Source: Gammaproteobacteria bacterium
Lineage (GTDB): Bacteria > Pseudomonadota > Gammaproteobacteria > GCA-002705445 > GCA-002716945
NCBI GenBank assembly: GCA_965656575.1
Contig: CBFHLA010000001.1
Coordinates: forward strand, 1 to 62,432
Direction: 5' to 3'
Length of the DNA: 62,432 nucleotides
How positions within the stretch are numbered: the stretch's first letter is position 1; each line of letters opens with the position of its first letter. Shown here one piece after another: positions 1 to 62,432 of this stretch. The position numbers and the translations under genes are program-made. A model generated the notes under the pieces. It was not told the DNA's origin and did no database searches. It saw only the letters and a program-made list of their open reading frames with translations.

Positions 1-110
1 GGGAGCAGTTTTTGTAGGGGGTTCACATAATGCAAAACACACAAATTTTGCAGGGCCGGGAGGGGGACATAAAAAGTTTCTACTGATTGGGGGGACATGT
101 TCTGAGTCAA
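1..110. repeat. G-tract-rich non-coding leader with three copies of a GGGGG(N0-2)(C)ACAT motif
   Basis: GGGGGttCACAT at 17-28, GGGGGACAT at 62-70 and GGGGGGACAT at 89-98, plus GGG at 1-3, 53-55 and 58-60. No ORF. Much G-richer than the rest of the window. Confidence 0.6.
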
Positions 111-179
111 AAATTTTTATAAGTTTAGGAAATTGCATATATTGTTTATATAGATGCAGTAAAATTAAATCAAAGAAAT

Positions 180-494
180 ATGTCAAATTGGAATGACAAT
201 GAAAATGAAGAGTTAGGTGGGGGCTTGAGTGAAATTGAGCAAATGCAAGCTGAAGCTATTATGTTAGACACAGCTTTTAATAACTCTTATTTAATTCTTA
301 CTAATCAGATTACCTTTTCTGAGTTATTAGGTAGGAGATTTGATACCGGGGAGGACGCTGTGATGGCACATGATCCGGAAGTTGGACCGAAAAAAGATGA
401 GCTATTAAATATGCTTGATCATTATGTTGAACTTGAAGAATATGAAAGATGTGCTAAAATTAAACAGATTTTAGATCAAAGTTATTCCGTGTAA
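180..494 (+). CDS. hypothetical acidic protein (104 aa)
   Basis: First ORF after the leader. ATG start, acidic composition, no motif recognised. Confidence 0.55.
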   Translation: MSNWNDNENEELGGGLSEIEQMQAEAIMLDTAFNNSYLILTNQITFSELLGRRFDTGEDAVMAHDPEVGPKKDELLNMLDHYVELEEYERCAKIKQILDQSYSV

Positions 495-504
495 AAAAAG
501 AATC

Positions 505-696
505 GTGGCAACAAAAAAGAAAAGTACAGTAAATAGTTCAGGTAATTATACTAAACCGACACTTCGTAAAAGATTATTTAATCAAATTAAAGCAGGAAGT
601 AAAGGTGGTAGACCAGGACAATGGTCAGCACGTAAAGCTCAAATGCTTGCTAAAAAATATAAAGCTGCTGGTGGAGGTTATAAAAGTAAAAAATAA
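505..696 (+). CDS. small lysine-rich basic protein (63 aa, GTG start)
   Basis: The N-terminus MATKKK is the same as in 3881..4174, which supports the GTG start. Contains GGRPGQWSARKAQ and is very K/R-rich. Its stop overlaps the next start (TAATG). Confidence 0.6.
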   Translation: MATKKKSTVNSSGNYTKPTLRKRLFNQIKAGSKGGRPGQWSARKAQMLAKKYKAAGGGYKSKK

Positions 697-938
697 TGGC
701 TAAAACTAAGCAACAAAAAAGTCTAGATAGATGGACAAGACAAAAGTGGAGAACTCCTTCTGGTAAAAAAAGTTCGGAGACCGGTGAAGTATATGCTCCA
801 TCTCGTACAATATCTAAACTTAAAAGTACCAAAAAAGGTAGAGCTAAGCTTGCTGCCGCAAATAAAAAGAAAAGAGCTGCAACAAAAAAAGGTAAACAAC
901 ACGCAAAACACGGATTGCATAAAGGTAAAAAAAGATAA
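696..938 (+). CDS. small lysine-rich basic protein (80 aa)
   Basis: TAATG-coupled on both sides. C-terminal KKGRAKLAAANKKKRAATKKGKQHAKHGLHKGKKR. Confidence 0.6.
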   Translation: MAKTKQQKSLDRWTRQKWRTPSGKKSSETGEVYAPSRTISKLKSTKKGRAKLAAANKKKRAATKKGKQHAKHGLHKGKKR

Positions 939-2263
939 TGGGAAATATATTACAAGATATGATGGGATTATTATCCCGTAAGAAAGTGGTTAAAGAAGCT
1001 GAACCAACTGATTTTATTTTATTAGGTAGAACACCTAATCCAGAAGATAGCATGTTTGTTGTTCCAAAAATGAATAATCAACTTATAAGTGTTAAAGATT
1101 TAAAAGCGGATATAGGTACTTCTATAACTCTAGAAACAAATAACTCATCTGGACCTGCAACATTAATAGACGGAGTTTTAAATGTACCTAATTATACAGG
1201 TATTGTTGGACCTCCTGGTCCGGCAGGTGTAGATGGTGCAGATGGAGCAAACGGCACAAACGGTACTAATGGAACAAATGGAATTGATGGAATTGATGGA
1301 CAAGACGGAGCCCAAGGGCCTCCAGGTGCTGACGGTACTTCTATAAATATACTTGGTACAGTAGCTAATTGCTCAGGTTTACCAACTAGCGGTAATACAG
1401 CAGGAGACTTGTACATATTAGACGTTGATGATCCAGGTTGTTCTTATGGAGCAGGTACTGCAGGAGACGGTTATGTTTGGACATCTCAAAATACTTGGTT
1501 AAACATTGGACCATTAAGAGGACCTCAAGGAATACAAGGAATACAAGGTGCTCAAGGTCCTGTCGGAGCTAATGGTACTAACGGAGTTGATGGGACGGAT
1601 GGTACAGATGGAGCTCCTGGAGCTATAGGTCCGCAAGGTCCAATAGGACCACAAGGTCCAATAGGGCCGGTAGGTGCTACAGGTGCAACGGGTGCCACAG
1701 GTGCAGTAGGCGCTACTGGTGCTACTGGTGCTACAGGATCACAAGGACCAGCAGGTGCGGTAGGACCAGCAGGACTTAACTGGCAAGGTGCTTGGGTTTC
1801 CGGAAGTAACTATGTAGAAGATGATGCTGTAGCTTACAATGGAGCATCATATTTTTGTATATCTGATGTTTCAGGAGGAACAACTACACCAGATATAGCT
1901 ACTAGTAATTGGGCTCTTTTAGCAGCTCAAGGTGCTGAAGGACCTCAAGGACCAACAGGACCTCAAGGACCAACGGGACCAGCAGGTGCAGTTGGAGCTA
2001 TAGGACCTACAGGAGCAACGGGACCAGAAGGTCCACAAGGACCAGCGGGAGGCGTAAACTCAGTTACAGCAGGTGATAATATAGTTGTATCACCAACAAC
2101 AGGAGATGTTATTGTTTCTGCACCTAATTCAATTGTAAACACCACTGATTCATACACATCAACACCTAAAGTAACAAATATTACATCTTTAACTCAAACG
2201 GAATATGATGGTTTAGTATCTGGTGGAACAATAGATGCTAATACATTATATATAATATTATAA
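938..2263 (+). CDS. collagen-like triple-helix-repeat fibre protein (441 aa)
   Basis: Three Gly-X-Y tracts (nt 1199-1336, 1508-1774, 1931-2053; e.g. GPQGPIGPQGPIGPVGATGATGATG) separated by non-collagen segments. The N-terminal ~60 aa are paralogous to 3219..3878. Confidence 0.85.
   Translation: MGNILQDMMGLLSRKKVVKEAEPTDFILLGRTPNPEDSMFVVPKMNNQLISVKDLKADIGTSITLETNNSSGPATLIDGVLNVPNYTGIVGPPGPAGVDGADGANGTNGTNGTNGIDGIDGQDGAQGPPGADGTSINILGTVANCSGLPTSGNTAGDLYILDVDDPGCSYGAGTAGDGYVWTSQNTWLNIGPLRGPQGIQGIQGAQGPVGANGTNGVDGTDGTDGAPGAIGPQGPIGPQGPIGPVGATGATGATGAVGATGATGATGSQGPAGAVGPAGLNWQGAWVSGSNYVEDDAVAYNGASYFCISDVSGGTTTPDIATSNWALLAAQGAEGPQGPTGPQGPTGPAGAVGAIGPTGATGPEGPQGPAGGVNSVTAGDNIVVSPTTGDVIVSAPNSIVNTTDSYTSTPKVTNITSLTQTEYDGLVSGGTIDANTLYIIL
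1199..2053 (+). repeat. Gly-X-Y (9-nt periodic) collagen repeat tracts inside the CDS
   Basis: GGN-NNN-NNN periodicity is visible directly, e.g. ggtgctactggtgctactggtgctaca. Confidence 0.85.
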
Positions 2264-2264
2264 G

Positions 2265-3191
2265 ATGGCAGATTTCAAACTAAATAATGTTACACCAGCT
2301 GTTGGTAAAATAAAGGTGGGTGATACTGACGTACAGAAAATATATCAAGGTGAAACGCTTGTTTGGCCTATGTCAACTCCCCCTGGGCCATGCACGGGTT
2401 ACTTATTTGCGGATAAAGCTGAATTACAAACAGCAGTAAATCTATGGTATTTGTATCCAACTTACGCAGAAAGTGTTTATGGTGAAATAAATACTTGGTG
2501 TACTCAAAATGTTACCGATATGTCAGAATTATTTTTGGATAAAACTGACTTTAATGATGACATTTCAAACTGGGATGTAAGTAATGTTACTAACATGTTT
2601 AAGATGTTTTGGGAGGCGGAATCTTTTAATCAAGATATAAGTTCTTGGAATGTTAGTAATGTGATTAATTTTGAATATATGTTTTTTAGAGCTTTTGATT
2701 TTAATCAAGACATTTCCTCTTGGGATGTAAGTAATGCTACTAATATGACCAGAATGTTTCAAAATGCACAATCATTTAACCAAAACATTAATTCTTGGGA
2801 TGTAAGTAATGTGATTACTATGGATGAAATGTTTTTTGGCACTTTTTCATTTAATCAACCTCTTAATAACTGGAATACTAGCAATGTAAATAATATGCGA
2901 TTTATGTTTAATTCATCTGGTTTTAATCAACCTATTGGAAATTGGAATACTTCTAATGTTACTAATATGAGATTTATGTTTGCTAACACACCGGCATTTA
3001 ACCAACCTATTGGAAATTGGGATGTAAGTAATGTAACTGATATGATTGCCATGTTTTCTGGTGCTAATTCATTTAACCAAGATCTAACAAATTGGTGTGT
3101 TACAAATATTACATCGGAGCCAAGTAACTTTAGTGCTAATTGCCCACTAACAGAACAAAATAAACCTATTTGGGGAACTTGCCCTCCATGA
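2265..3191 (+). CDS. DUF285 / BspA-type leucine-rich-repeat protein (308 aa)
   Basis: About nine tandem ~26-aa units of the form FNQDISSWDVSNVTNMxxMF (nt ~2484-3115). Confidence 0.85.
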   Translation: MADFKLNNVTPAVGKIKVGDTDVQKIYQGETLVWPMSTPPGPCTGYLFADKAELQTAVNLWYLYPTYAESVYGEINTWCTQNVTDMSELFLDKTDFNDDISNWDVSNVTNMFKMFWEAESFNQDISSWNVSNVINFEYMFFRAFDFNQDISSWDVSNATNMTRMFQNAQSFNQNINSWDVSNVITMDEMFFGTFSFNQPLNNWNTSNVNNMRFMFNSSGFNQPIGNWNTSNVTNMRFMFANTPAFNQPIGNWDVSNVTDMIAMFSGANSFNQDLTNWCVTNITSEPSNFSANCPLTEQNKPIWGTCPP

Positions 3192-3218
3192 TAAAAACGC
3201 GTTTAAAAAATATATAAT

Positions 3219-3878
3219 ATGAGTACTATATTACAAGACATGATGGGAATGCTTCGTAGAAAGCAAATTAAACAACCAAAATCAGATGATGTTGTTACTG
3301 TTGCTAGATATGAATCCCCACAAGAAAGATTGAAACCTCAACCTAAAGTGCAAACAGAACTTGTATCTTTGAGTAGTTTAAAATCATTTATTAATTCTGG
3401 TTCAAAAGCAAATGGTCAGGGTTGGGCAAGATATGATGATACATTCTGGACTGAATCAAATAAATTTCCATTGCTTAATGGAGCATCAGTTGAAATGCCA
3501 AATAATGCAGGTGCCATTTATACAAGCGGTAGCAACATAGAATATTATAATGGTACATCTAATAGAGTTTTAGCAGACAACGCGAATGATGTATATATCA
3601 TGACTGTTGTATTTAAATACCAAGCGCCTAACGCAAACCAAACTCATTTAGATATAGCATTTGAAGGTGTAAATGGAACACCATATGATAGAATTACAGC
3701 TGAAGCAATATTTCCAAAAGGTAATGACGCAGTACATAATTTTCACCAAGTATTTCAATATTATGCTGATTCTAGTTTTGTAGAGAACGGATCTTTTTGG
3801 CAGATAACAGCTAATGGCGGGGATGCACTTATATGGGATATAATTTATTTTATACAAAAAACCTATAATGCAAAATAA
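3219..3878 (+). CDS. putative fibre / receptor-binding protein sharing the N-terminal module of the collagen-like protein (219 aa)
   Basis: MSTILQDMMGMLRRK... compared with MGNILQDMMGLLSRK... in 938..2263. The C-terminal part is unrelated and looks beta-rich. Confidence 0.6.
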   Translation: MSTILQDMMGMLRRKQIKQPKSDDVVTVARYESPQERLKPQPKVQTELVSLSSLKSFINSGSKANGQGWARYDDTFWTESNKFPLLNGASVEMPNNAGAIYTSGSNIEYYNGTSNRVLADNANDVYIMTVVFKYQAPNANQTHLDIAFEGVNGTPYDRITAEAIFPKGNDAVHNFHQVFQYYADSSFVENGSFWQITANGGDALIWDIIYFIQKTYNAK

Positions 3879-3880
3879 TT

Positions 3881-4174
3881 ATGGCAACTAAGAAAAAAGA
3901 TAGTAGATTAGCAAGAGCCGGAGTGTCTGGTTATAATAAACCTAAACGTACACCGAATCATCCTAAAAAGTCACATATTGTTGTAGCTAAAGAAGGTAAT
4001 AAAGTAAAAACAATTAGATTTGGTGAACAAGGTGCTAAAACTGCGGGTAAACCAAAAGCAGGTGAGTCAGCAAAGATGAAAAAGAAACGTGCAAGTTTTA
4101 AAGCAAGACATGCCAAAAATATCAAAAAGGGTAAAATGTCTGCAGCATATTGGGCTAATAAAGTAAAATGGTAG
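3881..4174 (+). CDS. small lysine-rich basic protein (97 aa)
   Basis: MATKKK N-terminus. Contains GYNKPKRTPNHPKKSH and KKKRASFKARHAKNIKKGK. Confidence 0.6.
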   Translation: MATKKKDSRLARAGVSGYNKPKRTPNHPKKSHIVVAKEGNKVKTIRFGEQGAKTAGKPKAGESAKMKKKRASFKARHAKNIKKGKMSAAYWANKVKW

Positions 4175-4314
4175 AGCAATTATTAAAAAGTGCATCAGAA
4201 CACGGTCAAAAAAGCAAATTGATAAAAGAAGTTAATAAACTAAAAATTAATAATCCAGATAAGTCAAATGATACTTTGTATAGTTTAGCTTATCAAATAG
4301 TTATGAAGACATGA
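4168..4314 (+). CDS. small hypothetical protein (48 aa, below the track threshold)
   Basis: Hand-translated as MVEQLLKSASEHGQKSKLIKEVNKLKINNPDKSNDTLYSLAYQIVMKT. Its ATG overlaps the end of 3881..4174, and its TGA overlaps the ATG of 4311..4556 (ATGA). It fills an otherwise empty 136-nt gap. Confidence 0.4.
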   Translation: MVEQLLKSASEHGQKSKLIKEVNKLKINNPDKSNDTLYSLAYQIVMKT

Positions 4315-4556
4315 CAGAATCTAATATTAAAAAATTAGGCTTTGAAAGAATAGATGTTACTGCGGAAGAGTCAGGTGACGTTGCTTTTTATTACTATGGA
4401 TACAAAATAGGTCATATTGATTTGATATCTAATAGCAATGATAATACTCAAGAAGGTAAATGGATTGTAGAAATATTAGAAGGTGATATACAATTTCATG
4501 ACTACATTGAACTTAAAAATGCCATTAACATTTTAGAGAGGAATAAAATAAGTTAA
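4311..4556 (+). CDS. hypothetical protein (81 aa)
   Basis: ORF track; no motif recognised. Confidence 0.55.
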   Translation: MTESNIKKLGFERIDVTAEESGDVAFYYYGYKIGHIDLISNSNDNTQEGKWIVEILEGDIQFHDYIELKNAINILERNKIS

Positions 4557-4738
4557 AATAACCCAGCTTTTATATCTATTCTTGCCATATCTGATTGATC
4601 TAATTTAGCCCACCATTCTTCATTCATATCTTTCAAACGCACACCTTCTTTTGTGTCACCACAATAATTATTTATACATTCATAAACCGTGCATGTTGAT
4701 TCATCAATAAACGAGTTAACAGATTTAAGATATTTCAT
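4553..4738 (-). CDS. hypothetical protein (61 aa), the only plausible minus-strand gene
   Basis: It exactly fills the gap between 4556 and the AT-rich region 4739-4831. Its stop overlaps the stop of the convergent + gene (TTAA). Composition is ordinary (W-, C- and D/E-containing). Confidence 0.45.
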   Translation of the reverse strand: MKYLKSVNSFIDESTCTVYECINNYCGDTKEGVRLKDMNEEWWAKLDQSDMARIDIKAGLF

Positions 4739-4794
4739 TTTAATATTTATTAGTTAAATATATAAAAATACTTTTAAAGTTTAAACTATTTTTA

Positions 4795-4802
4795 TATATT
4801 TG
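4795..4802 (+). promoter_or_regulatory. possible Bacteroidota-type -7 promoter element (TAnnTTTG)
   Basis: TATATTTG lies 30 nt upstream of ATG 4832 in the largest intergenic region. The motif is short and expected by chance in AT-rich DNA. Confidence 0.25.
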
Positions 4803-4831
4803 TTATTAAGTTAAATTTTAAAATCAACAAA

Positions 4832-5134
4832 ATGGCAAAATTAAAAAAAATAAACTCTGATTTACAAGATAAAGACCCTCAGCTTTCAGAAGAACAACTT
4901 AAAGAACGCAGAGAAGAAATTACAAAATTTTACAAAGATAATATTCCGCATTTAACTGTTCAAGCAGAATATGAAAATTTACTTGCTGAAATAGATAAAG
5001 CTAGAGCAGAGAGATTGCAAGCTCAAATTTTTATGGCTCAAGCTACAGCACAACAAAATGCAAGTGAAGGACCATCTGATGAAGAAAAAGCTTTTAAAGA
5101 AGCAATGGAAAAAGCTTCAAAAAATATTGAATAA
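4832..5134 (+). CDS. hypothetical coiled-coil protein (100 aa)
   Basis: Charged heptad-like sequence; first gene after the 4739-4831 intergenic region. Confidence 0.55.
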   Translation: MAKLKKINSDLQDKDPQLSEEQLKERREEITKFYKDNIPHLTVQAEYENLLAEIDKARAERLQAQIFMAQATAQQNASEGPSDEEKAFKEAMEKASKNIE

Positions 5135-5135
5135 A

Positions 5136-6056
5136 ATGAAAGTTATTAAAAAAGGAGATAAAGGTTTAGATGTAAAAACTTTACAACAAAAACTTAAAAT
5201 TACACCTGATGGTGATTTTGGTCCTATGACTGAAAAACATGTAATTAGATTTCAACTAATGCATGGTATAACTGCAGATGGAATAGTTGGATCTGATACA
5301 TGGTCTCTTATTTTAACTCTTAAAGATTGTGCTACAGAAGAAATTGATGAAGATAATGATACATCAAGTCAATATTTTACAACACCATGGAATCAAGTTA
5401 TTCATAAACACTATTTACCAAAAGGTGAGTATATAGAAGGCCCTATAAAAAATGATTATATATTTTTACATCATACTGCAGGAAATTCTAATCCATATGC
5501 ATGTATTGATTATTGGGGTAGAGATGACAGAGGTAGAGTAGCAACAGAATTTGTTTTAGGTGGTATTAACCATAGAAATGGTAATGATGAATATGATGGT
5601 GTAATGCTTCAAGCATTTCCAACAGGTGCACAAGGTTGGCATTTAGGAAAAACGGGTTCAGGACACATGAATAGACATTCTGTAGGTATTGAGTTATGTA
5701 ATATGGGTCATCTTGATTCTGAATATAAAACGTATGTAGGATCATCTTGTTTACCAACACAAGTTGTACAATTATCTGAAGCATTTAAAGGTAAATTACA
5801 CTGGCATTCTTACTCAGAAAAACAGATTAAAGAAACTGAGAAATGGATAAGATGGGTGGGAGAAAGAGATGGTATAGATATAAGAATAGGTTTAAAACAA
5901 TTTATCAAAAAGTATGGTCCAACAAAAGGCTTTGATTTTCAAGAAGAAGCTTATTATGGAAAAGTAAAAGGTTTATTAGTACACGGTAATGTACGTACTG
6001 GTAAATCAGATTGCTATCCTCATCCAGACTTTGTTGATATGATAATGAGTTTATAA
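5136..6056 (+). CDS. endolysin: peptidoglycan-binding domain + N-acetylmuramoyl-L-alanine amidase (Amidase_2/PGRP type)
   Basis: Start moved to ATG 5136, 1 nt after the stop of the previous gene; the track start 5058 would overlap that gene by 77 nt. PG_binding_1-like LDVKTLQQKLKITPDGDFGPMTEKHVIRFQ...GITADGIVGSDTW. Then FLHHTAG, HSVGIELCN and VHGNVRTGKSDC, candidate T7-lysozyme-like H/H/C zinc ligands. Confidence 0.85.
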   Translation: MKVIKKGDKGLDVKTLQQKLKITPDGDFGPMTEKHVIRFQLMHGITADGIVGSDTWSLILTLKDCATEEIDEDNDTSSQYFTTPWNQVIHKHYLPKGEYIEGPIKNDYIFLHHTAGNSNPYACIDYWGRDDRGRVATEFVLGGINHRNGNDEYDGVMLQAFPTGAQGWHLGKTGSGHMNRHSVGIELCNMGHLDSEYKTYVGSSCLPTQVVQLSEAFKGKLHWHSYSEKQIKETEKWIRWVGERDGIDIRIGLKQFIKKYGPTKGFDFQEEAYYGKVKGLLVHGNVRTGKSDCYPHPDFVDMIMSL

Positions 6057-6436
6057 TGGCACTAGTAAAAAAAGTAGATTTAAAATTAAAAGTAAATATT
6101 GATACCTCAATAAAGTATCAAATACTTACGTATTGTTTTTTCAATGATATATTATTGAATAATTCTGACTTAAAATTTTTGTGTGAACTTGCTAAGAATA
6201 ATGGTGTAGAACTAACAAAGTTTTGTCTTGATTTAGTAAAACAAGAAATATTTAAAAGCCCACAATCAGCTAGAAATGCAATTACAAAAGCTGAAAAAAA
6301 AGGTTTGTTAAATAAAAAGGGAACTAATAAAAAAACAATATCAATTAATCCAAGCATAAATGTTCAAAATGAAGGTTTAGTTTTATTAGATTATAAAGTT
6401 TTAGGTAATGCATCCGAGATCACACAAGGAGTTTAG
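6056..6436 (+). CDS. hypothetical protein (126 aa), possibly winged-helix
   Basis: TAATG-coupled to the endolysin. The FKSPQSARNAITKAEKKGLL segment looks like a recognition helix (weak). Confidence 0.5.
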   Translation: MALVKKVDLKLKVNIDTSIKYQILTYCFFNDILLNNSDLKFLCELAKNNGVELTKFCLDLVKQEIFKSPQSARNAITKAEKKGLLNKKGTNKKTISINPSINVQNEGLVLLDYKVLGNASEITQGV

Positions 6437-6764
6437 TAAAGATATAGCAGATGAGGTAGGGGTTCATCCTCAAGTAGTTGATGATTTTATAACATTTTAC
6501 TATGGAAAGCTAAGAAAAAAACTTTCAACTTTATCTTTTCCAAGAATATATGTAGAAGGTTTAGGTACATTTGAGCTAAGAAAAAATAAATTAGAAAAAG
6601 CAATACTTAAGAATAAAAGTTTGCTTGGTAATATTGCTAAAAGAACTTATAACGGTTATGCTAAAAGTGAGAATATTGCAAAAGATATTTTACAAATGGA
6701 GGCAGCTTTGGAAAAAATAATTGATGAAATATTAAATAAAAAGAAATTTAGAGATGGTAAATAA
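6408..6764 (+). CDS. HU/IHF-like DNA-binding protein candidate (118 aa)
   Basis: FSKDIADEVGVHPQVVDDFITFYYGKLRKKL...IYVEGLGTFELRK resembles the HU pattern (xELIxxIAxxxxLSKxxAxxxLxxxxxxIxxxL...VxLxGFGTFxV). Confidence 0.45.
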   Translation: MHPRSHKEFSKDIADEVGVHPQVVDDFITFYYGKLRKKLSTLSFPRIYVEGLGTFELRKNKLEKAILKNKSLLGNIAKRTYNGYAKSENIAKDILQMEAALEKIIDEILNKKKFRDGK

Positions 6765-7074
6765 ATGGAAAAAATATGTAGATGCATTTAAGAATATTGA
6801 TAAGATAGCTGAAGGTATTAAAAACAATATTTTTAAAAAAGAACATATAGAAGCTGTAGCTACCGATAGATTTCAAATATGTGTCAAATGTTCATTGTTT
6901 GATGCAAAAGGTGATGATTGTGTAGCACCAGGATCACAACCATGTTGTTCTGATTGTGGTTGTAGTCTTGCATTCAAAGTCAGATCGTTATCATCTGAAT
7001 GCCCAAAAGGATATTGGGATGCTCTAGTAACAGAAGAGCAAGAAGATATAATAAATAAACAAATAAATTTATAA
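6754..7074 (+). CDS. Cys-rich hypothetical protein (106 aa)
   Basis: CVKC...C...CCSDCGC...C cysteine cluster suggests metal binding. Confidence 0.55.
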   Translation: MVNKWKKYVDAFKNIDKIAEGIKNNIFKKEHIEAVATDRFQICVKCSLFDAKGDDCVAPGSQPCCSDCGCSLAFKVRSLSSECPKGYWDALVTEEQEDIINKQINL

Positions 7075-7367
7075 TGATGAAAAAAACAGCAATAGATATA
7101 GTTTTAGAAGGGGTATCTAATAGTAGTATTTCTAAAGAGGATGCAAAAATACTACTAGATGCAATAAACCAAAAAGGCAGTACACAATTTATACCTGTAC
7201 CTTATGAAAGCCCTAATACACATCACTCTCCTTATAGACCAGGAGATATTTGGTATACGACAAATACACACACATCTGGGTATTCTCAAGTAGAAGGAAC
7301 TACAGATAATCAACCAAAAACAACATTAACAACAAATACCTCATCAAAAATTGAAACAGAAGAATAA
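7074..7367 (+). CDS. hypothetical protein (97 aa)
   Basis: TAATG-coupled on both sides; no motif. Confidence 0.55.
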   Translation: MMKKTAIDIVLEGVSNSSISKEDAKILLDAINQKGSTQFIPVPYESPNTHHSPYRPGDIWYTTNTHTSGYSQVEGTTDNQPKTTLTTNTSSKIETEE

Positions 7368-8182
7368 TGGCAATTATATTTAAAGAAGAAGGTCATGTTT
7401 ACGAGAGTAATGATAATGATAACATAGAATGGACTAGCGTTACTTCTTTAGTTGGTAAATTTAAACCTAAATTTGACAGAGAAGGACAAGCTAAAAAGTC
7501 TTCAAAAAACAAAAGATCTAAGTGGTATGGTATGACTCCAAAAGAAATACTTGCTGCATGGGATGGTGAAACTGAAAGGGCAATTAAGCTTGGTAACTTT
7601 TATCATAATCAGCGTGAAGCTGATATATGTGATTTAGATACATTATCAAGACAAGGTGTTGAATTACCAATCATTCGACCACTTAACAATGAAGATACTG
7701 GTGTAAAAATTGCACCAGATCAAAAAATTAAAGAAGGAATATATCCTGAGCATTTAGTTTATTTAAAATCTTTAGGCATATGTGGTCAGGCTGATTTAGT
7801 TGAAGTTGTAAATGGATATATTAATATAACTGATTATAAAACAAATAAAGAAATCAAAGACAAAGGTTTTACTAATTGGGAGGGTATTACAAAAAAAATG
7901 TATAAACCAATTAGTCATTTGGATGATTGTAATTTAAACCATTATAATTTACAACTCAGTATTTATGCGTATATTATTAAAAAGCACAACCCTAAACTTA
8001 AAATAGGTAAATTAGTAATTCAGCATGTAAAATTTAAAAAAGTTGGAGAAGATAAAAATGGATATCCAATAAATGAACATGTTAATGGGGAACCAGTAAT
8101 TGAAGAAATAAAAATTTATGAATTACCATATTTGAAAGATGAAGTAATATCTATGATGATGTGGTTAAAAGACAACCAATAA
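7367..8182 (+). CDS. PD-(D/E)XK-superfamily nuclease candidate (271 aa)
   Basis: GQADLVEVVNGYINITDYKT matches the D...(D/E)xK core of RecB/Cas4-like phage exonucleases. Confidence 0.55.
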   Translation: MAIIFKEEGHVYESNDNDNIEWTSVTSLVGKFKPKFDREGQAKKSSKNKRSKWYGMTPKEILAAWDGETERAIKLGNFYHNQREADICDLDTLSRQGVELPIIRPLNNEDTGVKIAPDQKIKEGIYPEHLVYLKSLGICGQADLVEVVNGYINITDYKTNKEIKDKGFTNWEGITKKMYKPISHLDDCNLNHYNLQLSIYAYIIKKHNPKLKIGKLVIQHVKFKKVGEDKNGYPINEHVNGEPVIEEIKIYELPYLKDEVISMMMWLKDNQ

Positions 8183-8184
8183 TA

Positions 8185-8448
8185 ATGAAAGAATTTATAA
8201 CAACAGTAGCAGTTCAATCTAAACATTCTAAAGTACCAACAGACTTTAGGTTTGAAAAAACAAAGGTGATGATTGATCTAAGCAAAGTAATATTTTTTAG
8301 AGAATATTATCATCCAGGAACAGAAAAGTTTATGGATAGTCACGTAGAAGTAGTTGTACATGGTCAACAAGTTCCATTATACTTAGAAATAAGTTATAAA
8401 GATTTTAAAAAAGAAATGGAAAATCATTTTAATCCCAATGCATTATGA
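8185..8448 (+). CDS. hypothetical protein (87 aa)
   Basis: I prefer ATG 8185 (MKEFITT), 3 nt after the upstream stop, over the track's GTG 8161, which overlaps the nuclease gene. Confidence 0.5.
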   Translation: MKEFITTVAVQSKHSKVPTDFRFEKTKVMIDLSKVIFFREYYHPGTEKFMDSHVEVVVHGQQVPLYLEISYKDFKKEMENHFNPNAL

Positions 8449-8963
8449 TAGTAAAATTATTTGATATACAGAACAATAATTTAATTTTGACAGAGCATTG
8501 TTATGCATTACCTTTTTTAAAGAAAGTAATGGATGAGTATCCGGATACACATTTAGATGTTTATAAATATGTATTTTATATGAGCTGTCCTAATCCAGAT
8601 TTAAATCCATTTTTTAATTTACCTGAAAATGAAAAAGAAGATATTATAATTGAAGAAGTAGGTTTAGAAGAATCTGTTGAAGATGGTACTATTAGATATG
8701 CATTGGATATGTGTAAAAAACTATATGAGACACCAACTTATAGAGCATACGTAGGTATAAAATCTATGTTAGATAGATTAGCTAAATACATGGAAGTTAC
8801 AGCAATAGAACACGGAAGAGATGGAAATATAAATTCAATGGTAAATGCTGCTGCTAAATTTGAATCAATAAGGCAATCATATAAAGGTGCATTTAGTGAT
8901 ATGAAACAAGAACAAGAAAGTTCTGTGCGTGGTGGTGCAGGGCTTGCATATGATCAAATGTAA
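8445..8963 (+). CDS. hypothetical protein (172 aa)
   Basis: ATGA overlap with the upstream gene; no motif. Confidence 0.55.
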   Translation: MIVKLFDIQNNNLILTEHCYALPFLKKVMDEYPDTHLDVYKYVFYMSCPNPDLNPFFNLPENEKEDIIIEEVGLEESVEDGTIRYALDMCKKLYETPTYRAYVGIKSMLDRLAKYMEVTAIEHGRDGNINSMVNAAAKFESIRQSYKGAFSDMKQEQESSVRGGAGLAYDQM

Positions 8964-9151
8964 TGTGCAAACCAATTATTCAATGTAGCCGTTGTAATGA
9001 AACATTTTGTAATGGATATGATTACAGATGGCACTTTGATAAACACATTGATGATTGGTACAAAAGTGAAAATAAAAACGAATACATAAAAAAAACAACA
9101 TTAAATTATGAAACAAATCATCATACCGGTAGGAAAAAGATTATTAATTAA
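8963..9151 (+). CDS. small protein with a C2H2-type zinc-finger pattern (62 aa)
   Basis: CSRC-x12-HFDKH fits C-x2-C-x12-H-x3-H exactly. Confidence 0.45.
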   Translation: MCKPIIQCSRCNETFCNGYDYRWHFDKHIDDWYKSENKNEYIKKTTLNYETNHHTGRKKIIN

Positions 9152-9383
9152 AAGACATAAAGCTGAAAGCAAAACAGCAAGTGGAATTATTATTCCGGAA
9201 ATAGCACAGAAAAAAGAGTTTAAAGGAACTGTTGTTGGAGTTGGTGCAGAAGTTGAAGAAATAAACATAGGTGATGTTGTACAATATGCAGAGCACGCAA
9301 TGCCTACACCAATGGAACATGAAGGTGAGGAACATTTACTACTCCAAGCTGGTGATGTTTTTGCTATTTTAAGATATGAGTAG
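9108..9383 (+). CDS. groES: GroES-like co-chaperonin (Cpn10), 91 aa
   Basis: Collinear with GroES by eye: IIPVGKRLLIKR (cf. PLxDRVLVK), ESKTASGIIIPE mobile-loop region, GTVVGVG, IGDVV, and a GDVFAIL C-terminal strand. Confidence 0.8.
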   Translation: MKQIIIPVGKRLLIKRHKAESKTASGIIIPEIAQKKEFKGTVVGVGAEVEEINIGDVVQYAEHAMPTPMEHEGEEHLLLQAGDVFAILRYE

Positions 9384-11568
9384 AGTTATACCTACATATG
9401 AGAATAACAAGTGGTCTGAAACTAAATTTGATACAGATTTAGAATTTAGAGAATATTTAGAAAGTATTTTTAAAGAACCAGGTGAATATGATTTTGATCA
9501 TACAGCTTGGAGATTTAATGATGAAGCATCTAAATTTAACAAAGATGGTTATTATTGTAATTCACCTTTTAGATCAAAAGATTATATAGCTTATTGGAAT
9601 GATCAAAAGAATAAATGTAGAAATGGTATCATATACAAAAATAAAGGTAAAGAATGGTATTTGACTAGAGATTATTACATGTGGTTAAACTTCTTACCCA
9701 TTTTTGATAAAGAGGAAAAAAAATACGGTTTTGCAAAAGTACGTGATGCACAATACCATATGGCCTTATATGAGCTTCTTGCAGAGTTAAACAATCAACA
9801 TTCGGCCATATTAAAGAAAAGACAGATTGCATCATCTTATTTTCATATGGCAAAAATTGTAAATCAATATTGGTTTGAAGAAGGTTCTATATGTAAGATT
9901 GGTGCATCATTAAAAGACTATATTAATGATAAGGGATCTTGGAAATTTTTAGAGGAATACAAAACATTTTTGAATGAACATACAGCTTGGTATAGACCTA
10001 GTAATCCAGAAAAGGTTTTATTATGGCAACAACAAATTGAAGTAAAAGTTGGTAATAGAAAAACATCAAGAGGTTTAAAATCAAAAATACAAGGGGCATC
10101 TTTTGAAAAAAATGCAACAACAGGTGTAGGTGGACCTTGTACATACTTTTTTCATGAAGAAGCCGGTATTGCACCAAAAATGATGGAGACTTATGAGTAT
10201 CTTCGTCCAGCAATGTCATCTGGTATGGTAACTACCGGAATGTTTATAGCTGCTGGATCTGTTGGTGATCTTGAACAATGTAATCCTTTGAAGGATATGA
10301 TTATGAATCCCGGTGCTAATGATATTTATGCTGTAGAAACTAATTTAATGGATGCTGATGGTACAATTGGTATGGCAGGTCTATTTATTCCAGAACAGTG
10401 GTCTATGCCGCCTTATATTGATAAATACGGCAATTCACAAATAGAAGAAGCATTAGAAGCAATAAATGCTGAAAGAGAAAGATGGAAGAATGATTTATCT
10501 CCTGAACAATATCAATTAAGAATATCTCAAAAACCTAAAAATATTGCGGAAGCATTTGCATATAGAAAAGCTTCTATATTTCCACAAGGTATACTTTCAA
10601 AACAACTTAAAAAAATTGAAGAAAAAGAATACTCATACGAGCTTATAGATTTAGAACGTGAACAAGAAGGTATTATAGCAAAAAGAACAAATAAATTACC
10701 AATATCACAATTTCCTGTAGACAAAAAAGCTACTGATAAAACAGGATCTATTGTTGTATGGGAAAGACCTGCTTCAAAGCGTCCTGATTTTGGTTCTTAT
10801 TATGCATCTATTGATCCCGTGTCTGAAGGAAAAACAACCACATCTGATTCATTATGTAGCATATTTGTTTATAAAAATGCAGTAGAAGTAACAAGAGAAA
10901 CACAAGGCGGTGGGGTTGAACAATTTATAGAAAAAGATAAAATTGTAGCTGCATGGTGTGGTAGATTTGATGATATTAATAAAACTCATGAAAGATTAGA
11001 ATTAATTATTGAATGGTATAATGCATGGACAATTGTTGAAAATAACATATCATTATTTATTCAACATATGATTGCAAGAAAAAAACAAAAATATTTAGTT
11101 CCCAAACAACAAATACTTTTTCTAAAAGATCTTGGGTCAAACAGAACTGTATATCAAGAGTATGGTTGGAAAAATACAGGTACACTATTTAAAAGTCATC
11201 TTATATCATATGCAATAGAATACATAAGAGAAGTAATTAATGAAGATTTAGATGATGAGGGAGAAGTAATGACCCAAACTTTAGGTGTAGAAAGAATACC
11301 TGATCCAATGCTAATTAAAGAGATGCTTGCTTATTATCCCGGACTTAACGTAGATAGACTTGTAGCTTTTGGTGCACTTGTTGCATTTGTTAAAATTCAG
11401 CAATCTAATAGAGGTTATGCTAAAAGACGTGAAACAGAAAGTGATTCTTTGGTTAATTCAGAAAAAATCAGTAAATTAAAGTATACCAGTGCGTTTAAAA
11501 ATTTAGGGCGTAATAGATCTGGTATGGGACCAAAAATTAGAAGATCTGGTTTTAAAAATATTAAATAG
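9376..11568 (+). CDS. terL: terminase large subunit candidate (730 aa)
   Basis: Lies directly upstream of the portal-sized gene. Deviant Walker-A-like KKRQIASS, Walker-B-like YFFHEEAG, and nuclease-like YASIDPVSEG...SDSLCSIFVY. All by eye. Confidence 0.65.
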   Translation: MSRVIPTYENNKWSETKFDTDLEFREYLESIFKEPGEYDFDHTAWRFNDEASKFNKDGYYCNSPFRSKDYIAYWNDQKNKCRNGIIYKNKGKEWYLTRDYYMWLNFLPIFDKEEKKYGFAKVRDAQYHMALYELLAELNNQHSAILKKRQIASSYFHMAKIVNQYWFEEGSICKIGASLKDYINDKGSWKFLEEYKTFLNEHTAWYRPSNPEKVLLWQQQIEVKVGNRKTSRGLKSKIQGASFEKNATTGVGGPCTYFFHEEAGIAPKMMETYEYLRPAMSSGMVTTGMFIAAGSVGDLEQCNPLKDMIMNPGANDIYAVETNLMDADGTIGMAGLFIPEQWSMPPYIDKYGNSQIEEALEAINAERERWKNDLSPEQYQLRISQKPKNIAEAFAYRKASIFPQGILSKQLKKIEEKEYSYELIDLEREQEGIIAKRTNKLPISQFPVDKKATDKTGSIVVWERPASKRPDFGSYYASIDPVSEGKTTTSDSLCSIFVYKNAVEVTRETQGGGVEQFIEKDKIVAAWCGRFDDINKTHERLELIIEWYNAWTIVENNISLFIQHMIARKKQKYLVPKQQILFLKDLGSNRTVYQEYGWKNTGTLFKSHLISYAIEYIREVINEDLDDEGEVMTQTLGVERIPDPMLIKEMLAYYPGLNVDRLVAFGALVAFVKIQQSNRGYAKRRETESDSLVNSEKISKLKYTSAFKNLGRNRSGMGPKIRRSGFKNIK

Positions 11569-11583
11569 CCAAAACTTGTTTAC

Positions 11584-14343
11584 ATGAGAGTATTAAACGC
11601 AATGCAATTAAAAAATGGTGCTAAGGCTGAGGGAGGACCTACTTTTTCCAGTCTTACGCAACCAACTCAGTTTCTTCCTTATTCTAAAAAAACAGATGAT
11701 TGGGCTGCTTGGAATCTTGATTGGCTAGAACTACAGGGTATTGAATTCTTACGCACAAATGCCCGAAGACTTTTAAAAAATTATAAGTTAGCAAAAGGTA
11801 TAATTGATAAATCGGACTATATTGTTGAGCCTGACAATGATTACAAAGAATTAATGGATGTTTTAACTGAAGAAAATAATTCAGCATTAGAACTTAAATT
11901 TTATCCAATTATTCCAAATGTTGTTAATGTACTTACAGGTGAATTTGCAAAAAGATATTCTAAAGTACAGTTTAGAGCTGTTGATGATACTTCTTACAAT
12001 GAAATGTTAGAGGAAAAAAGAATGCAAATTGAAGAGTCATTGCTGGCAGATGCTGAAAGAAACTTAGTTATGAAGATGATAGAAATGGGATTAGATCCTG
12101 CATCAGAAGAAGCTAAGCAACAACTTAACCCTGAAAACTTAAAAACTTTACCAGAGATAGAAGACTTCTTTAGCAAAAACTATAGAAGTATGGTAGAAGA
12201 ATGGGCATCTCATCAACTTGCAGTAGATGAAGAAAGATTTCATATGCAAGAACTTGAGGAAAGAGCATTTAGAGATATGTTAATTTCTGATAGAGAATTT
12301 TGGCATTTTAGAATGTTAGAAGATGATTATGATGTAGAATTATGGAATCCGGTTCTTACTTTTTACCAAAAGTCACCTGATCAAAGATATATTTCTGATT
12401 CTAATTATGTTGGTAAAATTGATCTTATGACTGTTGCTGATGTAATAGATAGATATGGATATTTAATGGACGAAAAACAATTAAAGTCATTAGATAAAAT
12501 ATATCCTGCAAGATCAGCACAATATCAAGTGAATGGTTATCAAAATGATGGATCATACTATGATGCAACAAGATCTCATGAGTGGAATACAAATATGCCG
12601 GGGTTACCATATAGACAGTATACAAGTAACTATTGGGATAATCCAGCAGTAGGTGGTGATATTGTTAGTCAGATATTAGAAAATTCTGAAGATATGAAAC
12701 CTCTTGATGAAGGAAATCTAATGAGAGTTTCTACTATTTATTGGAAGACTCAGAGAAAAATTGGTCATCTTACTAAAATAGAAATGGATGGTACAGTAAT
12801 CCAAGAGATTATTGATGAAACATATAGAATAACAGAAAAAGCTGTTTATGATACATCCATCTTTAAAAATAAATCAAAAGAGACTTTGCTTCAAGGTGAG
12901 CATATTGATTGGATATGGATTAATGAAGTATGGGGAGGTGTTAAAATTGGACCAAATTTACCTGCTATGTGGCGGTCAACAATGGCTGATAATATTAACC
13001 CAATTTATATTGGTATAAATAGAACTAAACCTGGAAGAATACCATTTCAATTTAAAGGTAATAATACACTTTATGGTTGCAAGCTTCCTGTAGAAGGAAG
13101 GGTTTTTTCAGATAGAAATACCAGATCTACATCGCTTGTTGATTTAATGAAAGCATATCAAGTTGGTTATAATATGGTAAACAATCAAATTGCAGATATA
13201 CTTATAGATGAGTTAGGTACTGTAATTATGTTTGATCAAAATGCACTACCAAGACATTCTATGGGTGAAGATTGGGGTAAAAATAATTATGCTAAAGCAT
13301 TTGTAGCAATGAAAGATTTTCAGATGCTACCGCTTGATACTTCTATCACTAATACTGAAAACGCAACTAATTTCAATCATTATCAAACTCTAAACATGGA
13401 GCAAACTAATAGATTGATGTCAAGAATTAATTTAGCTAATTACTTTAAACAACAATGTTTTGAAGCTATAGGTGTAAATCAACAAAGACTAGGTGGTCCA
13501 GTTTCACAACAAACGGCAACAGGAGTTGTCCAAGCAATGCAACAATCTTATGCTCAAACTGAAATGTATTTTGTTCAGCATTCTGATCAGCTAATGCCAA
13601 GAGTTCATCAAATGAGAACTGATCTTGCTCAATATTACTATAGTACTAATCCAAGCATTAGATTAAGTTATATTTCTTCAGAAGCTGAAAAAGTAAATTT
13701 CATGATTAATGGTACAGATTTATTATTAAGAGATTTTAATATTTTTGCAACAACCAAAACAAATCATAGGGCTATTCTAGAAAACCTCAAACAAATGGCC
13801 CTAACAAATAACACTTCAGGTGCAAGTATTTATGAGTTAGGAAATATTGTAAAAGCAGACTCTATTGCTGAAGTACAGGATATACTTAAAGATTCACAAA
13901 CTAGACTTGAAAAAGAAAGACAGCAAGAAATGCAGCAGCAACAAGAAATGCAGAAAGCACAAATTGAAGCTAAACAACGAGAAGAACAAATGAAACTTCA
14001 AGTTGAAATGCAAGAAAATGAAAAAGATAGACAAAATAATATCTTGCTTGCTGAAATTAGATCTGCAGGATACGGTTCAATGGTTGATATAAATCAAAAT
14101 CAACAATCTGATTATCAAGATGCTATGGCAGATATTAGAGAATCACAAAGATATCAGGACCAATTAAGTCTCAAAAGAGAGGAGAACATTAGTAAAACTA
14201 CTATGGAGAACAACAGATTGAGTGTTGAAAGAGAAAAAATTGCTGCACAAAAAAGCATTGCACAAACTAAATTAGATATAGCAAGAGAAAACAAAAACAA
14301 ATATGATGTCCAAAGTTCAAAAGAAAATAAGGACAAAAAATAA
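11584..14343 (+). CDS. portal protein candidate (919 aa)
   Basis: Size and position immediately after terL. C-terminal Q/E-rich coiled coil (QQEMQQQQEMQKAQIEAKQREEQ). Confidence 0.55.
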   Translation: MRVLNAMQLKNGAKAEGGPTFSSLTQPTQFLPYSKKTDDWAAWNLDWLELQGIEFLRTNARRLLKNYKLAKGIIDKSDYIVEPDNDYKELMDVLTEENNSALELKFYPIIPNVVNVLTGEFAKRYSKVQFRAVDDTSYNEMLEEKRMQIEESLLADAERNLVMKMIEMGLDPASEEAKQQLNPENLKTLPEIEDFFSKNYRSMVEEWASHQLAVDEERFHMQELEERAFRDMLISDREFWHFRMLEDDYDVELWNPVLTFYQKSPDQRYISDSNYVGKIDLMTVADVIDRYGYLMDEKQLKSLDKIYPARSAQYQVNGYQNDGSYYDATRSHEWNTNMPGLPYRQYTSNYWDNPAVGGDIVSQILENSEDMKPLDEGNLMRVSTIYWKTQRKIGHLTKIEMDGTVIQEIIDETYRITEKAVYDTSIFKNKSKETLLQGEHIDWIWINEVWGGVKIGPNLPAMWRSTMADNINPIYIGINRTKPGRIPFQFKGNNTLYGCKLPVEGRVFSDRNTRSTSLVDLMKAYQVGYNMVNNQIADILIDELGTVIMFDQNALPRHSMGEDWGKNNYAKAFVAMKDFQMLPLDTSITNTENATNFNHYQTLNMEQTNRLMSRINLANYFKQQCFEAIGVNQQRLGGPVSQQTATGVVQAMQQSYAQTEMYFVQHSDQLMPRVHQMRTDLAQYYYSTNPSIRLSYISSEAEKVNFMINGTDLLLRDFNIFATTKTNHRAILENLKQMALTNNTSGASIYELGNIVKADSIAEVQDILKDSQTRLEKERQQEMQQQQEMQKAQIEAKQREEQMKLQVEMQENEKDRQNNILLAEIRSAGYGSMVDINQNQQSDYQDAMADIRESQRYQDQLSLKREENISKTTMENNRLSVEREKIAAQKSIAQTKLDIARENKNKYDVQSSKENKDKK

Positions 14344-14390
14344 CTGTTAGCTATATACTGCAAAAAACTTTATTTTTTTTAAAATATTAT

Positions 14391-14416
14391 AAGTTTATTC
14401 TTAAAGTTTATTCTTA
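14391..14416. repeat. perfect 13-bp tandem duplication AAGTTTATTCTTA x2
   Basis: Copies at 14391-14403 and 14404-14416, in the portal/scaffold intergenic region. Confidence 0.8.
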
Positions 14417-14462
14417 TATTATATATGTATAGAAAGTATTAATATTAAAACCAACAAATATT

Positions 14463-15767
14463 ATGAGTAATAAAACTGAAACTGTGGATAGTAAAGTAGA
14501 AACTTTAGATATTAATTTAGATGAAATCTTTGATGCAGCACCAACTGCAGGAGATGTTACTTTACCAGAACAAAAAGGCAACAAAAATATTTTTGCCGGA
14601 ACAGGGGAAAAAGCTGATATGTCATTTGCAGATCCAGACATTGATAATAAAGATGATCTAAATGCTAAATCAGAACAAAAAGAAAAAGAATCTACTGATA
14701 ACGATGAAGTAGAAAAAACAGATGAAGTAAAATCTGAAAAATCTGAAGAAATAGATATTGATGATGTAATTAATTCTATAGACACAGAAGATGAAGGTGG
14801 AGAAAAAGAAGAAAAAAGAGGTAGAAAAAAGATTTCTGGAATAAGTGATGTATTTAACAAACTTATAAAAGATGATAAAATTGTACCATTTGATGATGAC
14901 AAACCTTTAGAAGATTATACTGCTAAAGATTGGGAAGAATTAATTGAAGCTAATCTTGAAGAAAAAGCCAATCAAGTTAGAAGAGAAACTCCCAGACAGT
15001 TCTTTGAAAGTTTACCAAAAGAGTTGCAAATTGCAGCAAGATATGTGGCAGATGGTGGTCAAGATATTAAAGGTTTATTTTCAACACTAGCACAAGTTGA
15101 AGAAAACAAGAGTCTTGATATTAAAAAAGAAAGTGATCAGGAAAGAATTATTACTGAATACTTATCTGCAACAGGATATGGTACTGAGCAAGAGATTGCT
15201 GAAGAAATAGAGATTTGGAAAGACTTGGGTAAACTAGAAGCACAAGCTTCTAAGTTTAAGCCAAAGTTAGATAAGATGCAAGAAAAAGTTGTACAACAAA
15301 GACTTCAAGAGCAGCAGCTTAAGAAGAAACAACAAGAACAAGCATCACAACAATATATGAAAAACGTATATGAGACTTTAAAAGAAGGATCATTGGGTGA
15401 TGTAAAGATAGATAAAAAGACACAAGCAATGTTATATAATGGTTTAGTACAACCATCATACCCATCTGTAAGTGGAAAAAATACAAATCTATTAGGTCAC
15501 TTATTAGAAAAATATCAATTTGTTGAACCAAACTATAGTTTGATTTCTGAAGCATTATGGTTATTGCAAGATCCAGATGGATATAAATCAAAAATCATGG
15601 CGCAAGGAGCTCAAAAATCTGTAGAGCAAACGGTAAGAAAACTTAAAACTGAACAAGCTAACGCTGGTGGAACAACATCATTAGGTGTGAAAGATTCAGA
15701 ACCAGTGGCAGAAAGAACAGCTAAAAGAAAAATACCAAGAGCCAACAATATTTTTAAAAGAATTTAA
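14463..15767 (+). CDS. scaffolding-like acidic coiled-coil protein (434 aa)
   Basis: Sits between the portal and capsid candidates. The N-terminal half is D/E/K low-complexity; the centre is Q/K/E coiled coil. Confidence 0.45.
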   Translation: MSNKTETVDSKVETLDINLDEIFDAAPTAGDVTLPEQKGNKNIFAGTGEKADMSFADPDIDNKDDLNAKSEQKEKESTDNDEVEKTDEVKSEKSEEIDIDDVINSIDTEDEGGEKEEKRGRKKISGISDVFNKLIKDDKIVPFDDDKPLEDYTAKDWEELIEANLEEKANQVRRETPRQFFESLPKELQIAARYVADGGQDIKGLFSTLAQVEENKSLDIKKESDQERIITEYLSATGYGTEQEIAEEIEIWKDLGKLEAQASKFKPKLDKMQEKVVQQRLQEQQLKKKQQEQASQQYMKNVYETLKEGSLGDVKIDKKTQAMLYNGLVQPSYPSVSGKNTNLLGHLLEKYQFVEPNYSLISEALWLLQDPDGYKSKIMAQGAQKSVEQTVRKLKTEQANAGGTTSLGVKDSEPVAERTAKRKIPRANNIFKRI

Positions 15768-15830
15768 TTAAGTAATTAAATAAATAGAGTAACAATTAAC
15801 ATTAACATTAACAATTAAAACAATCAAATT

Positions 15831-17450
15831 ATGGCAACTCCAGTTTTAAATAATGGGATTTTCCTACGTGATACAAGCTATAAAGCAAGTTCACATGTTG
15901 ATTCGTATCACCTTACCCAGATGCTTGGTTCTGCTGAGCCTATGGATATGGGACCAATTGATCTTTGGGCAATGACCCAAAAGGTAGAAATGCCTTTGTA
16001 TCAAATGGCTTCTTTTGGTGGTAAGAATACAATTCTTGTGGATAATGCTAGAGGTGAGTACAAGTGGCAAACTCCTATTGCACAAGATCTTCCTTATATT
16101 GTAGCAGACATTGAGCCTGCAAATGCAACTAAAGGTGTAGATGGAACTACATTTAAGATTAAAATTAACAAAAGAACCTTTGGTCATGGTGACATTATTA
16201 CTTATGATAAGTATAATGGAATTGAATTATACATCACTGCGGATGATATCATCCCTGCTGGTGACGGTTTTATTTACACTGTACAATTGGTTAACAACAA
16301 CAATGCAGCTTCTTTAGATAACAAGTATCTTGCAAAAGGAACTAAATTCTTCAGAAAAGGTTCTGCACGTGGTGAGTATGGAGAAAGATTCTCTGATATT
16401 GAAACAGGTTCTGGTTTCCGTGAATTCTACAACTTTGTAGGAGGAGCAGAAGCACACGTACATTATTCAGTATCTTCTAGAGCAGATTTAATGATCAAAG
16501 GTGGACTTAACGCTGATGGTACAGTACCTGTAACAGAAATCTGGAGAAACTTTAATACAGATCCTAACAATCCATCAGTACCTAGTATTGAAGGACTAGT
16601 AGCATCAATGGGTAAAGCTGGTGCAAGAGAAGCATTTGAAAATGGAACTCTTACACGTACTTTCATTACTAATATGGAAGCAGCTCACCTTTCAAAAATT
16701 GCTACAGATATTGAAACTTACCTAATGTGGGGTAAAGGTGGTAGAATTAAACAAGATGGACCAGATGATATTCGTCTGTCTGTAGGTTTGTGGTCTCAGT
16801 TAGACAACTCATTTAAAAGAGTTTATAACAAGTCTTCATTCACTCTTGATATGTTTAAATCTGAACTTTACAACTTCTATCAAGGTAAAGTTGAATTTAA
16901 GGGGCCAGATCCACAAAGATCACTTGTTGTACAAACAGGTATTGGTGGTATGCAACTAATTAACAAAGCTATTGCTGATGAAGTATATGGTTCTGGATTA
17001 GTTCAAAATGCTTCTGAAATTGGTGCAGTAAAAGGACAAGGTATGGATTTGGATTATGGTTTTGCTTATACAAGCTTTACTATTCCTTTCCTTGCAAATG
17101 TTAAATTTGTTCTTAACCCTGCATTTGATAACTTGAACACTAATGATATTGAGAATCCATTGATTGATGGAAGACCTCTAAGTTCATATAGCTTTATTAT
17201 TTTTGATGTAACTGATGAAGGAAATGATAACATTCACTTGTTAAAACTTTCTTGGGATAATCAACTTAAGTGGTTCTACCAAAATGGTACTATGGACTAC
17301 ATGGGAAGAACTCAAGGATTTGCTTCTTCTGGAAACTTCAATGGATATAGAGTATATATGACTCAGACTATGCCAGCTATTTGGGTTAAAGATCCAACTA
17401 AAGTTCTTAAAATTGTAATGAGAAACCCTGTTACAGGAGGATCATTCTAA
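15831..17450 (+). CDS. major capsid protein candidate (539 aa)
   Basis: Portal-scaffold-capsid gene order, a G-free 40-nt leader, and a strong terminator immediately downstream. Confidence 0.5.
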   Translation: MATPVLNNGIFLRDTSYKASSHVDSYHLTQMLGSAEPMDMGPIDLWAMTQKVEMPLYQMASFGGKNTILVDNARGEYKWQTPIAQDLPYIVADIEPANATKGVDGTTFKIKINKRTFGHGDIITYDKYNGIELYITADDIIPAGDGFIYTVQLVNNNNAASLDNKYLAKGTKFFRKGSARGEYGERFSDIETGSGFREFYNFVGGAEAHVHYSVSSRADLMIKGGLNADGTVPVTEIWRNFNTDPNNPSVPSIEGLVASMGKAGAREAFENGTLTRTFITNMEAAHLSKIATDIETYLMWGKGGRIKQDGPDDIRLSVGLWSQLDNSFKRVYNKSSFTLDMFKSELYNFYQGKVEFKGPDPQRSLVVQTGIGGMQLINKAIADEVYGSGLVQNASEIGAVKGQGMDLDYGFAYTSFTIPFLANVKFVLNPAFDNLNTNDIENPLIDGRPLSSYSFIIFDVTDEGNDNIHLLKLSWDNQLKWFYQNGTMDYMGRTQGFASSGNFNGYRVYMTQTMPAIWVKDPTKVLKIVMRNPVTGGSF

Positions 17451-17463
17451 GAACAACTTTAAT

Positions 17464-17500
17464 AAAGGGGAGGTGGGTAAAACCTCCTCCCTTTTTATTT
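17464..17500 (+). terminator. intrinsic terminator
   Basis: GC-rich hairpin AAAGGGGAGGTGGGTAAAACCTCCTCCCTTT followed by TTTTTATTTTT. Confidence 0.8.
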
Positions 17501-17516
17501 TTAACCTTTAAAACAA

Positions 17517-17717
17517 ATGATCATGGCACTAGATATTAAAAGACAAAACAAAACGTATGAATTTTCTAATTCAGATGTTTCTAAAATACTTGCTTCTAAA
17601 GCAGTTGGTAAAGATGTCTTAGCAAGAGACCATGCAGATAATGCAGCAGCGTTAGCAGCAGGACTTGCAAAAGGTGACTTATATCATACATCAGGAGCTT
17701 TAAAAGTAGTTGTTTAA
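17517..17717 (+). CDS. small Ala-rich hypothetical protein (66 aa)
   Basis: ORF track. Bounded by terminator-like hairpins on both sides. Confidence 0.45.
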   Translation: MIMALDIKRQNKTYEFSNSDVSKILASKAVGKDVLARDHADNAAALAAGLAKGDLYHTSGALKVVV

Positions 17718-17732
17718 TAGTCAAAAAACTTG

Positions 17733-17755
17733 AGCAAGGATAAAACCTTGCTTTA
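17733..17755 (+). terminator. weak terminator-like hairpin
   Basis: AGCAAGG-ataaaa-CCTTGCT followed by TT. Confidence 0.4.
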
Positions 17756-17775
17756 GAAATTAGTAATAATAAATT

Positions 17776-17791
17776 GTACATAATTATGTAC
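17776..17791. promoter_or_regulatory. perfect 16-bp palindrome GTACATAATTATGTAC (candidate operator)
   Basis: Perfect dyad, nested inside the inverted repeat TAGTCAAAA (17718-17726) / TTTTGACTA (17792-17800). Lies 43 nt upstream of ATG 17834. Confidence 0.5.
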
Positions 17792-17833
17792 TTTTGACTA
17801 AGAATAATAATTATTAATTAAAACCAAACAAAA

Positions 17834-18850
17834 ATGGAAGATTACACTATTGTTGAAAAATACCAACAGGCAAAAAAACAAACTGTTGCAATACGTCCTT
17901 TTTTTAATCCTAATAAAGAAAACATGGGGTTAGAACAATACGGACTTGCATTACATGATGGAGTTTATCATGAAGAGTCATTAGCATGTCTAGAAATGAA
18001 TGGAGTAAAAAGATATGTAACAGGTTTGAATGAATTTGCACCTGAAGTTAAAATGTTAGCACCAAAAGAAAAAAAGGCTAAGATTAAAGAAATAAGAAAA
18101 GTAGTTTCTGAACTTGAAGCTGAATTAGCAGCAAATGTTGTTGATCCGGATAGTCCAACTTTTTGGAATGATTTACAAATCATGCGTCCTGATAATTCTA
18201 AATTTTGGGATAAGATTTCAATTAAATGTGGTAATGATCCAGTTTTTTTAGATCCAGATTTAGATCCATATGATAAAATTAAAATCTATGCTATAAAAGC
18301 AGGAGGATTTTCAATTGTAGCTAAATCTCTTAAAGAGGCAAAATCAAGCCCAAAGGGTGTTAAGTTTTACTTGGATACATTAGAAGAAAGTTTAACTACT
18401 AGAACTGAGTTAACAAAAATTAGAAATAAAGCATTAGTAGAGCTACAAAAAATGTTTGATGAAAACACTACTAAATTAATGTACGTTTCTAAAATTTGTG
18501 ATACAAACAGTTCACAATATACTAAGTCAACACCAAATGATATTTTATATGAAAATATGGATGATTATATTAATGGTGCTGGTACAGAGTCTAACAAACG
18601 AAGAGCTGCTCAAAACTTTTTAGATGTATCTACATTATCTATGGAAGAAATTAAAATAAGAGCGTTAATTAAAGATGCTTTGTTTTATAGATTTATTGCA
18701 ACAAAAGCAGGTGGTTGGATTGAACCTTTAGACAGTGGTGTAAGAATGGGTAAATCACCATCAGAATGCTTAACATTTTTAATGGATCCAGAAAATGAAG
18801 AAACACTTCTTTCTATCCTTGACAAAGTTGAACCATATTGGAACTCATAA
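17834..18850 (+). CDS. hypothetical structural-module protein (338 aa)
   Basis: ORF track and position; no motif. Confidence 0.55.
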   Translation: MEDYTIVEKYQQAKKQTVAIRPFFNPNKENMGLEQYGLALHDGVYHEESLACLEMNGVKRYVTGLNEFAPEVKMLAPKEKKAKIKEIRKVVSELEAELAANVVDPDSPTFWNDLQIMRPDNSKFWDKISIKCGNDPVFLDPDLDPYDKIKIYAIKAGGFSIVAKSLKEAKSSPKGVKFYLDTLEESLTTRTELTKIRNKALVELQKMFDENTTKLMYVSKICDTNSSQYTKSTPNDILYENMDDYINGAGTESNKRRAAQNFLDVSTLSMEEIKIRALIKDALFYRFIATKAGGWIEPLDSGVRMGKSPSECLTFLMDPENEETLLSILDKVEPYWNS

Positions 18851-18861
18851 AGTAAAGTAAA

Positions 18862-19563
18862 ATGGATAATAACACTCTTTTAATAAAGCTAAAACAAAGA
18901 CTTAATAAACTTGATAGTCAAGATTATGATAATATTGAGTGTTGGCAATTTATTGAAGCTTTTAATAAAGCTCAATTAGAGTGGTGTAGAAGAAATTTGC
19001 ATGGTGGAAATATGTATAAGGAAGGAGATGAACTATCTAAAAAAAGAATAGATGATCTCCAACCTTTACTTATTGAACATTCATTAACAGGAACTGTTAC
19101 AGATGATTATTTTGAAACAAATAATTTTCCTGCAGAAGAATATCTTGAATTTAAAAAAGTTACTACAAAAGCAAAAGATGATTGTTGCAATCCAAGATCA
19201 ATGACTGTATATTTAGCTGAAGAAGCTAATGTAGAATTAATAATGAGAGATCCTCTTAAAAATCCTAGTTTTGAATGGGGAGAAACATTTTGCACTATGA
19301 TAAATAATACTATTAGGATTTACAGAAAAGATTTTGATATTGTACAGCCGGTATTAACTTATTATAGAAAACCAACATATATACAAATTGCAGATTGTGT
19401 TGACCCATACACAGGAAATGTTAGTACAGCTGATGTTGATTGTGAATTTAAAGATGATTTAGTAGAAGTAATCTTAGATGATACTGCTGCATTAATTGCT
19501 GGAGATATTGAAAATTTATATCAACAACAAAGAGGCATGCAATCAGCAGAAAGAAATAATTAA
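18862..19563 (+). CDS. hypothetical structural-module protein (233 aa)
   Basis: ORF track and position; no motif. Confidence 0.55.
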   Translation: MDNNTLLIKLKQRLNKLDSQDYDNIECWQFIEAFNKAQLEWCRRNLHGGNMYKEGDELSKKRIDDLQPLLIEHSLTGTVTDDYFETNNFPAEEYLEFKKVTTKAKDDCCNPRSMTVYLAEEANVELIMRDPLKNPSFEWGETFCTMINNTIRIYRKDFDIVQPVLTYYRKPTYIQIADCVDPYTGNVSTADVDCEFKDDLVEVILDDTAALIAGDIENLYQQQRGMQSAERNN

Positions 19564-19565
19564 TT

Positions 19566-20045
19566 ATGGATCAAACAAGAACATTAGCAAAGAAAGTTTC
19601 TGGTACTAAACTTAAGAGAAAATCTACTTTAGAGAGTACGCAAACCAGGTCTGCTGAAATGCAAAAAATAGATGCTATGACAGCAAGTGTAGTTCAAGAA
19701 TTAATGAATGCTTCAACAAGTTTTCATAAATTACATCTTCAAGTCAGAGGTGATGGTTCTTATGCTCAACATAAAGCTTTAAATGAAGTTTATGATGCTT
19801 TACCTGATTTAGCTGATACTATTGCTGAAGGATATCAAGGAGCATGTGAAGTTATTTTAGCTTATGAATCTGAAGGTCTTGCTATCCTTAATTCTGTTGA
19901 TGATGCAATAGAATATATGAGAGAAATAAAAATGCAAGTTGATGAGTTACAAGCAGTGATGCCACACTCAGAAATTGTTAATAATTTAGATCTTGTAAAA
20001 GATGCAATTAACTCTGCAAAATACAAGTTATTATTTTTGAGTTAG
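19566..20045 (+). CDS. dps: Dps-like mini-ferritin (159 aa)
   Basis: KLHLQVRGDGSYAQHKALNEVYDALPDLADTIAEG has H-x12-H-x14-D-x3-E. This is the same spacing as the E. coli Dps ferroxidase ligands (H51, H63, D78, E82; AHWNMRG...VHE...DTMAER). Confidence 0.65.
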   Translation: MDQTRTLAKKVSGTKLKRKSTLESTQTRSAEMQKIDAMTASVVQELMNASTSFHKLHLQVRGDGSYAQHKALNEVYDALPDLADTIAEGYQGACEVILAYESEGLAILNSVDDAIEYMREIKMQVDELQAVMPHSEIVNNLDLVKDAINSAKYKLLFLS

Positions 20046-20065
20046 TTTGTTTTTACAGATAAAAA

Positions 20066-20083
20066 TTGTATATTATTATTGTA
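20066..20083 (+). promoter_or_regulatory. recurrent intergenic motif TTGTATATTATTATTGTA (copy 1)
   Basis: An 18-mer identical to 29454-29471. Followed by the dyad TGTAACacgttGTTACA (20080-20096). Lies upstream of ATG 20172. Confidence 0.45.
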
Positions 20084-20171
20084 ACACGTTGTTACACCAG
20101 AGTAAACTGTTTCAAATCAAATTATTTATTAACTAGCGGGGGTAATGGTCCCTGCATAAATTTTATTTATT

Positions 20172-21656
20172 ATGGCTTATTTTAATCACGCGTTTAACAA
20201 AACGTTTATTGCAGACAGCACATTATTGACTGCTGGTACTGCTACAAATGCTTTGACTGCTGGTCAGTTGGCTTTGGTTGATGGAGCGGATTGGGAATCA
20301 GTAGCCCTTCCAGGTGGAGCAAATGTACCTGCACTTACAACTGGAGAGCTTGCTTACCTAGTTCAAGGTTCATTCTATTCTAAAGACACTATTGGAAACA
20401 ATCCTGGACATGGCGGTTACAAAGAATCTGTAAAATCTAAAGGACTTAACCCTAGATATATTACAAGATTGTGGAAAACAAACTGTCTTACTGCAACTCA
20501 ATCAACAGCTAGTCTTTCTTTGGCTTCTGATTGTGCTCCTTGTGGAAAAACACAATTTATGAGAATTGATGTGAAAGGTTCACCTGCACTTAGATTCTTA
20601 AATCACAACGCATACTCTATTGGAGATTCAGCAAATGTATGCTGCATTGATGGTCAAGAATTTATTGACCCTGCTGTAGTTGCTGCTACAATGTCTAAAA
20701 TGGTATTAGCTAATCCGCTAATTAAACCTTTTGTTGCAGAAGCTGATCTTGATGCTGTTAAAACTTCAACACTTTCTGCTGCAGGTACAGGTTATGCTGT
20801 AGCTGATGCTGTTGCAACTACTGGTGGTACTGGTAGCGGATTTGCAATTAACGTTCTTACTCTAGGAACTAGTGATGCAATTGATACTTATTCTGTATCT
20901 GCTGCTGGATCTGGTTATGCTGCAGGAGATGTTCTTACTGTAGATGCAGGTAACGGAGATGCTGAAATTACTGTTGACACTGTTTCTGAAGGTGGTGTAA
21001 TTATTTCTGTTACTACTGGAACTCAAGTTGTACAAGAAGTATATACTATTGAACAAACACTAGGTGAAGCTGCTTCTGGAAACTATACTCCTTCAACTGA
21101 TCCAAATGGTACTTCTAAAGTAAGTGCAAAAGTAAACTATGTTGGAGCATATGTTGATACTGTATTTGGTAACTGTTCTTTTGATACTAGAGATCATTTT
21201 AATGCAGAGCCTGTTGAAATTATTGTATCTTTACTTGATGAGACTGGTAACCCATGTAATGATTGTGGTGTTGCAACAAACACTCCAGGTTCAATGCAAC
21301 AAACTCAAGGTGAGCAAGTAATTAGAGATTTAATTCTTTCTGAAAGATACCGTCAAAGTCCTTTTAGTCAAGGAGCTAAAGATAGTTCAAGAATAAGAGA
21401 GATTGAAATGTCTTCTGAGATTCTTGCTGCTGTAGATAGAACTGCTACGTATAGAGCTTATTATGTACAACATTCTGTACCAAGATTCAACAACCCAACA
21501 GGTGTTTTTGATAATGATCAGTATGTTTACACGATCTATGTAAAATGTTCTGATACTGCTGCTCAAGGACAGCTAGATGATCTATTTGAAGGTCTTCAAG
21601 CATGGGCTGGAGACAATGGTAATAAGATTGCTATTGAAGATAACGCTGTTTGGTAA
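20172..21656 (+). CDS. abundant virion structural protein candidate (494 aa; second capsid/decoration candidate)
   Basis: It has its own promoter-like motif and a strong terminator. Contains an internal duplicated AG(T/S)GYA(V/A)xD...T..G.G segment. Confidence 0.5.
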   Translation: MAYFNHAFNKTFIADSTLLTAGTATNALTAGQLALVDGADWESVALPGGANVPALTTGELAYLVQGSFYSKDTIGNNPGHGGYKESVKSKGLNPRYITRLWKTNCLTATQSTASLSLASDCAPCGKTQFMRIDVKGSPALRFLNHNAYSIGDSANVCCIDGQEFIDPAVVAATMSKMVLANPLIKPFVAEADLDAVKTSTLSAAGTGYAVADAVATTGGTGSGFAINVLTLGTSDAIDTYSVSAAGSGYAAGDVLTVDAGNGDAEITVDTVSEGGVIISVTTGTQVVQEVYTIEQTLGEAASGNYTPSTDPNGTSKVSAKVNYVGAYVDTVFGNCSFDTRDHFNAEPVEIIVSLLDETGNPCNDCGVATNTPGSMQQTQGEQVIRDLILSERYRQSPFSQGAKDSSRIREIEMSSEILAAVDRTATYRAYYVQHSVPRFNNPTGVFDNDQYVYTIYVKCSDTAAQGQLDDLFEGLQAWAGDNGNKIAIEDNAVW

Positions 21657-21676
21657 TATAACAAACATTTAATTTT

Positions 21677-21712
21677 AAAAAGGGTAGGGTTAATCTCCTA
21701 CCTTTTTTATTT
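21677..21712 (+). terminator. intrinsic terminator
   Basis: GGTAGG-gttaatct-CCTACC followed by TTTTTTATTTT. Confidence 0.75.
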
Positions 21713-21730
21713 TATATTCTCTAGTTTTTT

Positions 21731-21742
21731 TTGTATATTATT
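21731..21742 (+). promoter_or_regulatory. recurrent motif TTGTATATTATT (copy 2)
   Basis: Immediately after the terminator, 39 nt upstream of ATG 21770. Confidence 0.4.
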
Positions 21743-21769
21743 TATATAGTATTTATAAATTAAACTGAG

Positions 21770-22348
21770 ATGGCAGATAGACATATATTAAGCTTAGAAA
21801 TACCAACAGTATCTAATTGTAACCTATTATGTATAAAAGATACAAGTCAGTATTCTAAAGACTTAGCTGTTGACTGTGAGGAATTGTTAATAACTCTTCC
21901 TGGATATACTGTTCCGGTACTTATAAATGTAGATAAAGATTTTGACATGTGTTTGACAGCATGTACATTAGCTTTACAAAAAGAAAATTGTGGTACTAAA
22001 CAAGAAAATATACCAGATGGTATTTATATTATAAGATATAGTGTATCACCAAACTCAAAGGTTTATGTGGAATATAATCATTTGAGAGTAACAAAACTAC
22101 TTACACAGTATTATGAGGTTTTGTGTGATTTAGATGTAAAACCTTGCCAACCAGATACTGACAAAGCTACTCTTTTGGCAGAGATGCATTATATAAAAAC
22201 TATGATTGATGCTGCAGTTTCAAATGTAGAATATTGTCAATCATCAGCACAAGGAATGCAAATTTATAATTATGCTAAAGAAAGATTAAATAAGATAACT
22301 TGTCCAACAGGTAACTGTGGTTCAAAAGAAAATTATTATGTAGTATAA
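21770..22348 (+). CDS. hypothetical Cys-containing structural-module protein (192 aa)
   Basis: ORF track; no motif. Confidence 0.55.
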   Translation: MADRHILSLEIPTVSNCNLLCIKDTSQYSKDLAVDCEELLITLPGYTVPVLINVDKDFDMCLTACTLALQKENCGTKQENIPDGIYIIRYSVSPNSKVYVEYNHLRVTKLLTQYYEVLCDLDVKPCQPDTDKATLLAEMHYIKTMIDAAVSNVEYCQSSAQGMQIYNYAKERLNKITCPTGNCGSKENYYVV

Positions 22349-22368
22349 ATTAATTAAACCAACAAATT

Positions 22369-22539
22369 ATGAGTAATTGTGTAAAATGCGGAAAAAGATT
22401 TACATGCGGCTGTCAAAAAACATATGATGAAAACGGTGCTGCAATATGTAAAACTTGCGTAACACCAAAACAAGAAGAAACTAGTAGAAGCTTAAATATG
22501 AATTTAGCTCAACAAAAAATAAATAGTTTGAAAAAATAA
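22369..22539 (+). CDS. small zinc-ribbon-like protein (56 aa, below the track threshold)
   Basis: Hand-translated as MSNCVKCGKRFTCGCQKTYDENGAAICKTCVTPKQEE... (CxxC...CxC...CxxC). It has the AAACCAACAAATT leader and fills the gap 22349-22542. Confidence 0.5.
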   Translation: MSNCVKCGKRFTCGCQKTYDENGAAICKTCVTPKQEETSRSLNMNLAQQKINSLKK

Positions 22540-22542
22540 ATA

Positions 22543-23082
22543 ATGGGCAAACCTATAGAAATATCTAATCAGGAACAAGTAAAGCATGTTGCTTTGATGA
22601 AACAAATCAAAGTTGAACAAAACTTTGCTAACCAAGCTTATGCAAATTTTAAGTCATTAAAGTTTGGTATAGCTTCCTGTTGCTATACAGATTTTCAAAA
22701 TGCTTTGTTACAAAAAGAACTTTGTGATTGGTTGAATAGTAAATCAGATCAAACAGTTGTTGCAACTGAAGAAGCTGGAATATTTGTAGAACCATTGGCA
22801 AGAATTAATACTTCAGCAAGTATATCTTGCCCAGCTACACCAACCAATGTTTGTACTGTCTTAGACTTAGAAGAAATATTAGCAAATGATGCAACATTTA
22901 CAAAATGCTTTGAAAGTGCTGCACAAGTTTGGAATATAAATCATAATCTTGGAGAGTATCCATCTGTAACAGTAGTTGATTTAGATAATAATGTTGTAGT
23001 TGGTGAAGTAGATTATTTAAACACTAATCAAATACGTGTATCATTTAGCAGACCATTTGCTGGATGTGCATTTTTAAATTAA
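22543..23082 (+). CDS. hypothetical protein (179 aa)
   Basis: ORF track; no motif. Confidence 0.55.
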   Translation: MGKPIEISNQEQVKHVALMKQIKVEQNFANQAYANFKSLKFGIASCCYTDFQNALLQKELCDWLNSKSDQTVVATEEAGIFVEPLARINTSASISCPATPTNVCTVLDLEEILANDATFTKCFESAAQVWNINHNLGEYPSVTVVDLDNNVVVGEVDYLNTNQIRVSFSRPFAGCAFLN

Positions 23083-23107
23083 TATGTATATATAAAACAA
23101 AAATAAA

Positions 23108-24649
23108 ATGGCTTTACAATTTTTAACAGGGATAGATGTTGATGGTAATATTTCCTTATTAAACTCAGCAGAAATAAAAGCGGCTAGGATAGATAACCTT
23201 ACCGGTGATCCTACTGGCACAAGTGGTAGAATTTATTTTAACACGGGTACAAGTAAATTGAGACTATATGATGGTTCTCAATGGGTTGATATTACTACTG
23301 GAGCAGATGATGATACAACTTATGATTTATCTGGATATGGTGGTGCTAATGGTGCATCAGGTATTCAATTGGTTGGCTCAGATGCTACTACAGATCAAGT
23401 TGCAATTACAGGTACAGGAAATACTACAGTTACAAGAAGTGGTAATACTCTTACAGTAAATAGTAGTGATTCATTTGTAGGTACAGTAACTTCTGTAAGT
23501 GGAGGTGATGGTATTGTTATTACAGGAACATCCACGGTTAATCCTACAGTAAATGTAGATTATGCGGGTGCAGATAACTTTATTTTAACAGCAGCTGGGG
23601 CTACTCCAGCATCTGGAAATTTTCTAGTTTTTTCTGATTCTAGTTCAAATGTTAAATCTGCCGCTACAACAAGTTTTACATTAAACATGTGGGGTGCTCC
23701 AACAGCTGATTTAAGCATTGGATCTCAAAAACTTACAAATGTTGCAACAGGTACAGCTGGAACAGATGGTGTTAACTTAGCACAAGTACAATCACTTGTA
23801 GCTGGAGTTGGTGTATTCCAAGGAGGATATGATGCAACAAATGATCCCGGAACACCAAATATTAGTGGAGCAAGTAACGTTGCTTTAACTACAGGTGACT
23901 TTTACGTTGTAACTGCAGATGGTGATATTACATTCAGTGATACAACAGTTACTGTAGAAGTGGGTGATTTAATATTTGCAAATTCAAATATTTCTGCAAA
24001 CTCTAACCCTGCATCTACGGATTATACAATTGTAATTCAAGATCAAAATATTGCAGGTACAGGTGCAACTGATGGTGCAACAGAAAAAGGTGTTGCTGGA
24101 TTTAGTAGTGCTTCATTTGATGCAACAGTAAATGGGTTTATTACAATTAAAGCCGGTGGTATTAGTGATGCACAGTTAGCAAGTACATTTAACAAAATTA
24201 TTGGTACTGATTCAGATATTGATACAGACGGTATTACTGTTATTGATCAAATAAACATGACTGATGGTGTAATTCAATCATTCAGTACAAGATCATTACC
24301 GGATGCAACAACAACTACAAAAGGTGTAACTCAAATTGCTACTCAAGCTGAAGTAGATGCTGGAACAGATACATTTAAATATGTTACACCGGCAACATTA
24401 GCTGCTTCAGTTAATAGTCAAGGTTATAGTGAAACCTTTCCAAGTACAACAACTAATACACATTCAGTTAGTGCTGCAACACACGGACTAGGTACAGGGC
24501 CATTTATTGTACAGATTTATAATGCAACAACAGGTGTACAACTTTATTTAGATAATACAGCAAATCCATCTACAGGTGCTATTTCATTGTCATGGACAAC
24601 ATCTGTGGCTGCAAATACTTATAGAGTAAATATTCTAAAAGTAAATTAA
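23108..24649 (+). CDS. tail-fibre-like protein (513 aa)
   Basis: G/T/S/A-rich beta-type composition. The N-terminus MALQF..DVDG resembles that of the next fibre gene (MAIQF..DVNG). Confidence 0.55.
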   Translation: MALQFLTGIDVDGNISLLNSAEIKAARIDNLTGDPTGTSGRIYFNTGTSKLRLYDGSQWVDITTGADDDTTYDLSGYGGANGASGIQLVGSDATTDQVAITGTGNTTVTRSGNTLTVNSSDSFVGTVTSVSGGDGIVITGTSTVNPTVNVDYAGADNFILTAAGATPASGNFLVFSDSSSNVKSAATTSFTLNMWGAPTADLSIGSQKLTNVATGTAGTDGVNLAQVQSLVAGVGVFQGGYDATNDPGTPNISGASNVALTTGDFYVVTADGDITFSDTTVTVEVGDLIFANSNISANSNPASTDYTIVIQDQNIAGTGATDGATEKGVAGFSSASFDATVNGFITIKAGGISDAQLASTFNKIIGTDSDIDTDGITVIDQINMTDGVIQSFSTRSLPDATTTTKGVTQIATQAEVDAGTDTFKYVTPATLAASVNSQGYSETFPSTTTNTHSVSAATHGLGTGPFIVQIYNATTGVQLYLDNTANPSTGAISLSWTTSVAANTYRVNILKVN

Positions 24650-24652
24650 TTT

Positions 24653-24663
24653 TTGTAAATTTA
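24653..24663 (+). promoter_or_regulatory. variant of the recurrent motif (TTGTAAATTTA)
   Basis: Here it precedes, rather than follows, the hairpin at 24665-24693. Confidence 0.3.
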
Positions 24664-24664
24664 C

Positions 24665-24700
24665 GGGGAGATTTATTTTAGATAGATCTCCCCTTAAAAT
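24665..24700 (+). terminator. terminator-like hairpin
   Basis: GGGGAGAT-13 nt-ATCTCCCC, then TTAAAATTTT (an interrupted T-run). Confidence 0.55.
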
Positions 24701-24714
24701 TTTATATTAGAAAT

Positions 24715-27700
24715 ATGGCAATTCAATTTGAATCTTCATTAGACGTTAACGGTAAATTTACACTAGGCAGCGCCTTTGTGCCCACATCAACAGAGCAAGA
24801 AAATCTGATAAATATAATTGTAGGCACAAATAGCAATGGTTCTCAAAACGGCATTGCTTTTTACGAAAATTCAGGTGGTTATGGAATGAAATTAGGCTAT
24901 GATGGCGCAGGCAGTGGCGCCTCTAACGCTTTAAGAATTTACGATGCCAATGATGCCGCCTTCGTTACTTTTCAAAACGGTGGCAATGTTGGTATTGGAA
25001 CACTTATTCCGGCTTACAAATTAGATGTAAACGGTGCTTTACATTCATCTAATATTACTATAGCAGATTATATTATACATGAGGGAGATACAACTACGTA
25101 TGCGGGTTTTGGAGGAGCTGATTACTTTACGGTAGCAACAGACGGGACTGACAGACTGCAAGTTTATAATACAGGGGTATTTGTTAGTACACCTTTATAC
25201 GTTGCTGACAAAATTGCACATACTGGCGATTCGAACACCTATATGTCATTTCCTTCTAATGATAACATTAGCTGGTATACTAATGGAAGTGCAAGAATGC
25301 ACATTGATTCAAGCGGCAACGTAGGTATCGGGACGACTAACCCTGAGCAAAAATTACACGTGGCTGGTAATATGCGATTGCAAAATCAGCTGTATGATTC
25401 AACTAATTCTCAAGGAACATTGGGGCAAGTACTTTCTAAAGTATCAGCTGGTACACAATGGATTGATGGGTCAGCTATATCAGGCGTCCCAGATGGATCA
25501 GGTACTGCAAACTACACAGCTAGGTGGACAGATACAGACACACTGGGCACAGGTGTTTTATATGATAACGGAACAAACGTAGGGATCGGGACGACTAGTC
25601 CTAGTGCAACATTAGATGTTAATGGAGCTGGTAATTTTTCAGGAGGTACAGTTGTTTCTGGAATTGATACAACCACAAATGTAGGTTTAGCAATAGCAAA
25701 AGGAGATTATCTATATTCCAATGATGGAAATTATTTAAGAAGATTAATTGGACAACAATCAGGAGGGTCTATAGATATCGGCCAGCAAGGCACGGGTTTA
25801 ATTGGTAATATAAACTTTTTCCCAGGAACAAGTGGTAATATTATATTTTATGCTAGCGGCTCTGAAAATATGCGTGTAGCCTCCTCAGGCAACGTAGGTA
25901 TAGGAACAACTAATCCTACAGAAAAATTACATATTGCAGACACTAATGCTCCAACAATTAGATTGCAGGTTACAAGCCCAGGACAATATCCTGTCTACGG
26001 TAAAATAGACACGGGGAATGGGTTTTTAACATGGGCTAATGTTACTCTACCAGGTCAAATTATTGGTAGCAGATGGCAATTTACAGGTCCTCCACTTTCA
26101 GGAAGAGGTGATACTTATATAAATTTGCACGACACAAATGGCATTGATGTTATAGTAAAGGATTCCCAAGTAGTTAAAATTGAAGATGGAGGCAACGTAG
26201 GTATCGGAACAACGAGTCCTTCTGCTAAGTTAGATGTAAGCGGAACTGTTAACGCTTCTCAGGGTTATTCAACTAACAACACATCAAGAAAATATTTTTG
26301 GAAAACAGATAACACTGGTAATAGTGGTAATATTTGGAAAAAAATAGGTACATACAACTCAGATGGGCAGTCATCAAGAATAATGATTACAGCAACAGGT
26401 ACAACCAGTTATGGTGCTGGAACTAAGCCTGGTAAAATGACTATCATTGCACAGGTAAATAATAATAATTTACTTGAAGGTTCTTTTTGGCAAGAAGGTA
26501 TGGCTGGGCAGTATGGCGATGTTGGATTTGTTTCTAATAGTGCTACAAGTCACGATATTTATTATCAAGTAGGTTCATACGCAGAGTATGCTTATGAAGC
26601 TATTGTTTCAGACGGTACATTCACAACGGATAGTACAACAGTATCTACACCTTCATTTACACATCAACCAGAAAGGAATTGGAACGTTAATAATAATTTA
26701 CTTGTTAATTCATCAGGTAACGTTGGTATTGGAACAACTAATCCTAGTTACACTTTAGACGTTAACGGTTCATTACATTCAACAAACCTTACTATAGCTG
26801 ACGCTATTTACCACGAAGGAGATGGTAACACTTACATTCAATTTGTAGCTAATGATACAATAAGATGGGTTACAAGTGGTGCGGAGAGAATGAGATTAAA
26901 TTCCTCTGGCAACGTTGGGATTGGGACAACGAATCCTGATAGTAAGCTTCATGTTTTAGACACTCTACCTAAATTTGAAATCCAATCTGACAACCTTTAT
27001 CCTGACGCGTATATTGATTTTACGAGCAGCTTAGGTAATAACGTTAGTAGAATATACAGCTATTCTAACCCAGGTGGCTCTGGATTAGATCTTTCATATG
27101 AAGGTTTTGGAATAACATCAAATTCCTCTAGAATACAGCTAAAAAATGGGTTTATGTATTTTTCAACAGCAGGATCTATTAGGGCAGCTATATTATCTAA
27201 CGGTAACGTAGGAATAGGAACAACTAATCCTACTACAAAGTTGCATGTTGAAGGCAACGTGTTGTTTAGTAGTAATTTACGCATTGGTGGTAGCAACACT
27301 TTTAAATCTTGTACTTATGGAGCTCAAAACGGTTTAGTTGTTGGGCAAAATAATGTATTAGGGGGAATTGCCAATGGGATTGTAGGTGTTGGCAACACTA
27401 TAGAATGTACAGCAGAACCCTGGAACTCTTTTGGTGGTAATTTTGTTGCTGGAAGAAACAATACTATAAACAATCAGTATTCGCATGCAAATGCTGTGTT
27501 TGGGCAAGATAATACAGTTGGTGACCCAACCAATAGTATGAATAATGTTGCTGGTACTTTAGTAAGCGGTATTTTTCATTCTACATTTGGAGATAATTCT
27601 TTTGCTTTTGGAGAATCTTGTTTTACAGATATTTATGCGGATCGTTCATTGACAGGTGGTTATGATTCAAACAACTTTGGTGGATTTGGTAGTGTAGCAA

Positions 27701-28380
27701 TAGGTGCTGGAGCAACTGCAAGTACAGGTAATAACCAATACGCTTTTGGTACAGGTGTTACAACACCAACAACCGGTTCATCTGCTTATGGGTCAGACCA
27801 GTTTGTGGTTGGTAAATTTAATGAATACACAAATTTAGCCGGTAGACCGCATAGGTTTGCTGTTGGTAATGGAGCTAGTGATGCTTCAAGAGATACGCCT
27901 TTCTGTGTAATAGGAAGTGGAACATATACAAACGGGCAGGTTAGTATAAATGATGCTGATGGATATCAATATACAAGTGTTCCGTATTCTATATTTCATG
28001 TTAATGGAAGAGCCACTAGTTCTTATAGCTCTACTTTTACTACTACTTCAGATGAAAGAGTTAAAAAGAATATAGTAGATTACAGTAAAGGGTTGGCAGA
28101 AATAATCCAAGTACAACCTAAGTCATACGCGTTTAATGGAAAAGGAAATACCATAGAAGACGTAGAGTCTATAGGCGTGTTGGCACAAGAGATTAAAGAT
28201 GTTTTCCCAGAAACTGTTGGGACAGTAAATAAAAAATTAAACCCTGAAGATGAGCAGGAAACTGAATTATATACAGTTGATATAAGTCCTGTTACATATG
28301 CTTTAATAAACGCAATAAAAGAATTAAACGCAAAAGTAGAAGCTTTAGAGGCTAGAATACAAACCTTAGAAGAAAATTAA
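24715..28380 (+). CDS. tail fibre/spike with Peptidase_S74 intramolecular-chaperone C-terminal domain (1221 aa)
   Basis: Eight copies of (S)SGNVGIGTTxPxxKL(H/D)V. The C-terminus TSDERVKKNIVDY...IGVLAQEIKDVFPE...coiled coil is the classic auto-cleaving chaperone signature (SDxRxKxNI). Confidence 0.85.
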   Translation: MAIQFESSLDVNGKFTLGSAFVPTSTEQENLINIIVGTNSNGSQNGIAFYENSGGYGMKLGYDGAGSGASNALRIYDANDAAFVTFQNGGNVGIGTLIPAYKLDVNGALHSSNITIADYIIHEGDTTTYAGFGGADYFTVATDGTDRLQVYNTGVFVSTPLYVADKIAHTGDSNTYMSFPSNDNISWYTNGSARMHIDSSGNVGIGTTNPEQKLHVAGNMRLQNQLYDSTNSQGTLGQVLSKVSAGTQWIDGSAISGVPDGSGTANYTARWTDTDTLGTGVLYDNGTNVGIGTTSPSATLDVNGAGNFSGGTVVSGIDTTTNVGLAIAKGDYLYSNDGNYLRRLIGQQSGGSIDIGQQGTGLIGNINFFPGTSGNIIFYASGSENMRVASSGNVGIGTTNPTEKLHIADTNAPTIRLQVTSPGQYPVYGKIDTGNGFLTWANVTLPGQIIGSRWQFTGPPLSGRGDTYINLHDTNGIDVIVKDSQVVKIEDGGNVGIGTTSPSAKLDVSGTVNASQGYSTNNTSRKYFWKTDNTGNSGNIWKKIGTYNSDGQSSRIMITATGTTSYGAGTKPGKMTIIAQVNNNNLLEGSFWQEGMAGQYGDVGFVSNSATSHDIYYQVGSYAEYAYEAIVSDGTFTTDSTTVSTPSFTHQPERNWNVNNNLLVNSSGNVGIGTTNPSYTLDVNGSLHSTNLTIADAIYHEGDGNTYIQFVANDTIRWVTSGAERMRLNSSGNVGIGTTNPDSKLHVLDTLPKFEIQSDNLYPDAYIDFTSSLGNNVSRIYSYSNPGGSGLDLSYEGFGITSNSSRIQLKNGFMYFSTAGSIRAAILSNGNVGIGTTNPTTKLHVEGNVLFSSNLRIGGSNTFKSCTYGAQNGLVVGQNNVLGGIANGIVGVGNTIECTAEPWNSFGGNFVAGRNNTINNQYSHANAVFGQDNTVGDPTNSMNNVAGTLVSGIFHSTFGDNSFAFGESCFTDIYADRSLTGGYDSNNFGGFGSVAIGAGATASTGNNQYAFGTGVTTPTTGSSAYGSDQFVVGKFNEYTNLAGRPHRFAVGNGASDASRDTPFCVIGSGTYTNGQVSINDADGYQYTSVPYSIFHVNGRATSSYSSTFTTTSDERVKKNIVDYSKGLAEIIQVQPKSYAFNGKGNTIEDVESIGVLAQEIKDVFPETVGTVNKKLNPEDEQETELYTVDISPVTYALINAIKELNAKVEALEARIQTLEEN
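24979..27255 (+). repeat. eight dispersed ~54-nt repeats encoding GNVGIGTTxPxxxLxV
   Basis: Copies at about 24979, 25315, 25570, 25888, 26188, 26716, 26908 and 27202. Confidence 0.8.
28048..28377 (+). other. intramolecular chaperone auto-processing domain (predicted cleavage at Ser of SDERVKKNI)
   Basis: The motif begins at codon 28048-28050. Confidence 0.75.
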
Positions 28381-28381
28381 T

Positions 28382-28693
28382 ATGGAGTGGAATATAATGG
28401 ACATAAAGGTAAGAACAGAAAATAACTATGTAGTTGAAGTTATGGCTTCATGCAAACATGCCGAAGGCCGTGGTAAATCTGTTGTTGTTCACTCATCAAC
28501 TTTTGAAGGTGAACCTGATGAAAACTTTATACCTTTTGAAGAGTTAACTAAAGAACAAGTGCTAGACTGGGTCAAACAAGATTTAGGTCCAGATGAGGTA
28601 AGTAGAATAGAAACAAAAGTAGTATATGAAGCTACAGAAAGAAATAATTATCTTAATAATTTAACAATTCAATCTAAACAATTAAATACATAA
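28382..28693 (+). CDS. hypothetical protein (103 aa)
   Basis: ORF track; follows the fibre gene by 1 nt. Confidence 0.5.
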   Translation: MEWNIMDIKVRTENNYVVEVMASCKHAEGRGKSVVVHSSTFEGEPDENFIPFEELTKEQVLDWVKQDLGPDEVSRIETKVVYEATERNNYLNNLTIQSKQLNT

Positions 28694-28695
28694 AA

Positions 28696-29034
28696 ATGGC
28701 AAATACATACACTTGGACAATTAATGCACTAGATGTACATCCAATAGAAGATACTTTAACTGATGTAGTATATAATGTGCATTGGGGAATGACAGTTACA
28801 TCAGATCAGACAGATTCAGAAGGTAATCCTTATACAACAAATGCAATTGGAACTCAAATTGTTAGTTCACCAACTCCAGATCAATTTGTTGATTTTGATA
28901 GTTTAACACAAGATGATGTAGTATCTTGGTTAGAATCTAGTGATATGAATATTGAAGAAATTAAAACCGGTCTTGATAATAGAATTCAAGATTTAATTAC
29001 TCCAACTAGCGTAACTAAAAATGTACCTTGGTAA
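28696..29034 (+). CDS. hypothetical protein (112 aa)
   Basis: ORF track. Confidence 0.5.
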   Translation: MANTYTWTINALDVHPIEDTLTDVVYNVHWGMTVTSDQTDSEGNPYTTNAIGTQIVSSPTPDQFVDFDSLTQDDVVSWLESSDMNIEEIKTGLDNRIQDLITPTSVTKNVPW

Positions 29035-29100
29035 AATTTTGAAAATAAAAAAAAAGATTATATATTTGAATTATAAATTATAATTTAAAAACCAAATACA

Positions 29101-29376
29101 ATGGCAAAAAGTAAAACTAAAAAGGCTAAAAAACTTACAGCCAAAGAATTAGAAGAAGTTAAAAATCTTCAAAATCAAATTAATACTGTAGTATTAAATA
29201 TTGGTAACCAAGAATTGATTAAAAATCAGTTAGCAAGTAGACATACTGAGCTTCAAGCTGAGTGGAAAGACATGACTATTTCTTTAGAGGAAAAGTACGG
29301 TTCTGTAAACATTAGTTTAGAAGATGGAGCTATTACTGAAGTTGAAGAAAAAGAAGAAGAAACAACTCTAGCATAG
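29101..29376 (+). CDS. hypothetical coiled-coil protein (91 aa)
   Basis: AAAAACCAAATACA leader and a terminator downstream. Confidence 0.5.
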   Translation: MAKSKTKKAKKLTAKELEEVKNLQNQINTVVLNIGNQELIKNQLASRHTELQAEWKDMTISLEEKYGSVNISLEDGAITEVEEKEEETTLA

Positions 29377-29410
29377 TAGAGTTTTATTCCCATAATACTT
29401 ATTTTATTAA

Positions 29411-29453
29411 AAAATTTTAAAGCCAAGCATTTCTTGTTTGGTTTTAAAATTTT
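29411..29453 (+). terminator. long A/U-rich hairpin terminator
   Basis: AAAATTTTAAAGCCAAGCA-tttct-TGTTTGGTTTTAAAATTTT: 19 bp including G:U pairs, with a U-rich 3' side. Confidence 0.6.
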
Positions 29454-29471
29454 TTGTATATTATTATTGTA
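29454..29471 (+). promoter_or_regulatory. recurrent motif TTGTATATTATTATTGTA (copy 3, identical to copy 1)
   Basis: Abuts the terminator hairpin and lies upstream of ATG 29517. Confidence 0.45.
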
Positions 29472-29516
29472 TAGTTTATTACTTAACAGTAAGATATATT
29501 TTTAAATTAAGTATCT

Positions 29517-31727
29517 ATGATTCCAACAAGTTCAAGCGCCACAACTAATGGGTGTGATAATATATCATCTAATTGCGTAGTATGGCAGGGACCAGACATC
29601 GCTTGTATTGATTTATGTACAGGTGATACAATTAGTGATGTTACAGCAAAGCTAGCTCAACAAGTATGTGATATAATTACAGGTGGTGTAGTTGCTAATC
29701 CAGATCTTACTGGTTTAGACTTAACATGTTTAAATATACAAGGTGTAACACCTACAGAATTAGTGCCTGTTCTTCAGGCAATGGTTAATCAAATATGTAT
29801 TAATGGTCAAGGTAGCGGGGGAACAAGTACACCTTTACCAATAATGACTTTGCCAGCATGCTTGCAGTATGATGATGCTCAAGGTAATCCTGTAACTCAA
29901 CTTCCTTTAGATCAATTTGCAACTCTTATAGCAAATCAAGTTTGTACTAATTTACAAAGTATACAAACTATAAATGCAACATTATCTAATTATGATACAA
30001 GAATTTCAACATTAGAACAGTGTGTTTTACCATGTAACCAAGTTGTACCTGAAAAACAAGTTGTTCCTACATGTATAATTAATGTTGGTCAATTAACTGA
30101 TGTATCAGTATTATTACTTGCATTAGAAACAAGATTTTGTGCATTAGAAATTGCCGTTGGTTCTCCTGCTTTAATAAATAATGCAATAAGCCAGACAACT
30201 ATTCAAGGAAACACAGACATGCTTTCTACAAATGGAACTTATTCTAGTGTTACAGGATGGCAAAGCAATCCTAGTACATTAGCACAAAGTGTTCAAAATG
30301 CATGGTCAGTGATAGATGATTTATATGCAGCAATTGTTGAGATACAAAATAACTGTTGTCCAACAGGATGTGACTCTGTTACTTTTGCATATACAACTTC
30401 TAATGTATTAAATGCTGCTGGATTTATTGAAAGCATTAATTTTAATTTTACAGGATCAAGTATTCCGAGTACTTTTACTGAAGAGGCAGGTAAATCAATT
30501 ATTTCTATTACAGATGCTGATGGAGTAACAGTTACAACACAAGTTCAAGTAACAACATTACAAAGTCAACCTGCAGGATTTACATTTACTTTACCCGCAT
30601 CAATTAATCAATTTGGTAATTTAAATACTAGTGTTGAGTTTGGAGTTACAGATGGTTCAAGCACATGTGATGCAACAAAGTCTTCTGTAATATCAGGCAT
30701 TATACCTTGTCCACCTTTAACACTAGCAGCAATAGGAGGAGATACTGTGACAGTTAATTTTAATAACAATTTTGGAACATCAGCTGTATTTACAATTGAT
30801 GTAATTACAGTTAGTACGGGTCTTGTTGCGGCTACATATGTAATTAATAATCCAGGTACTTCTGTTTCACAAGTTGTAACAGGTCTTAGCCCAAATATAG
30901 ATTATGAAGTAAGACTTACTATTGATATCAAAGGTCAAACAGAAGTTTGTTCAAATGTACCGTTTACTACTAGTTCTTTAGCTGCACCATGTACAGATGG
31001 TATGGATGTAGCATTTGTACTTGATTATACAGGTTCAATGGAAGATGAAATAGAAGATATAAAAACTAATTTTGCAACATTAGTTAATACTATAGACACT
31101 GCTTCTGGAGCAAATAATTATAGAATTGCAGTCACAACTGTAGATGAATATGACAATCCGTATTCAACACCGGCTTATGGAAGTTGTGCTGACTACACGG
31201 CATTACCATCTGGTCAAGTACTAGAAGTTAGCGGTATAAATCACACTGCTGTACTTACAACATGGGAGGTATTCTCAGATAATAATGGTGCATCAGCAAC
31301 CACACAAGTTCAAAAATTAAATGGAGGTGTTGATGGTACTTGTATTAATATGGGTAGTGGAGGTGTAAGCGGTCCTGAACCAACCGATGTAGCAATAGAA
31401 GCAATTATAGGAGCTACTGAATTTGCAGGAACATTTAGACCCGGTGTTGCCAAATATGTAATTGTTGTAACAGATCAATTGCCAGGTGGAGCAGATGGCG
31501 CATTTACTTCAGTAGATTATGCAACTATTGGTCAATTAACCCAAACTGCTAATGCAAATGGAATTAAGATATTTGTTTGTGGTGCGGGTACTAACGGAGT
31601 TTATGATAACGGGGGTACTATAGTATATCCATGGAGAGAGTTAGCTATTAATACCGGAGGTAATTGGAATGCAAGTGAAGATGTAACAACAATTAGTAAT
31701 GAAATAATTGCTGGTTGTTCAGCATAA
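29517..31727 (+). CDS. Cys-rich virion protein with C-terminal von Willebrand factor A (vWA) domain (736 aa)
   Basis: MDVAFVLDYTGSM (MIDAS-like DxTGS at 31023-31037) and KYVIVVTDQLPGG (the hhhhTD motif). The central region is Ig/FN3-like (T/V/S-rich). Confidence 0.65.
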   Translation: MIPTSSSATTNGCDNISSNCVVWQGPDIACIDLCTGDTISDVTAKLAQQVCDIITGGVVANPDLTGLDLTCLNIQGVTPTELVPVLQAMVNQICINGQGSGGTSTPLPIMTLPACLQYDDAQGNPVTQLPLDQFATLIANQVCTNLQSIQTINATLSNYDTRISTLEQCVLPCNQVVPEKQVVPTCIINVGQLTDVSVLLLALETRFCALEIAVGSPALINNAISQTTIQGNTDMLSTNGTYSSVTGWQSNPSTLAQSVQNAWSVIDDLYAAIVEIQNNCCPTGCDSVTFAYTTSNVLNAAGFIESINFNFTGSSIPSTFTEEAGKSIISITDADGVTVTTQVQVTTLQSQPAGFTFTLPASINQFGNLNTSVEFGVTDGSSTCDATKSSVISGIIPCPPLTLAAIGGDTVTVNFNNNFGTSAVFTIDVITVSTGLVAATYVINNPGTSVSQVVTGLSPNIDYEVRLTIDIKGQTEVCSNVPFTTSSLAAPCTDGMDVAFVLDYTGSMEDEIEDIKTNFATLVNTIDTASGANNYRIAVTTVDEYDNPYSTPAYGSCADYTALPSGQVLEVSGINHTAVLTTWEVFSDNNGASATTQVQKLNGGVDGTCINMGSGGVSGPEPTDVAIEAIIGATEFAGTFRPGVAKYVIVVTDQLPGGADGAFTSVDYATIGQLTQTANANGIKIFVCGAGTNGVYDNGGTIVYPWRELAINTGGNWNASEDVTTISNEIIAGCSA

Positions 31728-31746
31728 TAAAATAAAAGTTTAAAAG

Positions 31747-32307
31747 ATGGCATGTAATTGTACAAAATGTAGTAGTAAATGTAGTTGTGCTGATACAGCA
31801 TTAACCAATCCTTGTTCATACACTGATTGTAGTGTGGGTAGCGAAAGGTGTGATGATATACAGTGTGCTGCATGTGTAAGCTATTGTGGTACATCATTTC
31901 AAATAGGTGACCCAAGCTCACAAATAGTAATTAAATCTGGAGATAGACTTGATTCAATCATTCAAAAATTTGCTATGTTATTTGCTAATGGATTAGGTTC
32001 TTGTACATCTGAAGATACTCAACATGATCCATATAATGTTTTTGCAGGTACTATAACAAGTTCAACGGCAAGTATTTTATGGAATGGTGTTTATGGAAGT
32101 AGCACAGGGGTAAACATTTACTATGATACTCAAGTTGCTCCAAGCGGTTGGACATTGGCAAATGCAACGCCTATTGTTACAACGGTAAATAATTTTACAA
32201 TAACTAATTTGTTATCTAGCACTGCTTATAAAGTAAAAGTAGTTGATGCTGGAAACTCTGCTGCATGTAAACCAATTGAAATATTATTTTCTACCCTGTC
32301 AGCATAA
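31747..32307 (+). CDS. Cys-rich protein with C-terminal fibronectin-type-III-like domain (186 aa)
   Basis: N-terminal CNCTKCSSKCSC...C...C...C..C...C. C-terminal ITSSTASILWNG...TITNLLSSTAYKVKVV (FN3 pattern). Confidence 0.55.
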   Translation: MACNCTKCSSKCSCADTALTNPCSYTDCSVGSERCDDIQCAACVSYCGTSFQIGDPSSQIVIKSGDRLDSIIQKFAMLFANGLGSCTSEDTQHDPYNVFAGTITSSTASILWNGVYGSSTGVNIYYDTQVAPSGWTLANATPIVTTVNNFTITNLLSSTAYKVKVVDAGNSAACKPIEILFSTLSA

Positions 32308-32360
32308 TAAAATACAACATGAGCAAGTGGTTTGTTGGTTTTCTACTGCAAACGTTGGGA

Positions 32361-32391
32361 AGAGACTGGTTTGACCGGTCTCTTTTTTTTT
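32361..32391 (+). terminator. intrinsic terminator
   Basis: AGAGACTGGT-ttg-ACCGGTCTCT (10 bp, one G:U pair) followed by a T9 run. Confidence 0.85.
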
Positions 32392-32400
32392 GTATATTTA
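32390..32400 (+). promoter_or_regulatory. recurrent motif variant TTGTATATTTA (copy 4)
   Basis: Overlaps the terminator T-run, 32 nt upstream of ATG 32422. Confidence 0.4.
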
Positions 32401-32421
32401 TAAAATTTTATTTACAAAATC

Positions 32422-33645
32422 ATGAATAATATTAAACAAAAAGTATTAGAATCATTAAAATGGAAAAAAAATTCTTCCATTTCTGCTGAAAGATGCGGTA
32501 TTAGTGAAAAAGAGTATGTTAAGATTAAAAAAGAAATTTTAAATGAAAGAAAAAAACAAAGGAAAAAAAGTAGATTTTTTTCAAAAGCTGCTGAACAATC
32601 ACAGCTTGTAGAGTCAATTGACTTAGATAAAGGTGAAGGTAAAATATCAGGAACCTTTGAACATGAACCAAAAAGTGCTGAAGAAATAATTCAACTTTTA
32701 AAAATAGATACAGATAAATGGAGATTATCTCAATATTGGAATAAACAAATGGGAGACCATTGGAGAGTATCAGCATTAATTACTCAAATTAAAAATCCAG
32801 AAGAAAAATTATTTGCAGAACTATTAGAAAATTGGAAACCAAAAAGTTATAAGTTACCTAAAGTAAATTTAAAAGATATAAAAAATAATGATCCTGTTTG
32901 TGGAGTTATGTCTTTACAAGATATACATTTTGGTAAAGAAGGTAATGATACTATAGATAAGGACTTTGAAGATACTATAAAGTATTTAATACAAAAAGCT
33001 GCACCAGTTAACTATATTGAACGAATGTATTTTGTTGTAGGTGGTGACTTAATAAACATGGATACATTTGAAGGTACAACAACAAGTGGTACTGGATTAG
33101 ACAATTGTATGACAGCTACTGAAGCATATGTGCAAGCTTTTGATGCTATGCATTGGGCTATAAATTTTATAAAAGCATACTGCAAAGAATTAGTTATTGT
33201 TTATGTTCCGGGTAATCATGACAGACTATCTTCTTTTCATTTAGTTCATGCACTTTCAAAGTCTATTGAGAGTAATGAAATTATATGGGATATTAAATAT
33301 GAAGAACGCAAAGTACATGTATGGCACAATAACTTTAATGCATTTGAACACGGTGATAAAAGAAGTAAAAATAATCCTTTAATATATGCTTCTGAGTATC
33401 CAAAAGAATGGGGTGCTACAACTAACCGTACTTTATTTAAAGGTCATATTCATACAGATAGAAAAGTTGAGTATATGACTTCAAATGAAACCGCAGGATT
33501 TATTGAGAAAACATTACCAAGTTTAGGTAAAACAGATTACTATCACTATAGTAATAAATATGTTGGTAATAGAAGATCTGGTAAATTAGAGATTCAACAC
33601 CCAACTATGGGTAATATATGTGAATTAACCTATCAAGCTTTGTAA
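32422..33645 (+). CDS. calcineurin-like metallophosphoesterase with N-terminal HTH-like/Lys-rich extension (407 aa)
   Basis: The ordered motifs are all present: DIHFG (32920-32934), GGDLIN, GNHD (33211-33222), HGD and GHIHTD (33442-33459). Confidence 0.8.
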   Translation: MNNIKQKVLESLKWKKNSSISAERCGISEKEYVKIKKEILNERKKQRKKSRFFSKAAEQSQLVESIDLDKGEGKISGTFEHEPKSAEEIIQLLKIDTDKWRLSQYWNKQMGDHWRVSALITQIKNPEEKLFAELLENWKPKSYKLPKVNLKDIKNNDPVCGVMSLQDIHFGKEGNDTIDKDFEDTIKYLIQKAAPVNYIERMYFVVGGDLINMDTFEGTTTSGTGLDNCMTATEAYVQAFDAMHWAINFIKAYCKELVIVYVPGNHDRLSSFHLVHALSKSIESNEIIWDIKYEERKVHVWHNNFNAFEHGDKRSKNNPLIYASEYPKEWGATTNRTLFKGHIHTDRKVEYMTSNETAGFIEKTLPSLGKTDYYHYSNKYVGNRRSGKLEIQHPTMGNICELTYQAL

Positions 33646-33681
33646 AGACCTTACTTTTAATTTCATAAAGTGAGGTTTTTT

Positions 33682-33692
33682 TTGTAAATTAT
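33682..33692 (+). promoter_or_regulatory. recurrent motif variant TTGTAAATTAT (copy 5)
   Basis: Follows a weak hairpin and T-run, 24 nt upstream of ATG 33706. Confidence 0.35.
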
Positions 33693-33705
33693 AAATGTAG
33701 ACTGT

Positions 33706-34272
33706 ATGATTAATAATTTTAAAAAACCTAATTTAAATGCTGCTAGATATAGAGCAAAAAGATTGGGTTTATTAAATAAAGAAACATTTGATGAGTTCAA
33801 AGAAAAAAAACCTTTGTATTCAGAAATAGATAATAGTAAATTAAAATTAATAATTAAAACATATAATGAAAAATTATGGCAAGGTGTAATTGATAATAGA
33901 GGTGGTGTTGAGTTACCGGACTCTTTAGGATATTTATTTATAGGTACATGTCCAAAAGCAAATACGGTAAACACAGATTACGCATTATCATATAAATACG
34001 GTAAAGTCTTGCAAAACAAAAATTGGGAAACAGATGGTAATCTAGGAAAAATATTTTATACAAATTGGTCTGCCAAGTATAGATTTAAAAATAGAGAGCT
34101 TTGGAGATTTACAGCATGTAGAAAATTTAAAAGAGCAGTTGCACAGAGTTACCCAAAAAATTGGACAAAGTATGTAGTAATGAAAAATAAATATAGAGTG
34201 GCTCATTTATATGATGATACACCGGAGAAAACCAAACAGACTCTGAAAAATTATAATGAATTTGAAATGTAA
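33706..34272 (+). CDS. hypothetical basic protein (188 aa)
   Basis: ORF track; no motif. Confidence 0.55.
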   Translation: MINNFKKPNLNAARYRAKRLGLLNKETFDEFKEKKPLYSEIDNSKLKLIIKTYNEKLWQGVIDNRGGVELPDSLGYLFIGTCPKANTVNTDYALSYKYGKVLQNKNWETDGNLGKIFYTNWSAKYRFKNRELWRFTACRKFKRAVAQSYPKNWTKYVVMKNKYRVAHLYDDTPEKTKQTLKNYNEFEM

Positions 34273-34277
34273 ATAGT

Positions 34278-34952
34278 ATGTCAACAATAGCAGAAGCGGT
34301 ATCAAGAATAAGGGGTCAAGTTAAAGCAGAAGTGCAAGACGCTTTTATTACTGATAGATACATATATAGTTTGATAGAAAAGTTTGCTCAAGTTTTAATG
34401 AGAAGACAAGACTATGCAAATAAGTTGATGAAGTTCAATTCAGTTTGGAAAACTCTTCCTTATATTGAAATGATTAATGTAGATAAAGTTGAAGCTGGTT
34501 GTTCTGGTATTACAAGCGGTTGTACAATTAAAAGAAGTAAAGTTAGGTTGCCTGATATGATAGAAGGATATTGGGGTCCTTTGATTAGAACGGTTAGTTC
34601 TATTGATGGATCTCAGGAATTACAAGCTACACAGCCTGGTACCTATACATCAATGACAAAAACAACAACATTTAAATATAATAAGACTTTATATTTTTGG
34701 TGGTTAGATGGGTATATTTATTGCCCTAATATTGCTTGGGATGCAATTAAAGTTGAAGGTGTATTTAGTGCTGATATTACAAAATGGAATTGTGATACAC
34801 AAGATGATTGCACACCTAGATATGAACAACCTATCTATATTCCAGAAGCACTGTTTGCTGAGATAGAAATGCAAGTAATTCAAACAATGGTTGGAACTAT
34901 GCAAATACCATCTGAAGATTCTGATAATAAACGCAATATAAATAGACAATAA
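34278..34952 (+). CDS. hypothetical tail-module protein (224 aa)
   Basis: ORF track. TAATG-coupled to the next gene. Confidence 0.55.
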   Translation: MSTIAEAVSRIRGQVKAEVQDAFITDRYIYSLIEKFAQVLMRRQDYANKLMKFNSVWKTLPYIEMINVDKVEAGCSGITSGCTIKRSKVRLPDMIEGYWGPLIRTVSSIDGSQELQATQPGTYTSMTKTTTFKYNKTLYFWWLDGYIYCPNIAWDAIKVEGVFSADITKWNCDTQDDCTPRYEQPIYIPEALFAEIEMQVIQTMVGTMQIPSEDSDNKRNINRQ

Positions 34953-35902
34953 TGGGAGTATCAAATAAATATAGAACGTTTAGTCAGTTAATGGAAGATG
35001 TTTCTATTGACTTTTCAAACTATGCATTGGAAGGTATGATTGAACCTCAGCAATTAATAAAAGTTGCTACACGTGTAAATTATGATTTAGGACTACGTAT
35101 TCATAGGACTAAGGAGGTTGTGTTAGATATTGAACATGGTAAAGCACAACTACCTATGGATTTTGCATATATTAATTATGCATTCAGATGTGGGTCATAT
35201 AAAATTAATAATACAATGCCATCCGGAACACATGTTGAAACATTTAATGATGTACCATATGTTCCTGCACCAAGTGATAATGATGCATGCGATAATAAAA
35301 CAGATTGTAAAGATGTTTGTGTAGTAAAAACATGCAATGATAAAAATGAATATCAACTTGTTCAAAGAATTGGTCCGGATCAATACAGACAATTTAGTAG
35401 TTGGACACAACTTAGAATTCAAAGTGTAAACACACCAACTTGTTTTTGCCCTGAACTAGGAGCTCAGGCATTAGATATTGCAGAAATTAAAGATGGATTT
35501 TTAATTACAACATTTAAAACTGGGAAGGTTTACATAAGCTATCAAGGTTCAATGGAAAATGCACAAGGTGATTTATTAGTTTTAGATCATCCATATTGTA
35601 ATGAATATTATGAATATGCCATTAAACAAAGAATATTAGAAAATATGATTTGGCAGGGAGAAAATGTATCTAATCAGTTAGGTCTAGTTGAGCAAAGACT
35701 TAGAGCTGCTAGAAATAATGCTCTTGGTTTTATTAATACACCAGATTTTAGAGAAATGCAAAAAATATGGACCGTAAACAGGAGAGCTCAATATCATAAT
35801 TACTATAATATGTTTTTAAGTTATGCACCTGCAAATCCAAGAATAGCTGGTCCAGCTGTTGTAACTAGTGATGGTACTACTACAGTTACTGATTCATATT
35901 AA
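34952..35902 (+). CDS. hypothetical tail-module protein (316 aa)
   Basis: ORF track. Confidence 0.55.
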   Translation: MGVSNKYRTFSQLMEDVSIDFSNYALEGMIEPQQLIKVATRVNYDLGLRIHRTKEVVLDIEHGKAQLPMDFAYINYAFRCGSYKINNTMPSGTHVETFNDVPYVPAPSDNDACDNKTDCKDVCVVKTCNDKNEYQLVQRIGPDQYRQFSSWTQLRIQSVNTPTCFCPELGAQALDIAEIKDGFLITTFKTGKVYISYQGSMENAQGDLLVLDHPYCNEYYEYAIKQRILENMIWQGENVSNQLGLVEQRLRAARNNALGFINTPDFREMQKIWTVNRRAQYHNYYNMFLSYAPANPRIAGPAVVTSDGTTTVTDSY

Positions 35903-35918
35903 AATATTTTGACTTGTT

Positions 35919-38900
35919 ATGGCAAAGAAAAAGTCTACACAACCTAAAAAATCTCAAGCACCAAGAGCAAGTAAATCTTCCTCTAGTGTAACTACGAATT
36001 CGTTCATTAAAGGAATGAATAAAGATGTTACACCTTCTTTTGAAAAAAATGATTCTTGGTATCACGCTATTAATGCAGCAAACAATAGTTCTGATGGAGA
36101 TGTGGGTGTTATTGGAAATGAACCTGCTAATTTACAATGCGGGGTGATTCCTTATACTGTAATTGGTGCTATACATAGATATGGTGATGAGTGGATTGTA
36201 TATTCTACAGATGATGTAAGTTCTGAGATAGGTAGGTTTAATGATAGTGAGTGTAAGTATGAAGTTATTGTTAATGATCCATGTTTAAATTTTAGCAAAA
36301 AACATTTAATCACAGGAGCTGCAAAAGAAAATTTTGATTGTACATGGCAAGTTTATTGGGATGATGGAAACAATCCGTCAAGATCAATGAATATAGATAA
36401 TGTACCTTGGGTTCAAGCTGTTACTTCAGCTACTGGAGACCCTTGTATTACATTTCAAGATACACCTTTTTTAGATTGTGAAAAGATAAGATTACATCCA
36501 TTAGTAGATACACCATGCGTGCAACTTACAAAAGCTACCGATGGTGGTACAATTAAAAATGGTGCATACCAGGCTTATATAGCATATACAGAAAATAGTC
36601 AAGTTATAAGTGATTATATAGGTATTTCTAATATTCAAACAATTTGGTCTCATGAAGGATCAAATGGTTCTTTAGATATTCAGATAGATGGTTTGGATAA
36701 AGATTACTTTTATTTTGATTTAATTCTTTTAATAAGACAACAAGGTCAAATATATACTAAAAAAATTGGCAACTATAGCACGGAGACTAAATATATAAAC
36801 ATTGACTATATAGATCAGTCTTTACCTTCTATATCATTTGAAGAATTATTTAGACAATCACCAAGTTATGAAAAGTCTGAGTCAATGTATGTATTAAATG
36901 ATTATTTAATAAGACAAGGACCAACAGAACAATTTGATTTTAATTATCAACCTCTTGCAAATAACATTAATGTTAATTGGGTTATAAATGAGGTAAGCGA
37001 ACAATATTATATAAATTCTGGAAATAAAATTGGTTTTATGAGAGATGAGCAATACGCTTTTTTCATAAGATGGATTTATAATACCGGAGAAAGATCTTTT
37101 TCATATCATATACCAGGTAGAGCACCAACTAATTACACTTTACCAAATGGTGTAACTGTAAATGAAACAGATGATATTTTTGGAGCCAACACAATAGATC
37201 CTGCGGGTGACCCTGTATATAAAGTATATAATACAGCCAGTGTTGATGCATTAGTTACAGAAATACAACCGGATGGTTCTACAATTATTGCTAGAGGTAA
37301 AATGGGATATTGGGAATCAACTGAAAAATATCCTGATAAAAAACCTGAGATATGGGGTGACTTATGTGGTAAACCTATAAGACATCATAAAATGCCTAAT
37401 GAAATGATTAACCCTGTATTAGGACTTACAGATGGTGTTGATACAGGAATAAGAATTTTAGGTGTTGAGTTTACTAATATTGAAAGACCAAAATATAATG
37501 ATGGTACATATATTCCAAATATTGTAGGTTATGAAATATTAAGAGGATCTAGATTAGGTAATAAATCTATACTTGCTAAAGGTATGTTTAAAAACATGCG
37601 TAAGTATAACTTACCTAGTGAGGATAATCTTTTAGGTAATGCACAGGGGTTATATCCTAATTATCCCTATAATGATTTAAGACCTGATATATTCCATACT
37701 ACAGTAAGAAAAACATCAGGGTGTCCTAATGGTGGACCATTTACTAATAGTGAATTTGGAGACTATCCGCCACTAAGTGGATTTACAGATGATGTATTTA
37801 CATTTCACTCTCCTGAGTTAATGTTTACTCAACCTTTTTTAAATGCATATGAAAGTGTATTTTATGGACAAATAAGCGGTGAGTCAAATGGTTATTTTAA
37901 ACCTTCAGAAAATCATCCGCAGTTTAAACTACTTAGAAATATATCTGCTATATTAGGAGGGTTAGTTGGTGTAGGTTATGCCATTAGAAATTTAAATGGT
38001 ACACCACAAACTACAGCTTTGCCTGTACAAGGTATAAATACTGCTCATCCTGAAATTAGGGGTGAAGAAATAATTGGTACAGAACAACGTGGTAATAGTG
38101 GATTTGTTAGTTTAACTGTACCACCCGGTGTTGCTACTGTAAATTGGTCACCCAGAAGTGGCGGAAGAATAAGTGGTGGAGATTTTAATAATAATTATAA
38201 AGGAGGTGGGGCATATACAGATGCACATCAAGCAATTCAATCTTATGTAAATAGCCAAGGTGGTGGTATAGTTGGAAATTGGTTAGATGGTCTCTTAGAT
38301 TTGTTTCTTGGAGGTGCTAGTGATATTGCAGCTGCCTCTGGTTTATCTAAGTCTACACAACAAAGGATACAAGATCAAGCTTTACAAAATTTAGAAGATA
38401 CAGCTAGTACTGAGAATGGTGGTCTTATGGGTGGTGGTGCAACTGAGGCAGTAACACTTGATACTTCCGAATCAAATTTAGGGCCGTTATTTAAAAAAGC
38501 AATGTCTTTAATTTTAATGCAAAAAAATATTGCTGTTGGTGGTCAAGAAATTATTGATTTAATATATAATTTAGTTTCTTTTCAAGAACATGTTTTAAAA
38601 TACAATTCACATGGATTTTATAATGATTTTACAGCTGCTTCATTAAGTGATTTATTTAGAGTTAAAAATCAAGCTTCAAATTATATTGGATCATCATTCC
38701 AAACTTTTGATGATAATAAATATAAAATAAACAATTTATTTAGACCTTCAACAGTTGCTATTTCAACGGCAGATCCTATACCAACAAATTATGGTGTAGA
38801 AGATAAATCTAGGTTTGCTTTGGGAGGATACGCAACAAGTACTGGTGCAGTGGTATCTACAAATGATACACAAAATTTATTAAATCCAGAGGGTCCATTT

Positions 38901-41900
38901 AGTGGTCCTATATCTGCATTATATGGCGCATTAAAATTTAACATTGATAATCAATATGGTCAACTTGATGGTATAAAACAAATACCAATGAAAGGATGTG
39001 TAGAGATACTTGATCCTACATTACCGGATGAATATAAATATACAAGTAAACCAATATTTAGCGGGGATGTATTTATTGCTAGATACACTGAAAAATGTAT
39101 TATGCCAATATTTACAGACTTTTTAATTGGTCAGTATGATGGATATCCATATGATTATTATTTAAGGTACAATGTTCCTTATCCAAGATTTTGGATAAAT
39201 AGTAGAAAGTTTGATATGGCTGGAATGGCAGCTACAGTTTCAAGTTTAGGTTTGAATCAAATATTTGGCATTGGAGATGTAAGTGGTGCAACTGTACCCA
39301 ATGAAATGTATTATTTAGATAGAGGTGATACATGTGGTATTCAACTAATAGCATTAATGGGTGATAGTTTAAATAGTGCTTTTGCAATGAATCATGCATA
39401 TATGTATTCTCACATTAACGGTATAAATGATTTTTATGTTGAAACAGAAATAAACTTACCATATAGGGATTATGAAGAACCTAAAGAAAGAAGGTTTTAT
39501 GATACTTATACATATAATGACCTAGATGATTTGTTTCATGCTGAAATTCAAAAGTATGATAACTTTTATAAATACGATGAATCTTTAAGTCCTTCTAAGT
39601 TTGTAACACAAAATACATCTTTTGCACAACTGCAGGATAAAGATTATGATCCATTAGTATCTGAGACTTGTTATACATATTATCCAAAAAGACTTATATA
39701 TTCTCTTCAAGCTAATGAAGAAGATAAAAGAGATTATTGGAGACAATATTTATTTGCAAATTATAAAGACTTTAAAGATAGAGTATCTGTTATAAAATCA
39801 TTTGATAAAACAGGTGCTATAATGTTTTTTCCATATCAATCACCACAAATACTTCAGGGAGTTGATACTTTAAGAACTGATGCAAATACAAAAATTACTA
39901 TTGGTGATGGTGGTTTATTTAAACAAAAATTACAAAATATTGTAAATTCTGATTTATCTAATGAGTATGGATCATTGGAAAGCCAAAGAGGTGTTATAAA
40001 TACTCCTGCAGGTTTATTTTATATTTCTCAAGCTCAAGGTAAAATATTCCAATTTACACCTAGCAAAGGATTAGATCCAATTTCTAATATGGGTATGAAG
40101 TGGTGGTTTAATAAATATTTACCATCAAGATTTATTAAACAGTTTCCTTTATCGGAAGGTACTGAGTGGGCAGATAACCCAGTTGTTGGTGTTGGTTGTC
40201 AAGTAATCTATGATCCAAATGATGATATAGTTTACTTTATGAAAAAGGACTATTCAATAAAACCAGAATGGGCTGCTAAGGCAACTTTTAATGATAGCTT
40301 AGTTAAACCAATTTCTATTGATACAGGACTGCCAACAAAACTACGTGTAGATATAGGAGATCCATTATATTTTAATGATTGTTCTTGGACTATTAGTTAT
40401 GATCCAAAAGCTAAAGCATGGATATCTTTTCACGATTGGCATCCTGAGTTTGCTTTACCAAGTATTAATCATTTCTTTACTACTAAAACAATTGAGAGTG
40501 ATGTTCCTATTTGCCCACCTGGTTATAGTTTTAACTCTACAACGGGGTTATGTGAAATAATTCAAAACACACAACAACCTGCTGATATTACAGTTGATGA
40601 AGTAGCAGCATCAGTTACAGGTGGTCCTCAAGCATGTTTAATAGATTTAGTTATTACAATGGATTCTTCTGGTAGTACTAACAATAATTGTACTGGTAAT
40701 GCACCTGCTTATATACCAATGCAATTTGATGCAACAGGACAACTTATTGCCGGAACAGGTGTTGTTGGAAATACTTGTAGATCAAGTGCAGAATTAAGAT
40801 GGTTAGATGTATTTTTAAATAATCCATTGATAGATACCGCTTTAAATAATGGAACAATGCAAATTGGATTTGCAAATTGGGCTACTAATTCAAATCAATA
40901 TTTTGTAAATAATACATCTTTATACACAGGTGCTGGAGGTGGTGGTACGTGGAATAATGGAATAAATAGTGTTGCAATAATTAATTGGTATATTGCTAAT
41001 TGGAATGTACCCGGCCCTGGTAATACAAATGCTAATGTCGCTTTAGGTACAGCAACACCAACAACAGGAAATGGTGGATTAGCTTTACTAAATGATAAAG
41101 TACATTCTCAATTAGCTGCTAGTTATCCTGCAAGATCTCAGTCTGCAACATTTAGACAGGTATTAATTTGTATTACTGATGGTAATGGTGGTATTCAACC
41201 TCAACCAGCCGTTACTGCATTTCAAACACCTTTAGCAGGAAATGGGAACACGGGTGCATGGGCTAACACTAATTTAGGCGATCCTAATAAGCAAGAAATA
41301 TGGGGTGGTTTTGTAGGTAATGGTGATAATGGAGTACCAGGTAATGCTGCTTTATTAAATTCTATTAGTGGTACAAATTACTCTCAACCCGGTGTACCTT
41401 CTGCTCCTTATCAATTTACAACAGATGCATTAAATAATGCAAGTTTAGCTCAAACAGCAAATGCAATTGCAGGAGCGGTTTGTTCAACTCCTTATGTATG
41501 TGAATGTCCAACTGGTTATGAGCTAGTTTATTTGGGATCAAATGGATTTTATGATGCACCAACAGGCACATGTGATGATATAACACCTCCAATTTGTAGA
41601 CAAGTATCTTGTTCTTGTCCACCACCAATTCCTGGATTTACAAGTACTTTATTAGGTACATGTCCTGATACTTTACCTGAGTTGGCTTATATTGGTGATC
41701 CTAATTGGATTGATCCAACTCCACCAATATGTGATATATATTATCAAGACACAGTTCAACCAAGTTATAAAACAGGATCTTTTTGGAGACATAATGTTAG
41801 ATGTGATTTATTTGCTAATTATTATGGAAAAAACTATTCTTGGGAAATAGAATTGATTTCAAATACTGGTCAAGCAGTTAACACCATTAGAAGTGTTGAG

Positions 41901-42392
41901 TACCAACTTGAAACATATGTATATAAAGGTGAGCCTGAATATAATATGTGTGGTGGTGATAAATGGGAAGATTTATTGTTTAATTTTGACAAAGCTATTA
42001 TTTACAATAATGAACAAGTATCAGGTTTGTTAAATATTGTTTCTCAACCTTATAATGATCCGTGGGGTGAATTGCAATATCCAATAACTAATGTTAACTC
42101 TACAACTATTTTAGCTTCTAAAGTAGAACATAAGTTTAGATTTAATCAATTTGCGGATATTACTAATGATAGAGGTGAGTTTAGTAATGCAGAACAATCT
42201 GTATTTAATACACAGTGTAATGGATACATTAGACCTTTGAACTCAACTAATTTAAATTATTATAAACCAGCAATGCAACGTAAAAAGTTTAGACATTATT
42301 CAAATCATGTTTTATTGAGAAGACAAGAATCAGGAAATAGAAAAATGTTATTAAGACTAGAAAATACTAAACTATTACTTTCAATGAGATAA
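35919..42392 (+). CDS. giant virion (tail/nozzle-like?) protein with embedded vWA domain (2157 aa)
   Basis: Uninterrupted 6.5-kb ORF. MIDAS DSSGS at 40662-40676 and ICITDG at ~41172-41183. This segment is flanked by Cys-rich CP(P/T)GY motifs. Confidence 0.75.
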   Translation: MAKKKSTQPKKSQAPRASKSSSSVTTNSFIKGMNKDVTPSFEKNDSWYHAINAANNSSDGDVGVIGNEPANLQCGVIPYTVIGAIHRYGDEWIVYSTDDVSSEIGRFNDSECKYEVIVNDPCLNFSKKHLITGAAKENFDCTWQVYWDDGNNPSRSMNIDNVPWVQAVTSATGDPCITFQDTPFLDCEKIRLHPLVDTPCVQLTKATDGGTIKNGAYQAYIAYTENSQVISDYIGISNIQTIWSHEGSNGSLDIQIDGLDKDYFYFDLILLIRQQGQIYTKKIGNYSTETKYINIDYIDQSLPSISFEELFRQSPSYEKSESMYVLNDYLIRQGPTEQFDFNYQPLANNINVNWVINEVSEQYYINSGNKIGFMRDEQYAFFIRWIYNTGERSFSYHIPGRAPTNYTLPNGVTVNETDDIFGANTIDPAGDPVYKVYNTASVDALVTEIQPDGSTIIARGKMGYWESTEKYPDKKPEIWGDLCGKPIRHHKMPNEMINPVLGLTDGVDTGIRILGVEFTNIERPKYNDGTYIPNIVGYEILRGSRLGNKSILAKGMFKNMRKYNLPSEDNLLGNAQGLYPNYPYNDLRPDIFHTTVRKTSGCPNGGPFTNSEFGDYPPLSGFTDDVFTFHSPELMFTQPFLNAYESVFYGQISGESNGYFKPSENHPQFKLLRNISAILGGLVGVGYAIRNLNGTPQTTALPVQGINTAHPEIRGEEIIGTEQRGNSGFVSLTVPPGVATVNWSPRSGGRISGGDFNNNYKGGGAYTDAHQAIQSYVNSQGGGIVGNWLDGLLDLFLGGASDIAAASGLSKSTQQRIQDQALQNLEDTASTENGGLMGGGATEAVTLDTSESNLGPLFKKAMSLILMQKNIAVGGQEIIDLIYNLVSFQEHVLKYNSHGFYNDFTAASLSDLFRVKNQASNYIGSSFQTFDDNKYKINNLFRPSTVAISTADPIPTNYGVEDKSRFALGGYATSTGAVVSTNDTQNLLNPEGPFSGPISALYGALKFNIDNQYGQLDGIKQIPMKGCVEILDPTLPDEYKYTSKPIFSGDVFIARYTEKCIMPIFTDFLIGQYDGYPYDYYLRYNVPYPRFWINSRKFDMAGMAATVSSLGLNQIFGIGDVSGATVPNEMYYLDRGDTCGIQLIALMGDSLNSAFAMNHAYMYSHINGINDFYVETEINLPYRDYEEPKERRFYDTYTYNDLDDLFHAEIQKYDNFYKYDESLSPSKFVTQNTSFAQLQDKDYDPLVSETCYTYYPKRLIYSLQANEEDKRDYWRQYLFANYKDFKDRVSVIKSFDKTGAIMFFPYQSPQILQGVDTLRTDANTKITIGDGGLFKQKLQNIVNSDLSNEYGSLESQRGVINTPAGLFYISQAQGKIFQFTPSKGLDPISNMGMKWWFNKYLPSRFIKQFPLSEGTEWADNPVVGVGCQVIYDPNDDIVYFMKKDYSIKPEWAAKATFNDSLVKPISIDTGLPTKLRVDIGDPLYFNDCSWTISYDPKAKAWISFHDWHPEFALPSINHFFTTKTIESDVPICPPGYSFNSTTGLCEIIQNTQQPADITVDEVAASVTGGPQACLIDLVITMDSSGSTNNNCTGNAPAYIPMQFDATGQLIAGTGVVGNTCRSSAELRWLDVFLNNPLIDTALNNGTMQIGFANWATNSNQYFVNNTSLYTGAGGGGTWNNGINSVAIINWYIANWNVPGPGNTNANVALGTATPTTGNGGLALLNDKVHSQLAASYPARSQSATFRQVLICITDGNGGIQPQPAVTAFQTPLAGNGNTGAWANTNLGDPNKQEIWGGFVGNGDNGVPGNAALLNSISGTNYSQPGVPSAPYQFTTDALNNASLAQTANAIAGAVCSTPYVCECPTGYELVYLGSNGFYDAPTGTCDDITPPICRQVSCSCPPPIPGFTSTLLGTCPDTLPELAYIGDPNWIDPTPPICDIYYQDTVQPSYKTGSFWRHNVRCDLFANYYGKNYSWEIELISNTGQAVNTIRSVEYQLETYVYKGEPEYNMCGGDKWEDLLFNFDKAIIYNNEQVSGLLNIVSQPYNDPWGELQYPITNVNSTTILASKVEHKFRFNQFADITNDRGEFSNAEQSVFNTQCNGYIRPLNSTNLNYYKPAMQRKKFRHYSNHVLLRRQESGNRKMLLRLENTKLLLSMR

Positions 42393-45025
42393 TGAATAAG
42401 AAATTTAAACATATAGAATCAAGAGGATTGCCCGGAGGACCTAATGAGCAGTTTACATATATTACTGGGGTATTTTCTATAGATGGATATAAGTCAGATA
42501 GTCCTGATGTAAACAATCCTTTTAATATTATTCCGTCCAGTAATATAACTATGGAAGGTGTAGACTTTCCAGTTAGAGGTTATGGAAATAATGGTATTGT
42601 TCAAGATATGAAGCCTGGGGGTAATTACAACTATGGAGATGCAGACTATGTATTTGAAGTACCTATCGCACAACAAGGTGGACAAAGAGCTACTATATCT
42701 GCGTATGAAGAACCAGCTTGGTATGAAAAGGCGGTGGATTATTTAGCAAGTCCTATGACAGCTTTAGGTTATGCTACTAGAAATCAAGATTTACCAGATA
42801 GGTTACCAATTAGTGCAGAAAATAGAAATGCATTTGATGGAGTGATTGATACAATTAATCCATTTGCTTGGGCAAAGTATGCGGCATCTGCTAAACGTAA
42901 TTTAGATCAAGGAGAATATCTTGATGCTGGTTTTGATGCATTAGGTGCAATTCCAATTGTTCCTGCATGGTTATCAAAAGGAAAAAATGTAGCTAAAAAT
43001 GTACCAGTAGATAAACTTGATGATTTAGTTGAGGTGGTTACCGCAAATGGATCAATAAAGAAAATACCCAGAAAAGATGCTATAAGATTAAATAGAGTTG
43101 AAGATGCTAATGTAAGTAATACATCTTTTAGTAATTATGAAGATGGAAATTGGTTTGCTGATAACTTAAGTGAATTTTATGTTAATAGAACAAAAAATGC
43201 TATGAGTCCTGTTAGTTATGATTTACTAGATCCAAAAGATCCTAGAAGATTAATAACAATGTATATGGATCCATCAGATGCTAAAAACTTTAATTTGATT
43301 AAAGGAACAGCAACTGAGCGTGCATTAAATATGAGCGGTGGCATGGGTAATATGCCATTACCAAGTGAATACGTTCTTCCACCTGCTCTTGTTAAACAAA
43401 TAAGAGAAACTGGTAAAATTCCAGGTGCTTCTACTTTTATAGGGGATGCTGATCAAGTAATGAAGAACTTATCTGATTTCTATAAAAAGTATGGTGGAGA
43501 TATTAGCGGATTAGATAAAGCTCAGCTAGGTGCTTTTTTAAAAAGATTAAAACCCGCTATTAAAAAAGGTGTTAATTATATAGATGAATTTATTCAAAAT
43601 GATTTATATAAATATAACCCTTGGGCATATAACAATATAAACTCAAAGCTTCCAGAGTGGTTGCAATTAAGTGGCGAAAATGAAAAATGGTTACGACAAG
43701 TTGGAGAACCAGCAATTAGAGATGCACAAGCAACGCGTACTGTAAGAGAAATAGGAGAGAAGATAGATCCTAGACAATTTGCAGAAAAGCTTGCTGAACT
43801 TCAAAATATGAAACCGGGACAGTTTCAACTTAGTAAAAGATATCCGGGGCCTTTTTTTAAAAAGGGGGAAACATTTTTTGATTATAACAAAAAGTCTAGA
43901 TCTGGTTTAGATGGTAAACGTAATACTAGAGGAAGATCAGGAAGTGCTGATTATTTAATTGAATTTGATCCATCAGATCCAATTAAGTATCAAGGTATGG
44001 ATTCATATTTTCAACCAGCTTATATGCAAAATATGATGCTAGATCCAGCACCATTTGATAAATGGATTGGAGATATTGGTATTATGAAACCTAAAATGAG
44101 AGGGGTTGAGAATTTTAACTTTTATAAAAAAGATCCTTTTTGGGCTTATAAAAAAGTACCGTTAGATAAATTACAAGAAGGCGGACAAGCCCCTTTTGAT
44201 AAAGAAAGTTGGGAATATTATAGACAACAAAATCCAGAAGCTGTAATGAATCCTCCTGTTAATGATAGTGTTGTAATACCACCTAAAGATGGATTTACAA
44301 AACAAGAGTTTATAGAAAATCTTGCTAAACCCAAACCTGAATTTCAAAAACCTAAGACATTAAACTTTAATAATATTTTAGATTATGTTGTTGAAACAAG
44401 AGGGGGTAATAGAGATCTTTGGGGTAAAGCTGCTGATACAATAGCTTTTCATGAATCAGGTCCTTGGGCAAGAATGGATGTTGGAGCTAAACAATATCTG
44501 GGTGGACCGGGTAGAGGTTTGTTTCAATTTGAAGGTCCATCACTTAAGACTGCACAAAAAAGATATACAAATATTGCAAAGTCAAGAGGATTTACACCTA
44601 ATCCTGATATTTTAAATGCTAAGTCTGCTGATCAATTAAATGCACAAGATCAATATACTTTGTTCTTTGCGAATTTAATTGAGTCAAAAGCAAAGTTATC
44701 TGATTATGCAGATGGTAAAATGAAGCTAGAAGATTTATGGTTGAAGGGGCATAAGAATATTGAGAAGCCAGGAGATAGAGAATCATTTTTAGAAAGTCTT
44801 GAGGCAGCACAAAAAGAAGGTATAAAGAATGGTTATACTACTTTTAAAAAGGGTGGTGAATTTACCCTTTATGATATATATAAAAAGTATGTCATGGGTG
44901 GTGCAACTGATGAAGTTAGTAAAGATATTTATGATAAATTAAATAGAGTACACTATAAAGATGCAAAAGGAGTTGGAATGTCAGTTCCAAATTATATTCT
45001 TACTTATGTAATGAAGGGTTCTTAA
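42392..45025 (+). CDS. large virion/ejection-type protein with C-terminal lytic-transglycosylase-like motif (877 aa)
   Basis: AFHESG...GRGLFQFE (44444-44533) resembles the SLT signature ES...GLMQ. TAATG-coupled to the 2157-aa gene. Confidence 0.6.
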   Translation: MNKKFKHIESRGLPGGPNEQFTYITGVFSIDGYKSDSPDVNNPFNIIPSSNITMEGVDFPVRGYGNNGIVQDMKPGGNYNYGDADYVFEVPIAQQGGQRATISAYEEPAWYEKAVDYLASPMTALGYATRNQDLPDRLPISAENRNAFDGVIDTINPFAWAKYAASAKRNLDQGEYLDAGFDALGAIPIVPAWLSKGKNVAKNVPVDKLDDLVEVVTANGSIKKIPRKDAIRLNRVEDANVSNTSFSNYEDGNWFADNLSEFYVNRTKNAMSPVSYDLLDPKDPRRLITMYMDPSDAKNFNLIKGTATERALNMSGGMGNMPLPSEYVLPPALVKQIRETGKIPGASTFIGDADQVMKNLSDFYKKYGGDISGLDKAQLGAFLKRLKPAIKKGVNYIDEFIQNDLYKYNPWAYNNINSKLPEWLQLSGENEKWLRQVGEPAIRDAQATRTVREIGEKIDPRQFAEKLAELQNMKPGQFQLSKRYPGPFFKKGETFFDYNKKSRSGLDGKRNTRGRSGSADYLIEFDPSDPIKYQGMDSYFQPAYMQNMMLDPAPFDKWIGDIGIMKPKMRGVENFNFYKKDPFWAYKKVPLDKLQEGGQAPFDKESWEYYRQQNPEAVMNPPVNDSVVIPPKDGFTKQEFIENLAKPKPEFQKPKTLNFNNILDYVVETRGGNRDLWGKAADTIAFHESGPWARMDVGAKQYLGGPGRGLFQFEGPSLKTAQKRYTNIAKSRGFTPNPDILNAKSADQLNAQDQYTLFFANLIESKAKLSDYADGKMKLEDLWLKGHKNIEKPGDRESFLESLEAAQKEGIKNGYTTFKKGGEFTLYDIYKKYVMGGATDEVSKDIYDKLNRVHYKDAKGVGMSVPNYILTYVMKGS

Positions 45026-45056
45026 ACCTTAAAAATTAGTGATTCTCCTTAATTAT

Positions 45057-45068
45057 TTGTATATTAAT
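45057..45068 (+). promoter_or_regulatory. recurrent motif TTGTATATTAAT (copy 6)
   Basis: Lies 23 nt upstream of ATG 45080. Confidence 0.35.
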
Positions 45069-45079
45069 AATATAATATT

Positions 45080-46966
45080 ATGAGTGTGAAAGTAAACAAA
45101 ATAAGTTTAAAACAGGAAGGTGGGCAAATGATGCCTGAACAATCTGGGATGCAGCAGCAAGCGCAGCAACCACAGGTTGATCCTCAAGTAATGGAAATAT
45201 CTCAAGCCATTGCATCTTCTGTACAAGAAGGTCAGAATCCACAAGAAGTCGTGATGGCTCTTGTTCAAAATCAAGTAGATCAGCAAGTTATAGCTCAAGC
45301 TTTGATGATGGTGGGTATGGCAGAAGAAGATATTATTACTTTATTTGAACAAATTGAAAGAAGCACTCAACCTTCATCACCAGAGGAAGTAAATGCAAAT
45401 CCTGAATTACTTTCAAGAAATGAAGATATAATAGAACGAGAAGAACAAGAAGCTGCTCAACAAAATCAAATGATGGGTATGGCTAAATCTGGTATAGAAA
45501 TTAAACCAGAAAATAAAGGAAAATTTACAGCATGGGCAAAGAAACGTGGCATGACTGTTTCTGAAGCTGCAAACAAAGTAATGTCAAACAAAGACAGATA
45601 TACAACTGATATTGTTAAAATGGCAAACTTTGCTAAAAATGCAGCAGGCTGGAATAAAGAATATGGTGGGGATGTAAATAATCCTATGGGTTATGTAATG
45701 AGAAGCATGGCTAATTTTCAAAGTGGTGGACAACCAAAAGGTCAAATGATAAATGGTGTCTTTATTCCAGATGAAAGTGAAATAGCAAATGATGCATTTA
45801 ACAAAAATTTGCAAAGACAGGATCAATATTATTTTTCAGATCCACAATATGCAGTATTGCCAATGATGCCACCTCCAACAGTGAATCCGTTATTTGATAT
45901 TATTAATACTGTGGGATCTGCGATTGGAGATGTTAAAGGTGAGTTTAGTAACTTTGGAGATAAAGTAGATCAGTATAAAGCTGACAAATATAAATATTAT
46001 GATGTAGATCTTGATTTTAGTGATGTAAGATCAGAAGAAAACATTAATAAATTTAAAGATTGGGCAACTGCTGAAGTACAAGAATTACAATATCAAACTC
46101 AAGAGAATAAAGCAAAAGCTGACAAACAAGTATCTGACTTGACAGTAGCAAAACCAACATTTGAGCAATGGTTACAGCAAAATCCAAACATTACAAATAT
46201 GGATACTGCAAGAAGTATGTTTGACAGTATATATAATAAAATGTTTGGTGGATCTGTTTATAGTGCACAAATGGGTTTTGAAACACCGGGTTTTAATCCT
46301 GATGCAGATGGTGATGGTATACCAGATGTCATAGATATAGACGGTGGAGAGGGTACAGGTGTACCTGCTTATGGAACAGTTAATAGACCTAACCTTGAAG
46401 ATATGTACAATGAGATTAACTTTGAACCAGAAGTTAATGTTAATAACCCAATATCTGGTACAATAGATAGATTGGGTGATAACCCATATATAAGAGCCGG
46501 TGCTTCTATATTAGGAGCAGCATCAGATTTTGCTGGTTTATATAATAGAATTGCAGATCAAAAAACTTATTTGGAAGCTCAAGATCAACTTGAAGAAAGA
46601 TCTGGTGCTGATTATAAGTATGGAACAAAAATGTCAGGACCAAGAACTAGAGGTACTTATGATGCTTTATCTGGACAATTAGGTAGTGAAGCAGATAGAG
46701 TAGCGGGATACTACATGAATTTTGCAGGCAGCCCTTATAGTTTTTCTGGAACTGCAAAAAAAGGTGGAGAGTTTAAACCACACATGATGTTTGATCCTAA
46801 AACAGGTAAAGGTTATAAAGCTAATGTAACGGCTGACCATGAGAGAATGGCTGAGATGGGGTACTTACATAAAGATGAAATGCAACAAGGTGGTGAAGTA
46901 TTAGAATTATCACAAGATATGATAGCACAACTAATTGCAGCTGGAGCTGACATAGAAATATTATAA
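45080..46966 (+). CDS. large virion/ejection-type protein (628 aa)
   Basis: Q-rich N-terminus. Calcium-binding-like DADGDGIPDVIDIDGGEG (46301-46354). KKGGEF motif at 46757-46774. Confidence 0.6.
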   Translation: MSVKVNKISLKQEGGQMMPEQSGMQQQAQQPQVDPQVMEISQAIASSVQEGQNPQEVVMALVQNQVDQQVIAQALMMVGMAEEDIITLFEQIERSTQPSSPEEVNANPELLSRNEDIIEREEQEAAQQNQMMGMAKSGIEIKPENKGKFTAWAKKRGMTVSEAANKVMSNKDRYTTDIVKMANFAKNAAGWNKEYGGDVNNPMGYVMRSMANFQSGGQPKGQMINGVFIPDESEIANDAFNKNLQRQDQYYFSDPQYAVLPMMPPPTVNPLFDIINTVGSAIGDVKGEFSNFGDKVDQYKADKYKYYDVDLDFSDVRSEENINKFKDWATAEVQELQYQTQENKAKADKQVSDLTVAKPTFEQWLQQNPNITNMDTARSMFDSIYNKMFGGSVYSAQMGFETPGFNPDADGDGIPDVIDIDGGEGTGVPAYGTVNRPNLEDMYNEINFEPEVNVNNPISGTIDRLGDNPYIRAGASILGAASDFAGLYNRIADQKTYLEAQDQLEERSGADYKYGTKMSGPRTRGTYDALSGQLGSEADRVAGYYMNFAGSPYSFSGTAKKGGEFKPHMMFDPKTGKGYKANVTADHERMAEMGYLHKDEMQQGGEVLELSQDMIAQLIAAGADIEIL

Positions 46967-46968
46967 TT

Positions 46969-49761
46969 ATGGCAAAAGTTAAGATAAATAAATTACCAAA
47001 AGGTTTTGAATTAGTTGATGGTAAAGTAAAAAAGAAAGCTATCAAAAGAGATGGTGGTCTTGTTACTGGTGATCAAGCTGATTATGGTTTAGTAACATCT
47101 CCTCAAGATTACTATGGTGGTACAAGTTTTAATGATGAAAATGATCAATCTGTAAGATATAGTTTATCCAGTGTACCTAGAGAAGATGCTAATATTGAAG
47201 CAGAAGGTGGAGAAACTGTTTTAACTGATTTAAATGGCAATGGTCAATTTGGTCTTTATAATATTACAGGTCCTAGACATTCACAAGGTGGTGTTCCTAT
47301 GTACTTACCCGAGCAGTCCTTTATATTTTCTGATACTAATGCAATGAAGATGGATAGATCTGAGTTAGCAGAGTTTGGTATTGAATCTAGAAAGAAAAAG
47401 ACACCAGCAGATGTATCTAAAAAATTTAAGTTAAATGAATACTTAGCGCAAATAAATGATCAGTATGCAGATGAAATATCTACAAGAAGTGCTGACATGA
47501 TGTTAAGTAAAAATATGAAAAGTTTATCAAAGCTTGCTTTTGGACAAGAACTAAAAAAAGGTTTTGAAGATGGTGTGCCATTAGCTGCATATCCATATTT
47601 ACAAGAACAGGGTATTGACCCAATTGAATTCACAGCTCAAATAGAAGAACAATCTAGACAACAAGCTGAACTTAATTTTATTGCATCATTGCCACCAGAG
47701 CAACAAGATCAAATTTTGCGTTTACAAGCTATGATGCAAAATATTGAAAATCCTGATGCAGGTTTAACACAAGATTCATCACAAGAGTTGGCATTGACAA
47801 ACTCACAAGGAGCACCTAATGAAGCAGATGTAGCAATTGCAGATCAAGAACTTACAGCTACACTTAAAAAAGGAGGAGAGTTATTAAAAGCTCAAGCAGG
47901 TACTGAAGTAAGAATACCAGGTTCTGATCAACCACAGGATGGAGAAACATATAATGACTATTATAAGAGAATTGGTGATAAAGCATCTGTAAGGGAGGAT
48001 GCTCAAGGGTCATATGTATATGATTCAGAGTTAGGTGTATTTTTACCTACACAATATAAAGAACAAAGTAGACAAGAAGAAACCCAACAAACAACTGCTG
48101 AAAATGCTGATGGTAAAATTACAAGAGCTCAAGCAGAAGAAATAAATCCTCTTCCAATAGGACATTCTAAAAGAGAGTTGTTTACTGAAAAATTAATGAA
48201 AGGATATCAATTAGTTGAATCTAGAGATGAGGTAAATGGAAAAACAAATTACAAATTAATTGAACCTGCAGCACCAAGTTTATTTGAAGATTTTAGTGAA
48301 TACAAACAGCAAAGTATTGATGTACAAGGTAGAGGTGAAATACCAATTACAGATGAAGTTACAAATGAGTTGATAGAAGTTTATGAAGGATTTCCTGATA
48401 ATGCTAGGATCAGAAAAGGTATTTACTCAGGTCAAAATAGACCTGAAGTTCAAACTTCAATGGGTACTGATTCAAACTCATTTGGTGCAGATCTTAATAC
48501 AGATATAGCAGAAAAAGATTTTATGTTAAGATGGGGAGATGCTGCAAGTAAAGTTCCTGGTTTTGATTATAATATGCCACAAGGAAGATGGAGTGGTAAC
48601 AATCCTTTAGATGCACAAGCAAAAGCTTATAAAAAACAATGGACTGCTATGCAAAATGCAATGCAAGAAGTTGAAAATGAATTTGCAAAGAAAAATAATT
48701 TAGAACCTAGAGTATTATTTCCAGGTGATAGACCCGGTAGTAGTGTAGATGGAAAACTTGGTTTAGATACATTTAACAAAGCTAGAAGTTATATTAGAAC
48801 TAAAGATCAAGAAATTTTAGAAGAAGAAGTTAAAGATACACTAGAACCAAGAGATCCAAATACTTTTGAGACACCAAAGCAAGAAAAACCACAATGGTGG
48901 TGGCAAGATCTTAATAACCTTGCAACACAAGCTTCTTTAGAAAATCCATTGTTCTTACCAAACATCCCTAAAGTACCTAATGAAGAAATTGATTATGTAT
49001 TGGATGATTGGACAGGTAGAGCAAATATGACTAATGCAGCATTAAATACAATGGCTCAGAATCTTAGGGCTTTTGGTAAAGGTAAAGTTGCAGGATCTAA
49101 TTTATTTGGTAAAGCTGTTGGTCAACTTGCAAAAGATGTTGGTGCAGTAAATACAAACAATATACGAATTATGAACAGTGTTGCATTGCCACAAGCACAG
49201 CTTAATTTAAGAACTGGCGTTGCAAATGCACAAGCATATAAAGATGAGTATGATAGTACAGTTACGGCCTTACAAAGATATGTTGATTTTGAAAATTGGG
49301 ATAAACAAAAAACAAATGAGCTTTATAATCAAGCTATAACTAATAGAGCTAATACATTTAATATGAATCAGCTTAAAGATATTTACAAAGCCGACCCATC
49401 TGCAGGTGGTATTGAATCTCAAAAGTATGCCAAACCATATGAAGTAGATACGGATGATAGAACCGATCAACAAAAAAGGATGGATATGTATATTCAAACA
49501 AGAGATAGGTTAATAGAACAATATCCAGATATGCCTGAAGAAGATATAGAAAACCGTGTAGATTATTTGTTAACAGGTCAAACTGGTTCACGCAAAAAGA
49601 GAAGTCAAAATTATAATGATTTTGAAAGCGGTAGTAATCCCAATGCTTCTGGTTTAACTAGTAATGCACCTTCTGTAAGAACAGATGGATTAACAGGAAG
49701 AAAAGGAAAAGAATTAAAACCATTTGCTTATCCATTTTATACGGGTAAGATGGGTATGTAA
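46969..49761 (+). CDS. large virion/ejection-type protein (930 aa)
   Basis: ORF track. KKGGEL motif at 47866-47883. No catalytic motif recognised. Confidence 0.6.
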   Translation: MAKVKINKLPKGFELVDGKVKKKAIKRDGGLVTGDQADYGLVTSPQDYYGGTSFNDENDQSVRYSLSSVPREDANIEAEGGETVLTDLNGNGQFGLYNITGPRHSQGGVPMYLPEQSFIFSDTNAMKMDRSELAEFGIESRKKKTPADVSKKFKLNEYLAQINDQYADEISTRSADMMLSKNMKSLSKLAFGQELKKGFEDGVPLAAYPYLQEQGIDPIEFTAQIEEQSRQQAELNFIASLPPEQQDQILRLQAMMQNIENPDAGLTQDSSQELALTNSQGAPNEADVAIADQELTATLKKGGELLKAQAGTEVRIPGSDQPQDGETYNDYYKRIGDKASVREDAQGSYVYDSELGVFLPTQYKEQSRQEETQQTTAENADGKITRAQAEEINPLPIGHSKRELFTEKLMKGYQLVESRDEVNGKTNYKLIEPAAPSLFEDFSEYKQQSIDVQGRGEIPITDEVTNELIEVYEGFPDNARIRKGIYSGQNRPEVQTSMGTDSNSFGADLNTDIAEKDFMLRWGDAASKVPGFDYNMPQGRWSGNNPLDAQAKAYKKQWTAMQNAMQEVENEFAKKNNLEPRVLFPGDRPGSSVDGKLGLDTFNKARSYIRTKDQEILEEEVKDTLEPRDPNTFETPKQEKPQWWWQDLNNLATQASLENPLFLPNIPKVPNEEIDYVLDDWTGRANMTNAALNTMAQNLRAFGKGKVAGSNLFGKAVGQLAKDVGAVNTNNIRIMNSVALPQAQLNLRTGVANAQAYKDEYDSTVTALQRYVDFENWDKQKTNELYNQAITNRANTFNMNQLKDIYKADPSAGGIESQKYAKPYEVDTDDRTDQQKRMDMYIQTRDRLIEQYPDMPEEDIENRVDYLLTGQTGSRKKRSQNYNDFESGSNPNASGLTSNAPSVRTDGLTGRKGKELKPFAYPFYTGKMGM

Positions 49762-49820
49762 ACATTAAAGGTTTATTTATATTAGTTGGTAAACTTTATA
49801 AATATTAGTAAATTTGAATT

Positions 49821-52800
49821 ATGGCAACGTATATAAAAGGAGAGAAGAATTTTTACCCGGACATTAAACCTTTTACCCCTGATTATAAGTTTCTTAATGC
49901 TACATTAGATGCAAGAGAAGCAAAATATCAAGCGGGTTGGCAGGCCACTAATGATCTGTATAGTAGAATATATTCTGATTTGTCTAGAGAAGACACTAAA
50001 GATTTTCAAAAACACTTTATTGAAAAGTTAGCGCCAGAAATGCAAAAGATTTCAGGTCTTGATTTATCTATTGCCAAAAATGTAGATGCAGCTAAAGGTG
50101 TATTTGCTCCTTTTTTTGAAGATGATCTTGTAGTAAAAGACATGGTTTATACTTCAACATATAAACAACAGATGCGATATGCTGATCAACTTGCACAAAG
50201 CCCTATACAAGAAGTAAGAGAAAAATATAATCCTATTGCTACAGAAGCAATGAACTATAGATTGCAAGAGTTTCAAAATGCATCTGCAGGTCAAGCATTA
50301 GGAATGAGGCTTCCGGAGTTTGTTGAAGATCCTGATATACCAACTTTAGGTCAAAAGTATCTTCAAGATCTTGGTTATAAGTTTGAAGAGTATGACAGAC
50401 TTCAAGACACTTCAGGACCTGACGGTATACCAGGAACAAAAGATGATACACCTAATAAATGGATTATTACTGAAAAAGGTGGTAAACGTGTTGAGATAGA
50501 TGCTTATAATCAAATTATGTCTGGTTTATATGATGACCCTAGAGTTACTAAGTGGTATAATACAAAAGCATATGTAGATTCTAAAAGATATGCAACTCAA
50601 GCTTCTCAAGATGGAAGTATTTCAGAGCAACAAGCTATGAATGATTGGGCTAAAGAACAAGTTTTTAGACTTGATGAACTTAATAGATCAAAAATTAACA
50701 ATACAAAAGAAGAAATAAAATCAACTAATGATGTTGTAGTAAAATGGGATAACTTTTCTTCTAATAAAGGTTTAACGCCTGCAGAGCAACAGCATGTTGA
50801 AAAAGAAAAATCATATGCTGAACAATTACAAGCAGATTTAGAAAAAAGAATTGGTGTTCAAAAAATAGTTGAATCACCAGATATTGATGATCAAGCCCTT
50901 ATGTCAAAAGCATATTCAATGTTATCTAATTATTATATGGATCAGGATATGCGTAGAGCGGCTTATAATTTTAGTAATTTAGAAAGATCATTAAAAATTA
51001 AAGAAGATCCGTTTACTCTTCAAGATGAAAAATACAAATATGAGCTTCAGAAAATTAGAGTAAAAGCTTGGTATGATAAAGAACTAGAAGATATTAAGCA
51101 AGAAGATAGGCTAGAGCTAGCAGAATTTGAAAGAATAGCTGATATAGAAAAGTTACAGCTTGAGGGTAAAATAGCTGGTCAAGATGCTTTAGCCAATGTA
51201 AGAGGTCAGTCTGGATTTGATTATTCGTCTCCTTTTTCTTCAACGTATCAAATGAAAGATGGTAAGTTTGTGAATGTAGATCCTATAAAAGCAAATAATA
51301 TAGCAATTGCTGAAAAAGAATCACAAATTACTTCTGAAAAAGTAGGTTTGTTGGGAGATATGTTATCTGTTAGATATCAAAATCCTGATAATAAATATAG
51401 TATAAAGCTTACAAAAGAAGACGGAACACAGTTTGATTTTACAGGTACACCATTAGAAATATCAAATGAGTTAAAAAAGAAAAAAAGAATTGAAGAAGAT
51501 GGTGTAGTTATTGAAACAGATCAATTTCAATACTATCAAGATATTGTAAAACTATTTGATGAACAATCAAAGTGGTTTGAAAATAGAGATAAAGTTTATC
51601 AAGAAAAAACTCCTGAGTATCTTCAACCTGGAGGTAGATATGATAAAATTTATAATCAATTATTTAGACAAGATCCTCAAGACTATGAAAAGTCAGGTTT
51701 AGTTTTAAGAGAGGATTTATTTAATAAAACAGTTGCAGAAAATGCAGCAACATTTTATGACGCAGGAAAAAATGCAGCAACAGCTTTACAAGAAAGTGAT
51801 AATACCTTTGATGAACTTGTAAAGCAAGGGTATCCATTACCATATACAGAAGAGAATGGTGTAAAAAAATTCATGAATAAAAAAGAATACATGGATCTTT
51901 TTAGAGAGGAAGCTAAAGCAGGTAAGATAAAAAACTTTGACCCTTCTGGTGTAAACAAAGCAAGTGATGGAGATGATGATCCAAATTGGAAAGATGGGGA
52001 ATTTAAAACTATGCCGGGTGCGGCTGGCGGTCTTCCAACATTTATATATGTACCAGAAGCATGGGATTATGATGCTATGGATGGTAAGTCATCATACATT
52101 TGGGACAAGATAAAAGAATACATTGTTAAAGAACAAAACGTTGTTCCATCTAAAACCTTTATTTCATTAGATAGGGGATTGGGTTCAGCTAGCACTACAG
52201 ATATAGGTTTTGTTGCTACAGAAACTGTACGTACAGATAATAATCCTGAAAAAGGAACTAGAGGAAATGAATTACTTGCTACATCTATTTATCAACAACA
52301 AGTATCTGGTAAGGCTGGTGGTTTAGGTACTCAAGTTATTATGAGGCCTGATGATACAAGTGTTATAGAAAATTTAAATATAGGTGAAGGTGTTCAAAAA
52401 ACTGATACTCAAAAAGCCTCTGAATTTTTACTAAATATTTTACAGGGATCTCAATCAAAAACTGGTGAATTTAGTTTAACTTATTTTCCAAATTTAGGAC
52501 CAAGAATATTTGATGATGAAGGTGAAGAAGTTAGAACTCCAACTGCTGCATATCAATATTCTGATTTTAGTCCTGAGTTAATTAAGACTTTAACTAATAG
52601 TAATAATTTACCAGAAAACGTAAGTCTGGAAGCAATGAAAAAAGTATTGGGTAACGGTGTAATGGTTGTATTTGATAGAAATACAGATGTAAATCCAGGA
52701 GCATATGATAATTCAAGACAATCTTTTATTGAAAAACAAATAGATTTATCTCCAAATCAAAGCTATACTTATACAGGAAAAGGAAGTATGTTTAGTCCAG

Positions 52801-53159
52801 GAGAAGCAACTATATTTAAAACAAAACCCAATGAGTTTGTTGTACGTTATCAACTTAATGAATTTGACCCTAATTCTACAGATATAAATAAACAATATAA
52901 AACATATGCTCAAAATGAAGTTGTGTTATCATATGATGAAAGCTTAGATTTTTCACAAGATTTAAATAAAAGATTTAGTGAAATTATGGATGCATTGGAT
53001 AGACAGAATGTTCAAAATAATCTTATGGAAATGCAATCTAGAGCTGCAAATTTAACTGAAGAAAGTTGGATTAATGAATATATGAGAAAAGTTCCTGGTG
53101 CTACAAAAGAAAATGCGAAATTAGCATATGAGCAGACCATGGATAATCTTAAAAAATAA
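49821..53159 (+). CDS. large virion/ejection-type protein (1112 aa)
   Basis: ORF track; charged, coiled-coil-rich; no motif recognised. Confidence 0.6.
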   Translation: MATYIKGEKNFYPDIKPFTPDYKFLNATLDAREAKYQAGWQATNDLYSRIYSDLSREDTKDFQKHFIEKLAPEMQKISGLDLSIAKNVDAAKGVFAPFFEDDLVVKDMVYTSTYKQQMRYADQLAQSPIQEVREKYNPIATEAMNYRLQEFQNASAGQALGMRLPEFVEDPDIPTLGQKYLQDLGYKFEEYDRLQDTSGPDGIPGTKDDTPNKWIITEKGGKRVEIDAYNQIMSGLYDDPRVTKWYNTKAYVDSKRYATQASQDGSISEQQAMNDWAKEQVFRLDELNRSKINNTKEEIKSTNDVVVKWDNFSSNKGLTPAEQQHVEKEKSYAEQLQADLEKRIGVQKIVESPDIDDQALMSKAYSMLSNYYMDQDMRRAAYNFSNLERSLKIKEDPFTLQDEKYKYELQKIRVKAWYDKELEDIKQEDRLELAEFERIADIEKLQLEGKIAGQDALANVRGQSGFDYSSPFSSTYQMKDGKFVNVDPIKANNIAIAEKESQITSEKVGLLGDMLSVRYQNPDNKYSIKLTKEDGTQFDFTGTPLEISNELKKKKRIEEDGVVIETDQFQYYQDIVKLFDEQSKWFENRDKVYQEKTPEYLQPGGRYDKIYNQLFRQDPQDYEKSGLVLREDLFNKTVAENAATFYDAGKNAATALQESDNTFDELVKQGYPLPYTEENGVKKFMNKKEYMDLFREEAKAGKIKNFDPSGVNKASDGDDDPNWKDGEFKTMPGAAGGLPTFIYVPEAWDYDAMDGKSSYIWDKIKEYIVKEQNVVPSKTFISLDRGLGSASTTDIGFVATETVRTDNNPEKGTRGNELLATSIYQQQVSGKAGGLGTQVIMRPDDTSVIENLNIGEGVQKTDTQKASEFLLNILQGSQSKTGEFSLTYFPNLGPRIFDDEGEEVRTPTAAYQYSDFSPELIKTLTNSNNLPENVSLEAMKKVLGNGVMVVFDRNTDVNPGAYDNSRQSFIEKQIDLSPNQSYTYTGKGSMFSPGEATIFKTKPNEFVVRYQLNEFDPNSTDINKQYKTYAQNEVVLSYDESLDFSQDLNKRFSEIMDALDRQNVQNNLMEMQSRAANLTEESWINEYMRKVPGATKENAKLAYEQTMDNLKK

Positions 53160-53170
53160 ACTAGCATAAT

Positions 53171-56100
53171 ATGTCAGAGTTAACAAACAATTTACCAAAT
53201 CCGGATTTTGATTTGCAACAACGAATTGTACAAGATTCAGTTGACATGAATCCTATTGATACATCTGTTCCTTACCAATCTATAGATGATATACTACCTG
53301 AATTGAATAACCCTATAGATGATCAGTACATGAAGCAAATTGATATGTACAGAACTGAAATGGATAAAGTAGGTCCTAATGCTATTGGTAATATGTTTAT
53401 GGATAAACTAACTCCTGGTTTATCAACTAGTACAGAACCGCAAAGAAATTTATCTATTGCTGAGCAACTTCAGCAAAAGTTAAAAGAACCTTTGGTATCA
53501 GATGCAGGCACGTTACCTAACCCAATATGGAGTAATGTAAGACAAATTAATTTTGATAGACAATATAATAGTGATGCTTTTGCAGATATAGGTTTTGCTC
53601 CTTATGCGGACATGGATGCTGTATTTAATAAAAACATGACTGGTTATGATGGGTTCCAAAGAGGTTTTAAACAATTTGGCAATCTATTTTACACAGGTTT
53701 TGCATCTAGTTATAGATCTATTGCGGATATATTTGATGGTGATAGTTATTGGGAAGATCCAGATTTAACTTCAGCACAAGAAATGGAAGATGCCATGAGA
53801 ATTGGTGGTAGTACAGACGGCAGCTTAGGTGGTTGGTTTGGTAACCTTGGTTTAAACTTTGGTTATACAGCAGGTATTGTAGCATCTATTGCCGCTGAAG
53901 AAGCAATATTAGCAACTGGTGCTGCCCTTGCAGCTATACCAACTGGTGGTGGTAGTTTAGCTGCATTTATTGCTGCACAAGCAAGATTTATACCCAGAAT
54001 AAAAAAAGCTGTTGATTTTACAGTTAGGGGAACTACATTTGGTAGAGGTGCAAAAGCATCTTATGATTTTGTAAAACAAATATCTCAAGTAGAAAGAGCA
54101 AGAGATTTATTTAATGCTGCTCAACTTGGTAGAGGTATGAATACTGTATTTAGAACAATTGCTCCAGAAACTTTATATGCAATTAAAAATTGGAAGACTG
54201 CAAAAAATACTGCACAAAATACAATCAATCTTGCTAAGATTTCAAATATGTTTGGTGCATTCTATAGAGATTTTAGAATGGTTAATGCTTCATTGTCTGA
54301 GTCCAAAATGGAAGCAGGTATGGTTTACAATCAAGTTTTAAATAATGGTTTAGCTGAAGCAAATTATAAAAATCAAGGTGGGGGTGTAACAGAACAGCAG
54401 ACTAAAGATATAATGATTAAAGCTGCTGAGGCATCCTTTAAAGCTCAGATGGCAAATTTTGCTGTTATATATGCTTCTAACAGAATTGTTTTAAAAAATG
54501 CATTTGGTGGCTGGAGAAGACAAGTTACTAACTCAAACAGAATTCTACGTAAAGATGCATTTACAGCAGTAAAGGGAAGTAAATATTTAATAAAGAGAAT
54601 ACCACAAGAACTTAAATTAGCTTTTAATAGAGCCGGTTACAAAGGAGCTGCTAAAGTTATGGGTACTCAGATGTTAAGATATGGTGCTGCTAATTTAGCG
54701 GAAGGTGCACAAGAAATATCTCAAGAAGCAATTTCTGCTGCAACTGTTGGTTACTATAGTTCATTGTTAAGAGATCCTTTAAGTGGTGGCCCATCAACTC
54801 TTGCGGGTTATGTTGGTCAATCAACTTCTAATCTTGCATCAAAAGAAGGCTTAAGTGTTTTTCTTTCAGGATTTTTAATGGGTGGTTTAGCTGGTCCTTA
54901 TCAGCAAGTTTTGTTTCAGGGTTTACCTGCTATTGGTAGGAGTGCATATGCAAAAGCAAACACAAAATTTGGTGATGGTACACAATCAAACTACGCCAAA
55001 GAATATAGTCAAAGAAGAGAACAAGTATTAGATGATATTGTAAAACAAATTAATGAGCGTGGTGAAATGATGAAACAAGATTTAGAATCTGTGCTTTCAC
55101 CATCTCAATTTCAAGCTATATTACAAAAACAAAATTTTTCTGAGCAAAGCATTGCATTTGCAGATAATGATAAATATGATTTTGATAATGCACAGTTTGC
55201 TGCACAGTTTTTTAATTTGTATTCAGCATATGAAAGAGGCTCTATAAAATTTGCAAGAGAAAGTTATGTTGAGTTTAGTAAAATGTCAGATAAAGATCTT
55301 GCAGAAGCATTTAATCCAAAAGAGTTTGGAAAACCTGAGAAGGTAAGAAAACGTATTCAAAAACAAATTAATTTGATAGATGAATATGGTGAGACTTTTG
55401 CTAATAAATTACCTAAAGTATTTGATAAAACTTTTAACTATGAAAATTTAACTGCTGGTAGTCCAGAGTATTTAAACTTACAAAGAGAAGAACAAGCATA
55501 TAAACATAATAAAATGCTTTATATGTTTACTAATGAAGCTTATAAAAATGCTGTAGAAAGACAAGCAGCTATAGAGACATCATTAGAAACAGAACCTTTG
55601 TTTGCTAAACAAGCAAGTTCTGATATAAGAATACTATATAACAAAGAAAGTATAGACCAAGAGTTAACCTTGCTAGATGCCGAGATTAAAGCTGCGGAAG
55701 AAGCAGGAGAATCTAAAACAGTAATTAACAAAAAGAAAAATAAAAGGAAAGCTTTACAGAAGTATGCTGATGTTATTAATGATCCTAAAAATATAACTAA
55801 AAAAGGAAACATAAGCAGGAGACAAGGTACAGTAAATAAAGTTAGATCTGCATTTAAAAACTATATACAAGTTCTTGCAGAAAATAATTCTGACTTTGTT
55901 AATCAAGATTTAGTTGATGATGCAGTTGCAAAAATTGTAGATCATAGCGCACTTAGATCTGATGCAGCATCATTTTCTAGGTCTATTGATTTTATGACTA
56001 ATCCTACTAAGCAACAAGAAATTGCCGATAGATCAAAACAATACTATGAATGGTTGTATAAAAATAGAGATGCAGTAGTAAAAGAAGCAGCCGCTAGGTA

Positions 56101-59100
56101 TTTAGATACACAAAAAAAGAATGAACTAATTAATTTGTTATATGAAAAGGATGTTGCTATAGAGCCTACCTTAGTTAGGAAATATTTTGCTGGTGAAATA
56201 ACAGAAAAAGATTTACTTGCTTTATTACTACAAGGAAACAAAGGAGCATTTTTTATTGATGGTAAATTACTTAATGATAGATTAGAACAAGATGCTAAAC
56301 TGATTAAAGAGGTAGCAAGTGTACTTGCCGGATTTGTTCAATTAGATCAACAAATTAAAGCACAAGAAGAAAAAGAATCTCCACAAGCAGTTCAGGCAGA
56401 AACTATTTTAGATGTTGAAGATAAATTAGAAGATGCAGGTATTCAAATAAATATTGGAGACATAAATACTTCAAAAACTTTAAAGTCTATTTTAGAAAAA
56501 GAATACCGTAAATATAGAGCTAACACAAAAGATAACATTTTAACTCCAGAGCAATGGAGAAAGACAACAAATGCAACTAACATTGTTGCTGCGTTATCCG
56601 CATTAAAAAGAATTTGGGCTACAGGATATGATACCATTGTAGTTCAAAATGGTCAAGAAACAGCTGTTAAAGTTAAACCTACACAACAAGAGATAGAAAG
56701 TGAAATTGGTTTTCAGAAGTTTTTAGATAGTAGAGAAGCAATTGAAAATCCTTTAGTACAATCTATAGTAAATGACTATGGATTAAATATGGGTATTTTT
56801 TCTAGATCTAATACAGGTCAAGCTGCTGTTCAACCTATTAGTGGTATGGACGGTGTAGCATTTAAGGGTGTAAGAAGATCATCTGCACAAGGAGAGTTTG
56901 TAGAAATTGTTGATGCAAACGGTAATTCTCTTTCTAATGAAATGTTAGAAATAATCAATAGACCTTTGGGTGCTACTTTTAGTTCTATGGAAGAAGCTAA
57001 AGTTGCATTTGATACCCTTGAAAGAGAGTATTCAGATGGTACAACATTTAGATTTGATGGTATGTCATTAAGTAAAGGTATATCAGTATTTAGTAAAGTA
57101 GCTATAGATGATCATCCCGTTGGTACTGAGTTCATAATTAATAGTAATCCTAAGCATGCATCTAGAGGTACAGTATCTTTAGTACCTGCAGATAGATGGA
57201 CAAATAATTTCAATGCTAGAAAAGATGCTGCTATTTATGAAAGTGAATTAGATTTTTCTAAAAGATTTGAGACAGAACAAATTAGTTTTACAGTATTATC
57301 TGCTGATGCCCCTAAAGTTTCTACACAAGATCCTGTTGTAATATATTCACCAAGAGCATTAGATAGAGAGACAGGTGAAAAACAACTTGCACTTATTGGT
57401 GCATCTTTAACAGAAGATCAATTATTAAATGGTGTTATAATTAATATTTTACCAAATGATAAATCATATGAGGATCCTTTTATAATTAATGGTATTAGTA
57501 ATCCATATATAAGAAGAAAGAATGAAAGGGTAACATTACAAGTTGCTATTGCTGATCCTGTTTTAAGAAATGATTTAAATCAAAAACTTACAGATGCAAA
57601 CCTACCAACTATACCAGAAAATGGAGAAATAGGTTATATACCCGCTGAGTCAATTATATTTAAAGATGATAAAGGAAATCAAATCCTTCCATCACAAATG
57701 ACCCCTGAATTTGCATCAAATGTTTTTGTACCACAGAAAGGTAAAACTATTGAGCAAACTTTAGAAGAGGCTAAAATTAATTTTGCTAAACAAGATTTAT
57801 TATTAAATACTGTTGAAACATTAATAGGTGAAGAACAAAATGTAATTAAGATTGGTCAATTACCTGAAGGTTTTCAAATAAGAAACTTTAGTGGTTACCC
57901 TGATTATGATGGTAGCAATCCTTTAATACCATTATCTGAATTACCTTATGCAGCTAATGATAGAGGTGATGTATTAATATTTGATATTACAAGAGCAGCT
58001 GATGGTTCAATGATTGATTATGAAACATACTCTAACATAACAGATCCAGATCAGAAAGCAGCATTAGTAGCAGAAGTTGAAGAAGGCTTAAATTTACCTA
58101 TTGGAGGTCAAAGCATTAGTTTGTTTGATAAGATGATGGGACCTGATACTTTTAACTATACCGAAAGATATCAGTATGTAGTTAGACAACCTAATGGTAC
58201 TTATACTCTAGCTACAGCAAAAACTACAGGATTATCTAAAGATGTATTAGAAGGTGTAATGCTTGATATGAAAACTCAAGCAGAAAAAACTAGACAAGAA
58301 AATTTAGTTACTTCTAAAAACATCAGCAAATACCCCGGTAAAAAAGTTGGTGATTATATAAATGCTGATTATAATACTGTATTTAATAATGATACAAATA
58401 AAAAGTTTAGGGTTAACATGCCTAAAGGATTTAATTTGAATATTACAGTAGATCCTTGGGGTAAAATTAGAGGAGAAATTTATCAAAATGGTGTAGGGCG
58501 AGTTGGTAAATATCAATATTTATATGAAGCAGATTTAAATAAAGAAGGTTCTAATATTTCTAAATTAGAACAATTACTAGCTAAACTTACAGAGCAGAGT
58601 GCGGCTAAAGATATAAATGTTACAATAAACAATTTTACTACCAGTGTACCATTAAATGCATCTGTTAATGAGATGTTAGATAGTTTATCTACAAAACTAT
58701 CACCTCAAATTAGAAGAGGCGGTTATTTTTATTTAAATGCTGATTCTGCTATGGTGCAAGCTGCCATAGATAAAGCTGCAAATGTTAACAGACCCGATAA
58801 TGTAGAACCAAAAAAATCCATAAGTCAGGGTCAGAAAGCTAAGATAGATAATCAAGAAGCTGATATATTAAGTAGATTAGCAGAAGATCAAGTTGACGCA
58901 AGAGATGAGGTTGCTGCTGAAGCTGATAGAGCACGTGCAGGTGAAGTATCTGATGTTGTTTGGGAAGGATTTATAAATGATCCAACAACAGTTCAGAAAC
59001 AACTGATAGATTCTATAGCACAGAAACTTATAGCTGGTGTACCTCTTACAGAAAGAGAGCAAGCAATTAGACAAGAAAGATCCATTGCACCACAGATAGA

Positions 59101-62100
59101 AGAATATTTAAAGGGTCAAATGGCCGAAGAGCAAAAAAAATCAATTGATTTAACTGCTCTTGCTGCAACACCAATTGATGTTATTAATTCTAAGATTAAA
59201 GAGTTAGAAGAACAAATAGTAGCTGAAGTAGGTTGGAAAAACAAAAGAAAAGCTCTTAAGGAAAATAAAGAATATCAAAGTTTACTACAAGAAAGAGAAA
59301 GACTTTTAAAACCAGGGAATAAAGTTTTACCAGCAGGTTATTCTGTAAGTGATTTAGAAAGTTTAGAAGACTTTTTACTTTGGGCACAAGATAACTTACC
59401 TGAGTTTATTACTGTAGCTGATATAAAACAATTAGGTAATAACCTTAAAGCAGGTGGTAAAAGAGTTGGTGCATTTGTTTTAGACTTAAATGGTTTAGCT
59501 GGTGGTTTAACTACAGGTGGTACGATATATACAGGTGCAACAAATCCTTTTAGATATCATGAAGCTTTCCATGGTGTATACAGAATGCTACTTTCACCAG
59601 AAGAGCAAAAGCGTTTGCTTGCAATTGCTAAGAAAGAAAAGAGAGCACAATTAAGAAAAGAAGGTAAGAGTCTTCAAAAAGAGTTAATTAAATTTAGAAA
59701 CTCTGCGGATACTTATACAAATATGACTCAAGAACAACTTGAGAGAGAGTATTATGAAGAGTATATGGCGGATCAGTTTGAGTTATTTAAAGCTAATCCT
59801 AAAGATACTAAAACAAACAGTTCAATAAAATCATTCTTTAATAGAATAATTGAATGGATTAAAGCTGTGTTTGAATCATACTCAAAAACAGAGTTGCAAA
59901 CTTTGTTTGAAAATATTGATGCTGGTAAATATGCAAATGCTACTGTTGTAGCAAATGACTTTACTATGCAGGCAGGACCGGCTATTACAATTGCGAATGC
60001 ATTGTTGCCATATGAAGCTGTACAAGTAAATGGCTCTAAAGGAAGATTATATTTAGATTCTAATATTGCTAATAATCTAGCTTTAACTATTGCTGCCAAC
60101 TATATTAATAGAAGAAAGGATCCAAGGTTTTATCTTAATGATGAAGGTAAACAAAAAACAAATGAAGAGATTATAGAAGAACTGCTAAATGACTTTTCAG
60201 ATTTATATGATCCTAATAATCCTGCAAACCAAAAGTTCTTAGCAACAGATACACCAACTAATCAATTAAGATATGATAAGTTAGTTCAGATATATCAAGC
60301 AATAAATTTTGATTTATTTGCTGATGTAAAAAACCAACCTATCTATAAGGCTGTTATGGATGTGCTTGATATTATAGACGTTCAGAAACAACAGCAAGAG
60401 TTATCAGAAGATGATTATGAAAATCAAGATGGTCTTAGAAATGTAACACAGTTTGGTAAAGAAGCTTATATGAATGGTGGTTTTAGTTCACTACCTACAT
60501 ATATTAGAAGTTACTTGGCAACTATAACTAAAGAACAAACTGATATTTTTGGTAATGTAGAACTTACAGAAGGGGAACCTTTGATTGTACCTATAGATGT
60601 ATATAGTGTCTATAATGGAATATTAAAATCTGTAAAATCAAAAGAAGATCCTTTAGAGATTTTACAGGCAATGTATTTATTTTCTCAAGACAATCCTAAT
60701 ACTAAAGGTGTTGTTAAAAAGATGTTTGAGGATATAGGAATACCTTACGGTGTTGATGTTAGTCAAATGACTTTACCTGAAAACATTAAAGATCCTTTAT
60801 TATTTAATCAGATAACAAAAGCATTTACTAACTTTAGAGTAGAGTGGTTATTCCAACAAATGGATGAATCAGGAAATGTAATAACATATTCTGCTGCAGA
60901 AAGGGATGATATACACACCCAAATAGATCTTTGGGGTCAAGCATATATAACATTAAGTCAACAGTGGTTACTTGATAAAAGAAAAAAGAAAGAAGCTACA
61001 GATTCTATCAAAGCTTTTAGAGCTCAATTATTAGGAACAGAGACTATTGAAGATGCTGCTATGCAAAATTTGTCTGTAAGCATAGCTCAAAATCTTTTTG
61101 ATAGTACAGGTATAAAACTTAGTCCGTTATATATAAAGTATAGTATTATTAGATCTAGAGGGGCAGGATCATCTAATCAACAATTGTTATTAGACTTTAA
61201 TGAAACATCAGATCCAGTTACAGCAGAAGATCTTTATTTTATAAATGACTTGATAGTCAAAGATGTAGATCTATATTCTGAATATGGTGCTACATCTAAG
61301 ATTAGAAAAATGGCAATCAATAATGCTGTATTTGATGAGTCAATTGGATTATCAGTATTTACTAATGTAAATGGTGATATGGTTAATGCACACCAGAAAC
61401 CCACATTTAATCTTAAAAGAGTTGCAGCACTTAATAAAATAAGTGAAAGACAAAAATTACTTAACTCAGTATTTTTAAGTTCTAATTACCTATTAAACAA
61501 TCCTGCTTTTGAAAGCATGGCTAATAGTAACCTTTTATCTATTAAAAGAATTTCAGGTACTAAATTAGTTGAAACGCTAGATAGAGAGTCTGATTATGAC
61601 GCGTTTATAGAAGGTATCTTAAATACAACTGAGTATGGTAGTTATACACCGAAGCAATTTATAACAAACCTTATTAACAATTATACGTTAGACTTTAATC
61701 CTAAAAACAATAAATTAAAGAGTGAGGTTACAATTGAAACTGAGTCAGGTGGAACAGAGATTGTAGCTACAGCACCTTTACTTATTAGAGTATTAGAAGC
61801 ATCTAACACTGGTGATTTAGCATCACTACCGGTTATAAAAGCTGTATCTGGTAAGGACGCAGCTATTACTACAGAAGTGTTAAACGTTGTATATGACTCT
61901 ATAGAAAATGAGTACAACCGTATCAAAAGAGAAAATAATGATGAAACAAAAACTCTTGATGATATTGTTGGATATAATGTAGGAGAAGTTCAAAGAGCTA
62001 ATACTTTATTTAATAGTGAGGCATTTTTCTTAGGAGATAATGTACAAGTTAAATCACAACTAGAAATGTCTGCAATGAATCAAGATCAAGACATTTCATT

Positions 62101-62432
62101 TGATCAAGCCGTAAAACTTGCAGGTTTTTCTAAATCTCAGTTTTTAGATAAAATAATAAGAACAAGTTTAGAAGCTAAGTATAATAGATTTGAAGCTCTT
62201 ATAGAACAATATGAAATAAATGATTTAATTAACAATGACCTTAAGAAAGGTATTGTATTAGATAAAAAGGGTGAGGCAAGAGCTTTATCTATTAAGGCTG
62301 CTGAAGCACTTAATTTAAGAGCTGATCAGAGATATAACTTAAGACAAGTATTCTTTAATGACTATATAAATACTAAATCACTAAATGAATTACTATTAGG
62401 AGATCAAGCTAGAATACTCAAAAATAGTATAG
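53171..62432 (+). CDS. giant protein, 5' partial (more than 3087 codons, runs off the window): candidate polyvalent/ejected virion protein with zincin-like metallopeptidase motif
   Basis: Not in the ORF track because there is no in-window stop. I hand-translated 53171-61020 and 62342-62431 without meeting a stop. No other long + ORF is listed here. Gly/Ala-rich hydrophobic segments at ~53821-53990 and ~54848-54940. HEAFH at 59558-59572. Confidence 0.85.
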   Translation, partial: MSELTNNLPNPDFDLQQRIVQDSVDMNPIDTSVPYQSIDDILPELNNPIDDQYMKQIDMYRTEMDKVGPNAIGNMFMDKLTPGLSTSTEPQRNLSIAEQLQQKLKEPLVSDAGTLPNPIWSNVRQINFDRQYNSDAFADIGFAPYADMDAVFNKNMTGYDGFQRGFKQFGNLFYTGFASSYRSIADIFDGDSYWEDPDLTSAQEMEDAMRIGGSTDGSLGGWFGNLGLNFGYTAGIVASIAAEEAILATGAALAAIPTGGGSLAAFIAAQARFIPRIKKAVDFTVRGTTFGRGAKASYDFVKQISQVERARDLFNAAQLGRGMNTVFRTIAPETLYAIKNWKTAKNTAQNTINLAKISNMFGAFYRDFRMVNASLSESKMEAGMVYNQVLNNGLAEANYKNQGGGVTEQQTKDIMIKAAEASFKAQMANFAVIYASNRIVLKNAFGGWRRQVTNSNRILRKDAFTAVKGSKYLIKRIPQELKLAFNRAGYKGAAKVMGTQMLRYGAANLAEGAQEISQEAISAATVGYYSSLLRDPLSGGPSTLAGYVGQSTSNLASKEGLSVFLSGFLMGGLAGPYQQVLFQGLPAIGRSAYAKANTKFGDGTQSNYAKEYSQRREQVLDDIVKQINERGEMMKQDLESVLSPSQFQAILQKQNFSEQSIAFADNDKYDFDNAQFAAQFFNLYSAYERGSIKFARESYVEFSKMSDKDLAEAFNPKEFGKPEKVRKRIQKQINLIDEYGETFANKLPKVFDKTFNYENLTAGSPEYLNLQREEQAYKHNKMLYMFTNEAYKNAVERQAAIETSLETEPLFAKQASSDIRILYNKESIDQELTLLDAEIKAAEEAGESKTVINKKKNKRKALQKYADVINDPKNITKKGNISRRQGTVNKVRSAFKNYIQVLAENNSDFVNQDLVDDAVAKIVDHSALRSDAASFSRSIDFMTNPTKQQEIADRSKQYYEWLYKNRDAVVKEAAARYLDTQKKNELINLLYEKDVAIEPTLVRKYFAGEITEKDLLALLLQGNKGAFFIDGKLLNDRLEQDAKLIKEVASVLAGFVQLDQQIKAQEEKESPQAVQAETILDVEDKLEDAGIQINIGDINTSKTLKSILEKEYRKYRANTKDNILTPEQWRKTTNATNIVAALSALKRIWATGYDTIVVQNGQETAVKVKPTQQEIESEIGFQKFLDSREAIENPLVQSIVNDYGLNMGIFSRSNTGQAAVQPISGMDGVAFKGVRRSSAQGEFVEIVDANGNSLSNEMLEIINRPLGATFSSMEEAKVAFDTLEREYSDGTTFRFDGMSLSKGISVFSKVAIDDHPVGTEFIINSNPKHASRGTVSLVPADRWTNNFNARKDAAIYESELDFSKRFETEQISFTVLSADAPKVSTQDPVVIYSPRALDRETGEKQLALIGASLTEDQLLNGVIINILPNDKSYEDPFIINGISNPYIRRKNERVTLQVAIADPVLRNDLNQKLTDANLPTIPENGEIGYIPAESIIFKDDKGNQILPSQMTPEFASNVFVPQKGKTIEQTLEEAKINFAKQDLLLNTVETLIGEEQNVIKIGQLPEGFQIRNFSGYPDYDGSNPLIPLSELPYAANDRGDVLIFDITRAADGSMIDYETYSNITDPDQKAALVAEVEEGLNLPIGGQSISLFDKMMGPDTFNYTERYQYVVRQPNGTYTLATAKTTGLSKDVLEGVMLDMKTQAEKTRQENLVTSKNISKYPGKKVGDYINADYNTVFNNDTNKKFRVNMPKGFNLNITVDPWGKIRGEIYQNGVGRVGKYQYLYEADLNKEGSNISKLEQLLAKLTEQSAAKDINVTINNFTTSVPLNASVNEMLDSLSTKLSPQIRRGGYFYLNADSAMVQAAIDKAANVNRPDNVEPKKSISQGQKAKIDNQEADILSRLAEDQVDARDEVAAEADRARAGEVSDVVWEGFINDPTTVQKQLIDSIAQKLIAGVPLTEREQAIRQERSIAPQIEEYLKGQMAEEQKKSIDLTALAATPIDVINSKIKELEEQIVAEVGWKNKRKALKENKEYQSLLQERERLLKPGNKVLPAGYSVSDLESLEDFLLWAQDNLPEFITVADIKQLGNNLKAGGKRVGAFVLDLNGLAGGLTTGGTIYTGATNPFRYHEAFHGVYRMLLSPEEQKRLLAIAKKEKRAQLRKEGKSLQKELIKFRNSADTYTNMTQEQLEREYYEEYMADQFELFKANPKDTKTNSSIKSFFNRIIEWIKAVFESYSKTELQTLFENIDAGKYANATVVANDFTMQAGPAITIANALLPYEAVQVNGSKGRLYLDSNIANNLALTIAANYINRRKDPRFYLNDEGKQKTNEEIIEELLNDFSDLYDPNNPANQKFLATDTPTNQLRYDKLVQIYQAINFDLFADVKNQPIYKAVMDVLDIIDVQKQQQELSEDDYENQDGLRNVTQFGKEAYMNGGFSSLPTYIRSYLATITKEQTDIFGNVELTEGEPLIVPIDVYSVYNGILKSVKSKEDPLEILQAMYLFSQDNPNTKGVVKKMFEDIGIPYGVDVSQMTLPENIKDPLLFNQITKAFTNFRVEWLFQQMDESGNVITYSAAERDDIHTQIDLWGQAYITLSQQWLLDKRKKKEATDSIKAFRAQLLGTETIEDAAMQNLSVSIAQNLFDSTGIKLSPLYIKYSIIRSRGAGSSNQQLLLDFNETSDPVTAEDLYFINDLIVKDVDLYSEYGATSKIRKMAINNAVFDESIGLSVFTNVNGDMVNAHQKPTFNLKRVAALNKISERQKLLNSVFLSSNYLLNNPAFESMANSNLLSIKRISGTKLVETLDRESDYDAFIEGILNTTEYGSYTPKQFITNLINNYTLDFNPKNNKLKSEVTIETESGGTEIVATAPLLIRVLEASNTGDLASLPVIKAVSGKDAAITTEVLNVVYDSIENEYNRIKRENNDETKTLDDIVGYNVGEVQRANTLFNSEAFFLGDNVQVKSQLEMSAMNQDQDISFDQAVKLAGFSKSQFLDKIIRTSLEAKYNRFEALIEQYEINDLINNDLKKGIVLDKKGEARALSIKAAEALNLRADQRYNLRQVFFNDYINTKSLNELLLGDQARILKNSI
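59558..59790 (+). other. zincin-like signature HEAFH ... EREYYEEYMADQFE inside the giant ORF
   Basis: In-frame HExxH preceded by GGTIYTGATNPFRY. About 60 residues downstream comes an EExMADxF segment that could supply the third (Glu) ligand. Confidence 0.45.

Follow-up and report, generated by a model that had tools for sequence, protein, structure and literature searches.

At the end of the 62,432-nt stretch of DNA analysed here (hereafter the window), six very large genes follow one another on the plus strand, and the question that they raise is what kind of phage machinery they encode. A reading made from the sequence alone had described them as a succession of cargo-like genes occupying 42% of the window, and our ORF list and translations agree with it on the succession and the sizes: 2157, 877, 628, 930, 1112 and >3087 aa, covering 26,514 of 62,432 nt (42.5%), with spacers of -1, 54, 2, 59 and 11 nt. 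The five ORFs after position 42392 total 6,634 aa, and the last of them, starting at 53171, meets no stop before the window end. Because the genome has a G+C content of about 32% and is hence stop-rich, and because homologues of each protein were found in public data, the six ORFs are real genes and not chance ORFs. For the 2157-aa protein they were found in 39 phage records; the 877-aa protein has 188 homologous proteins and the 930-aa protein 742, the search with the 1112-aa protein (E <= 0.001) gave 1,095 cluster representatives, and 74 homologues were obtained with the last ORF.

Pfam had no match at E <= 0.1 to any of the five complete proteins, nor to P0001, a full-length protein of 4,727 aa from another contig that is 100% identical to the last ORF; for the in-window part of this ORF the only match was DUF5856 (E 0.024, far below threshold). 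PHROGs gave just generic 'virion structural protein' matches, for the 2157- and 877-aa proteins. No meaningful match was obtained from PDB sequence and profile searches with the 2157-, 877- and 3087-aa proteins and the RNA polymerase (RNAP) region, or from PDB searches with the muzzle, lysozyme-like and 1112 profiles. Near-identical DNA was not present among 50,697 phage records, and when the block was scanned for promoters and terminators the counts did not rise above those of shuffled sequences (78 vs 97 and 11 vs 8). We found no convincing transmembrane segment in the 930- and 1112-aa proteins (best 19-residue hydropathy 0.5-1.3). On the basis of the profile comparisons, gene order and cysteine content described below, we consider it very probable that the block is a crAss-type distal-tail and virion-cargo module, composed of a muzzle, four cargo proteins and a virion RNAP polyprotein.

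Table 1. Features of the block and of the two genes preceding it; positions are those of the window.
Feature	Position	Strand	Size or residues	Evidence or remarks
Putative ring (tail-barrel) protein, crAss001 gp40-like	34278..34952	+	224 aa	hhalign, PHROG, synteny
Putative second ring / tail-tubular protein, crAss001 gp43-like	34952..35902	+	316 aa	hhalign
Muzzle (tail-tip gatekeeper) homologue	35919..42392	+	2157 aa	hhalign, BLAST, PHROG; 33 cysteines
Modular protein, predicted cargo	42392..45025	+	877 aa	conserved end modules, N (aa 1-225) and C (aa 800-877); no cysteine
Candidate lysozyme-like cassette of the 877-aa protein	44324..44821	+	aa 645-810	ES...GLFQ motif
C1-like protein, predicted cargo	45080..46966	+	628 aa	domain in common with gp45; no cysteine
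Conserved protein	46969..49761	+	930 aa	homologue family, conservation map; no cysteine
Conserved protein	49821..53159	+	1112 aa	homologue family, AF2 model; no cysteine
Giant polyprotein, gp47-like + putative two-barrel RNAP	53171..62432	+	first 3087 of 4727 aa	hhalign
gp47-like N-terminal module of the giant	54401..55828	+	aa 411-886	hhalign 91.7% vs gp47 359-832
Zincin-like region of the giant	59375..59944	+	aa 2069-2258	hhalign 96.9% vs gp47 2103-2294
Start of stretch aligning to phi14:2 gp66 RNAP	61811..62431	+	aa 2881-3087	hhalign

The two genes directly upstream of the muzzle gene encode ring-protein paralogues, as is the case in crAss-type modules. The 224-aa protein, represented by a profile of three sequences, matches crAss001 gp40 at 86.7% over 207 columns in hhalign, and a crAssE-Sib protein annotated 'Ring protein' at 99.8%; its PHROG match is a virion structural protein, and it is syntenic in phi4:1 and Lbo-JY46. 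The 316-aa protein obtained 93.3% in hhalign against crAss001 gp43, and 98.9% when compared with the ring protein of crAssE-Sib. The profile of the 2157-aa protein (A1) aligns at residues 29-398 with residues 9-394 of crAss001 gp44 (87.5%, E 3.6e-6), and a second collinear segment (1166-1444 vs 964-1199) obtained 20% in the same hhalign run and 76.7% in a separate profile comparison (1166-1446 vs 964-1201). Matches to phi14:2 g071 were obtained at 82.9% and 55.7%. BLAST shows homology to crAssE-Sib WOZ57294, which bears the annotation 'Muzzle protein', the best BLAST relatives of the 2157-aa protein (in phi4:1, Lbo-JY46 and crAssE-Sib) show 25-28% identity, and its PHROG match to a virion structural protein has an E of 4e-46. 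Judged by these profile scores, which are moderate (77-88%), the 2157-aa protein is a homologue of gp44, the external tail-tip muzzle of crAss001, which is composed of a ring-joining domain, a beta-propeller and a crass domain. The claim that all six genes are cargo-like consequently fails for the first of them, which is also cysteine-rich, unlike the later proteins. In phi4:1, the counterparts of the 224-, 316- and 2157-aa proteins (gp045, gp043 and gp042) and the protein matched by the N-terminus of the 877-aa protein (gp040) are all annotated as virion proteins from MS/MS.

At the other end of the block, the last ORF is, as judged by profile and motif, a gp47-like zincin-motif protein fused to a two-barrel virion RNA polymerase. 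A profile of 52 giant sequences matches crAss001 gp50 (hhalign 99.7%, E 8e-27, residues 3139-4283 vs 1066-2215) and phi14:2 g066 (99.7%, E 1e-26, 2881-4076 vs 664-1835, 1,045 columns), and it matches crAss001 gp47 in two collinear segments (96.9% and 91.7%). The catalytic DFDID motif, known from the identical P0001, is located at aa 3617, 1.6 kb past the window; the family has DFD[IV]D without exception (52/52), and DFDID is identical to residues 1361-1365 of phi14:2 gp66. By tblastn, the region past the window matches 98 crAss-like phage RNAP genes, and the first 2,276 aa match none of the 50,697 phage records. Residues from about 130 to 1000 are common to 21 unfused proteins of 1750-2650 aa. 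The zincin-like motif noticed from the sequence alone is present as HEAFH at residue 2130 (nt 59558-59572), and crAss001 gp47 has an identical HEAFH at 2157; HExxH is found in all of the 51 giants of 4,387-5,263 aa in the alignment, and an outlier, P0074, has HEAFE. A zincin-like domain in RNAP-associated proteins has been described by Yutin and Drobysheva. In three relatives, the gene after the giant encodes a protein of 1871-1938 aa that is gp49-like (99.3% in hhalign) and g065-like (95.8%), and by this similarity it completes the three-protein RNAP set. An N4-like single-subunit, T7-like RNAP was also considered for the giant ORF and was rejected, because the motif and the profile are those of the two-barrel type; a T7-like RNAP domain was found in none of the Pfam, PDB and phage searches.

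The 628-aa protein provides another link to crAss001. Its residues 122-254 align with residues 357-485 of gp45 (blastp against a small database, E 6e-9), and its profile matches gp45 at 91.1% in hhalign, in one domain only with the remainder unaligned. This short gp45-type domain matches 14 crAss-like phage records, and the same slot in marine relatives is occupied by orthologues of 616-1169 aa. By sequence similarity, therefore, the 628-aa protein has one domain in common with the cargo protein C1 (gp45). The sequence-only reading had found nothing recognisable downstream of 42392 apart from its two motifs, which is wrong for about half of the residues, those of the RNAP/zincin giant and of the C1 domain; only the 930- and 1112-aa proteins lack any functional lead.

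In the family of the 877-aa protein, conservation is concentrated at the two ends. Among the best 120 of the 188 homologues, the N-terminal 200 aa are covered by 81-105 sequences and the last 50 aa by about 100, while the middle is covered by 24-40. The middle cassette of relatives carries SLT, GH24 lysozyme, LysM, PG_binding_1 or YkuD domains above the Pfam cut-offs, and in some members ART-PolyVal (PF18760) at 26.1 bits, below its cut-off of 31.2. From this comparison, the protein can be described as two fixed end modules around an exchangeable middle cassette. The family would represent a single cargo slot that is re-armed between its fixed ends with varying cell-wall or effector cassettes.

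The cassette present in the window contains AFHES...GRGLFQFE at residues 685-714 (nt 44444-44533), the ES...GLFQ motif from which a lysozyme had been suggested. PF18013 (Phage_lysozyme2) matches this cassette at E 0.013-0.015 and 16 bits, the cut-off being 28.2; it is matched also by five of ten relatives, the best at E 5.7e-5 and each under the curated cut-off, and Glu688 is invariant in the alignment (A2). The AF2 model of the cassette is all-helical (pLDDT 86); it had no match among PDB folds, solved lysozymes included, and just three matches, unnamed, in a library of viral predicted structures. In hhalign the cassette had no significant similarity to the SLT and GH24 cassettes that relatives carry, or to the 'tail lysozyme' of crAssE-Sib, and BLAST of the 877-aa protein against the SLT/GH24-bearing relatives and this 'tail lysozyme' gave nothing. 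The sub-threshold PF18013 matches and the invariant Glu speak for the lysozyme reading and the missing fold match to a solved lysozyme speaks against it, so that the cassette may be a lysozyme-like domain, an assignment that we regard as weakly supported.

Both the 930-aa and the 1112-aa protein are members of large marine families that carry no annotation. In the former, the N-terminal region of about 250 aa, with the motif EAEGGETV...GPRHSQGGVPM, is highly conserved; its homologues are about 800-1000 aa long, none of them with a Pfam domain, and its residues 64-154 match a 946-aa crAssE-Sib 'structural protein' at 91-94% in hhalign. In the latter, conservation is highest over roughly the first 430 aa, and the AF2 model (pLDDT 81.4, pTM 0.70) is a mixture of helical and beta structure that matched no PDB fold (best E 1.3); Pfam, PHROG and PDB sequence searches with this protein gave nothing. 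Neither protein had a tblastn match in the 50,697 GenBank phage records, and an IMG/VR scan with the 930-aa protein found two close relatives only. When the 930, 1112 and 877 profiles were compared by hhalign with crAss001 gp45/46/47/49/50, phi14:2 g065-g072, phi4:1 gp37-41 and Lbo-JY46 proteins, nothing exceeded 30%, and the sole match above this value in such comparisons was that of the 930-aa protein to the crAssE-Sib protein. In the clades examined, the 930-like gene is always directly upstream of the 1112-like gene, which in turn is always immediately upstream of the gp47-like gene. On position and absence of cysteine only, both proteins are most likely cargo, and their families, which comprise over 700 and over 1,000 sequence clusters, respectively, would be conserved partners of an injected polymerase.

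The cysteine content changes abruptly within the block. The 6,634 residues after the muzzle contain no cysteine, as against 1.3% upstream and 33 cysteines in the muzzle (P ~1e-38); the 224- and 316-aa ring proteins contain 5 and 8, respectively. Whole families show the same tendency, as the 1112 family has 5 cysteines among 127,849 residues and the 930 family has 22 among 107,607. For N4-like phages, suppression of cysteine has been published as a hallmark of the proteins that are ejected (PMC11445570), and the cysteine pattern can serve as a means to delimit ejected proteins from sequence, here with a sharp boundary at nt 42392. These differences, like the homologies, synteny and motifs given above, are direct observations of this analysis.

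In every crAss-like lineage that was sampled, the RNAP-associated giants retain a cysteine at the very end of the C-terminus, and the protein that comes next has one near its start. All 52 giant proteins contain a single cysteine, placed 1-4 residues before the C-terminus, and the product of the following gene, known from relatives, has its cysteine at residue 3-6; all of the 21 unfused gp47-like proteins likewise have a single cysteine, 0-4 residues from the C-terminus. In phi14:2, g067 ends in its sole cysteine, the 2180 residues of g066 include Cys3 and Cys2179 and no others, and g065 contains Cys3 alone. Pairing of this kind also occurs in crAss001, phi4:1, Lbo-JY46, crAssphage LMMB and Rudgehvirus, and in two more metagenomic clades. 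In the 52 marine giants, which unite the zincin and RNAP parts in one protein, both junction cysteines are missing, and two gut RNAP-gp49 fusions have no cysteine near the C-terminus. On this pattern we tentatively propose, giving it somewhat less than even weight, that crAss-like RNAP-associated cargo proteins are chained head to tail by disulfides, from the C-terminal cysteine of one protein to the N-terminal cysteine of the next. Such a chain would be linear and threadable, with a fixed order and stoichiometry; it would be ejected via the tail and then disassemble in the reducing cytoplasm, and a fusion such as the 4,727-aa protein would be the peptide-bond equivalent of one disulfide link. 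We found no mention of terminal-cysteine pairing or disulfide chaining in the literature searched, and the rule bears on the ordering, the stoichiometry and the threading through a narrow tail of proteins of 1,300-4,700 residues.

The roles that follow for the individual products are drawn from crAss001, phi14:2 and phi4:1, by analogy with which packaging in the virion, ejection and early transcription may be assigned to the window proteins. Virions of crAss001 contained gp45, gp46, gp47, gp49 and gp50, and part of gp45 was seen within the tail and on the portal (PMC10172136); the products of phi14:2 g065-g072 are virion proteins. By this analogy, the 2157-aa muzzle would close the end of the tail barrel and face the medium, and the next five products would be packed in the capsid and tail, to be extruded, at least partly unfolded, via the portal-tail channel before or together with the DNA. 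The end modules of the 877-aa protein would serve packaging and ejection and its middle cassette would target the cell wall, and the 628-aa protein would correspond to C1, which is bound to the portal and lines the tail in crAss001. For the 930- and 1112-aa proteins, the most likely role would be a part in building an envelope-crossing conduit. The 4727-aa polyprotein would deliver a rifampicin-type-independent two-barrel RNA polymerase together with its zincin-motif partner, and this polymerase would transcribe early genes. The suggestion of undescribed host-takeover cargo gives way here to what is largely an already described virion RNAP system for early genes.

Different fates can be imagined for part of these proteins. 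Instead of being ejected, the 930- and 1112-aa proteins, perhaps together with the 628-aa one, may be permanent components of the particle interior or tail that are retained on emptying, for instance a plug of the tail barrel or an inner-capsid core at the portal; the first two have no enzyme motif, transmembrane segment or homologue among the proven crAss001 cargo, the 1112-aa model (pLDDT 81) is that of a well-folded multi-domain protein, and the matching part of crAss001 C1 itself has been seen on the portal. We nevertheless consider this unlikely, because the 930- and 1112-aa proteins are without cysteine, in contrast to the cysteine-rich ring proteins and muzzle encoded just upstream, and in all of the clades examined their genes are placed between a C1-like gene and those for the RNAP. 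Less probable still is the view that the 877-aa family and the add-on domains of the giants are mainly injected anti-defence 'polyvalent' effectors and not entry machinery. It would explain why ART-PolyVal replaces wall-binding domains in some members of the 877-aa family and why some relatives of the giant bear PDDEXK, UvrD-like helicase or 2OG-Fe(II) oxygenase domains; however, no such domain is detectable in the window proteins, ART-PolyVal stays under its Pfam cut-off, and most cassettes are peptidoglycan-directed.

The arrangement of tail genes followed by an ejection or cargo block had originally been compared with T7-, N4- and crAss-like phages, and of these parallels the crAss-like one is borne out by homology, while those with T7 and N4 are analogies only. 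The functional layout, tail genes and then large cysteine-free proteins, is indeed the same. In the N4-like ejection operon (N4 gp50/51/52; DEV gp71/72/73), a giant virion RNAP is ejected with helpers, and the ejected proteins are nearly cysteine-free, like the predicted cargo of the window (PMC11445570). T7 gp14/gp15/gp16 are ejected and envelope-spanning, and the lytic transglycosylase of gp16 recalls the wall-directed cassettes of the 877-aa family, including the possible wall-degrading domain in the window. The PDB, in which the T7 and N4 ejection proteins are included, nevertheless gave no sequence, profile or fold match, no homology to T7 gp14/gp15/gp16 was detected, and the window cassette is not a demonstrable SLT domain. 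The N4 polymerase is a single-subunit T7-like enzyme of a fold unrelated to the two-barrel type, whereas the polymerase part of the giant matches gp66/gp50 at 99.7% and has DFDID, not T7-like palm motifs. A T7- or N4-type ejectosome, with homologues of gp14/gp15/gp16 or N4 gp50/51/52 in place of the crAss-type module, is thus highly improbable, and for the polymerase these comparisons have effectively refuted it.

Among known systems, the Bacteroides phage crAss001 (Bayfield et al., 2023, PMC10172136) has in common with the window the order of ring, ring, muzzle, cargo and RNAP proteins, the profile homologies to gp40, gp43, gp44, the gp45 domain, gp47 and gp50, and a cysteine-rich muzzle with cysteine-poor cargo. 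It differs in that its muzzle has 1371 aa as against 2157 aa, and in that gp47 and gp50 are separate, whereas they correspond to one 4,727-aa polypeptide in the window lineage. The window block is without a detectable gp46 and has the 930- and 1112-aa proteins and the 877-aa protein with its wall cassette in addition, and sequence identity between the two is at or under the limit of BLAST detection. In the Cellulophaga phage phi14:2 (g065-g071), to which the window is linked by the gp66 RNAP homology with the same DFDID and by the resemblance of the muzzle to g071, gp66 is an experimentally proven virion RNAP, and the zincin-like partner and a three-protein polyprotein fusion in some phages have already been noted (Drobysheva et al., bioRxiv 10.1101/2020.03.07.982082). 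The three RNAP proteins of phi14:2 are separate (1797, 2180 and 1421 aa); in the window lineage two are fused and the third is the next gene, of about 1,900 aa, past the window. In phi4:1 (a Cellulophaga phage, Lightbulbvirus, gp035-gp045), Lbo-JY46 (a Leptolyngbya phage) and crAssE-Sib (gut), counterparts of the 224-, 316-, 2157- and 877-aa proteins occur in the same order, and several very large genes lie downstream of the 877-like gene. These large genes are without detectable similarity to the 628-, 930- and 1112-aa proteins, except for the short match between crAssE-Sib and the 930-aa protein.

The crAss-type infection apparatus, with its muzzle, protein cargo and injected two-barrel RNAP, would by these similarities be extended to an abundant uncultured lineage of marine phages that is without a representative among deposited phage genomes. 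The nearest muzzle relatives, Lightbulbvirus and crAssE-Sib, fall outside the ratified order Crassvirales. The phage is most probably a crAss-like podovirus of this marine lineage, and it probably infects Bacteroidota; a search with its TerL gave 139 phage records with 22-27% identity, and those among the matches listed are crAss-like or Bacteroidota phages.

The sequence-only reading had pointed to six consecutive very large genes in 42% of the window, and the ORF list and translation confirmed six ORFs occupying 42.5% of it (table), with intergenic spacers of -1, 54, 2, 59 and 11 nt in this order and with the + strand as the transcribed strand across the whole window. Because the window has a G+C content of ~32%, ORFs of 2–9 kb are not explained by chance, and homologues were found for each of the six proteins. 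No enrichment of promoter-like or terminator-like sites was found within the block. The large terminase (TerL), portal, major capsid protein and tail fibres are encoded upstream of the block; TerL matched 139 phage records at 22–27% identity, and the matches listed came from crAss-like or Bacteroidota phages (crAss-like phages of the gut, FpV phages of Flavobacterium psychrophilum, the Cellulophaga phages phi14:2, phi4:1 and phi17:2, an Azobacteroides phage and IAS virus). DNA similar to the window was found in none of the deposited phages, and relatives, both close and distant, are marine metagenome contigs of 77–126 kb, many of them from Tara Oceans. Judged from homology, the block is a crAss-type module of muzzle, cargo and virion RNA polymerase (RNAP). 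This type of module is already known; the present member comes from an unrepresented marine lineage and has a zincin–RNAP fusion, a wall-cassette protein of mosaic make-up and two orphan families of large size. In one marine relative (L010, 35492–35498, where the gene runs off the locus), a 1,079-aa protein has a weak match to Por_Secre_tail, a type IX secretion sorting domain; this is a hint that the clade infects Bacteroidota.

Positions of the block ORFs, of the GG motif and of the regions of the giant protein aligned to reference proteins (nt, positions in the window; aa, residues of the full 4,727-aa protein)
Feature	Position	Strand	Basis or match
2157-aa ORF	35919-42392 nt	+	ORF list, translation
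877-aa ORF	42392-45025 nt	+	ORF list, translation
628-aa ORF	45080-46966 nt	+	ORF list, translation
930-aa ORF	46969-49761 nt	+	ORF list, translation
1112-aa ORF	49821-53159 nt	+	ORF list, translation
Giant ORF	53171 nt to window end	+	no stop within 3087 codons
[KQRE][KQED]GG[EQ], 877-aa protein	42672, 44175, 44847 nt		
[KQRE][KQED]GG[EQ], 628-aa protein	45113, 46757, 46883 nt		
[KQRE][KQED]GG[EQ], 930-aa protein	47866 nt		
Giant, N-terminal gp47 part	411-886 aa		crAss001 gp47 359-832; family profile, 91.7%, E 7.9e-07
Giant, C-terminal gp47 part	2069-2258 aa		crAss001 gp47 2103-2294; family profile, 96.9%, E 1.5e-10
Giant, RNAP part	2881-4076 aa		phi14:2 gp66 664-1835; family profile, 99.7%, E 1e-26
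Giant, RNAP part	3139-4283 aa		crAss001 gp50 1066-2215; family profile, 99.7%, E 8e-27

The block had been described as ejectosome- or cargo-like, and the cargo idea holds for five of the six genes and fails for the 2157-aa protein, which is, on homology and gene order, the muzzle and not cargo. By BLAST, the relatives of this protein are phi4:1 gp042 (in virions according to MS/MS), a protein of a Leptolyngbya phage, structural proteins of FpV phages, and crAssE-Sib WOZ57294, annotated as a muzzle protein by its authors. With a four-sequence profile, residues 29–398 aligned to residues 9–394 of crAss001 gp44 in a local run (profile probability 87.5%, E 3.6e-6), and a second, collinear segment aligned at 76.7% with the profile tool (1166–1446 to 964–1201) and at 20% in the local run (1166–1444 to 964–1199); phi14:2 g071 was aligned similarly by the same profile, and a PDB profile search with it gave no match. 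The two genes immediately upstream are homologues of crAss001 gp40 and gp43, the latter deposited as a tail tubular protein, and match both crAssE-Sib proteins annotated as ring proteins, so that the order ring, ring, muzzle is common to the window and crAss001. In crAss001, the tip of the tail is guarded by the muzzle as a hexameric gatekeeper (PMC10172136).

The distribution of cysteine separates the muzzle from the following genes. Cysteine makes up 1.3% of the upstream proteins and occurs 33 times in the muzzle, and it is absent from all 6,634 residues past the muzzle (42392–62432), for which P is ~1e-38 at the upstream frequency. Relatives behave similarly: the 1112-aa family has 5 cysteines in 127,849 residues, the 930-aa family has 22 in 107,607, and crAss001 has 7 in the 7,478 residues of gp45–gp50 and 10 in its muzzle. 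For N4-like phages, suppression of cysteine in the ejection operon has been published, the explanation given being that the proteins have to cross an oxidising periplasm (PMC11445570). The absence seen here gives independent support, from sequence only, to the view that ejection would involve all five proteins encoded after nt 42392 and would leave the muzzle behind.

The last ORF is, by profile homology, a zincin-motif protein fused to a virion RNAP. Public data contain a 4,727-aa protein 100% identical to it and a family of 51 relatives of 4,387–5,263 aa. The noted zincin-like motif is indeed present (HEAFH, residue 2130), and crAss001 gp47, which is collinear with the N-terminal 2,300 residues of the giant, has an identical HEAFH at residue 2157; HExxH is found in 51/51 aligned giants of 4,387–5,263 aa, the outlier P0074 having HEAFE. 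Beyond the window, GADFDIDKLY is located at residue 3617 of the full protein, and the form DFD[IV]D is shared without exception by 52/52 family members. The corresponding DFDID occupies residues 1361–1365 of phi14:2 gp66, a crystallised, virion-packaged two-barrel RNAP transcribing early genes (Drobysheva et al., bioRxiv 10.1101/2020.03.07.982082). Furthermore, the lengths of gp47 and gp50 (2341 + 2412 aa) add up to a value close to 4,727, and the gene following the giant in three relatives (1,871–1,938 aa) is like gp49 (99.3%) and phi14:2 g065 (95.8%), the third RNAP-associated proteins. In the window, the gp47-like part is complete and the polymerase part is represented by about its first third, with the catalytic DFDID motif ~1.6 kb past the window end. 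The view that nothing else is recognisable downstream of 42392 was therefore only half right. According to the same preprint, all three RNAP-associated proteins are present in virions, one RNAP partner has a zincin-like domain, and in certain phages these three occur fused as one huge polyprotein. In crAssphage the annotated fusion joins the RNAP to the third protein, whereas in the window the zincin protein is joined to the RNAP; because these proteins and fusions have already been described, we regard the present case as a new fusion arrangement of a known system. Giants of other clades carry a PDDEXK nuclease, a UvrD/RecD-like helicase and a 2OG-Fe(II) oxygenase as add-on domains (L015 17344–27344; P0055, P0058 and P0074), and on this basis the injected protein set may have functions beyond transcription.

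The most novel element of the block analysis, lying partly outside the window, is a rule on terminal cysteines of the RNAP-associated proteins. The marine giants (n=52) have exactly one Cys, 1–4 residues from the C-terminus (residue 4723 in the 4,727-aa protein), and the next, gp49-like protein in three relatives has one at residue 3–6; both junction Cys are absent from these zincin–RNAP fusions. Unfused gp47-like proteins (n=21) have a single Cys 0–4 residues from the C-terminus, and in two further clades (L014, L015) the upstream protein has a single penultimate Cys and the next giant has Cys5 at its start. For phi14:2, the sole Cys of g067 is its last residue, g066 has only Cys3 and Cys2179 of 2180, and g065 only Cys3; for crAss001, gp47 has only Cys2339 of 2341, gp50 has Cys5, one internal Cys and Cys2404 of 2412, and gp49 only Cys5. 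In phi4:1 the sole Cys of gp38 is the last residue, followed by Cys4 and Cys516 of 517 in gp37 and Cys3 in gp35, and Lbo-JY46 has a 1,552-aa protein whose sole Cys is the last residue and a next giant with Cys4. In crAssphage LMMB and Rudgehvirus, the zincin protein has a penultimate Cys, and the RNAP–gp49 fusion of these two gut phages has Cys3, none near the C-terminus and 3–7 internal ones.

Tentatively, and rating it somewhat below an even chance, we propose, as the simplest explanation, that disulfides from the C-terminal Cys of one protein to the N-terminal Cys of the following one would join these proteins into a linear chain that could thread its way through the tail, with reduction in the cytoplasm then releasing it. 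The terminal Cys may instead anchor each protein to another virion protein, bind metal between copies or carry another modification. The pattern was not mentioned in the crAss001 atlas (PMC10172136), the phi14:2 preprint or the literature found by full-text searches.

Among the remaining cargo proteins, the 877-aa protein is mosaic: its first 200 and last 60 residues are common to most of the 120 listed homologues, and its middle to only ~1/3 of them. The N-terminal module is matched by phi4:1 gp040, a virion protein, and the middles of relatives carry SLT, GH24 lysozyme, LysM, PG_binding_1 or YkuD above Pfam thresholds and, in some, ART-PolyVal below threshold. The lysozyme-like ES...GLFQ motif that had been noticed was found as AFHES...GRGLFQFE at residues 685–714, and the glutamate of HES is invariant in the alignment. 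The cassette (residues 645–810) matched PF18013 ‘phage tail lysozyme’ below threshold (E 0.013), as did 5/10 relatives (best E 5.7e-5, also sub-threshold). The structure predicted for the cassette is confident and all-helical (pLDDT 86, pTM 0.82) and matched no solved structure and only three unnamed viral predicted models; comparison of its profile with true SLT and GH24 cassettes was insignificant. A wall-degrading role for the candidate cassette is plausible from its context, and the lysozyme domain assignment is unproven.

The 877-, 628- and 930-aa proteins have the motif [KQRE][KQED]GG[EQ] in common (for example, FKKGGEF, LQEGGQ and QQGGEV), with 7 occurrences against 0 in the other 27 ORFs and a shuffling expectation of ~0.05 per protein. 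A relaxed form, allowing also R/N/S/T at position 2, is 26x commoner in the 877 family than among the giants and often stands in relatives immediately before LysM, the lysozyme-like cassette or other domains; the motif may serve to link modules or may mark a site of processing or cleavage.

We read the 628-aa protein as a putative counterpart, with partial homology only, of crAss001 cargo protein C1 (gp45), because its residues 122–254 match gp45 residues 357–485. This short domain was found in 14 crAss-like phage records, and the same slot in marine relatives holds orthologues of 616–1169 aa. In gp45, residues 425–552 bind the portal wing and 214–245 line the tail barrel (PMC10172136). As a separate observation, the C-terminal peptide KKGGEFKPHMMFDPKTGKGYKA...H (residues 560–597, window 46757–46870) shares 70% identity across 34 residues with a hypothetical protein from Methylophilales phage Melnitz, whose host group is unrelated.

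Large unannotated families contain the 930-aa protein (742 proteins) and the 1112-aa protein (1,095 cluster representatives), and the order 930-like, 1112-like, gp47-like was kept in every clade fetched, including two with unfused gp47-like proteins. Their position and composition lead us to infer a role as co-ejected partners, either conduit-forming or chaperone-like. The N-terminal ~250 residues of the 930-aa protein are extremely conserved (EAEGGETV...GPRHSQGGVPM), and its residues 64–154 (window 47158–47430) are matched by a crAssE-Sib structural protein; in this region the motif VPR..ANIEAEGGETVL...GPRHSQGGVPMYLPEQSFIFSDT shows very strong conservation across >100 homologues and matched no known domain. 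The good model obtained for the 1112-aa protein (pLDDT 81, pTM 0.70) had no PDB counterpart. Because its first 25 residues (MATY...KPFTPDYKFL, window 49821–49895) are nearly invariant in 118 homologues of ~20% overall identity and yet are predicted to be disordered (pLDDT <50), they could act in docking or packaging or as a leader peptide.

Several minor observations concern genes upstream of the block. An SbcD/Mre11-like ‘DNA repair exonuclease’ of 407 aa (32422–33645; phrog_704, E 6e-44) lies inside the tail gene cluster and is syntenic with Leptolyngbya phage Lbo-JY46; phi14:2 likewise has a calcineurin-like phosphoesterase gene, g075, which lies among genes for virion proteins and upstream of those for the ring proteins and muzzle. 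Very Cys-rich ORFs among the tail-fibre genes (21770–22348, 5.7%; 29517–31727, 3.3%; 31747–32307, 7.0%) contrast with the Cys-free cargo block; presumably they encode external parts stabilised by disulfides or metal. Near-identical N-terminal peptides were found in genes 938–2263 and 3219–3878 (MGNILQDMMGLL and MSTILQDMMGML) and in the tail-fibre-like pair 23108–24649 and 24715–28380 (MALQFLTGIDVDGN and MAIQFESSLDVNGK), which suggests that each pair represents paralogous proteins using the same docking site via a common N-terminal adaptor.

What the first reader, a model, noticed from the sequence alone, without database searches (positions are those of the whole stretch)
53171..62432. A >3,087-codon open-ended ORF that the supplied ORF track does not show
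From ATG 53171 the reading frame stays open to the last base of the window, 9.26 kb or about 15% of the window. I translated 53171-61020 and the final 90 nt by hand and met no stop. The track lists only a 60-aa out-of-frame + ORF and short antisense ORFs in this region, as expected if the single long frame is unterminated. The protein begins with two Gly/Ala-rich hydrophobic stretches: GWFGNLGLNFGYTAGIVASIAAEEAILATGAALAAIPTGGGSLAAFIAAQA and GLSVFLSGFLMGGLAGPYQQVLFQGLPAIG. The rest is long and mostly alpha-helical in appearance. Phage proteins of this size are rare. The known classes are virion-packaged RNA polymerases (N4 gp50-type, crAss-like) and 'polyvalent' ejected effector proteins. I could not recognise RNA-polymerase motifs by eye, so the function is open.
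Basis: seen in the sequence. Interest (0 to 1): 0.8.

Follow-up and report, generated by a model that had tools for sequence, protein, structure and literature searches.

The report
Giant crAss-type virion RNA polymerase gene
The open-ended reading frame is real and is the first two thirds of a 4,727-residue phage protein that joins an unknown helical module and a conserved metal-site motif to an RNA polymerase of the type crAss-like phages carry in their particles; this is a known class, found here in a poorly annotated marine lineage.

Summary
Window 53171-62432 (+) has 3,087 codons and no stop, against 125-473 stops in the other five frames. An independent assembly that differs at 3 of 9,262 bases continues the frame to a TAA, giving 4,727 aa.

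The protein is a homologue of the crAss-type two-barrel virion RNA polymerase, phi14:2 gp66 (PDB 6VR4). A 52-member family profile matches gp66 at E 1.2e-17, and no shuffled control scored above 0.6 bits. The catalytic DFDID motif is invariant but sits at residue 3617, beyond the window, which ends at about gp66 residue 890.

The window encodes three parts:
- a conserved all-helical N-part (about residues 1-2010), which is a separate gene in related phages;
- an invariant HExxH...EE domain (about 2040-2300), a candidate zincin that was not assignable to any peptidase family;
- the polymerase's N-terminal domains, whose AlphaFold model matches predicted crAss-like polymerase structures at E down to 2.5e-15.

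The gene order mirrors phi14:2 g067-g066-g065. Giant and fused crAss polymerase genes are already described, so this is a new member of a known kind. Every public copy is labelled 'hypothetical protein'. Interest is about 0.3.

The parts
53171..62432 (+). Open-ended ORF: residues 1-3087 of a 4,727-aa protein (P0001). The stop codon lies 4,922 nt beyond the window end.
53558..56170 (+). Conserved N-module (about residues 130-1000). It is all alpha-helical in the AlphaFold model. All 74 relatives share it, including 1,750-2,650-aa proteins encoded by a separate gene just upstream of the polymerase gene in other phages. It has no Pfam, PHROG, PDB or Foldseek match.
53831..53983 (+). Gly/Ala-rich hydrophobic stretch 1 (residues 221-271). 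It is conserved and carries a conserved internal Glu-Glu; its hydropathy is borderline.
54848..54937 (+). Gly/Ala-rich stretch 2 (residues 560-589), with the motif FxSGFLMGG whose G, F, G and G are invariant. Its hydropathy is below the transmembrane range.
56171..59200 (+). Less conserved middle and C-terminal part of the N-part (about residues 1001-2010). The last 500 or so residues match the C-terminal end of the separate 1,552-aa protein of Leptolyngbya phage Lbo-JY46, which places the fusion junction at about residues 2000-2040.
59288..60070 (+). HExxH domain (about residues 2040-2300), a candidate gluzincin-type metal site. In split-gene relatives it forms the N-terminus of the polymerase protein.
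59558..59572 (+). HEAFH (residues 2130-2134). It is present in all 52 proteins of the giant family (4,400-5,260 aa, plus one 3,263-aa member) and in two split-gene polymerases.
59756..59761 (+). Invariant Glu-Glu (residues 2196-2197) within 'EEYMADQFE', the candidate third metal ligand.
60071..62432 (+). N-terminal non-catalytic domains of the two-barrel RNA polymerase, equivalent to about residues 1-890 of phi14:2 gp66. The window ends just before or at the first barrel.

Best explanation
The ORF is the 5' 65% of a single 14.2-kb gene for a 4,727-aa virion cargo protein. It fuses (i) an N-part of about 2,000 residues that is a separate gene in related phages, (ii) a conserved domain of about 260 residues carrying HExxH and a downstream Glu-Glu, and (iii) a crAss-type single-chain two-barrel DNA-dependent RNA polymerase homologous to phi14:2 gp66. 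The polymerase's barrels and catalytic DFDID lie beyond the window end.

Shown here: homology to gp66, the conserved motifs, the architecture, and synteny with the crAss-like transcription block.

Inferred from phi14:2, crAss001 and N4: the protein is packaged in the capsid and extruded through the tail, at least partly unfolded, ahead of or with the DNA. Inside the cell it then transcribes the early genes independently of the host polymerase. The N-part, with its conserved Gly/Ala-rich hydrophobic segments, would play the packaging and translocation role that the N-terminal domain plays in N4 gp50. The HExxH domain would act as a metallopeptidase, either in processing or activating the polymerase or on the cell envelope.
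For: BLASTP of P0001 residues 3573-4005 against gp66 1317-1757 gives E 2e-13. The 52-member family HMM matches gp66 collinearly: P0001 2891-3227 to gp66 681-1040 (6e-14) and 3574-4080 to gp66 1318-1839 (1e-15), the second covering DFDID, the bridge helix and the trigger loop. The whole-protein E-value is 1.2e-17 at PDB-sized Z, and 200 shuffles plus the reversed sequence all score 0.6 bits or less. The gp66 sequence is chain 6VR4_A.

tblastn of the DFDID region hits genes annotated as RNAP catalytic subunit in crAss002, cr112_1, the PhiCrAssBcn phages and others, down to 1e-13. 'SGADFDIDK' is conserved across the family, with I or V at position 4 as the gp66 paper reports for all crAss-like polymerases.

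The AlphaFold model of window residues 1900-3087 (pLDDT 73.7) matches 21 BFVD models of crAss-like giants at E from 2.5e-15 to 4e-6. These include piece 1 of the phi14:2 protein S0A2C3 (1,090 residues, which fits half of gp66; E 1.1e-11, 990 columns) and the 'putative RNA polymerase' of cr111_1.

Synteny: TerL, portal, MCP, an IHF-like gene, tail genes, a chain of giant virion-protein genes, then this gene. The next gene downstream is gp65-like (E 3e-9), reproducing the phi14:2 order g067-g066-g065. Split versions exist, with the N-module gene immediately followed by an HExxH-plus-DFDxD polymerase gene.

The upstream giants are homologous to virion proteins of Cellulophaga phage phi4:1 that were verified by mass spectrometry. 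Published work shows that gp66 is packaged in the virion and transcribes early genes, that its neighbours are virion proteins, and that fused polyproteins occur in some phages. crAss001 stores its polymerase-associated proteins in the capsid.
Against: No experimental data exist for this phage. Packaging, ejection and activity are inferred by homology. Identity to gp66 is only about 23% over the alignable parts. Foldseek of the window model against the PDB did not retrieve 6VR4. Neither the single-sequence search nor a 10-member profile search of PDB sequences found it; only the 52-member profile and BLASTP do. The N-part has no detectable similarity to phi14:2 gp67, so 'gp67-like' is a statement about position only. 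The HExxH domain cannot be assigned to any peptidase family.
Confidence: 0.85

Rival explanations
1. Self-processing polyprotein. The HExxH domain is an active zincin that cleaves the 4,727-aa precursor at or near the N-part/polymerase junction (about residues 2000-2040), in the capsid or after ejection. This would release or activate the polymerase. It refines the best explanation and is compatible with it.
For: HExxH and a Glu-Glu 62-63 residues downstream are invariant across a family that diverges to 25% identity, and also in two distant split-gene polymerases. The domain sits exactly at the junction: in split relatives the polymerase protein begins with it. The best PDB profile hit is a zincin, the Pro-Pro endopeptidase 6FPC, with the HExxH aligned, at E 0.016. 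The gp66 paper proposes cleavage of fused polyproteins and a zincin role in polymerase activation.
Against: E 0.016 is marginal. There is no Pfam zincin hit for any of 19 members. The AlphaFold confidence just upstream of the HExxH helix is below 50, and Foldseek finds no peptidase fold. In split relatives there is nothing to cleave at that junction, yet the domain is retained. No cleavage site is known.
Confidence: 0.3
2. The HExxH domain acts on the host instead: it is an envelope or peptidoglycan peptidase, or it attacks a host protein, and helps the cargo cross the cell wall, as the enzymatic domains of internal virion proteins of other podoviruses do.
For: The gp66 paper offers this alternative for the gp65 zincin. 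The gp65 HExxH region has weak tblastn similarity (E 0.09-0.9) to KP34-type 'internal virion protein with endolysin domain' or DNA ejectosome components and to N4-like virion polymerases. The window domain shares three collinear short motifs with the gp65 N-terminus and the crAss002 gp32 C-terminus, seen by eye.
Against: All these similarities are below significance. No peptidoglycan-peptidase family matched.
Confidence: 0.25
3. The protein is a polyvalent ejected effector or toxin, and its polymerase-like part is vestigial.
For: Some relatives carry extra effector-type domains: ART-PolyVal PF18760 (P0023), DUF1768/YbiA (the P0050 cluster) and helicase domains (P0074). BFVD matches include crAss proteins named after ART-PolyVal or helicase domains.
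Against: P0001 itself has no such domain. The catalytic motif and many surrounding residues are invariant across 52 members, which indicates selection for catalysis. The extra domains occur only in the variable C-terminal tail.
Confidence: 0.03
4. The protein is an N4 gp50-type virion polymerase, that is, a T7-like single-subunit enzyme.
For: It has a similar size class and a similar order of parts: an N-terminal domain that may be membrane-active, followed by a polymerase.
Against: There is no match to any T7-like or N4 polymerase in Pfam or PDB sequences. All significant matches are to the two-barrel crAss type.
Confidence: 0.01
5. The long frame is an artefact: two or more genes joined by an assembly or sequencing error.
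For: In some related phages the N-part and the polymerase are separate genes.
Against: The same continuous frame appears in an independent assembly with 3 mismatches in 9,262 nt, and in more than 50 diverged cluster representatives. Among the best 150 representatives found with the HExxH domain, 75 have the fused architecture.
Confidence: 0.01

Closest known systems
Cellulophaga phage phi14:2 gp66, the crAss-like virion RNA polymerase (PDB 6VR4; Drobysheva et al., preprint 10.1101/2020.03.07.982082)
   Same: Both have the DFDID catalytic motif with Ile at position 4. Both have collinear sequence homology over the regions of the two barrels, the bridge helix and the trigger loop, and a structurally similar N-terminal half. 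Both lie at the end of the virion gene block, followed by a gp65-like gene.
   Different: gp66 is a stand-alone 2,180-aa protein. Here about 2,000 residues of N-part and an HExxH domain are fused upstream, and a variable tail of about 450 residues follows. Identity is about 23%. gp66 has no HExxH. In phi14:2 the zincin motif is in gp65, downstream of the polymerase.
Bacteroides phage crAss002 gp32 and gp33, both annotated 'putative RNAP catalytic subunit'
   Same: gp33 is a giant polymerase gene of 4,245 aa at the end of the late block, with DFDID. An HExxH (HEGVH at gp32 residue 1814) lies just upstream of the polymerase start, the same relative position as here.
   Different: The fusion pattern differs. 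In crAss002 the polymerase is fused to the gp65-like part, and the upstream protein that carries the HExxH is a separate gene. Here the upstream part and the HExxH domain are fused to the polymerase, and the gp65-like gene is separate.
crAss001 cargo proteins gp47, gp49 and gp50 (Bayfield et al. 2023, PMC10172136)
   Same: They are large, mostly helical, polymerase-associated proteins stored in the capsid and thought to be extruded partly unfolded. This is the likely fate of the protein found here.
   Different: crAss001 has three separate chains of 155-277 kDa; this is one chain of 4,727 residues (about 0.5 MDa by residue count, my estimate). No direct sequence comparison was made here.
Coliphage N4 gp50 virion RNA polymerase (PMC13434306)
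   Same: The order of parts is analogous: an N-terminal domain implicated in ejection or membrane insertion, then the polymerase, in one giant ejected chain.
   Different: N4's polymerase is a T7-like single-subunit enzyme and this one is a two-barrel enzyme. There is no detectable homology.
The 1,552-aa and 2,748-aa proteins of Leptolyngbya phage Lbo-JY46 (PP438436.1), and the virion proteins gp035-gp042 of Cellulophaga phage phi4:1
   Same: These two phages give the best isolate matches for the portal (32% and 25% identity). They have the same chain of giant virion genes. The Lbo 1,552-aa protein is homologous to the N-part (E 5e-22), and the C-terminus of the Lbo 2,748-aa protein is gp65-like.
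   Different: No DFDxD motif and no polymerase-profile match was found in the giant genes of either phage that were inspected. The N-part homologue there is followed directly by the gp65-like giant.

Membership tests
crAss-type virion two-barrel RNA polymerase (gp66 family) | DFDxD metal-binding motif with Ile or Val at position 4 | tested here: met
   DFDID at P0001 residues 3617-3621. A DFD[IV]D motif is present in every full-length member of the 52-protein family; the one member without it (P0038, 3,263 aa) ends before that region. The feature is defined. It lies outside the window.
crAss-type virion two-barrel RNA polymerase (gp66 family) | Significant collinear sequence homology to gp66 over both barrel regions, the bridge helix and the trigger loop | tested here: met
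   BLASTP E 2e-13. HMM domain matches at 6e-14 and 1e-15. Whole-protein E 1.2e-17 at Z = 177,635, with clean shuffle controls.
crAss-type virion two-barrel RNA polymerase (gp66 family) | Structural similarity of the N-terminal half to gp66 and crAss polymerases | tested here: met
   Foldseek against BFVD gave 21 crAss-like hits, with the phi14:2 S0A2C3 piece 1 at E 1.1e-11. Caveat: Foldseek against the PDB did not return 6VR4.
crAss-type virion two-barrel RNA polymerase (gp66 family) | Two double-psi beta-barrel folds in one chain | not tested
crAss-type virion two-barrel RNA polymerase (gp66 family) | Position at the end of the virion or late gene block, next to other giant virion-protein genes, with a gp65-like gene downstream | tested here: met
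crAss-type virion two-barrel RNA polymerase (gp66 family) | Presence in the virion and rifampicin-resistant transcription of early genes | not testable with these tools
   This needs a cultured phage, virion proteomics and transcription assays.
Order Crassvirales | Homologous TerL, portal and MCP, plus an IHF-like gene in the structural module; monophyly with recognised members | tested here: inconclusive
   The portal matches Crassvirales at 21-24% identity (E 1e-19 to 1e-34). It matches the unclassified phages Lbo-JY46 (32%) and phi4:1 (25%, Lightbulbvirus) better. An IHF-like gene is present. No phylogeny was made.
N4 gp50-type (T7-like) virion RNA polymerase | T7-like single-subunit polymerase domain | tested here: not met
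   No Pfam or PDB sequence match.
Zincin / gluzincin metallopeptidases | HExxH plus a downstream Glu as third ligand | tested here: met
   YHEAFH and a Glu-Glu 62-63 residues downstream are invariant in 19 diverse sequences. This is evidence from motifs only.
Zincin / gluzincin metallopeptidases | Significant match to a known peptidase family or to the zincin fold | tested here: inconclusive
   Best PDB profile hit is the 6FPC Pro-Pro endopeptidase at E 0.016 with the HExxH aligned. No Pfam zincin hit. No Foldseek hit. hhalign and HMM comparisons with the phi14:2 gp65 zincin region are not significant.
Polyvalent proteins (Iyer et al. 2017, PMC5512222; listed, the paper was not read) | Several recognisable effector domains (ART, MPTase, helicase, methylase and others) in one chain | tested here: not met
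   None was detected in P0001. Only some relatives carry ART-PolyVal, DUF1768 or helicase domains in the variable C-terminal tail.

The most novel reading that the evidence does not exclude
The invariant HExxH...EE domain, placed exactly at the junction between the N-part and the polymerase, is an autoprocessing metallopeptidase. It would cut the giant precursor and so switch on the virion polymerase, by removing the N-part or the cleft-blocking segment once the protein has been packaged or ejected. That would be the proteolytic activation step proposed but never shown for crAss-like phages. In this reading the fused form is a two-barrel counterpart of N4 gp50, with an ejection domain and a polymerase in one chain.
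Probability: 0.25. Interest if true: 0.55.

Novelty: new member of a known kind. Interest (0 to 1): 0.3.

Why it matters
The result gives a function to the largest gene of a widespread, mostly marine phage clade. At least 218 clusters at 50% identity carry the junction domain at E of 1e-10 or better, and one close variant of a relative was seen on 69 contigs. Every public copy examined is named 'hypothetical protein'.

It also shows that the crAss-type virion polymerase occurs in phages whose portal matches non-Crassvirales isolates better than Crassvirales. Those isolates are a cyanophage and Cellulophaga phi4:1, and no polymerase was found in their giant genes that I inspected.

The fusion patterns differ between lineages: three genes in phi14:2, the second and third parts fused in crAss002, and the first and second fused here. 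This marks natural domain boundaries, and it marks a conserved HExxH domain at one of them. Both are useful for designing constructs and for testing the unproven idea that these polymerases are activated by proteolysis. None of this changes the general picture of crAss-like phage biology.

Tried and rejected
Searches that found nothing for the ORF or the full-length protein:
- Pfam and PHROGs gave nothing above noise.
- tblastn of the first 3,000 aa against 50,697 phage records gave no match at 1e-5.
- phmmer of P0001 and a 10-member profile against PDB sequences did not find 6VR4. This turned out to be a sensitivity limit, because the 52-member profile finds gp66 at 1.2e-17 and 6VR4 is in the library.
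- Foldseek against the PDB gave nothing at E of 0.001 or better for either AlphaFold model.

Attempts to link the parts to known proteins:
- The N-part against phi14:2 gp67 by HMM and hhalign: no similarity. The region cut for that hhalign was also imperfect.
- The HExxH domain against the gp65 N-terminus, gp67 C-terminus and gp66 N-terminus by hhalign: probability below 1%.
- HMM scoring with shuffle controls: gp65 was not significant, and crAss002 gp32 was marginal at 4.9 bits against a shuffle maximum of 4.6.
- Pfam scan of 19 domain members: no zincin family, only weak DUF5856 hits.
- A large-database search with a gp65 fragment returned nothing.
- tblastn of the gp65 zincin region found only two significant crAss-like hits, too few to build a profile.

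Other negatives:
- A weak HMM match of P0001 1922-2040 to gp66 89-209 (iE 0.03) is probably spurious, because the collinear offset puts gp66 residue 1 at about P0001 residue 2211.
- Classical transmembrane helices are not supported by hydropathy.
- There are no tRNA genes in the window.
Full report
OBSERVATION. The frame from ATG 53171 to the last base of the window translates into 3,087 codons without a stop. The other five frames of the same 9,262 nt contain 125-473 stops. At 31.7% G+C the chance of an open frame this long is about 1e-121. The ORF list omits the frame only because it runs off the window end. A search of public proteins found P0001, which is 4,727 aa long and 100% identical over the window part. 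Its contig, L002, is an independent Logan assembly. It differs from the window at 3 of 9,262 positions and ends the gene with TAA, 4,922 nt beyond the window end. More than 50 further cluster representatives at 25-92% identity have the same uninterrupted frame of 4,400-5,260 aa.

WHAT THE PROTEIN IS. Single-sequence searches of Pfam, PHROGs, PDB sequences and deposited phage genomes were empty for the window part. Comparison within the family gave a modular map:
- an N-module at about residues 130-1000, shared by all 74 relatives, including 1,750-2,650-aa proteins;
- a less conserved stretch up to about residue 2000;
- a core at about residues 2000-4280, shared by all the giants;
- a variable tail.

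Two motifs are invariant down to 25% identity. 'YHEAFHxV[FY]R' is at residue 2130, window nt 59558-59572. 'SGADFDIDK' is at residue 3617, beyond the window.

DFDxD with Ile or Val in the fourth position is the signature of the crAss-like virion RNA polymerase. In phi14:2 gp66, each aspartate of 1361-DFDID-1365 is essential, and the protein is packaged in the virion and transcribes the early genes. The direct tests were:
- BLASTP of P0001 3573-4005 against gp66 1317-1757 gives E 2e-13.
- A 52-member family HMM matches gp66 in two collinear blocks: P0001 2891-3227 to gp66 681-1040 at 6e-14, and P0001 3574-4080 to gp66 1318-1839 at 1e-15. The second block includes the bridge helix and trigger loop.
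- The whole-sequence E-value is 1.2e-17 when scaled to the size of the PDB sequence set. All 200 shuffles and the reversed sequence score 0.6 bits or less. The gp66 sequence is chain 6VR4_A.
- tblastn of the DFDID region hits genes annotated as RNAP catalytic subunit in crAss002, cr112_1, the PhiCrAssBcn phages and others, down to 1e-13.

WHAT THE WINDOW ITSELF ENCODES. The HMM alignment puts the last window residues ('...LLGDQARILKNSI') opposite gp66 residues of about 877-890. The connector between gp66's two barrels spans residues 1095-1238. The window therefore stops just before or at the first barrel, and no catalytic motif could have been seen in it.

An AlphaFold model of residues 1900-3087 (pLDDT 73.7) found nothing in the PDB by Foldseek. 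Against predicted viral structures it gave 21 hits at E from 2.5e-15 to 4e-6, all of them giant crAss-like proteins. They include piece 1 of a phi14:2 protein whose piece length of 1,090 residues fits half of the 2,180-residue gp66 (E 1.1e-11, 990 aligned columns), and the 'putative RNA polymerase' of cr111_1. So about residues 2300-3087 are the polymerase's non-catalytic N-terminal domains.

THE N-PART. The N-module model (residues 100-1050, pLDDT 65) is entirely helical and has no structural match. In related phages the N-module protein is a separate gene immediately upstream of a giant gene. The pairs are 2,351 plus 4,207 aa (L003 and L004) and 1,797 plus 3,114 aa (L005 and L006). Those downstream genes carry YHE[AG]WH, then GSDFD[GI]DK about 1,480-1,660 residues later, and they match gp66 at 5e-14 and 2e-27.

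In Leptolyngbya phage Lbo-JY46, the best isolate match by portal at 32% identity, a separate 1,552-aa protein matches the family profile up to profile position 1983 (E 5e-22). This places the fusion junction at about residues 2000-2040.

A scan of 1.84 billion representative proteins with the 261-residue HExxH domain found 490 hits at E of 0.001 or better, and 218 at 1e-10 or better. Among the best 150, 86 carry both motifs with a median spacing of 1,524 residues. Of those 86, 75 are fused forms of 3,903-5,724 aa. The other 11 are proteins of 2,446-3,931 aa with no long N-part; in about half of them the HExxH lies within the first 220 residues. The fused form is the dominant architecture of the clade.

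Their hydropathy is borderline or low, and the first keeps an internal Glu-Glu. They are not classical transmembrane helices.

THE HExxH DOMAIN. In 19 diverse sequences, including the two distant split polymerases, the invariant residues are Y-H-E-x-x-H, a Leu, and Glu-Glu 62-63 residues downstream within 'EEYLADxFE'. This is the pattern of a gluzincin metal site. From my own knowledge, the 'ExxAxxF' helix resembles the third-ligand helix of the anthrax lethal factor and MtfA type of peptidase; that was a lead, not a test.

The best profile hit in PDB sequences is a zincin, the Pro-Pro endopeptidase 6FPC, with the HExxH aligned, but only at E 0.016. No Pfam zincin family matches any member. 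The model is low-confidence just upstream of the HExxH helix. Formal comparisons with the phi14:2 gp65 zincin region are not significant.

By eye, the window domain, the C-terminus of crAss002 gp32 and the N-terminus of phi14:2 gp65 share three collinear short motifs: HExxH, then EE[FY]xx[DE], then [FL][FL]x[KRQ]I[IW][DE]. I record this as a lead. The position of the motif differs between lineages. It is downstream of the polymerase in phi14:2 gp65, at the C-terminal end of the upstream protein in crAss002 gp32 (residue 1814 of 2,020), and inside the fused chain just upstream of the polymerase here.

CONTEXT. The window has the crAss-like late-gene layout, with every listed ORF of at least 100 aa that has a family or homologue assignment on the + strand:
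- large terminase at 9376-11568
- portal at 11584-14343
- major head protein at 15831-17450
- an IHF/HU-like gene at 19566-20045
- tail fibres
- five large genes of 2,157, 877, 628, 930 and 1,112 aa
- the giant ORF

The 2,157-aa and 877-aa proteins are homologous to virion proteins of Cellulophaga phage phi4:1 that were verified by mass spectrometry. The gene after the giant ORF has at least 821 aa in L002 and is 51% identical to a 1,918-aa gene in a Tara Oceans relative (L008). The C-terminus of that 1,918-aa protein matches phi14:2 gp65 at E 3e-9. The order [N-part plus polymerase] then gp65-like reproduces phi14:2's g067, g066, g065. The gp66 paper states that in some phages these proteins are fused into one polyprotein. 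A review cites polymerase genes of up to about 6,000 aa as a crAss hallmark. Cultured crAss002 has a 4,245-aa polymerase gene that fuses the gp66-like and gp65-like parts.

MECHANISM. Homology, motifs, architecture and synteny are shown here. The rest is inferred from phi14:2, crAss001, where the polymerase-associated proteins are capsid cargo extruded partly unfolded, and N4. On that basis the protein is packaged in the capsid, extruded through the tail at infection, and then transcribes the early genes. The N-part probably serves packaging or translocation, as the N-terminal domain of N4 gp50 does. The HExxH domain probably acts as a metallopeptidase, in polymerase processing or on the envelope. 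Both of these last two roles are hypotheses.

NOVELTY AND VERDICT. This is a new member of a known kind. The class, the giant size and the existence of fusions are all published. The additions here are modest:
- the identification itself, since every public copy examined is called 'hypothetical protein';
- the particular fusion pattern;
- the strict association of an HExxH...EE domain with the N-terminal boundary of the polymerase across a large, mostly marine clade;
- the finding that the two best-matching isolates by portal (Lbo-JY46 and phi4:1) have the N-part and gp65-like giants but no detectable polymerase in the genes I inspected.

Interest is about 0.3.

Noticed in passing
window 35919-53159: Five consecutive large + strand genes (2,157, 877, 628, 930 and 1,112 aa) precede the giant ORF. 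The 2,157-aa and 877-aa products match MS-verified virion proteins gp042 and gp040 of Cellulophaga phage phi4:1, and also the 1,654-aa and 495-aa proteins of Lbo-JY46. The 930-aa and 1,112-aa products have no PHROG match. This is probably the cargo or ejection-protein block.
   Followed up: partly
window 19566-20045: A small IHF/HU-like DNA-binding protein gene (phrog_858 and phrog_3636) sits inside the structural module. phi14:2 has the same arrangement (g073, 'IHF subunit'), and the literature describes it as typical of crAss-like phages.
   Followed up: no
L007 (Leptolyngbya phage Lbo-JY46) 20355-33261, minus strand: In this cyanophage, the N-part homologue (1,552 aa) is followed directly by a 2,748-aa protein. 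That protein has two HExxH motifs and a gp65-like C-terminus, but no DFDxD motif and no match to the polymerase profile. It looks like a polymerase-less version of the same block. All these genes are annotated 'hypothetical protein'.
   Followed up: partly
L002 about 22700-23452 (P0001 residues about 4480-4727, beyond the window): The variable C-terminal tail of the full-length protein contains three copies of a 'TQQTS(E)V' motif. The first two are each followed by a short strand-like segment. Relatives carry other modules in this tail: a second HExxH in P0020, P0022 and P0023; ART-PolyVal in P0023; and DUF7831 in P0034-36 and P0046. A DUF1768/YbiA label appears on short members of the P0050 cluster, position unchecked.
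   Followed up: no
phi14:2 gp65 residues about 240-315 (L001 998-5263, minus strand): The HExxH region of the phi14:2 gp65 zincin gives weak tblastn similarities (E 0.09-0.9) to KP34-type Klebsiella phage 'internal virion protein with endolysin domain' or DNA ejectosome components, and to virion RNA polymerases of N4-like Pectobacterium phages. This may hint at a shared peptidase module among ejected proteins. It is not significant.
   Followed up: no
window 32422-33645 and 7367-8182: Two nuclease genes lie inside or beside the structural block: an SbcD/Mre11-like 'DNA repair exonuclease' (phrog_704, E 6e-44) and another exonuclease (phrog_298). phi14:2 likewise has metallophosphatase genes (g063, g075) in its late block.
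   Followed up: no
window 1-62432: Every ORF of at least 100 aa that has a family or homologue match is on the + strand. No tRNA gene was found. G+C is 32.5%. No stop-codon reassignment is needed to read the giant ORF, unlike some crAss-like lineages.
   Followed up: partly
window 938-2263 and 24715-28380: There are two tail-fibre-like genes. The first has hits to collagen-like and tail-fibre PHROGs. The second (1,221 aa) matches 16 PHROG families, ten of them tail-fibre or tail-protein families.
   Followed up: no

Follow-up and report, generated by a model that had tools for sequence, protein, structure and literature searches.

A predicted zincin-like metallopeptidase domain in the putative virion RNA polymerase polyprotein encoded by a divergent marine crAss-like phage

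The giant reading frame and its phage context

The window, by which we mean the whole stretch of 62,432 nucleotides analyzed here, encodes TerL, portal and MCP as well as a separate endolysin (5058-6056), and the best matches of its TerL are crAss-like phages. The giant ORF under study is open at its 3' end because the contig stops there; its remainder was sought on the other contigs of the same assembly and none was found. A full-length version of 4,727 residues (P0002) is encoded on a twin contig and shows one mismatch against the giant ORF in 3,087 residues. The features referred to below are as follows.

53171-62431, + strand: giant ORF of 3,087 codons, putative crAss-like virion RNA polymerase polyprotein
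59348-59956, + strand: predicted zincin-like (gluzincin-type) metallopeptidase domain, residues ~2060-2262, delimited from the conservation profile, the AlphaFold helical core and the crAss alignment
59462-59536, + strand: RVGAFVLDL ... GTIYTG, candidate zincin beta-strands before the HExxH helix, from conservation and alignment to the crAss domains
59558-59572, + strand: HEAFH, residues 2130-2134, with predicted zinc ligands H2130 and H2134 and predicted general base E2131
59597-59728, + strand: helical insert of ~45 residues separating the HExxH helix from the Glu helix, moderately conserved, model helices 94-115 and 119-127
59756-59779, + strand: EEYMADQF (EEYMAD being residues 2196-2201, 59756-59773), with E2197 or E2196 as predicted third zinc ligand and D2201 predicted to orient a His (ExxxD)
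59828-59872, + strand: KSFFNRIIEWIKAVF helix, the high-confidence segment in hhalign alignments to crAss zincin domains
59957-62431, + strand: conserved core running on towards the two-barrel RNA polymerase module, whose ADFDID motif lies beyond the contig end

The giant ORF belongs to a family of no fewer than 937 clusters at 50% identity, nearly all members of which have 4,000-6,000 residues and come from metagenomes, and which Pfam and PHROGs leave blank. A core of approximately residues 2040-4250 is common to 98% of 103 full-length representatives, and the predicted zincin-like domain forms its beginning. The C-terminal tails of the homologues are variable and bear ART-PolyVal, AlkB, NADAR or DUF7831. 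The KKGGE(F/L) motif of neighboring giant proteins, a possible cleavage site, is absent from the giant ORF.

The catalytic motif ADFDID is located at 3616-3621 of P0002, 1,487 residues downstream of the HExxH in the same ORF, and the surrounding SGADFDIDKLY is conserved at 99%. In blastp, residues 3573-4005 of P0002 are collinear with residues 1317-1757 of phi14:2 gp66 (E=2e-13), and the polymerase part of the giant protein also matches crAssphage gp44 (E=6e-13). Similarly, tblastn matched phi14:2 g066, the 'Catalytic RNA polymerase subunit', at E=2e-8 together with the crAssphage RNAP genes. The phage is thus crAss-like and the domain precedes its polymerase module. Judged from these sequence matches, the giant ORF most probably encodes a virion RNA polymerase polyprotein belonging to a very divergent marine crAss-like lineage, an assignment that supplies an identity for a giant ORF family so far unannotated.

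Conservation of the HExxH motif and the acidic helix

The translation of 53171-62431 (+ strand) contains ...KRVGAFVLDLNGLAGGLTTGGTIYTGATNPFRYHEAFHGVYRMLLSPEEQKRLL...QEQLEREYYEEYMADQFELFK. A preliminary description of this DNA had pointed out an HExxH motif and a downstream acidic helix in the giant ORF, and both are indeed in frame; the start it gave for the segment, 59467, misses the reading frame by one base, as the codons begin at 59468. Neither the 3,087 residues encoded in the window nor the 4,727 of P0002 contain any HExxH other than HEAFH. Given that the protein is extremely poor in histidine (8 residues in the window and 13 in P0002), the number of HExxH motifs expected by chance is 0.0015 and 0.0026, respectively, and the chance of several percent assumed earlier was far too high.

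Conservation was evaluated among 150 representatives of 50%-identity clusters, which are 25-60% identical to the window over the domain. H2130, E2131 and H2134 are each retained in 149 of the 150, E2196 and E2197 in 146 of 146, D2201 in 143 of 146 and F2203 in 142 of 146. The conservation of every other histidine in the full-length protein is below 93%, and the HExxH, the EE pair and D2201 are among its most conserved positions. A third-ligand helix downstream of the HExxH is a hallmark of gluzincins and reads ExxxD in thermolysin and ExxxE in lethal factor. The acidic helix of the giant protein reads ExxxD (E2197...D2201) and is conserved as strongly as the HExxH itself, which at the sequence level supports the earlier comparison with gluzincins; anthrax lethal factor and the PPEPs (family M34) and thermolysin (M4) likewise have an HExxH, a downstream Glu helix and an acidic residue four positions on.

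That the HExxH arose by chance and has no function could be argued from the failure to match any curated family, but the expectation of ~0.002, the invariance in 150 representatives whose identity falls to as little as 25% and the presence of a second invariant motif leave this reading with practically no probability, and we regard it as ruled out by conservation. The HExxH motif is real and invariant.

Relationship to known families and folds

No match for the domain was obtained in Pfam, PHROG or PDB sequence searches, even with permissive thresholds. DUF5856 (E=0.009-0.024) and DUF1451, the sole Pfam and PHROGs matches of the window ORF and P0002, fall in a helical region and were judged to be due to chance. 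PDB sequence searches with the single domain, its profile and the whole protein returned nothing meaningful, and tblastn with residues 1901-2500 against 50,697 phage records gave no match.

AlphaFold predicts a helical core at residues 2128-2250 (pLDDT 80-98), in which HEAFH is placed on model helix 79-91 (pLDDT 85-92) and EEYMADQF on model helix 138-159 (pLDDT >90). The N-terminal beta-sheet of zincins is absent from both AlphaFold models, that region having a pLDDT <50 or being modelled as helix; a 71-row alignment with full-length relatives improved the helical core and left the N-terminal subdomain no better. The Gly-rich, strand-like segment to which the preliminary description had drawn attention is nevertheless well conserved (G2100, F2102 and G2117 at least 96%) and aligns to the 'vG.Y ... 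I.l' segments of the crAss gp45/gp65 domains, so that its conservation was confirmed while its strands were not reproduced by AlphaFold.

With either model as query, Foldseek found no PDB match at E<1. Among the weak structural matches, those bearing 15-22% identity are peptidases, namely lethal factor and PPEPs, and no hydroxylase or radical-SAM structure was found among the best 50 fold matches for either model. Against BFVD, large crAss-like phage proteins account for 8 of the best 10 matches (best E=8.6e-3, 20-25% identity), and the match at rank 44 is the crAssphage 'RNAP associated protein fused to zincin protease'. This is the GenBank annotation (BK010471) of crAssphage gp45. The motifs of that protein are HESLH at position 1743 and EEFLVE at position 1800, 214 residues short of the C-terminus, and the RNAP gene follows directly. 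The crAss zincin annotation originates, as relayed by Drobysheva et al., from Yutin et al. (2018). Drobysheva et al. reported that gp65 orthologues bear a zincin-like protease and that gp65, gp66 and gp67 are fused in some phages, the polyprotein being likely cleaved (bioRxiv 10.1101/2020.03.07.982082).

The likeness to these crAss domains lies beyond the reach of BLAST, Pfam and PHROGs and is marginal by profile-profile comparison. With hhalign, a 211-sequence profile of the domain aligned to a merged crAss gp45+gp65 profile over 221 columns (P=2e-4, probability 46%), with the strand, HExxH, EExxx[DE] and F..R..E.I blocks all four in register; the score of 36.2 exceeds that of the reversed-sequence controls (~30, P ~2e-3) by a modest margin. 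Shuffled-column controls were clean (scores 9-17) but are too lenient for helical profiles. The alignment to the phi14:2 gp65 family taken separately (P=2.3e-4) is not counted as independent evidence, because its reversed control scored equally. The KSFFNRIIEWIKAVF block, whose counterpart in crAssphage gp45 is TLFSRLLEVIADML, is the best-supported likeness. The crAss gp45 and gp65 domains are themselves mutually homologous (P=8e-10) and connect to the MPTase-PolyVal family PF18818 (P=2.5e-4, reversed control 0.13), and in Pfam both match the SprT-like zincin family below threshold (E=0.014 and 0.055). The zincin fold that had been tentatively proposed is therefore backed by weak zincin matches, but not by Pfam, PHROG or PDB sequence matches or by a modelled beta-sheet.

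In its architecture the giant protein resembles the C-terminus of gp45 of p-crAssphage (Carjivirus communis) and the N-terminus of gp65 of Cellulophaga phage phi14:2 (HEIMH at 245-249), each being a giant virion-associated protein beside a two-barrel vRNAP, and the order of blocks is shared: strand-like segments, HExxH, helical insert, EExxx[E/D] helix and F..R..E.I helix. As in p-crAssphage, the domain is directly upstream of the polymerase, the distance from HExxH to DFDxD being 1,647 residues in crAssphage and 1,487 here; phi14:2, in contrast, encodes the domain downstream. There are, however, further differences, since the domain is internal to one chain of 4,727 residues here and located at a protein end in the crAss counterparts, and since it has D instead of E at i+4 and a longer insert. 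The spacing from H to EE is 66 residues here, 57 in crAssphage gp45 and ~30 in PF18818 members, the insert exceeding that of MPTase-PolyVal in length.

MPTase-PolyVal (PF18818; ArdC-type) has a comparable arrangement of an HExxH followed by a Y..EE..A[E/D]....F helix, reading EELVAE there and EEYMAD here, and likewise occurs within giant multi-domain proteins delivered with invading DNA, whose partners, such as ART-PolyVal, are shared with the present homologues. MPTases are the commonest polyvalent-protein domain, have variable inserts between both helices and are predicted to act in polypeptide processing (Iyer et al. 2017, PMC5512222). A direct connection was not detected: PF18818 gave no match at E up to 10 with 16 family members, and hhalign to an alignment of 25 members was not significant (P=0.2).

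An HExxH domain is also fused to the giant, capsid-packaged and ejected RNA polymerase of coliphage N4 (gp50, C1/MPTase domain, ~2124-2448), with a similar local pattern (..TIY..(strand) HExxH ... NEFMAW in N4, ..TIYTG.. HEAFH ... EEYMAD here). The N4 domain was assigned to zincins by HHpred (Iyer et al. 2017, PMC5512222), while the authors of the 2026 N4 structure leave its nature open (PMC13434306). The polymerase of N4 is however T7-like and precedes the HExxH domain, whereas here a two-barrel polymerase follows it, and hhalign of the domain profile to a single N4 vRNAP segment (gp50 residues ~2030-2550) aligned just 8 irrelevant columns. Because profile similarity is undetected and both the type of polymerase and the order differ, any link to N4 is one of analogy or of very remote homology.

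Proposed role of the domain and alternatives

Taken together, the best explanation, and in our judgment a probable one, is that residues ~2060-2260 form a divergent zincin-like domain that is the counterpart of the crAss 'zincin protease'. Zinc would be bound by H2130, H2134 and E2197, the last on a helix 66 residues downstream, with E2131 as the predicted general base and D2201 as the predicted orienter of a histidine. In this marine lineage a single chain of ~4,700 residues combines an upstream virion protein, the predicted peptidase domain, a two-barrel RNA polymerase and a variable, effector-like tail. By analogy with phi14:2, this polyprotein may travel inside the capsid and be ejected along with the DNA, whereupon the predicted peptidase would cut it in cis or in trans so that the polymerase is released or activated. 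Polyprotein processing or polymerase activation is the most likely role of the predicted peptidase, the cleavage of host envelope or defense proteins being the second option; zinc binding and peptidase activity, as well as the role, are predictions.

An active zincin peptidase aimed at the host is a somewhat unlikely but serious alternative; its targets would be peptidoglycan peptide stems or envelope proteins while the phage penetrates, or defense or transcription proteins once ejection has taken place. In its favor, Drobysheva et al. count the digestion of peptidoglycan among the options for the zincin of crAss-like phages (bioRxiv 10.1101/2020.03.07.982082), Iyer et al. regard polyvalent proteins as effectors of the early phase (2017, PMC5512222), and homologues carry clearly host-directed modules (ART-PolyVal, AlkB, NADAR) on the same polypeptide. 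The domain is however situated exactly where crAssphage has a gene boundary (gp45|gp44), a junction bridged by fusion in the giant ORF, and this position fits a processing role; the phage has its own endolysin in the window, and no result of this analysis points to a host substrate. The suggestion made in the preliminary description, that the domain is an enzymatic effector delivered with the DNA, is accordingly still plausible, but in a virion RNA polymerase polyprotein self-processing is at least as likely as an attack on the host.

We consider it improbable, at lower odds than a host-directed enzyme, that the conserved HExxH is the metal site of a non-peptidase, either a structural or regulatory helical domain that docks on the polymerase and controls it or an alpha-ketoglutarate/HExxH hydroxylase-like enzyme. 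The C1 domain of the N4 vRNAP packs against its RNAP, the HExxH-bearing CTD binding the polymerase, and HExxH is also known in radical-SAM-associated enzymes (PMC13434306); the confident parts of both AlphaFold models consist of helices throughout, with no zincin beta-sheet, and characterized peptidases give no significant fold or profile match. Against this stand the invariant ExxxD helix, the lethal factor and PPEP structures that are the identity-bearing weak fold matches, the sub-threshold SprT-like matches of the crAss counterparts and their link to MPTase-PolyVal with its clean reversed control. The best 50 fold matches held no hydroxylase or radical-SAM structure either, which does not exclude such a fold.

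Within the preferred reading of a zincin-like domain acting on its own polyprotein, it can be speculated that the peptidase acts in cis at the seam between an 'ejection' half and a polymerase half, and that a cut after ejection switches the polymerase on, a specific version that we hold as possible yet doubtful. If true, the occurrence of an HExxH domain with two unrelated virion polymerases, T7-like (N4) and two-barrel (crAss-like), would point to a general protease-gated activation of ejected phage polymerases, and the simplest system for it, contained in one polypeptide, would come from this very large clade of uncultured marine phages (937 cluster representatives). The peptidase has been a prediction since 2018 for crAss-like phages and since 2017 for N4, and the present result extends a known predicted annotation to a distant relative, not constituting a new kind of system. 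Given the fused architecture, self-processing is directly testable in one recombinant construct, and the two conserved histidines, the only ones in 4,727 residues, together with the ExxxD helix provide precise residues for mutation.

The polyvalent-protein context proposed in the preliminary description has held up, as seen from the modules in the homologue tails and from a position corresponding to that of the crAssphage gp45 zincin. Also, an ESM Atlas feature search returned LPD23, LPD1 and ART-PolyVal clusters with scores of 0.92-0.94, which is a lead only and fits this context.

The HExxH and EExxAD motifs and their conservation

The giant ORF runs without a stop from 53171 to the last base of the window (3,087 codons), and its remainder was absent from all other contigs of the assembly when these were searched. 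A twin on a separate contig, P0002, differs by one mismatch over these 3,087 residues and extends to 4,727 residues; numbers beyond 3,087 refer to it. The peptide that the preliminary description had tentatively read as a zincin metallopeptidase signature is present in-frame in the translation, its codon frame beginning at 59468 rather than 59467, and the two motifs are placed as follows:

59558-59572, + strand: HEAFH, residues 2130-2134
59756-59773, + strand: EEYMAD, residues 2196-2201

HEAFH is the sole HExxH of the protein. Because the giant protein is so histidine-poor (8 histidines in 3,087 residues, 13 in P0002), random sequence of the same composition is expected to hold only 0.0015 (3,087 residues) to 0.0026 (4,727) such motifs, and the several-percent chance estimated previously was far too high. 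The ORFs upstream (region 42392-53159) are also histidine-poor, with 4, 3, 2 and 2 histidines in 877, 628, 930 and 1,112 residues, in contrast to the 26 of a 2,157-residue ORF nearby; depletion this extreme may be characteristic of cargo proteins that are ejected or unfolded.

A word-indexed search returned 343 relatives, nearly all of 4,400-4,950 residues and metagenomic, at least one of them from Tara Oceans. An exhaustive profile search yielded 937 representatives of 50%-identity clusters, in which the domain lies at residues ~1,600-2,400 of proteins 4,000-6,000 residues long. Conservation was scored in the 150 best of these (25-60% identical to the window over the domain). H2130, E2131 and H2134 are each retained by 149 of the 150, which bears out the expectation that HExxH is conserved among homologues, and the downstream acidic helix flagged at the same time is equally well preserved (E2196 and E2197 in 146/146, D2201 in 143/146, F2203 in 142/146, A2200 in 139/146). 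Among 103 full-length representatives, no histidine other than H2130 and H2134 is conserved to 93%.

The same 103 proteins share a core at ~2040-4250 (common to 98%), which opens with the HExxH domain; residues 100-1000 are common to ~70%, and residues 1000-2000 and the tail beyond ~4300 are variable. A second cluster of near-invariant polar residues (E377, E381, N429, E511-G512-x-Q514-E515, Q518, Y528, G567, G571) was observed in the N-terminal conserved block (54299-54883, residues ~377-571) and recurs in ~70% of the family. Neither Pfam nor PHROG gave a match to it, and it may represent a further module, catalytic or pore-forming.

Polymerase core and phage context

Past the 3' end of the window, P0002 carries SGADFDIDKLY (region 3615-3621; also in L009:14527-18171, on a relative's contig), with G3615, D3617, D3619 and D3621 99% conserved in the 103 full-length representatives; the window contig stops ~530 codons short of this catalytic site. 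DFDxD is the metal-binding motif of crAss-like phage virion RNA polymerases (Drobysheva et al., bioRxiv 10.1101/2020.03.07.982082), and SGADFDIDKLY is, by its sequence, this two-barrel RNA polymerase motif. The 1,214 C-terminal residues of a close relative, whose HExxH domain is 99% identical, served as a tblastn query and matched g066 of Cellulophaga phage phi14:2, 'Catalytic RNA polymerase subunit' (E=2e-8), together with the genes for RNAP in crAssphage and in many phages of the crAss-like group. By blastp, residues 3573-4005 of the giant protein aligned to phi14:2 gp66 1317-1757 (E=2e-13) and residues 3380-3630 to crAssphage gp44 1247-1446 (E=6e-13). The 99%-conserved SGADFDIDKLY of the twin thus identifies the giant ORF, on sequence grounds, as a crAss-like virion RNA polymerase polyprotein.

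The window is an entire contig (62,432 bp) of a 934-kb assembly in 93 contigs, and its remainder is the structural module of a tailed phage, with tail fibres, endolysin, very large ORFs and:

9376-11568: TerL
11584-14343: portal
15831-17450: major capsid protein

The best matches of TerL are crAss-like phages (~26% identity). Structural module, TerL and polymerase similarity together mark the contig, as judged from its genes, as a divergent crAss-like phage of marine origin whose polymerase polyprotein is encoded by the giant ORF.

The assembly is 81.5% complete, with a GC of ~0.32. A prophage is disfavored because the window carries structural and cargo genes only, without flanking host genes, and the likelier reading is a phage that was co-binned or infecting. 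The 2,157-residue ORF (35919-42392) is distinct from the polymerase. At 25-27% identity it is kin to structural virion proteins from Leptolyngbya phage Lbo-JY46, from Cellulophaga phi4:1/phi17:2 and from Flavobacterium psychrophilum phages, as well as to an epsilon-crAss phage. In L009:3881-18171 (IMGVR_UViG_3300046169_000081), 99% identical over the domain, the giant ORF is broken into 3,449 + 1,214 codons by a ~300-nt gap and a frame change; misassembly, a genuine frameshift and an insertion are all possible causes.

Predicted fold and likeness to the crAss zincin domain

AlphaFold2 models were built from 16 sequences (pLDDT 63) and from 71 sequences including 14 relatives at ~30% identity (pLDDT 71). 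The helical core is confident in both and reaches pLDDT 80-98 in the second, where the helices are:

model residues 79-91: HExxH helix
model residues 138-159: EExxAD helix
model residues 168-187: FFNRIIEWIK helix

The beta-sheet of zincins is located in the stretch ahead of the HExxH helix. For the zincin fold proposed earlier the evidence is mixed. In favor, both motifs lie on confident helices, and eight of the ten best Foldseek matches in BFVD (predicted viral structures) are large crAss-like phage proteins (best E=8.6e-3, 20-25% identity), with crAssphage 'RNAP associated protein fused to zincin protease' at rank 44. Against it, Foldseek returned no PDB matches for the domain models, and the 75 residues leading up to that helix of HExxH, which contain the conserved RVGAFVLDL and GTIYTG, have pLDDT below 50 in the second model. 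The fold-search values, each non-significant alone, all point in one direction.

The p-crAssphage protein gp45 (1,957 aa; BK010471), annotated 'putative RNAP associated protein fused to zincin protease', adjoins the RNAP gene gp44 on its upstream side. It has a single HExxH, HESLH at 1743, followed by EEFLVE at 1800 and KTLFSRLLEVIADMLG; the window protein has the same block order, HEAFH, EEYMAD 66 residues on, and KSFFNRIIEWIKAVFE. In phi14:2 gp65 the blocks are HEIMH at 245, NVHEFISEV and SMLNQIWEFIKRLVG. HExxH and DFDxD lie 1,647 residues apart over crAssphage gp45+gp44 and 1,487 apart in the window family protein. The crAssphage domain closes one gene and its polymerase opens the following one; here both lie in one chain.

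Profiles were compared with hhalign against reversed-sequence controls. Domains of gp65 and gp45 type matched each other (P=8e-10; control 0.03), and the merged crAss profile matched 25 PF18818 (MPTase-PolyVal) domains (P=2.5e-4; control 0.13). Against the 211-sequence window-family profile, the merged profile gave P=2e-4 and a probability of 46% over 221 columns, with all four motif blocks in register and reversed controls reaching ~2e-3. When the window family was set against only the gp65 family, real and reversed alignments reached equal scores, and the direct match of the window family to PF18818 was not significant (P=0.2). Taken alone, the alignment statistics thus do no more than suggest kinship, and the link to the crAss zincin domain rests on the register of catalytic residues and the conserved position beside the polymerase.

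Proposed role and associated effector-like domains

We regard as established, at the level of sequence, the invariant HExxH helix, the invariant downstream ExxxD helix, the place at the head of the polymerase core and the crAss-like virion polymerase polyprotein. The third-ligand helix of gluzincins is ExxxD in thermolysin and ExxxE in lethal factor. By analogy with gluzincins, H2130, H2134 and E2197 are the predicted zinc ligands, E2131 would activate the water and D2201 may hold a histidine. Since the domain/polymerase gene junction of crAssphage lies within one chain here, such a peptidase would be well placed at the seam to separate or activate the polymerase once the partly unfolded cargo has been ejected, a role that Iyer et al. 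(PMC5512222) and Drobysheva et al. (bioRxiv 10.1101/2020.03.07.982082) proposed for their own systems. The putative peptidase might instead be directed at envelope or defence proteins of the host. The main rival, which opposes any peptidase reading, is a non-catalytic metal site regulating the polymerase; the 2026 N4 structure paper (PMC13434306) left open the nature of an HExxH-bearing C1 subdomain.

As early as 2017-2018, zincin-like domains had been predicted on polyvalent proteins and on the polymerases of virions, and fusion as one polyprotein has been noted before: gp65, gp66 and gp67 are fused in some phages and probably cleaved (Drobysheva et al., bioRxiv 10.1101/2020.03.07.982082). 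What is new is a large marine family too divergent for any curated library to recognize any part of it, an HExxH domain tied to the crAss domain only through the register of its motifs, its position and marginal scores in profile and structure comparisons, and conservation data that pick out five residues for mutagenesis.

The polyvalent-protein setting mentioned in the preliminary description agrees with the variable tails of other family members, which bear AlkB-type dioxygenase (AlkB, PF13532), ART-PolyVal (PF18760), DUF7831 or NADAR domains, as in the 'polyvalent protein' pattern that Iyer et al. described in 2017 (PMC5512222). Judging from these matches, the C-terminal tails of the family (P0002; homologues P0022, P0033, P0100) are swappable effector-like heads of the polymerase polyprotein. 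For the P0002 tail (~4400-4650, outside the window), the matches are crAss-like phage proteins of the 'DprA-like / molybdenum carrier' kind, with E values as low as 5e-9. In P0346 and P0347, distant crAss-like relatives of gp45 (2,534-2,657 aa), the zincin domain (HEQLH) is followed by an ART-PolyVal domain, and the zincin-bearing protein of gut crAss-like phages can, by this domain prediction, also carry a polyvalent-type effector.
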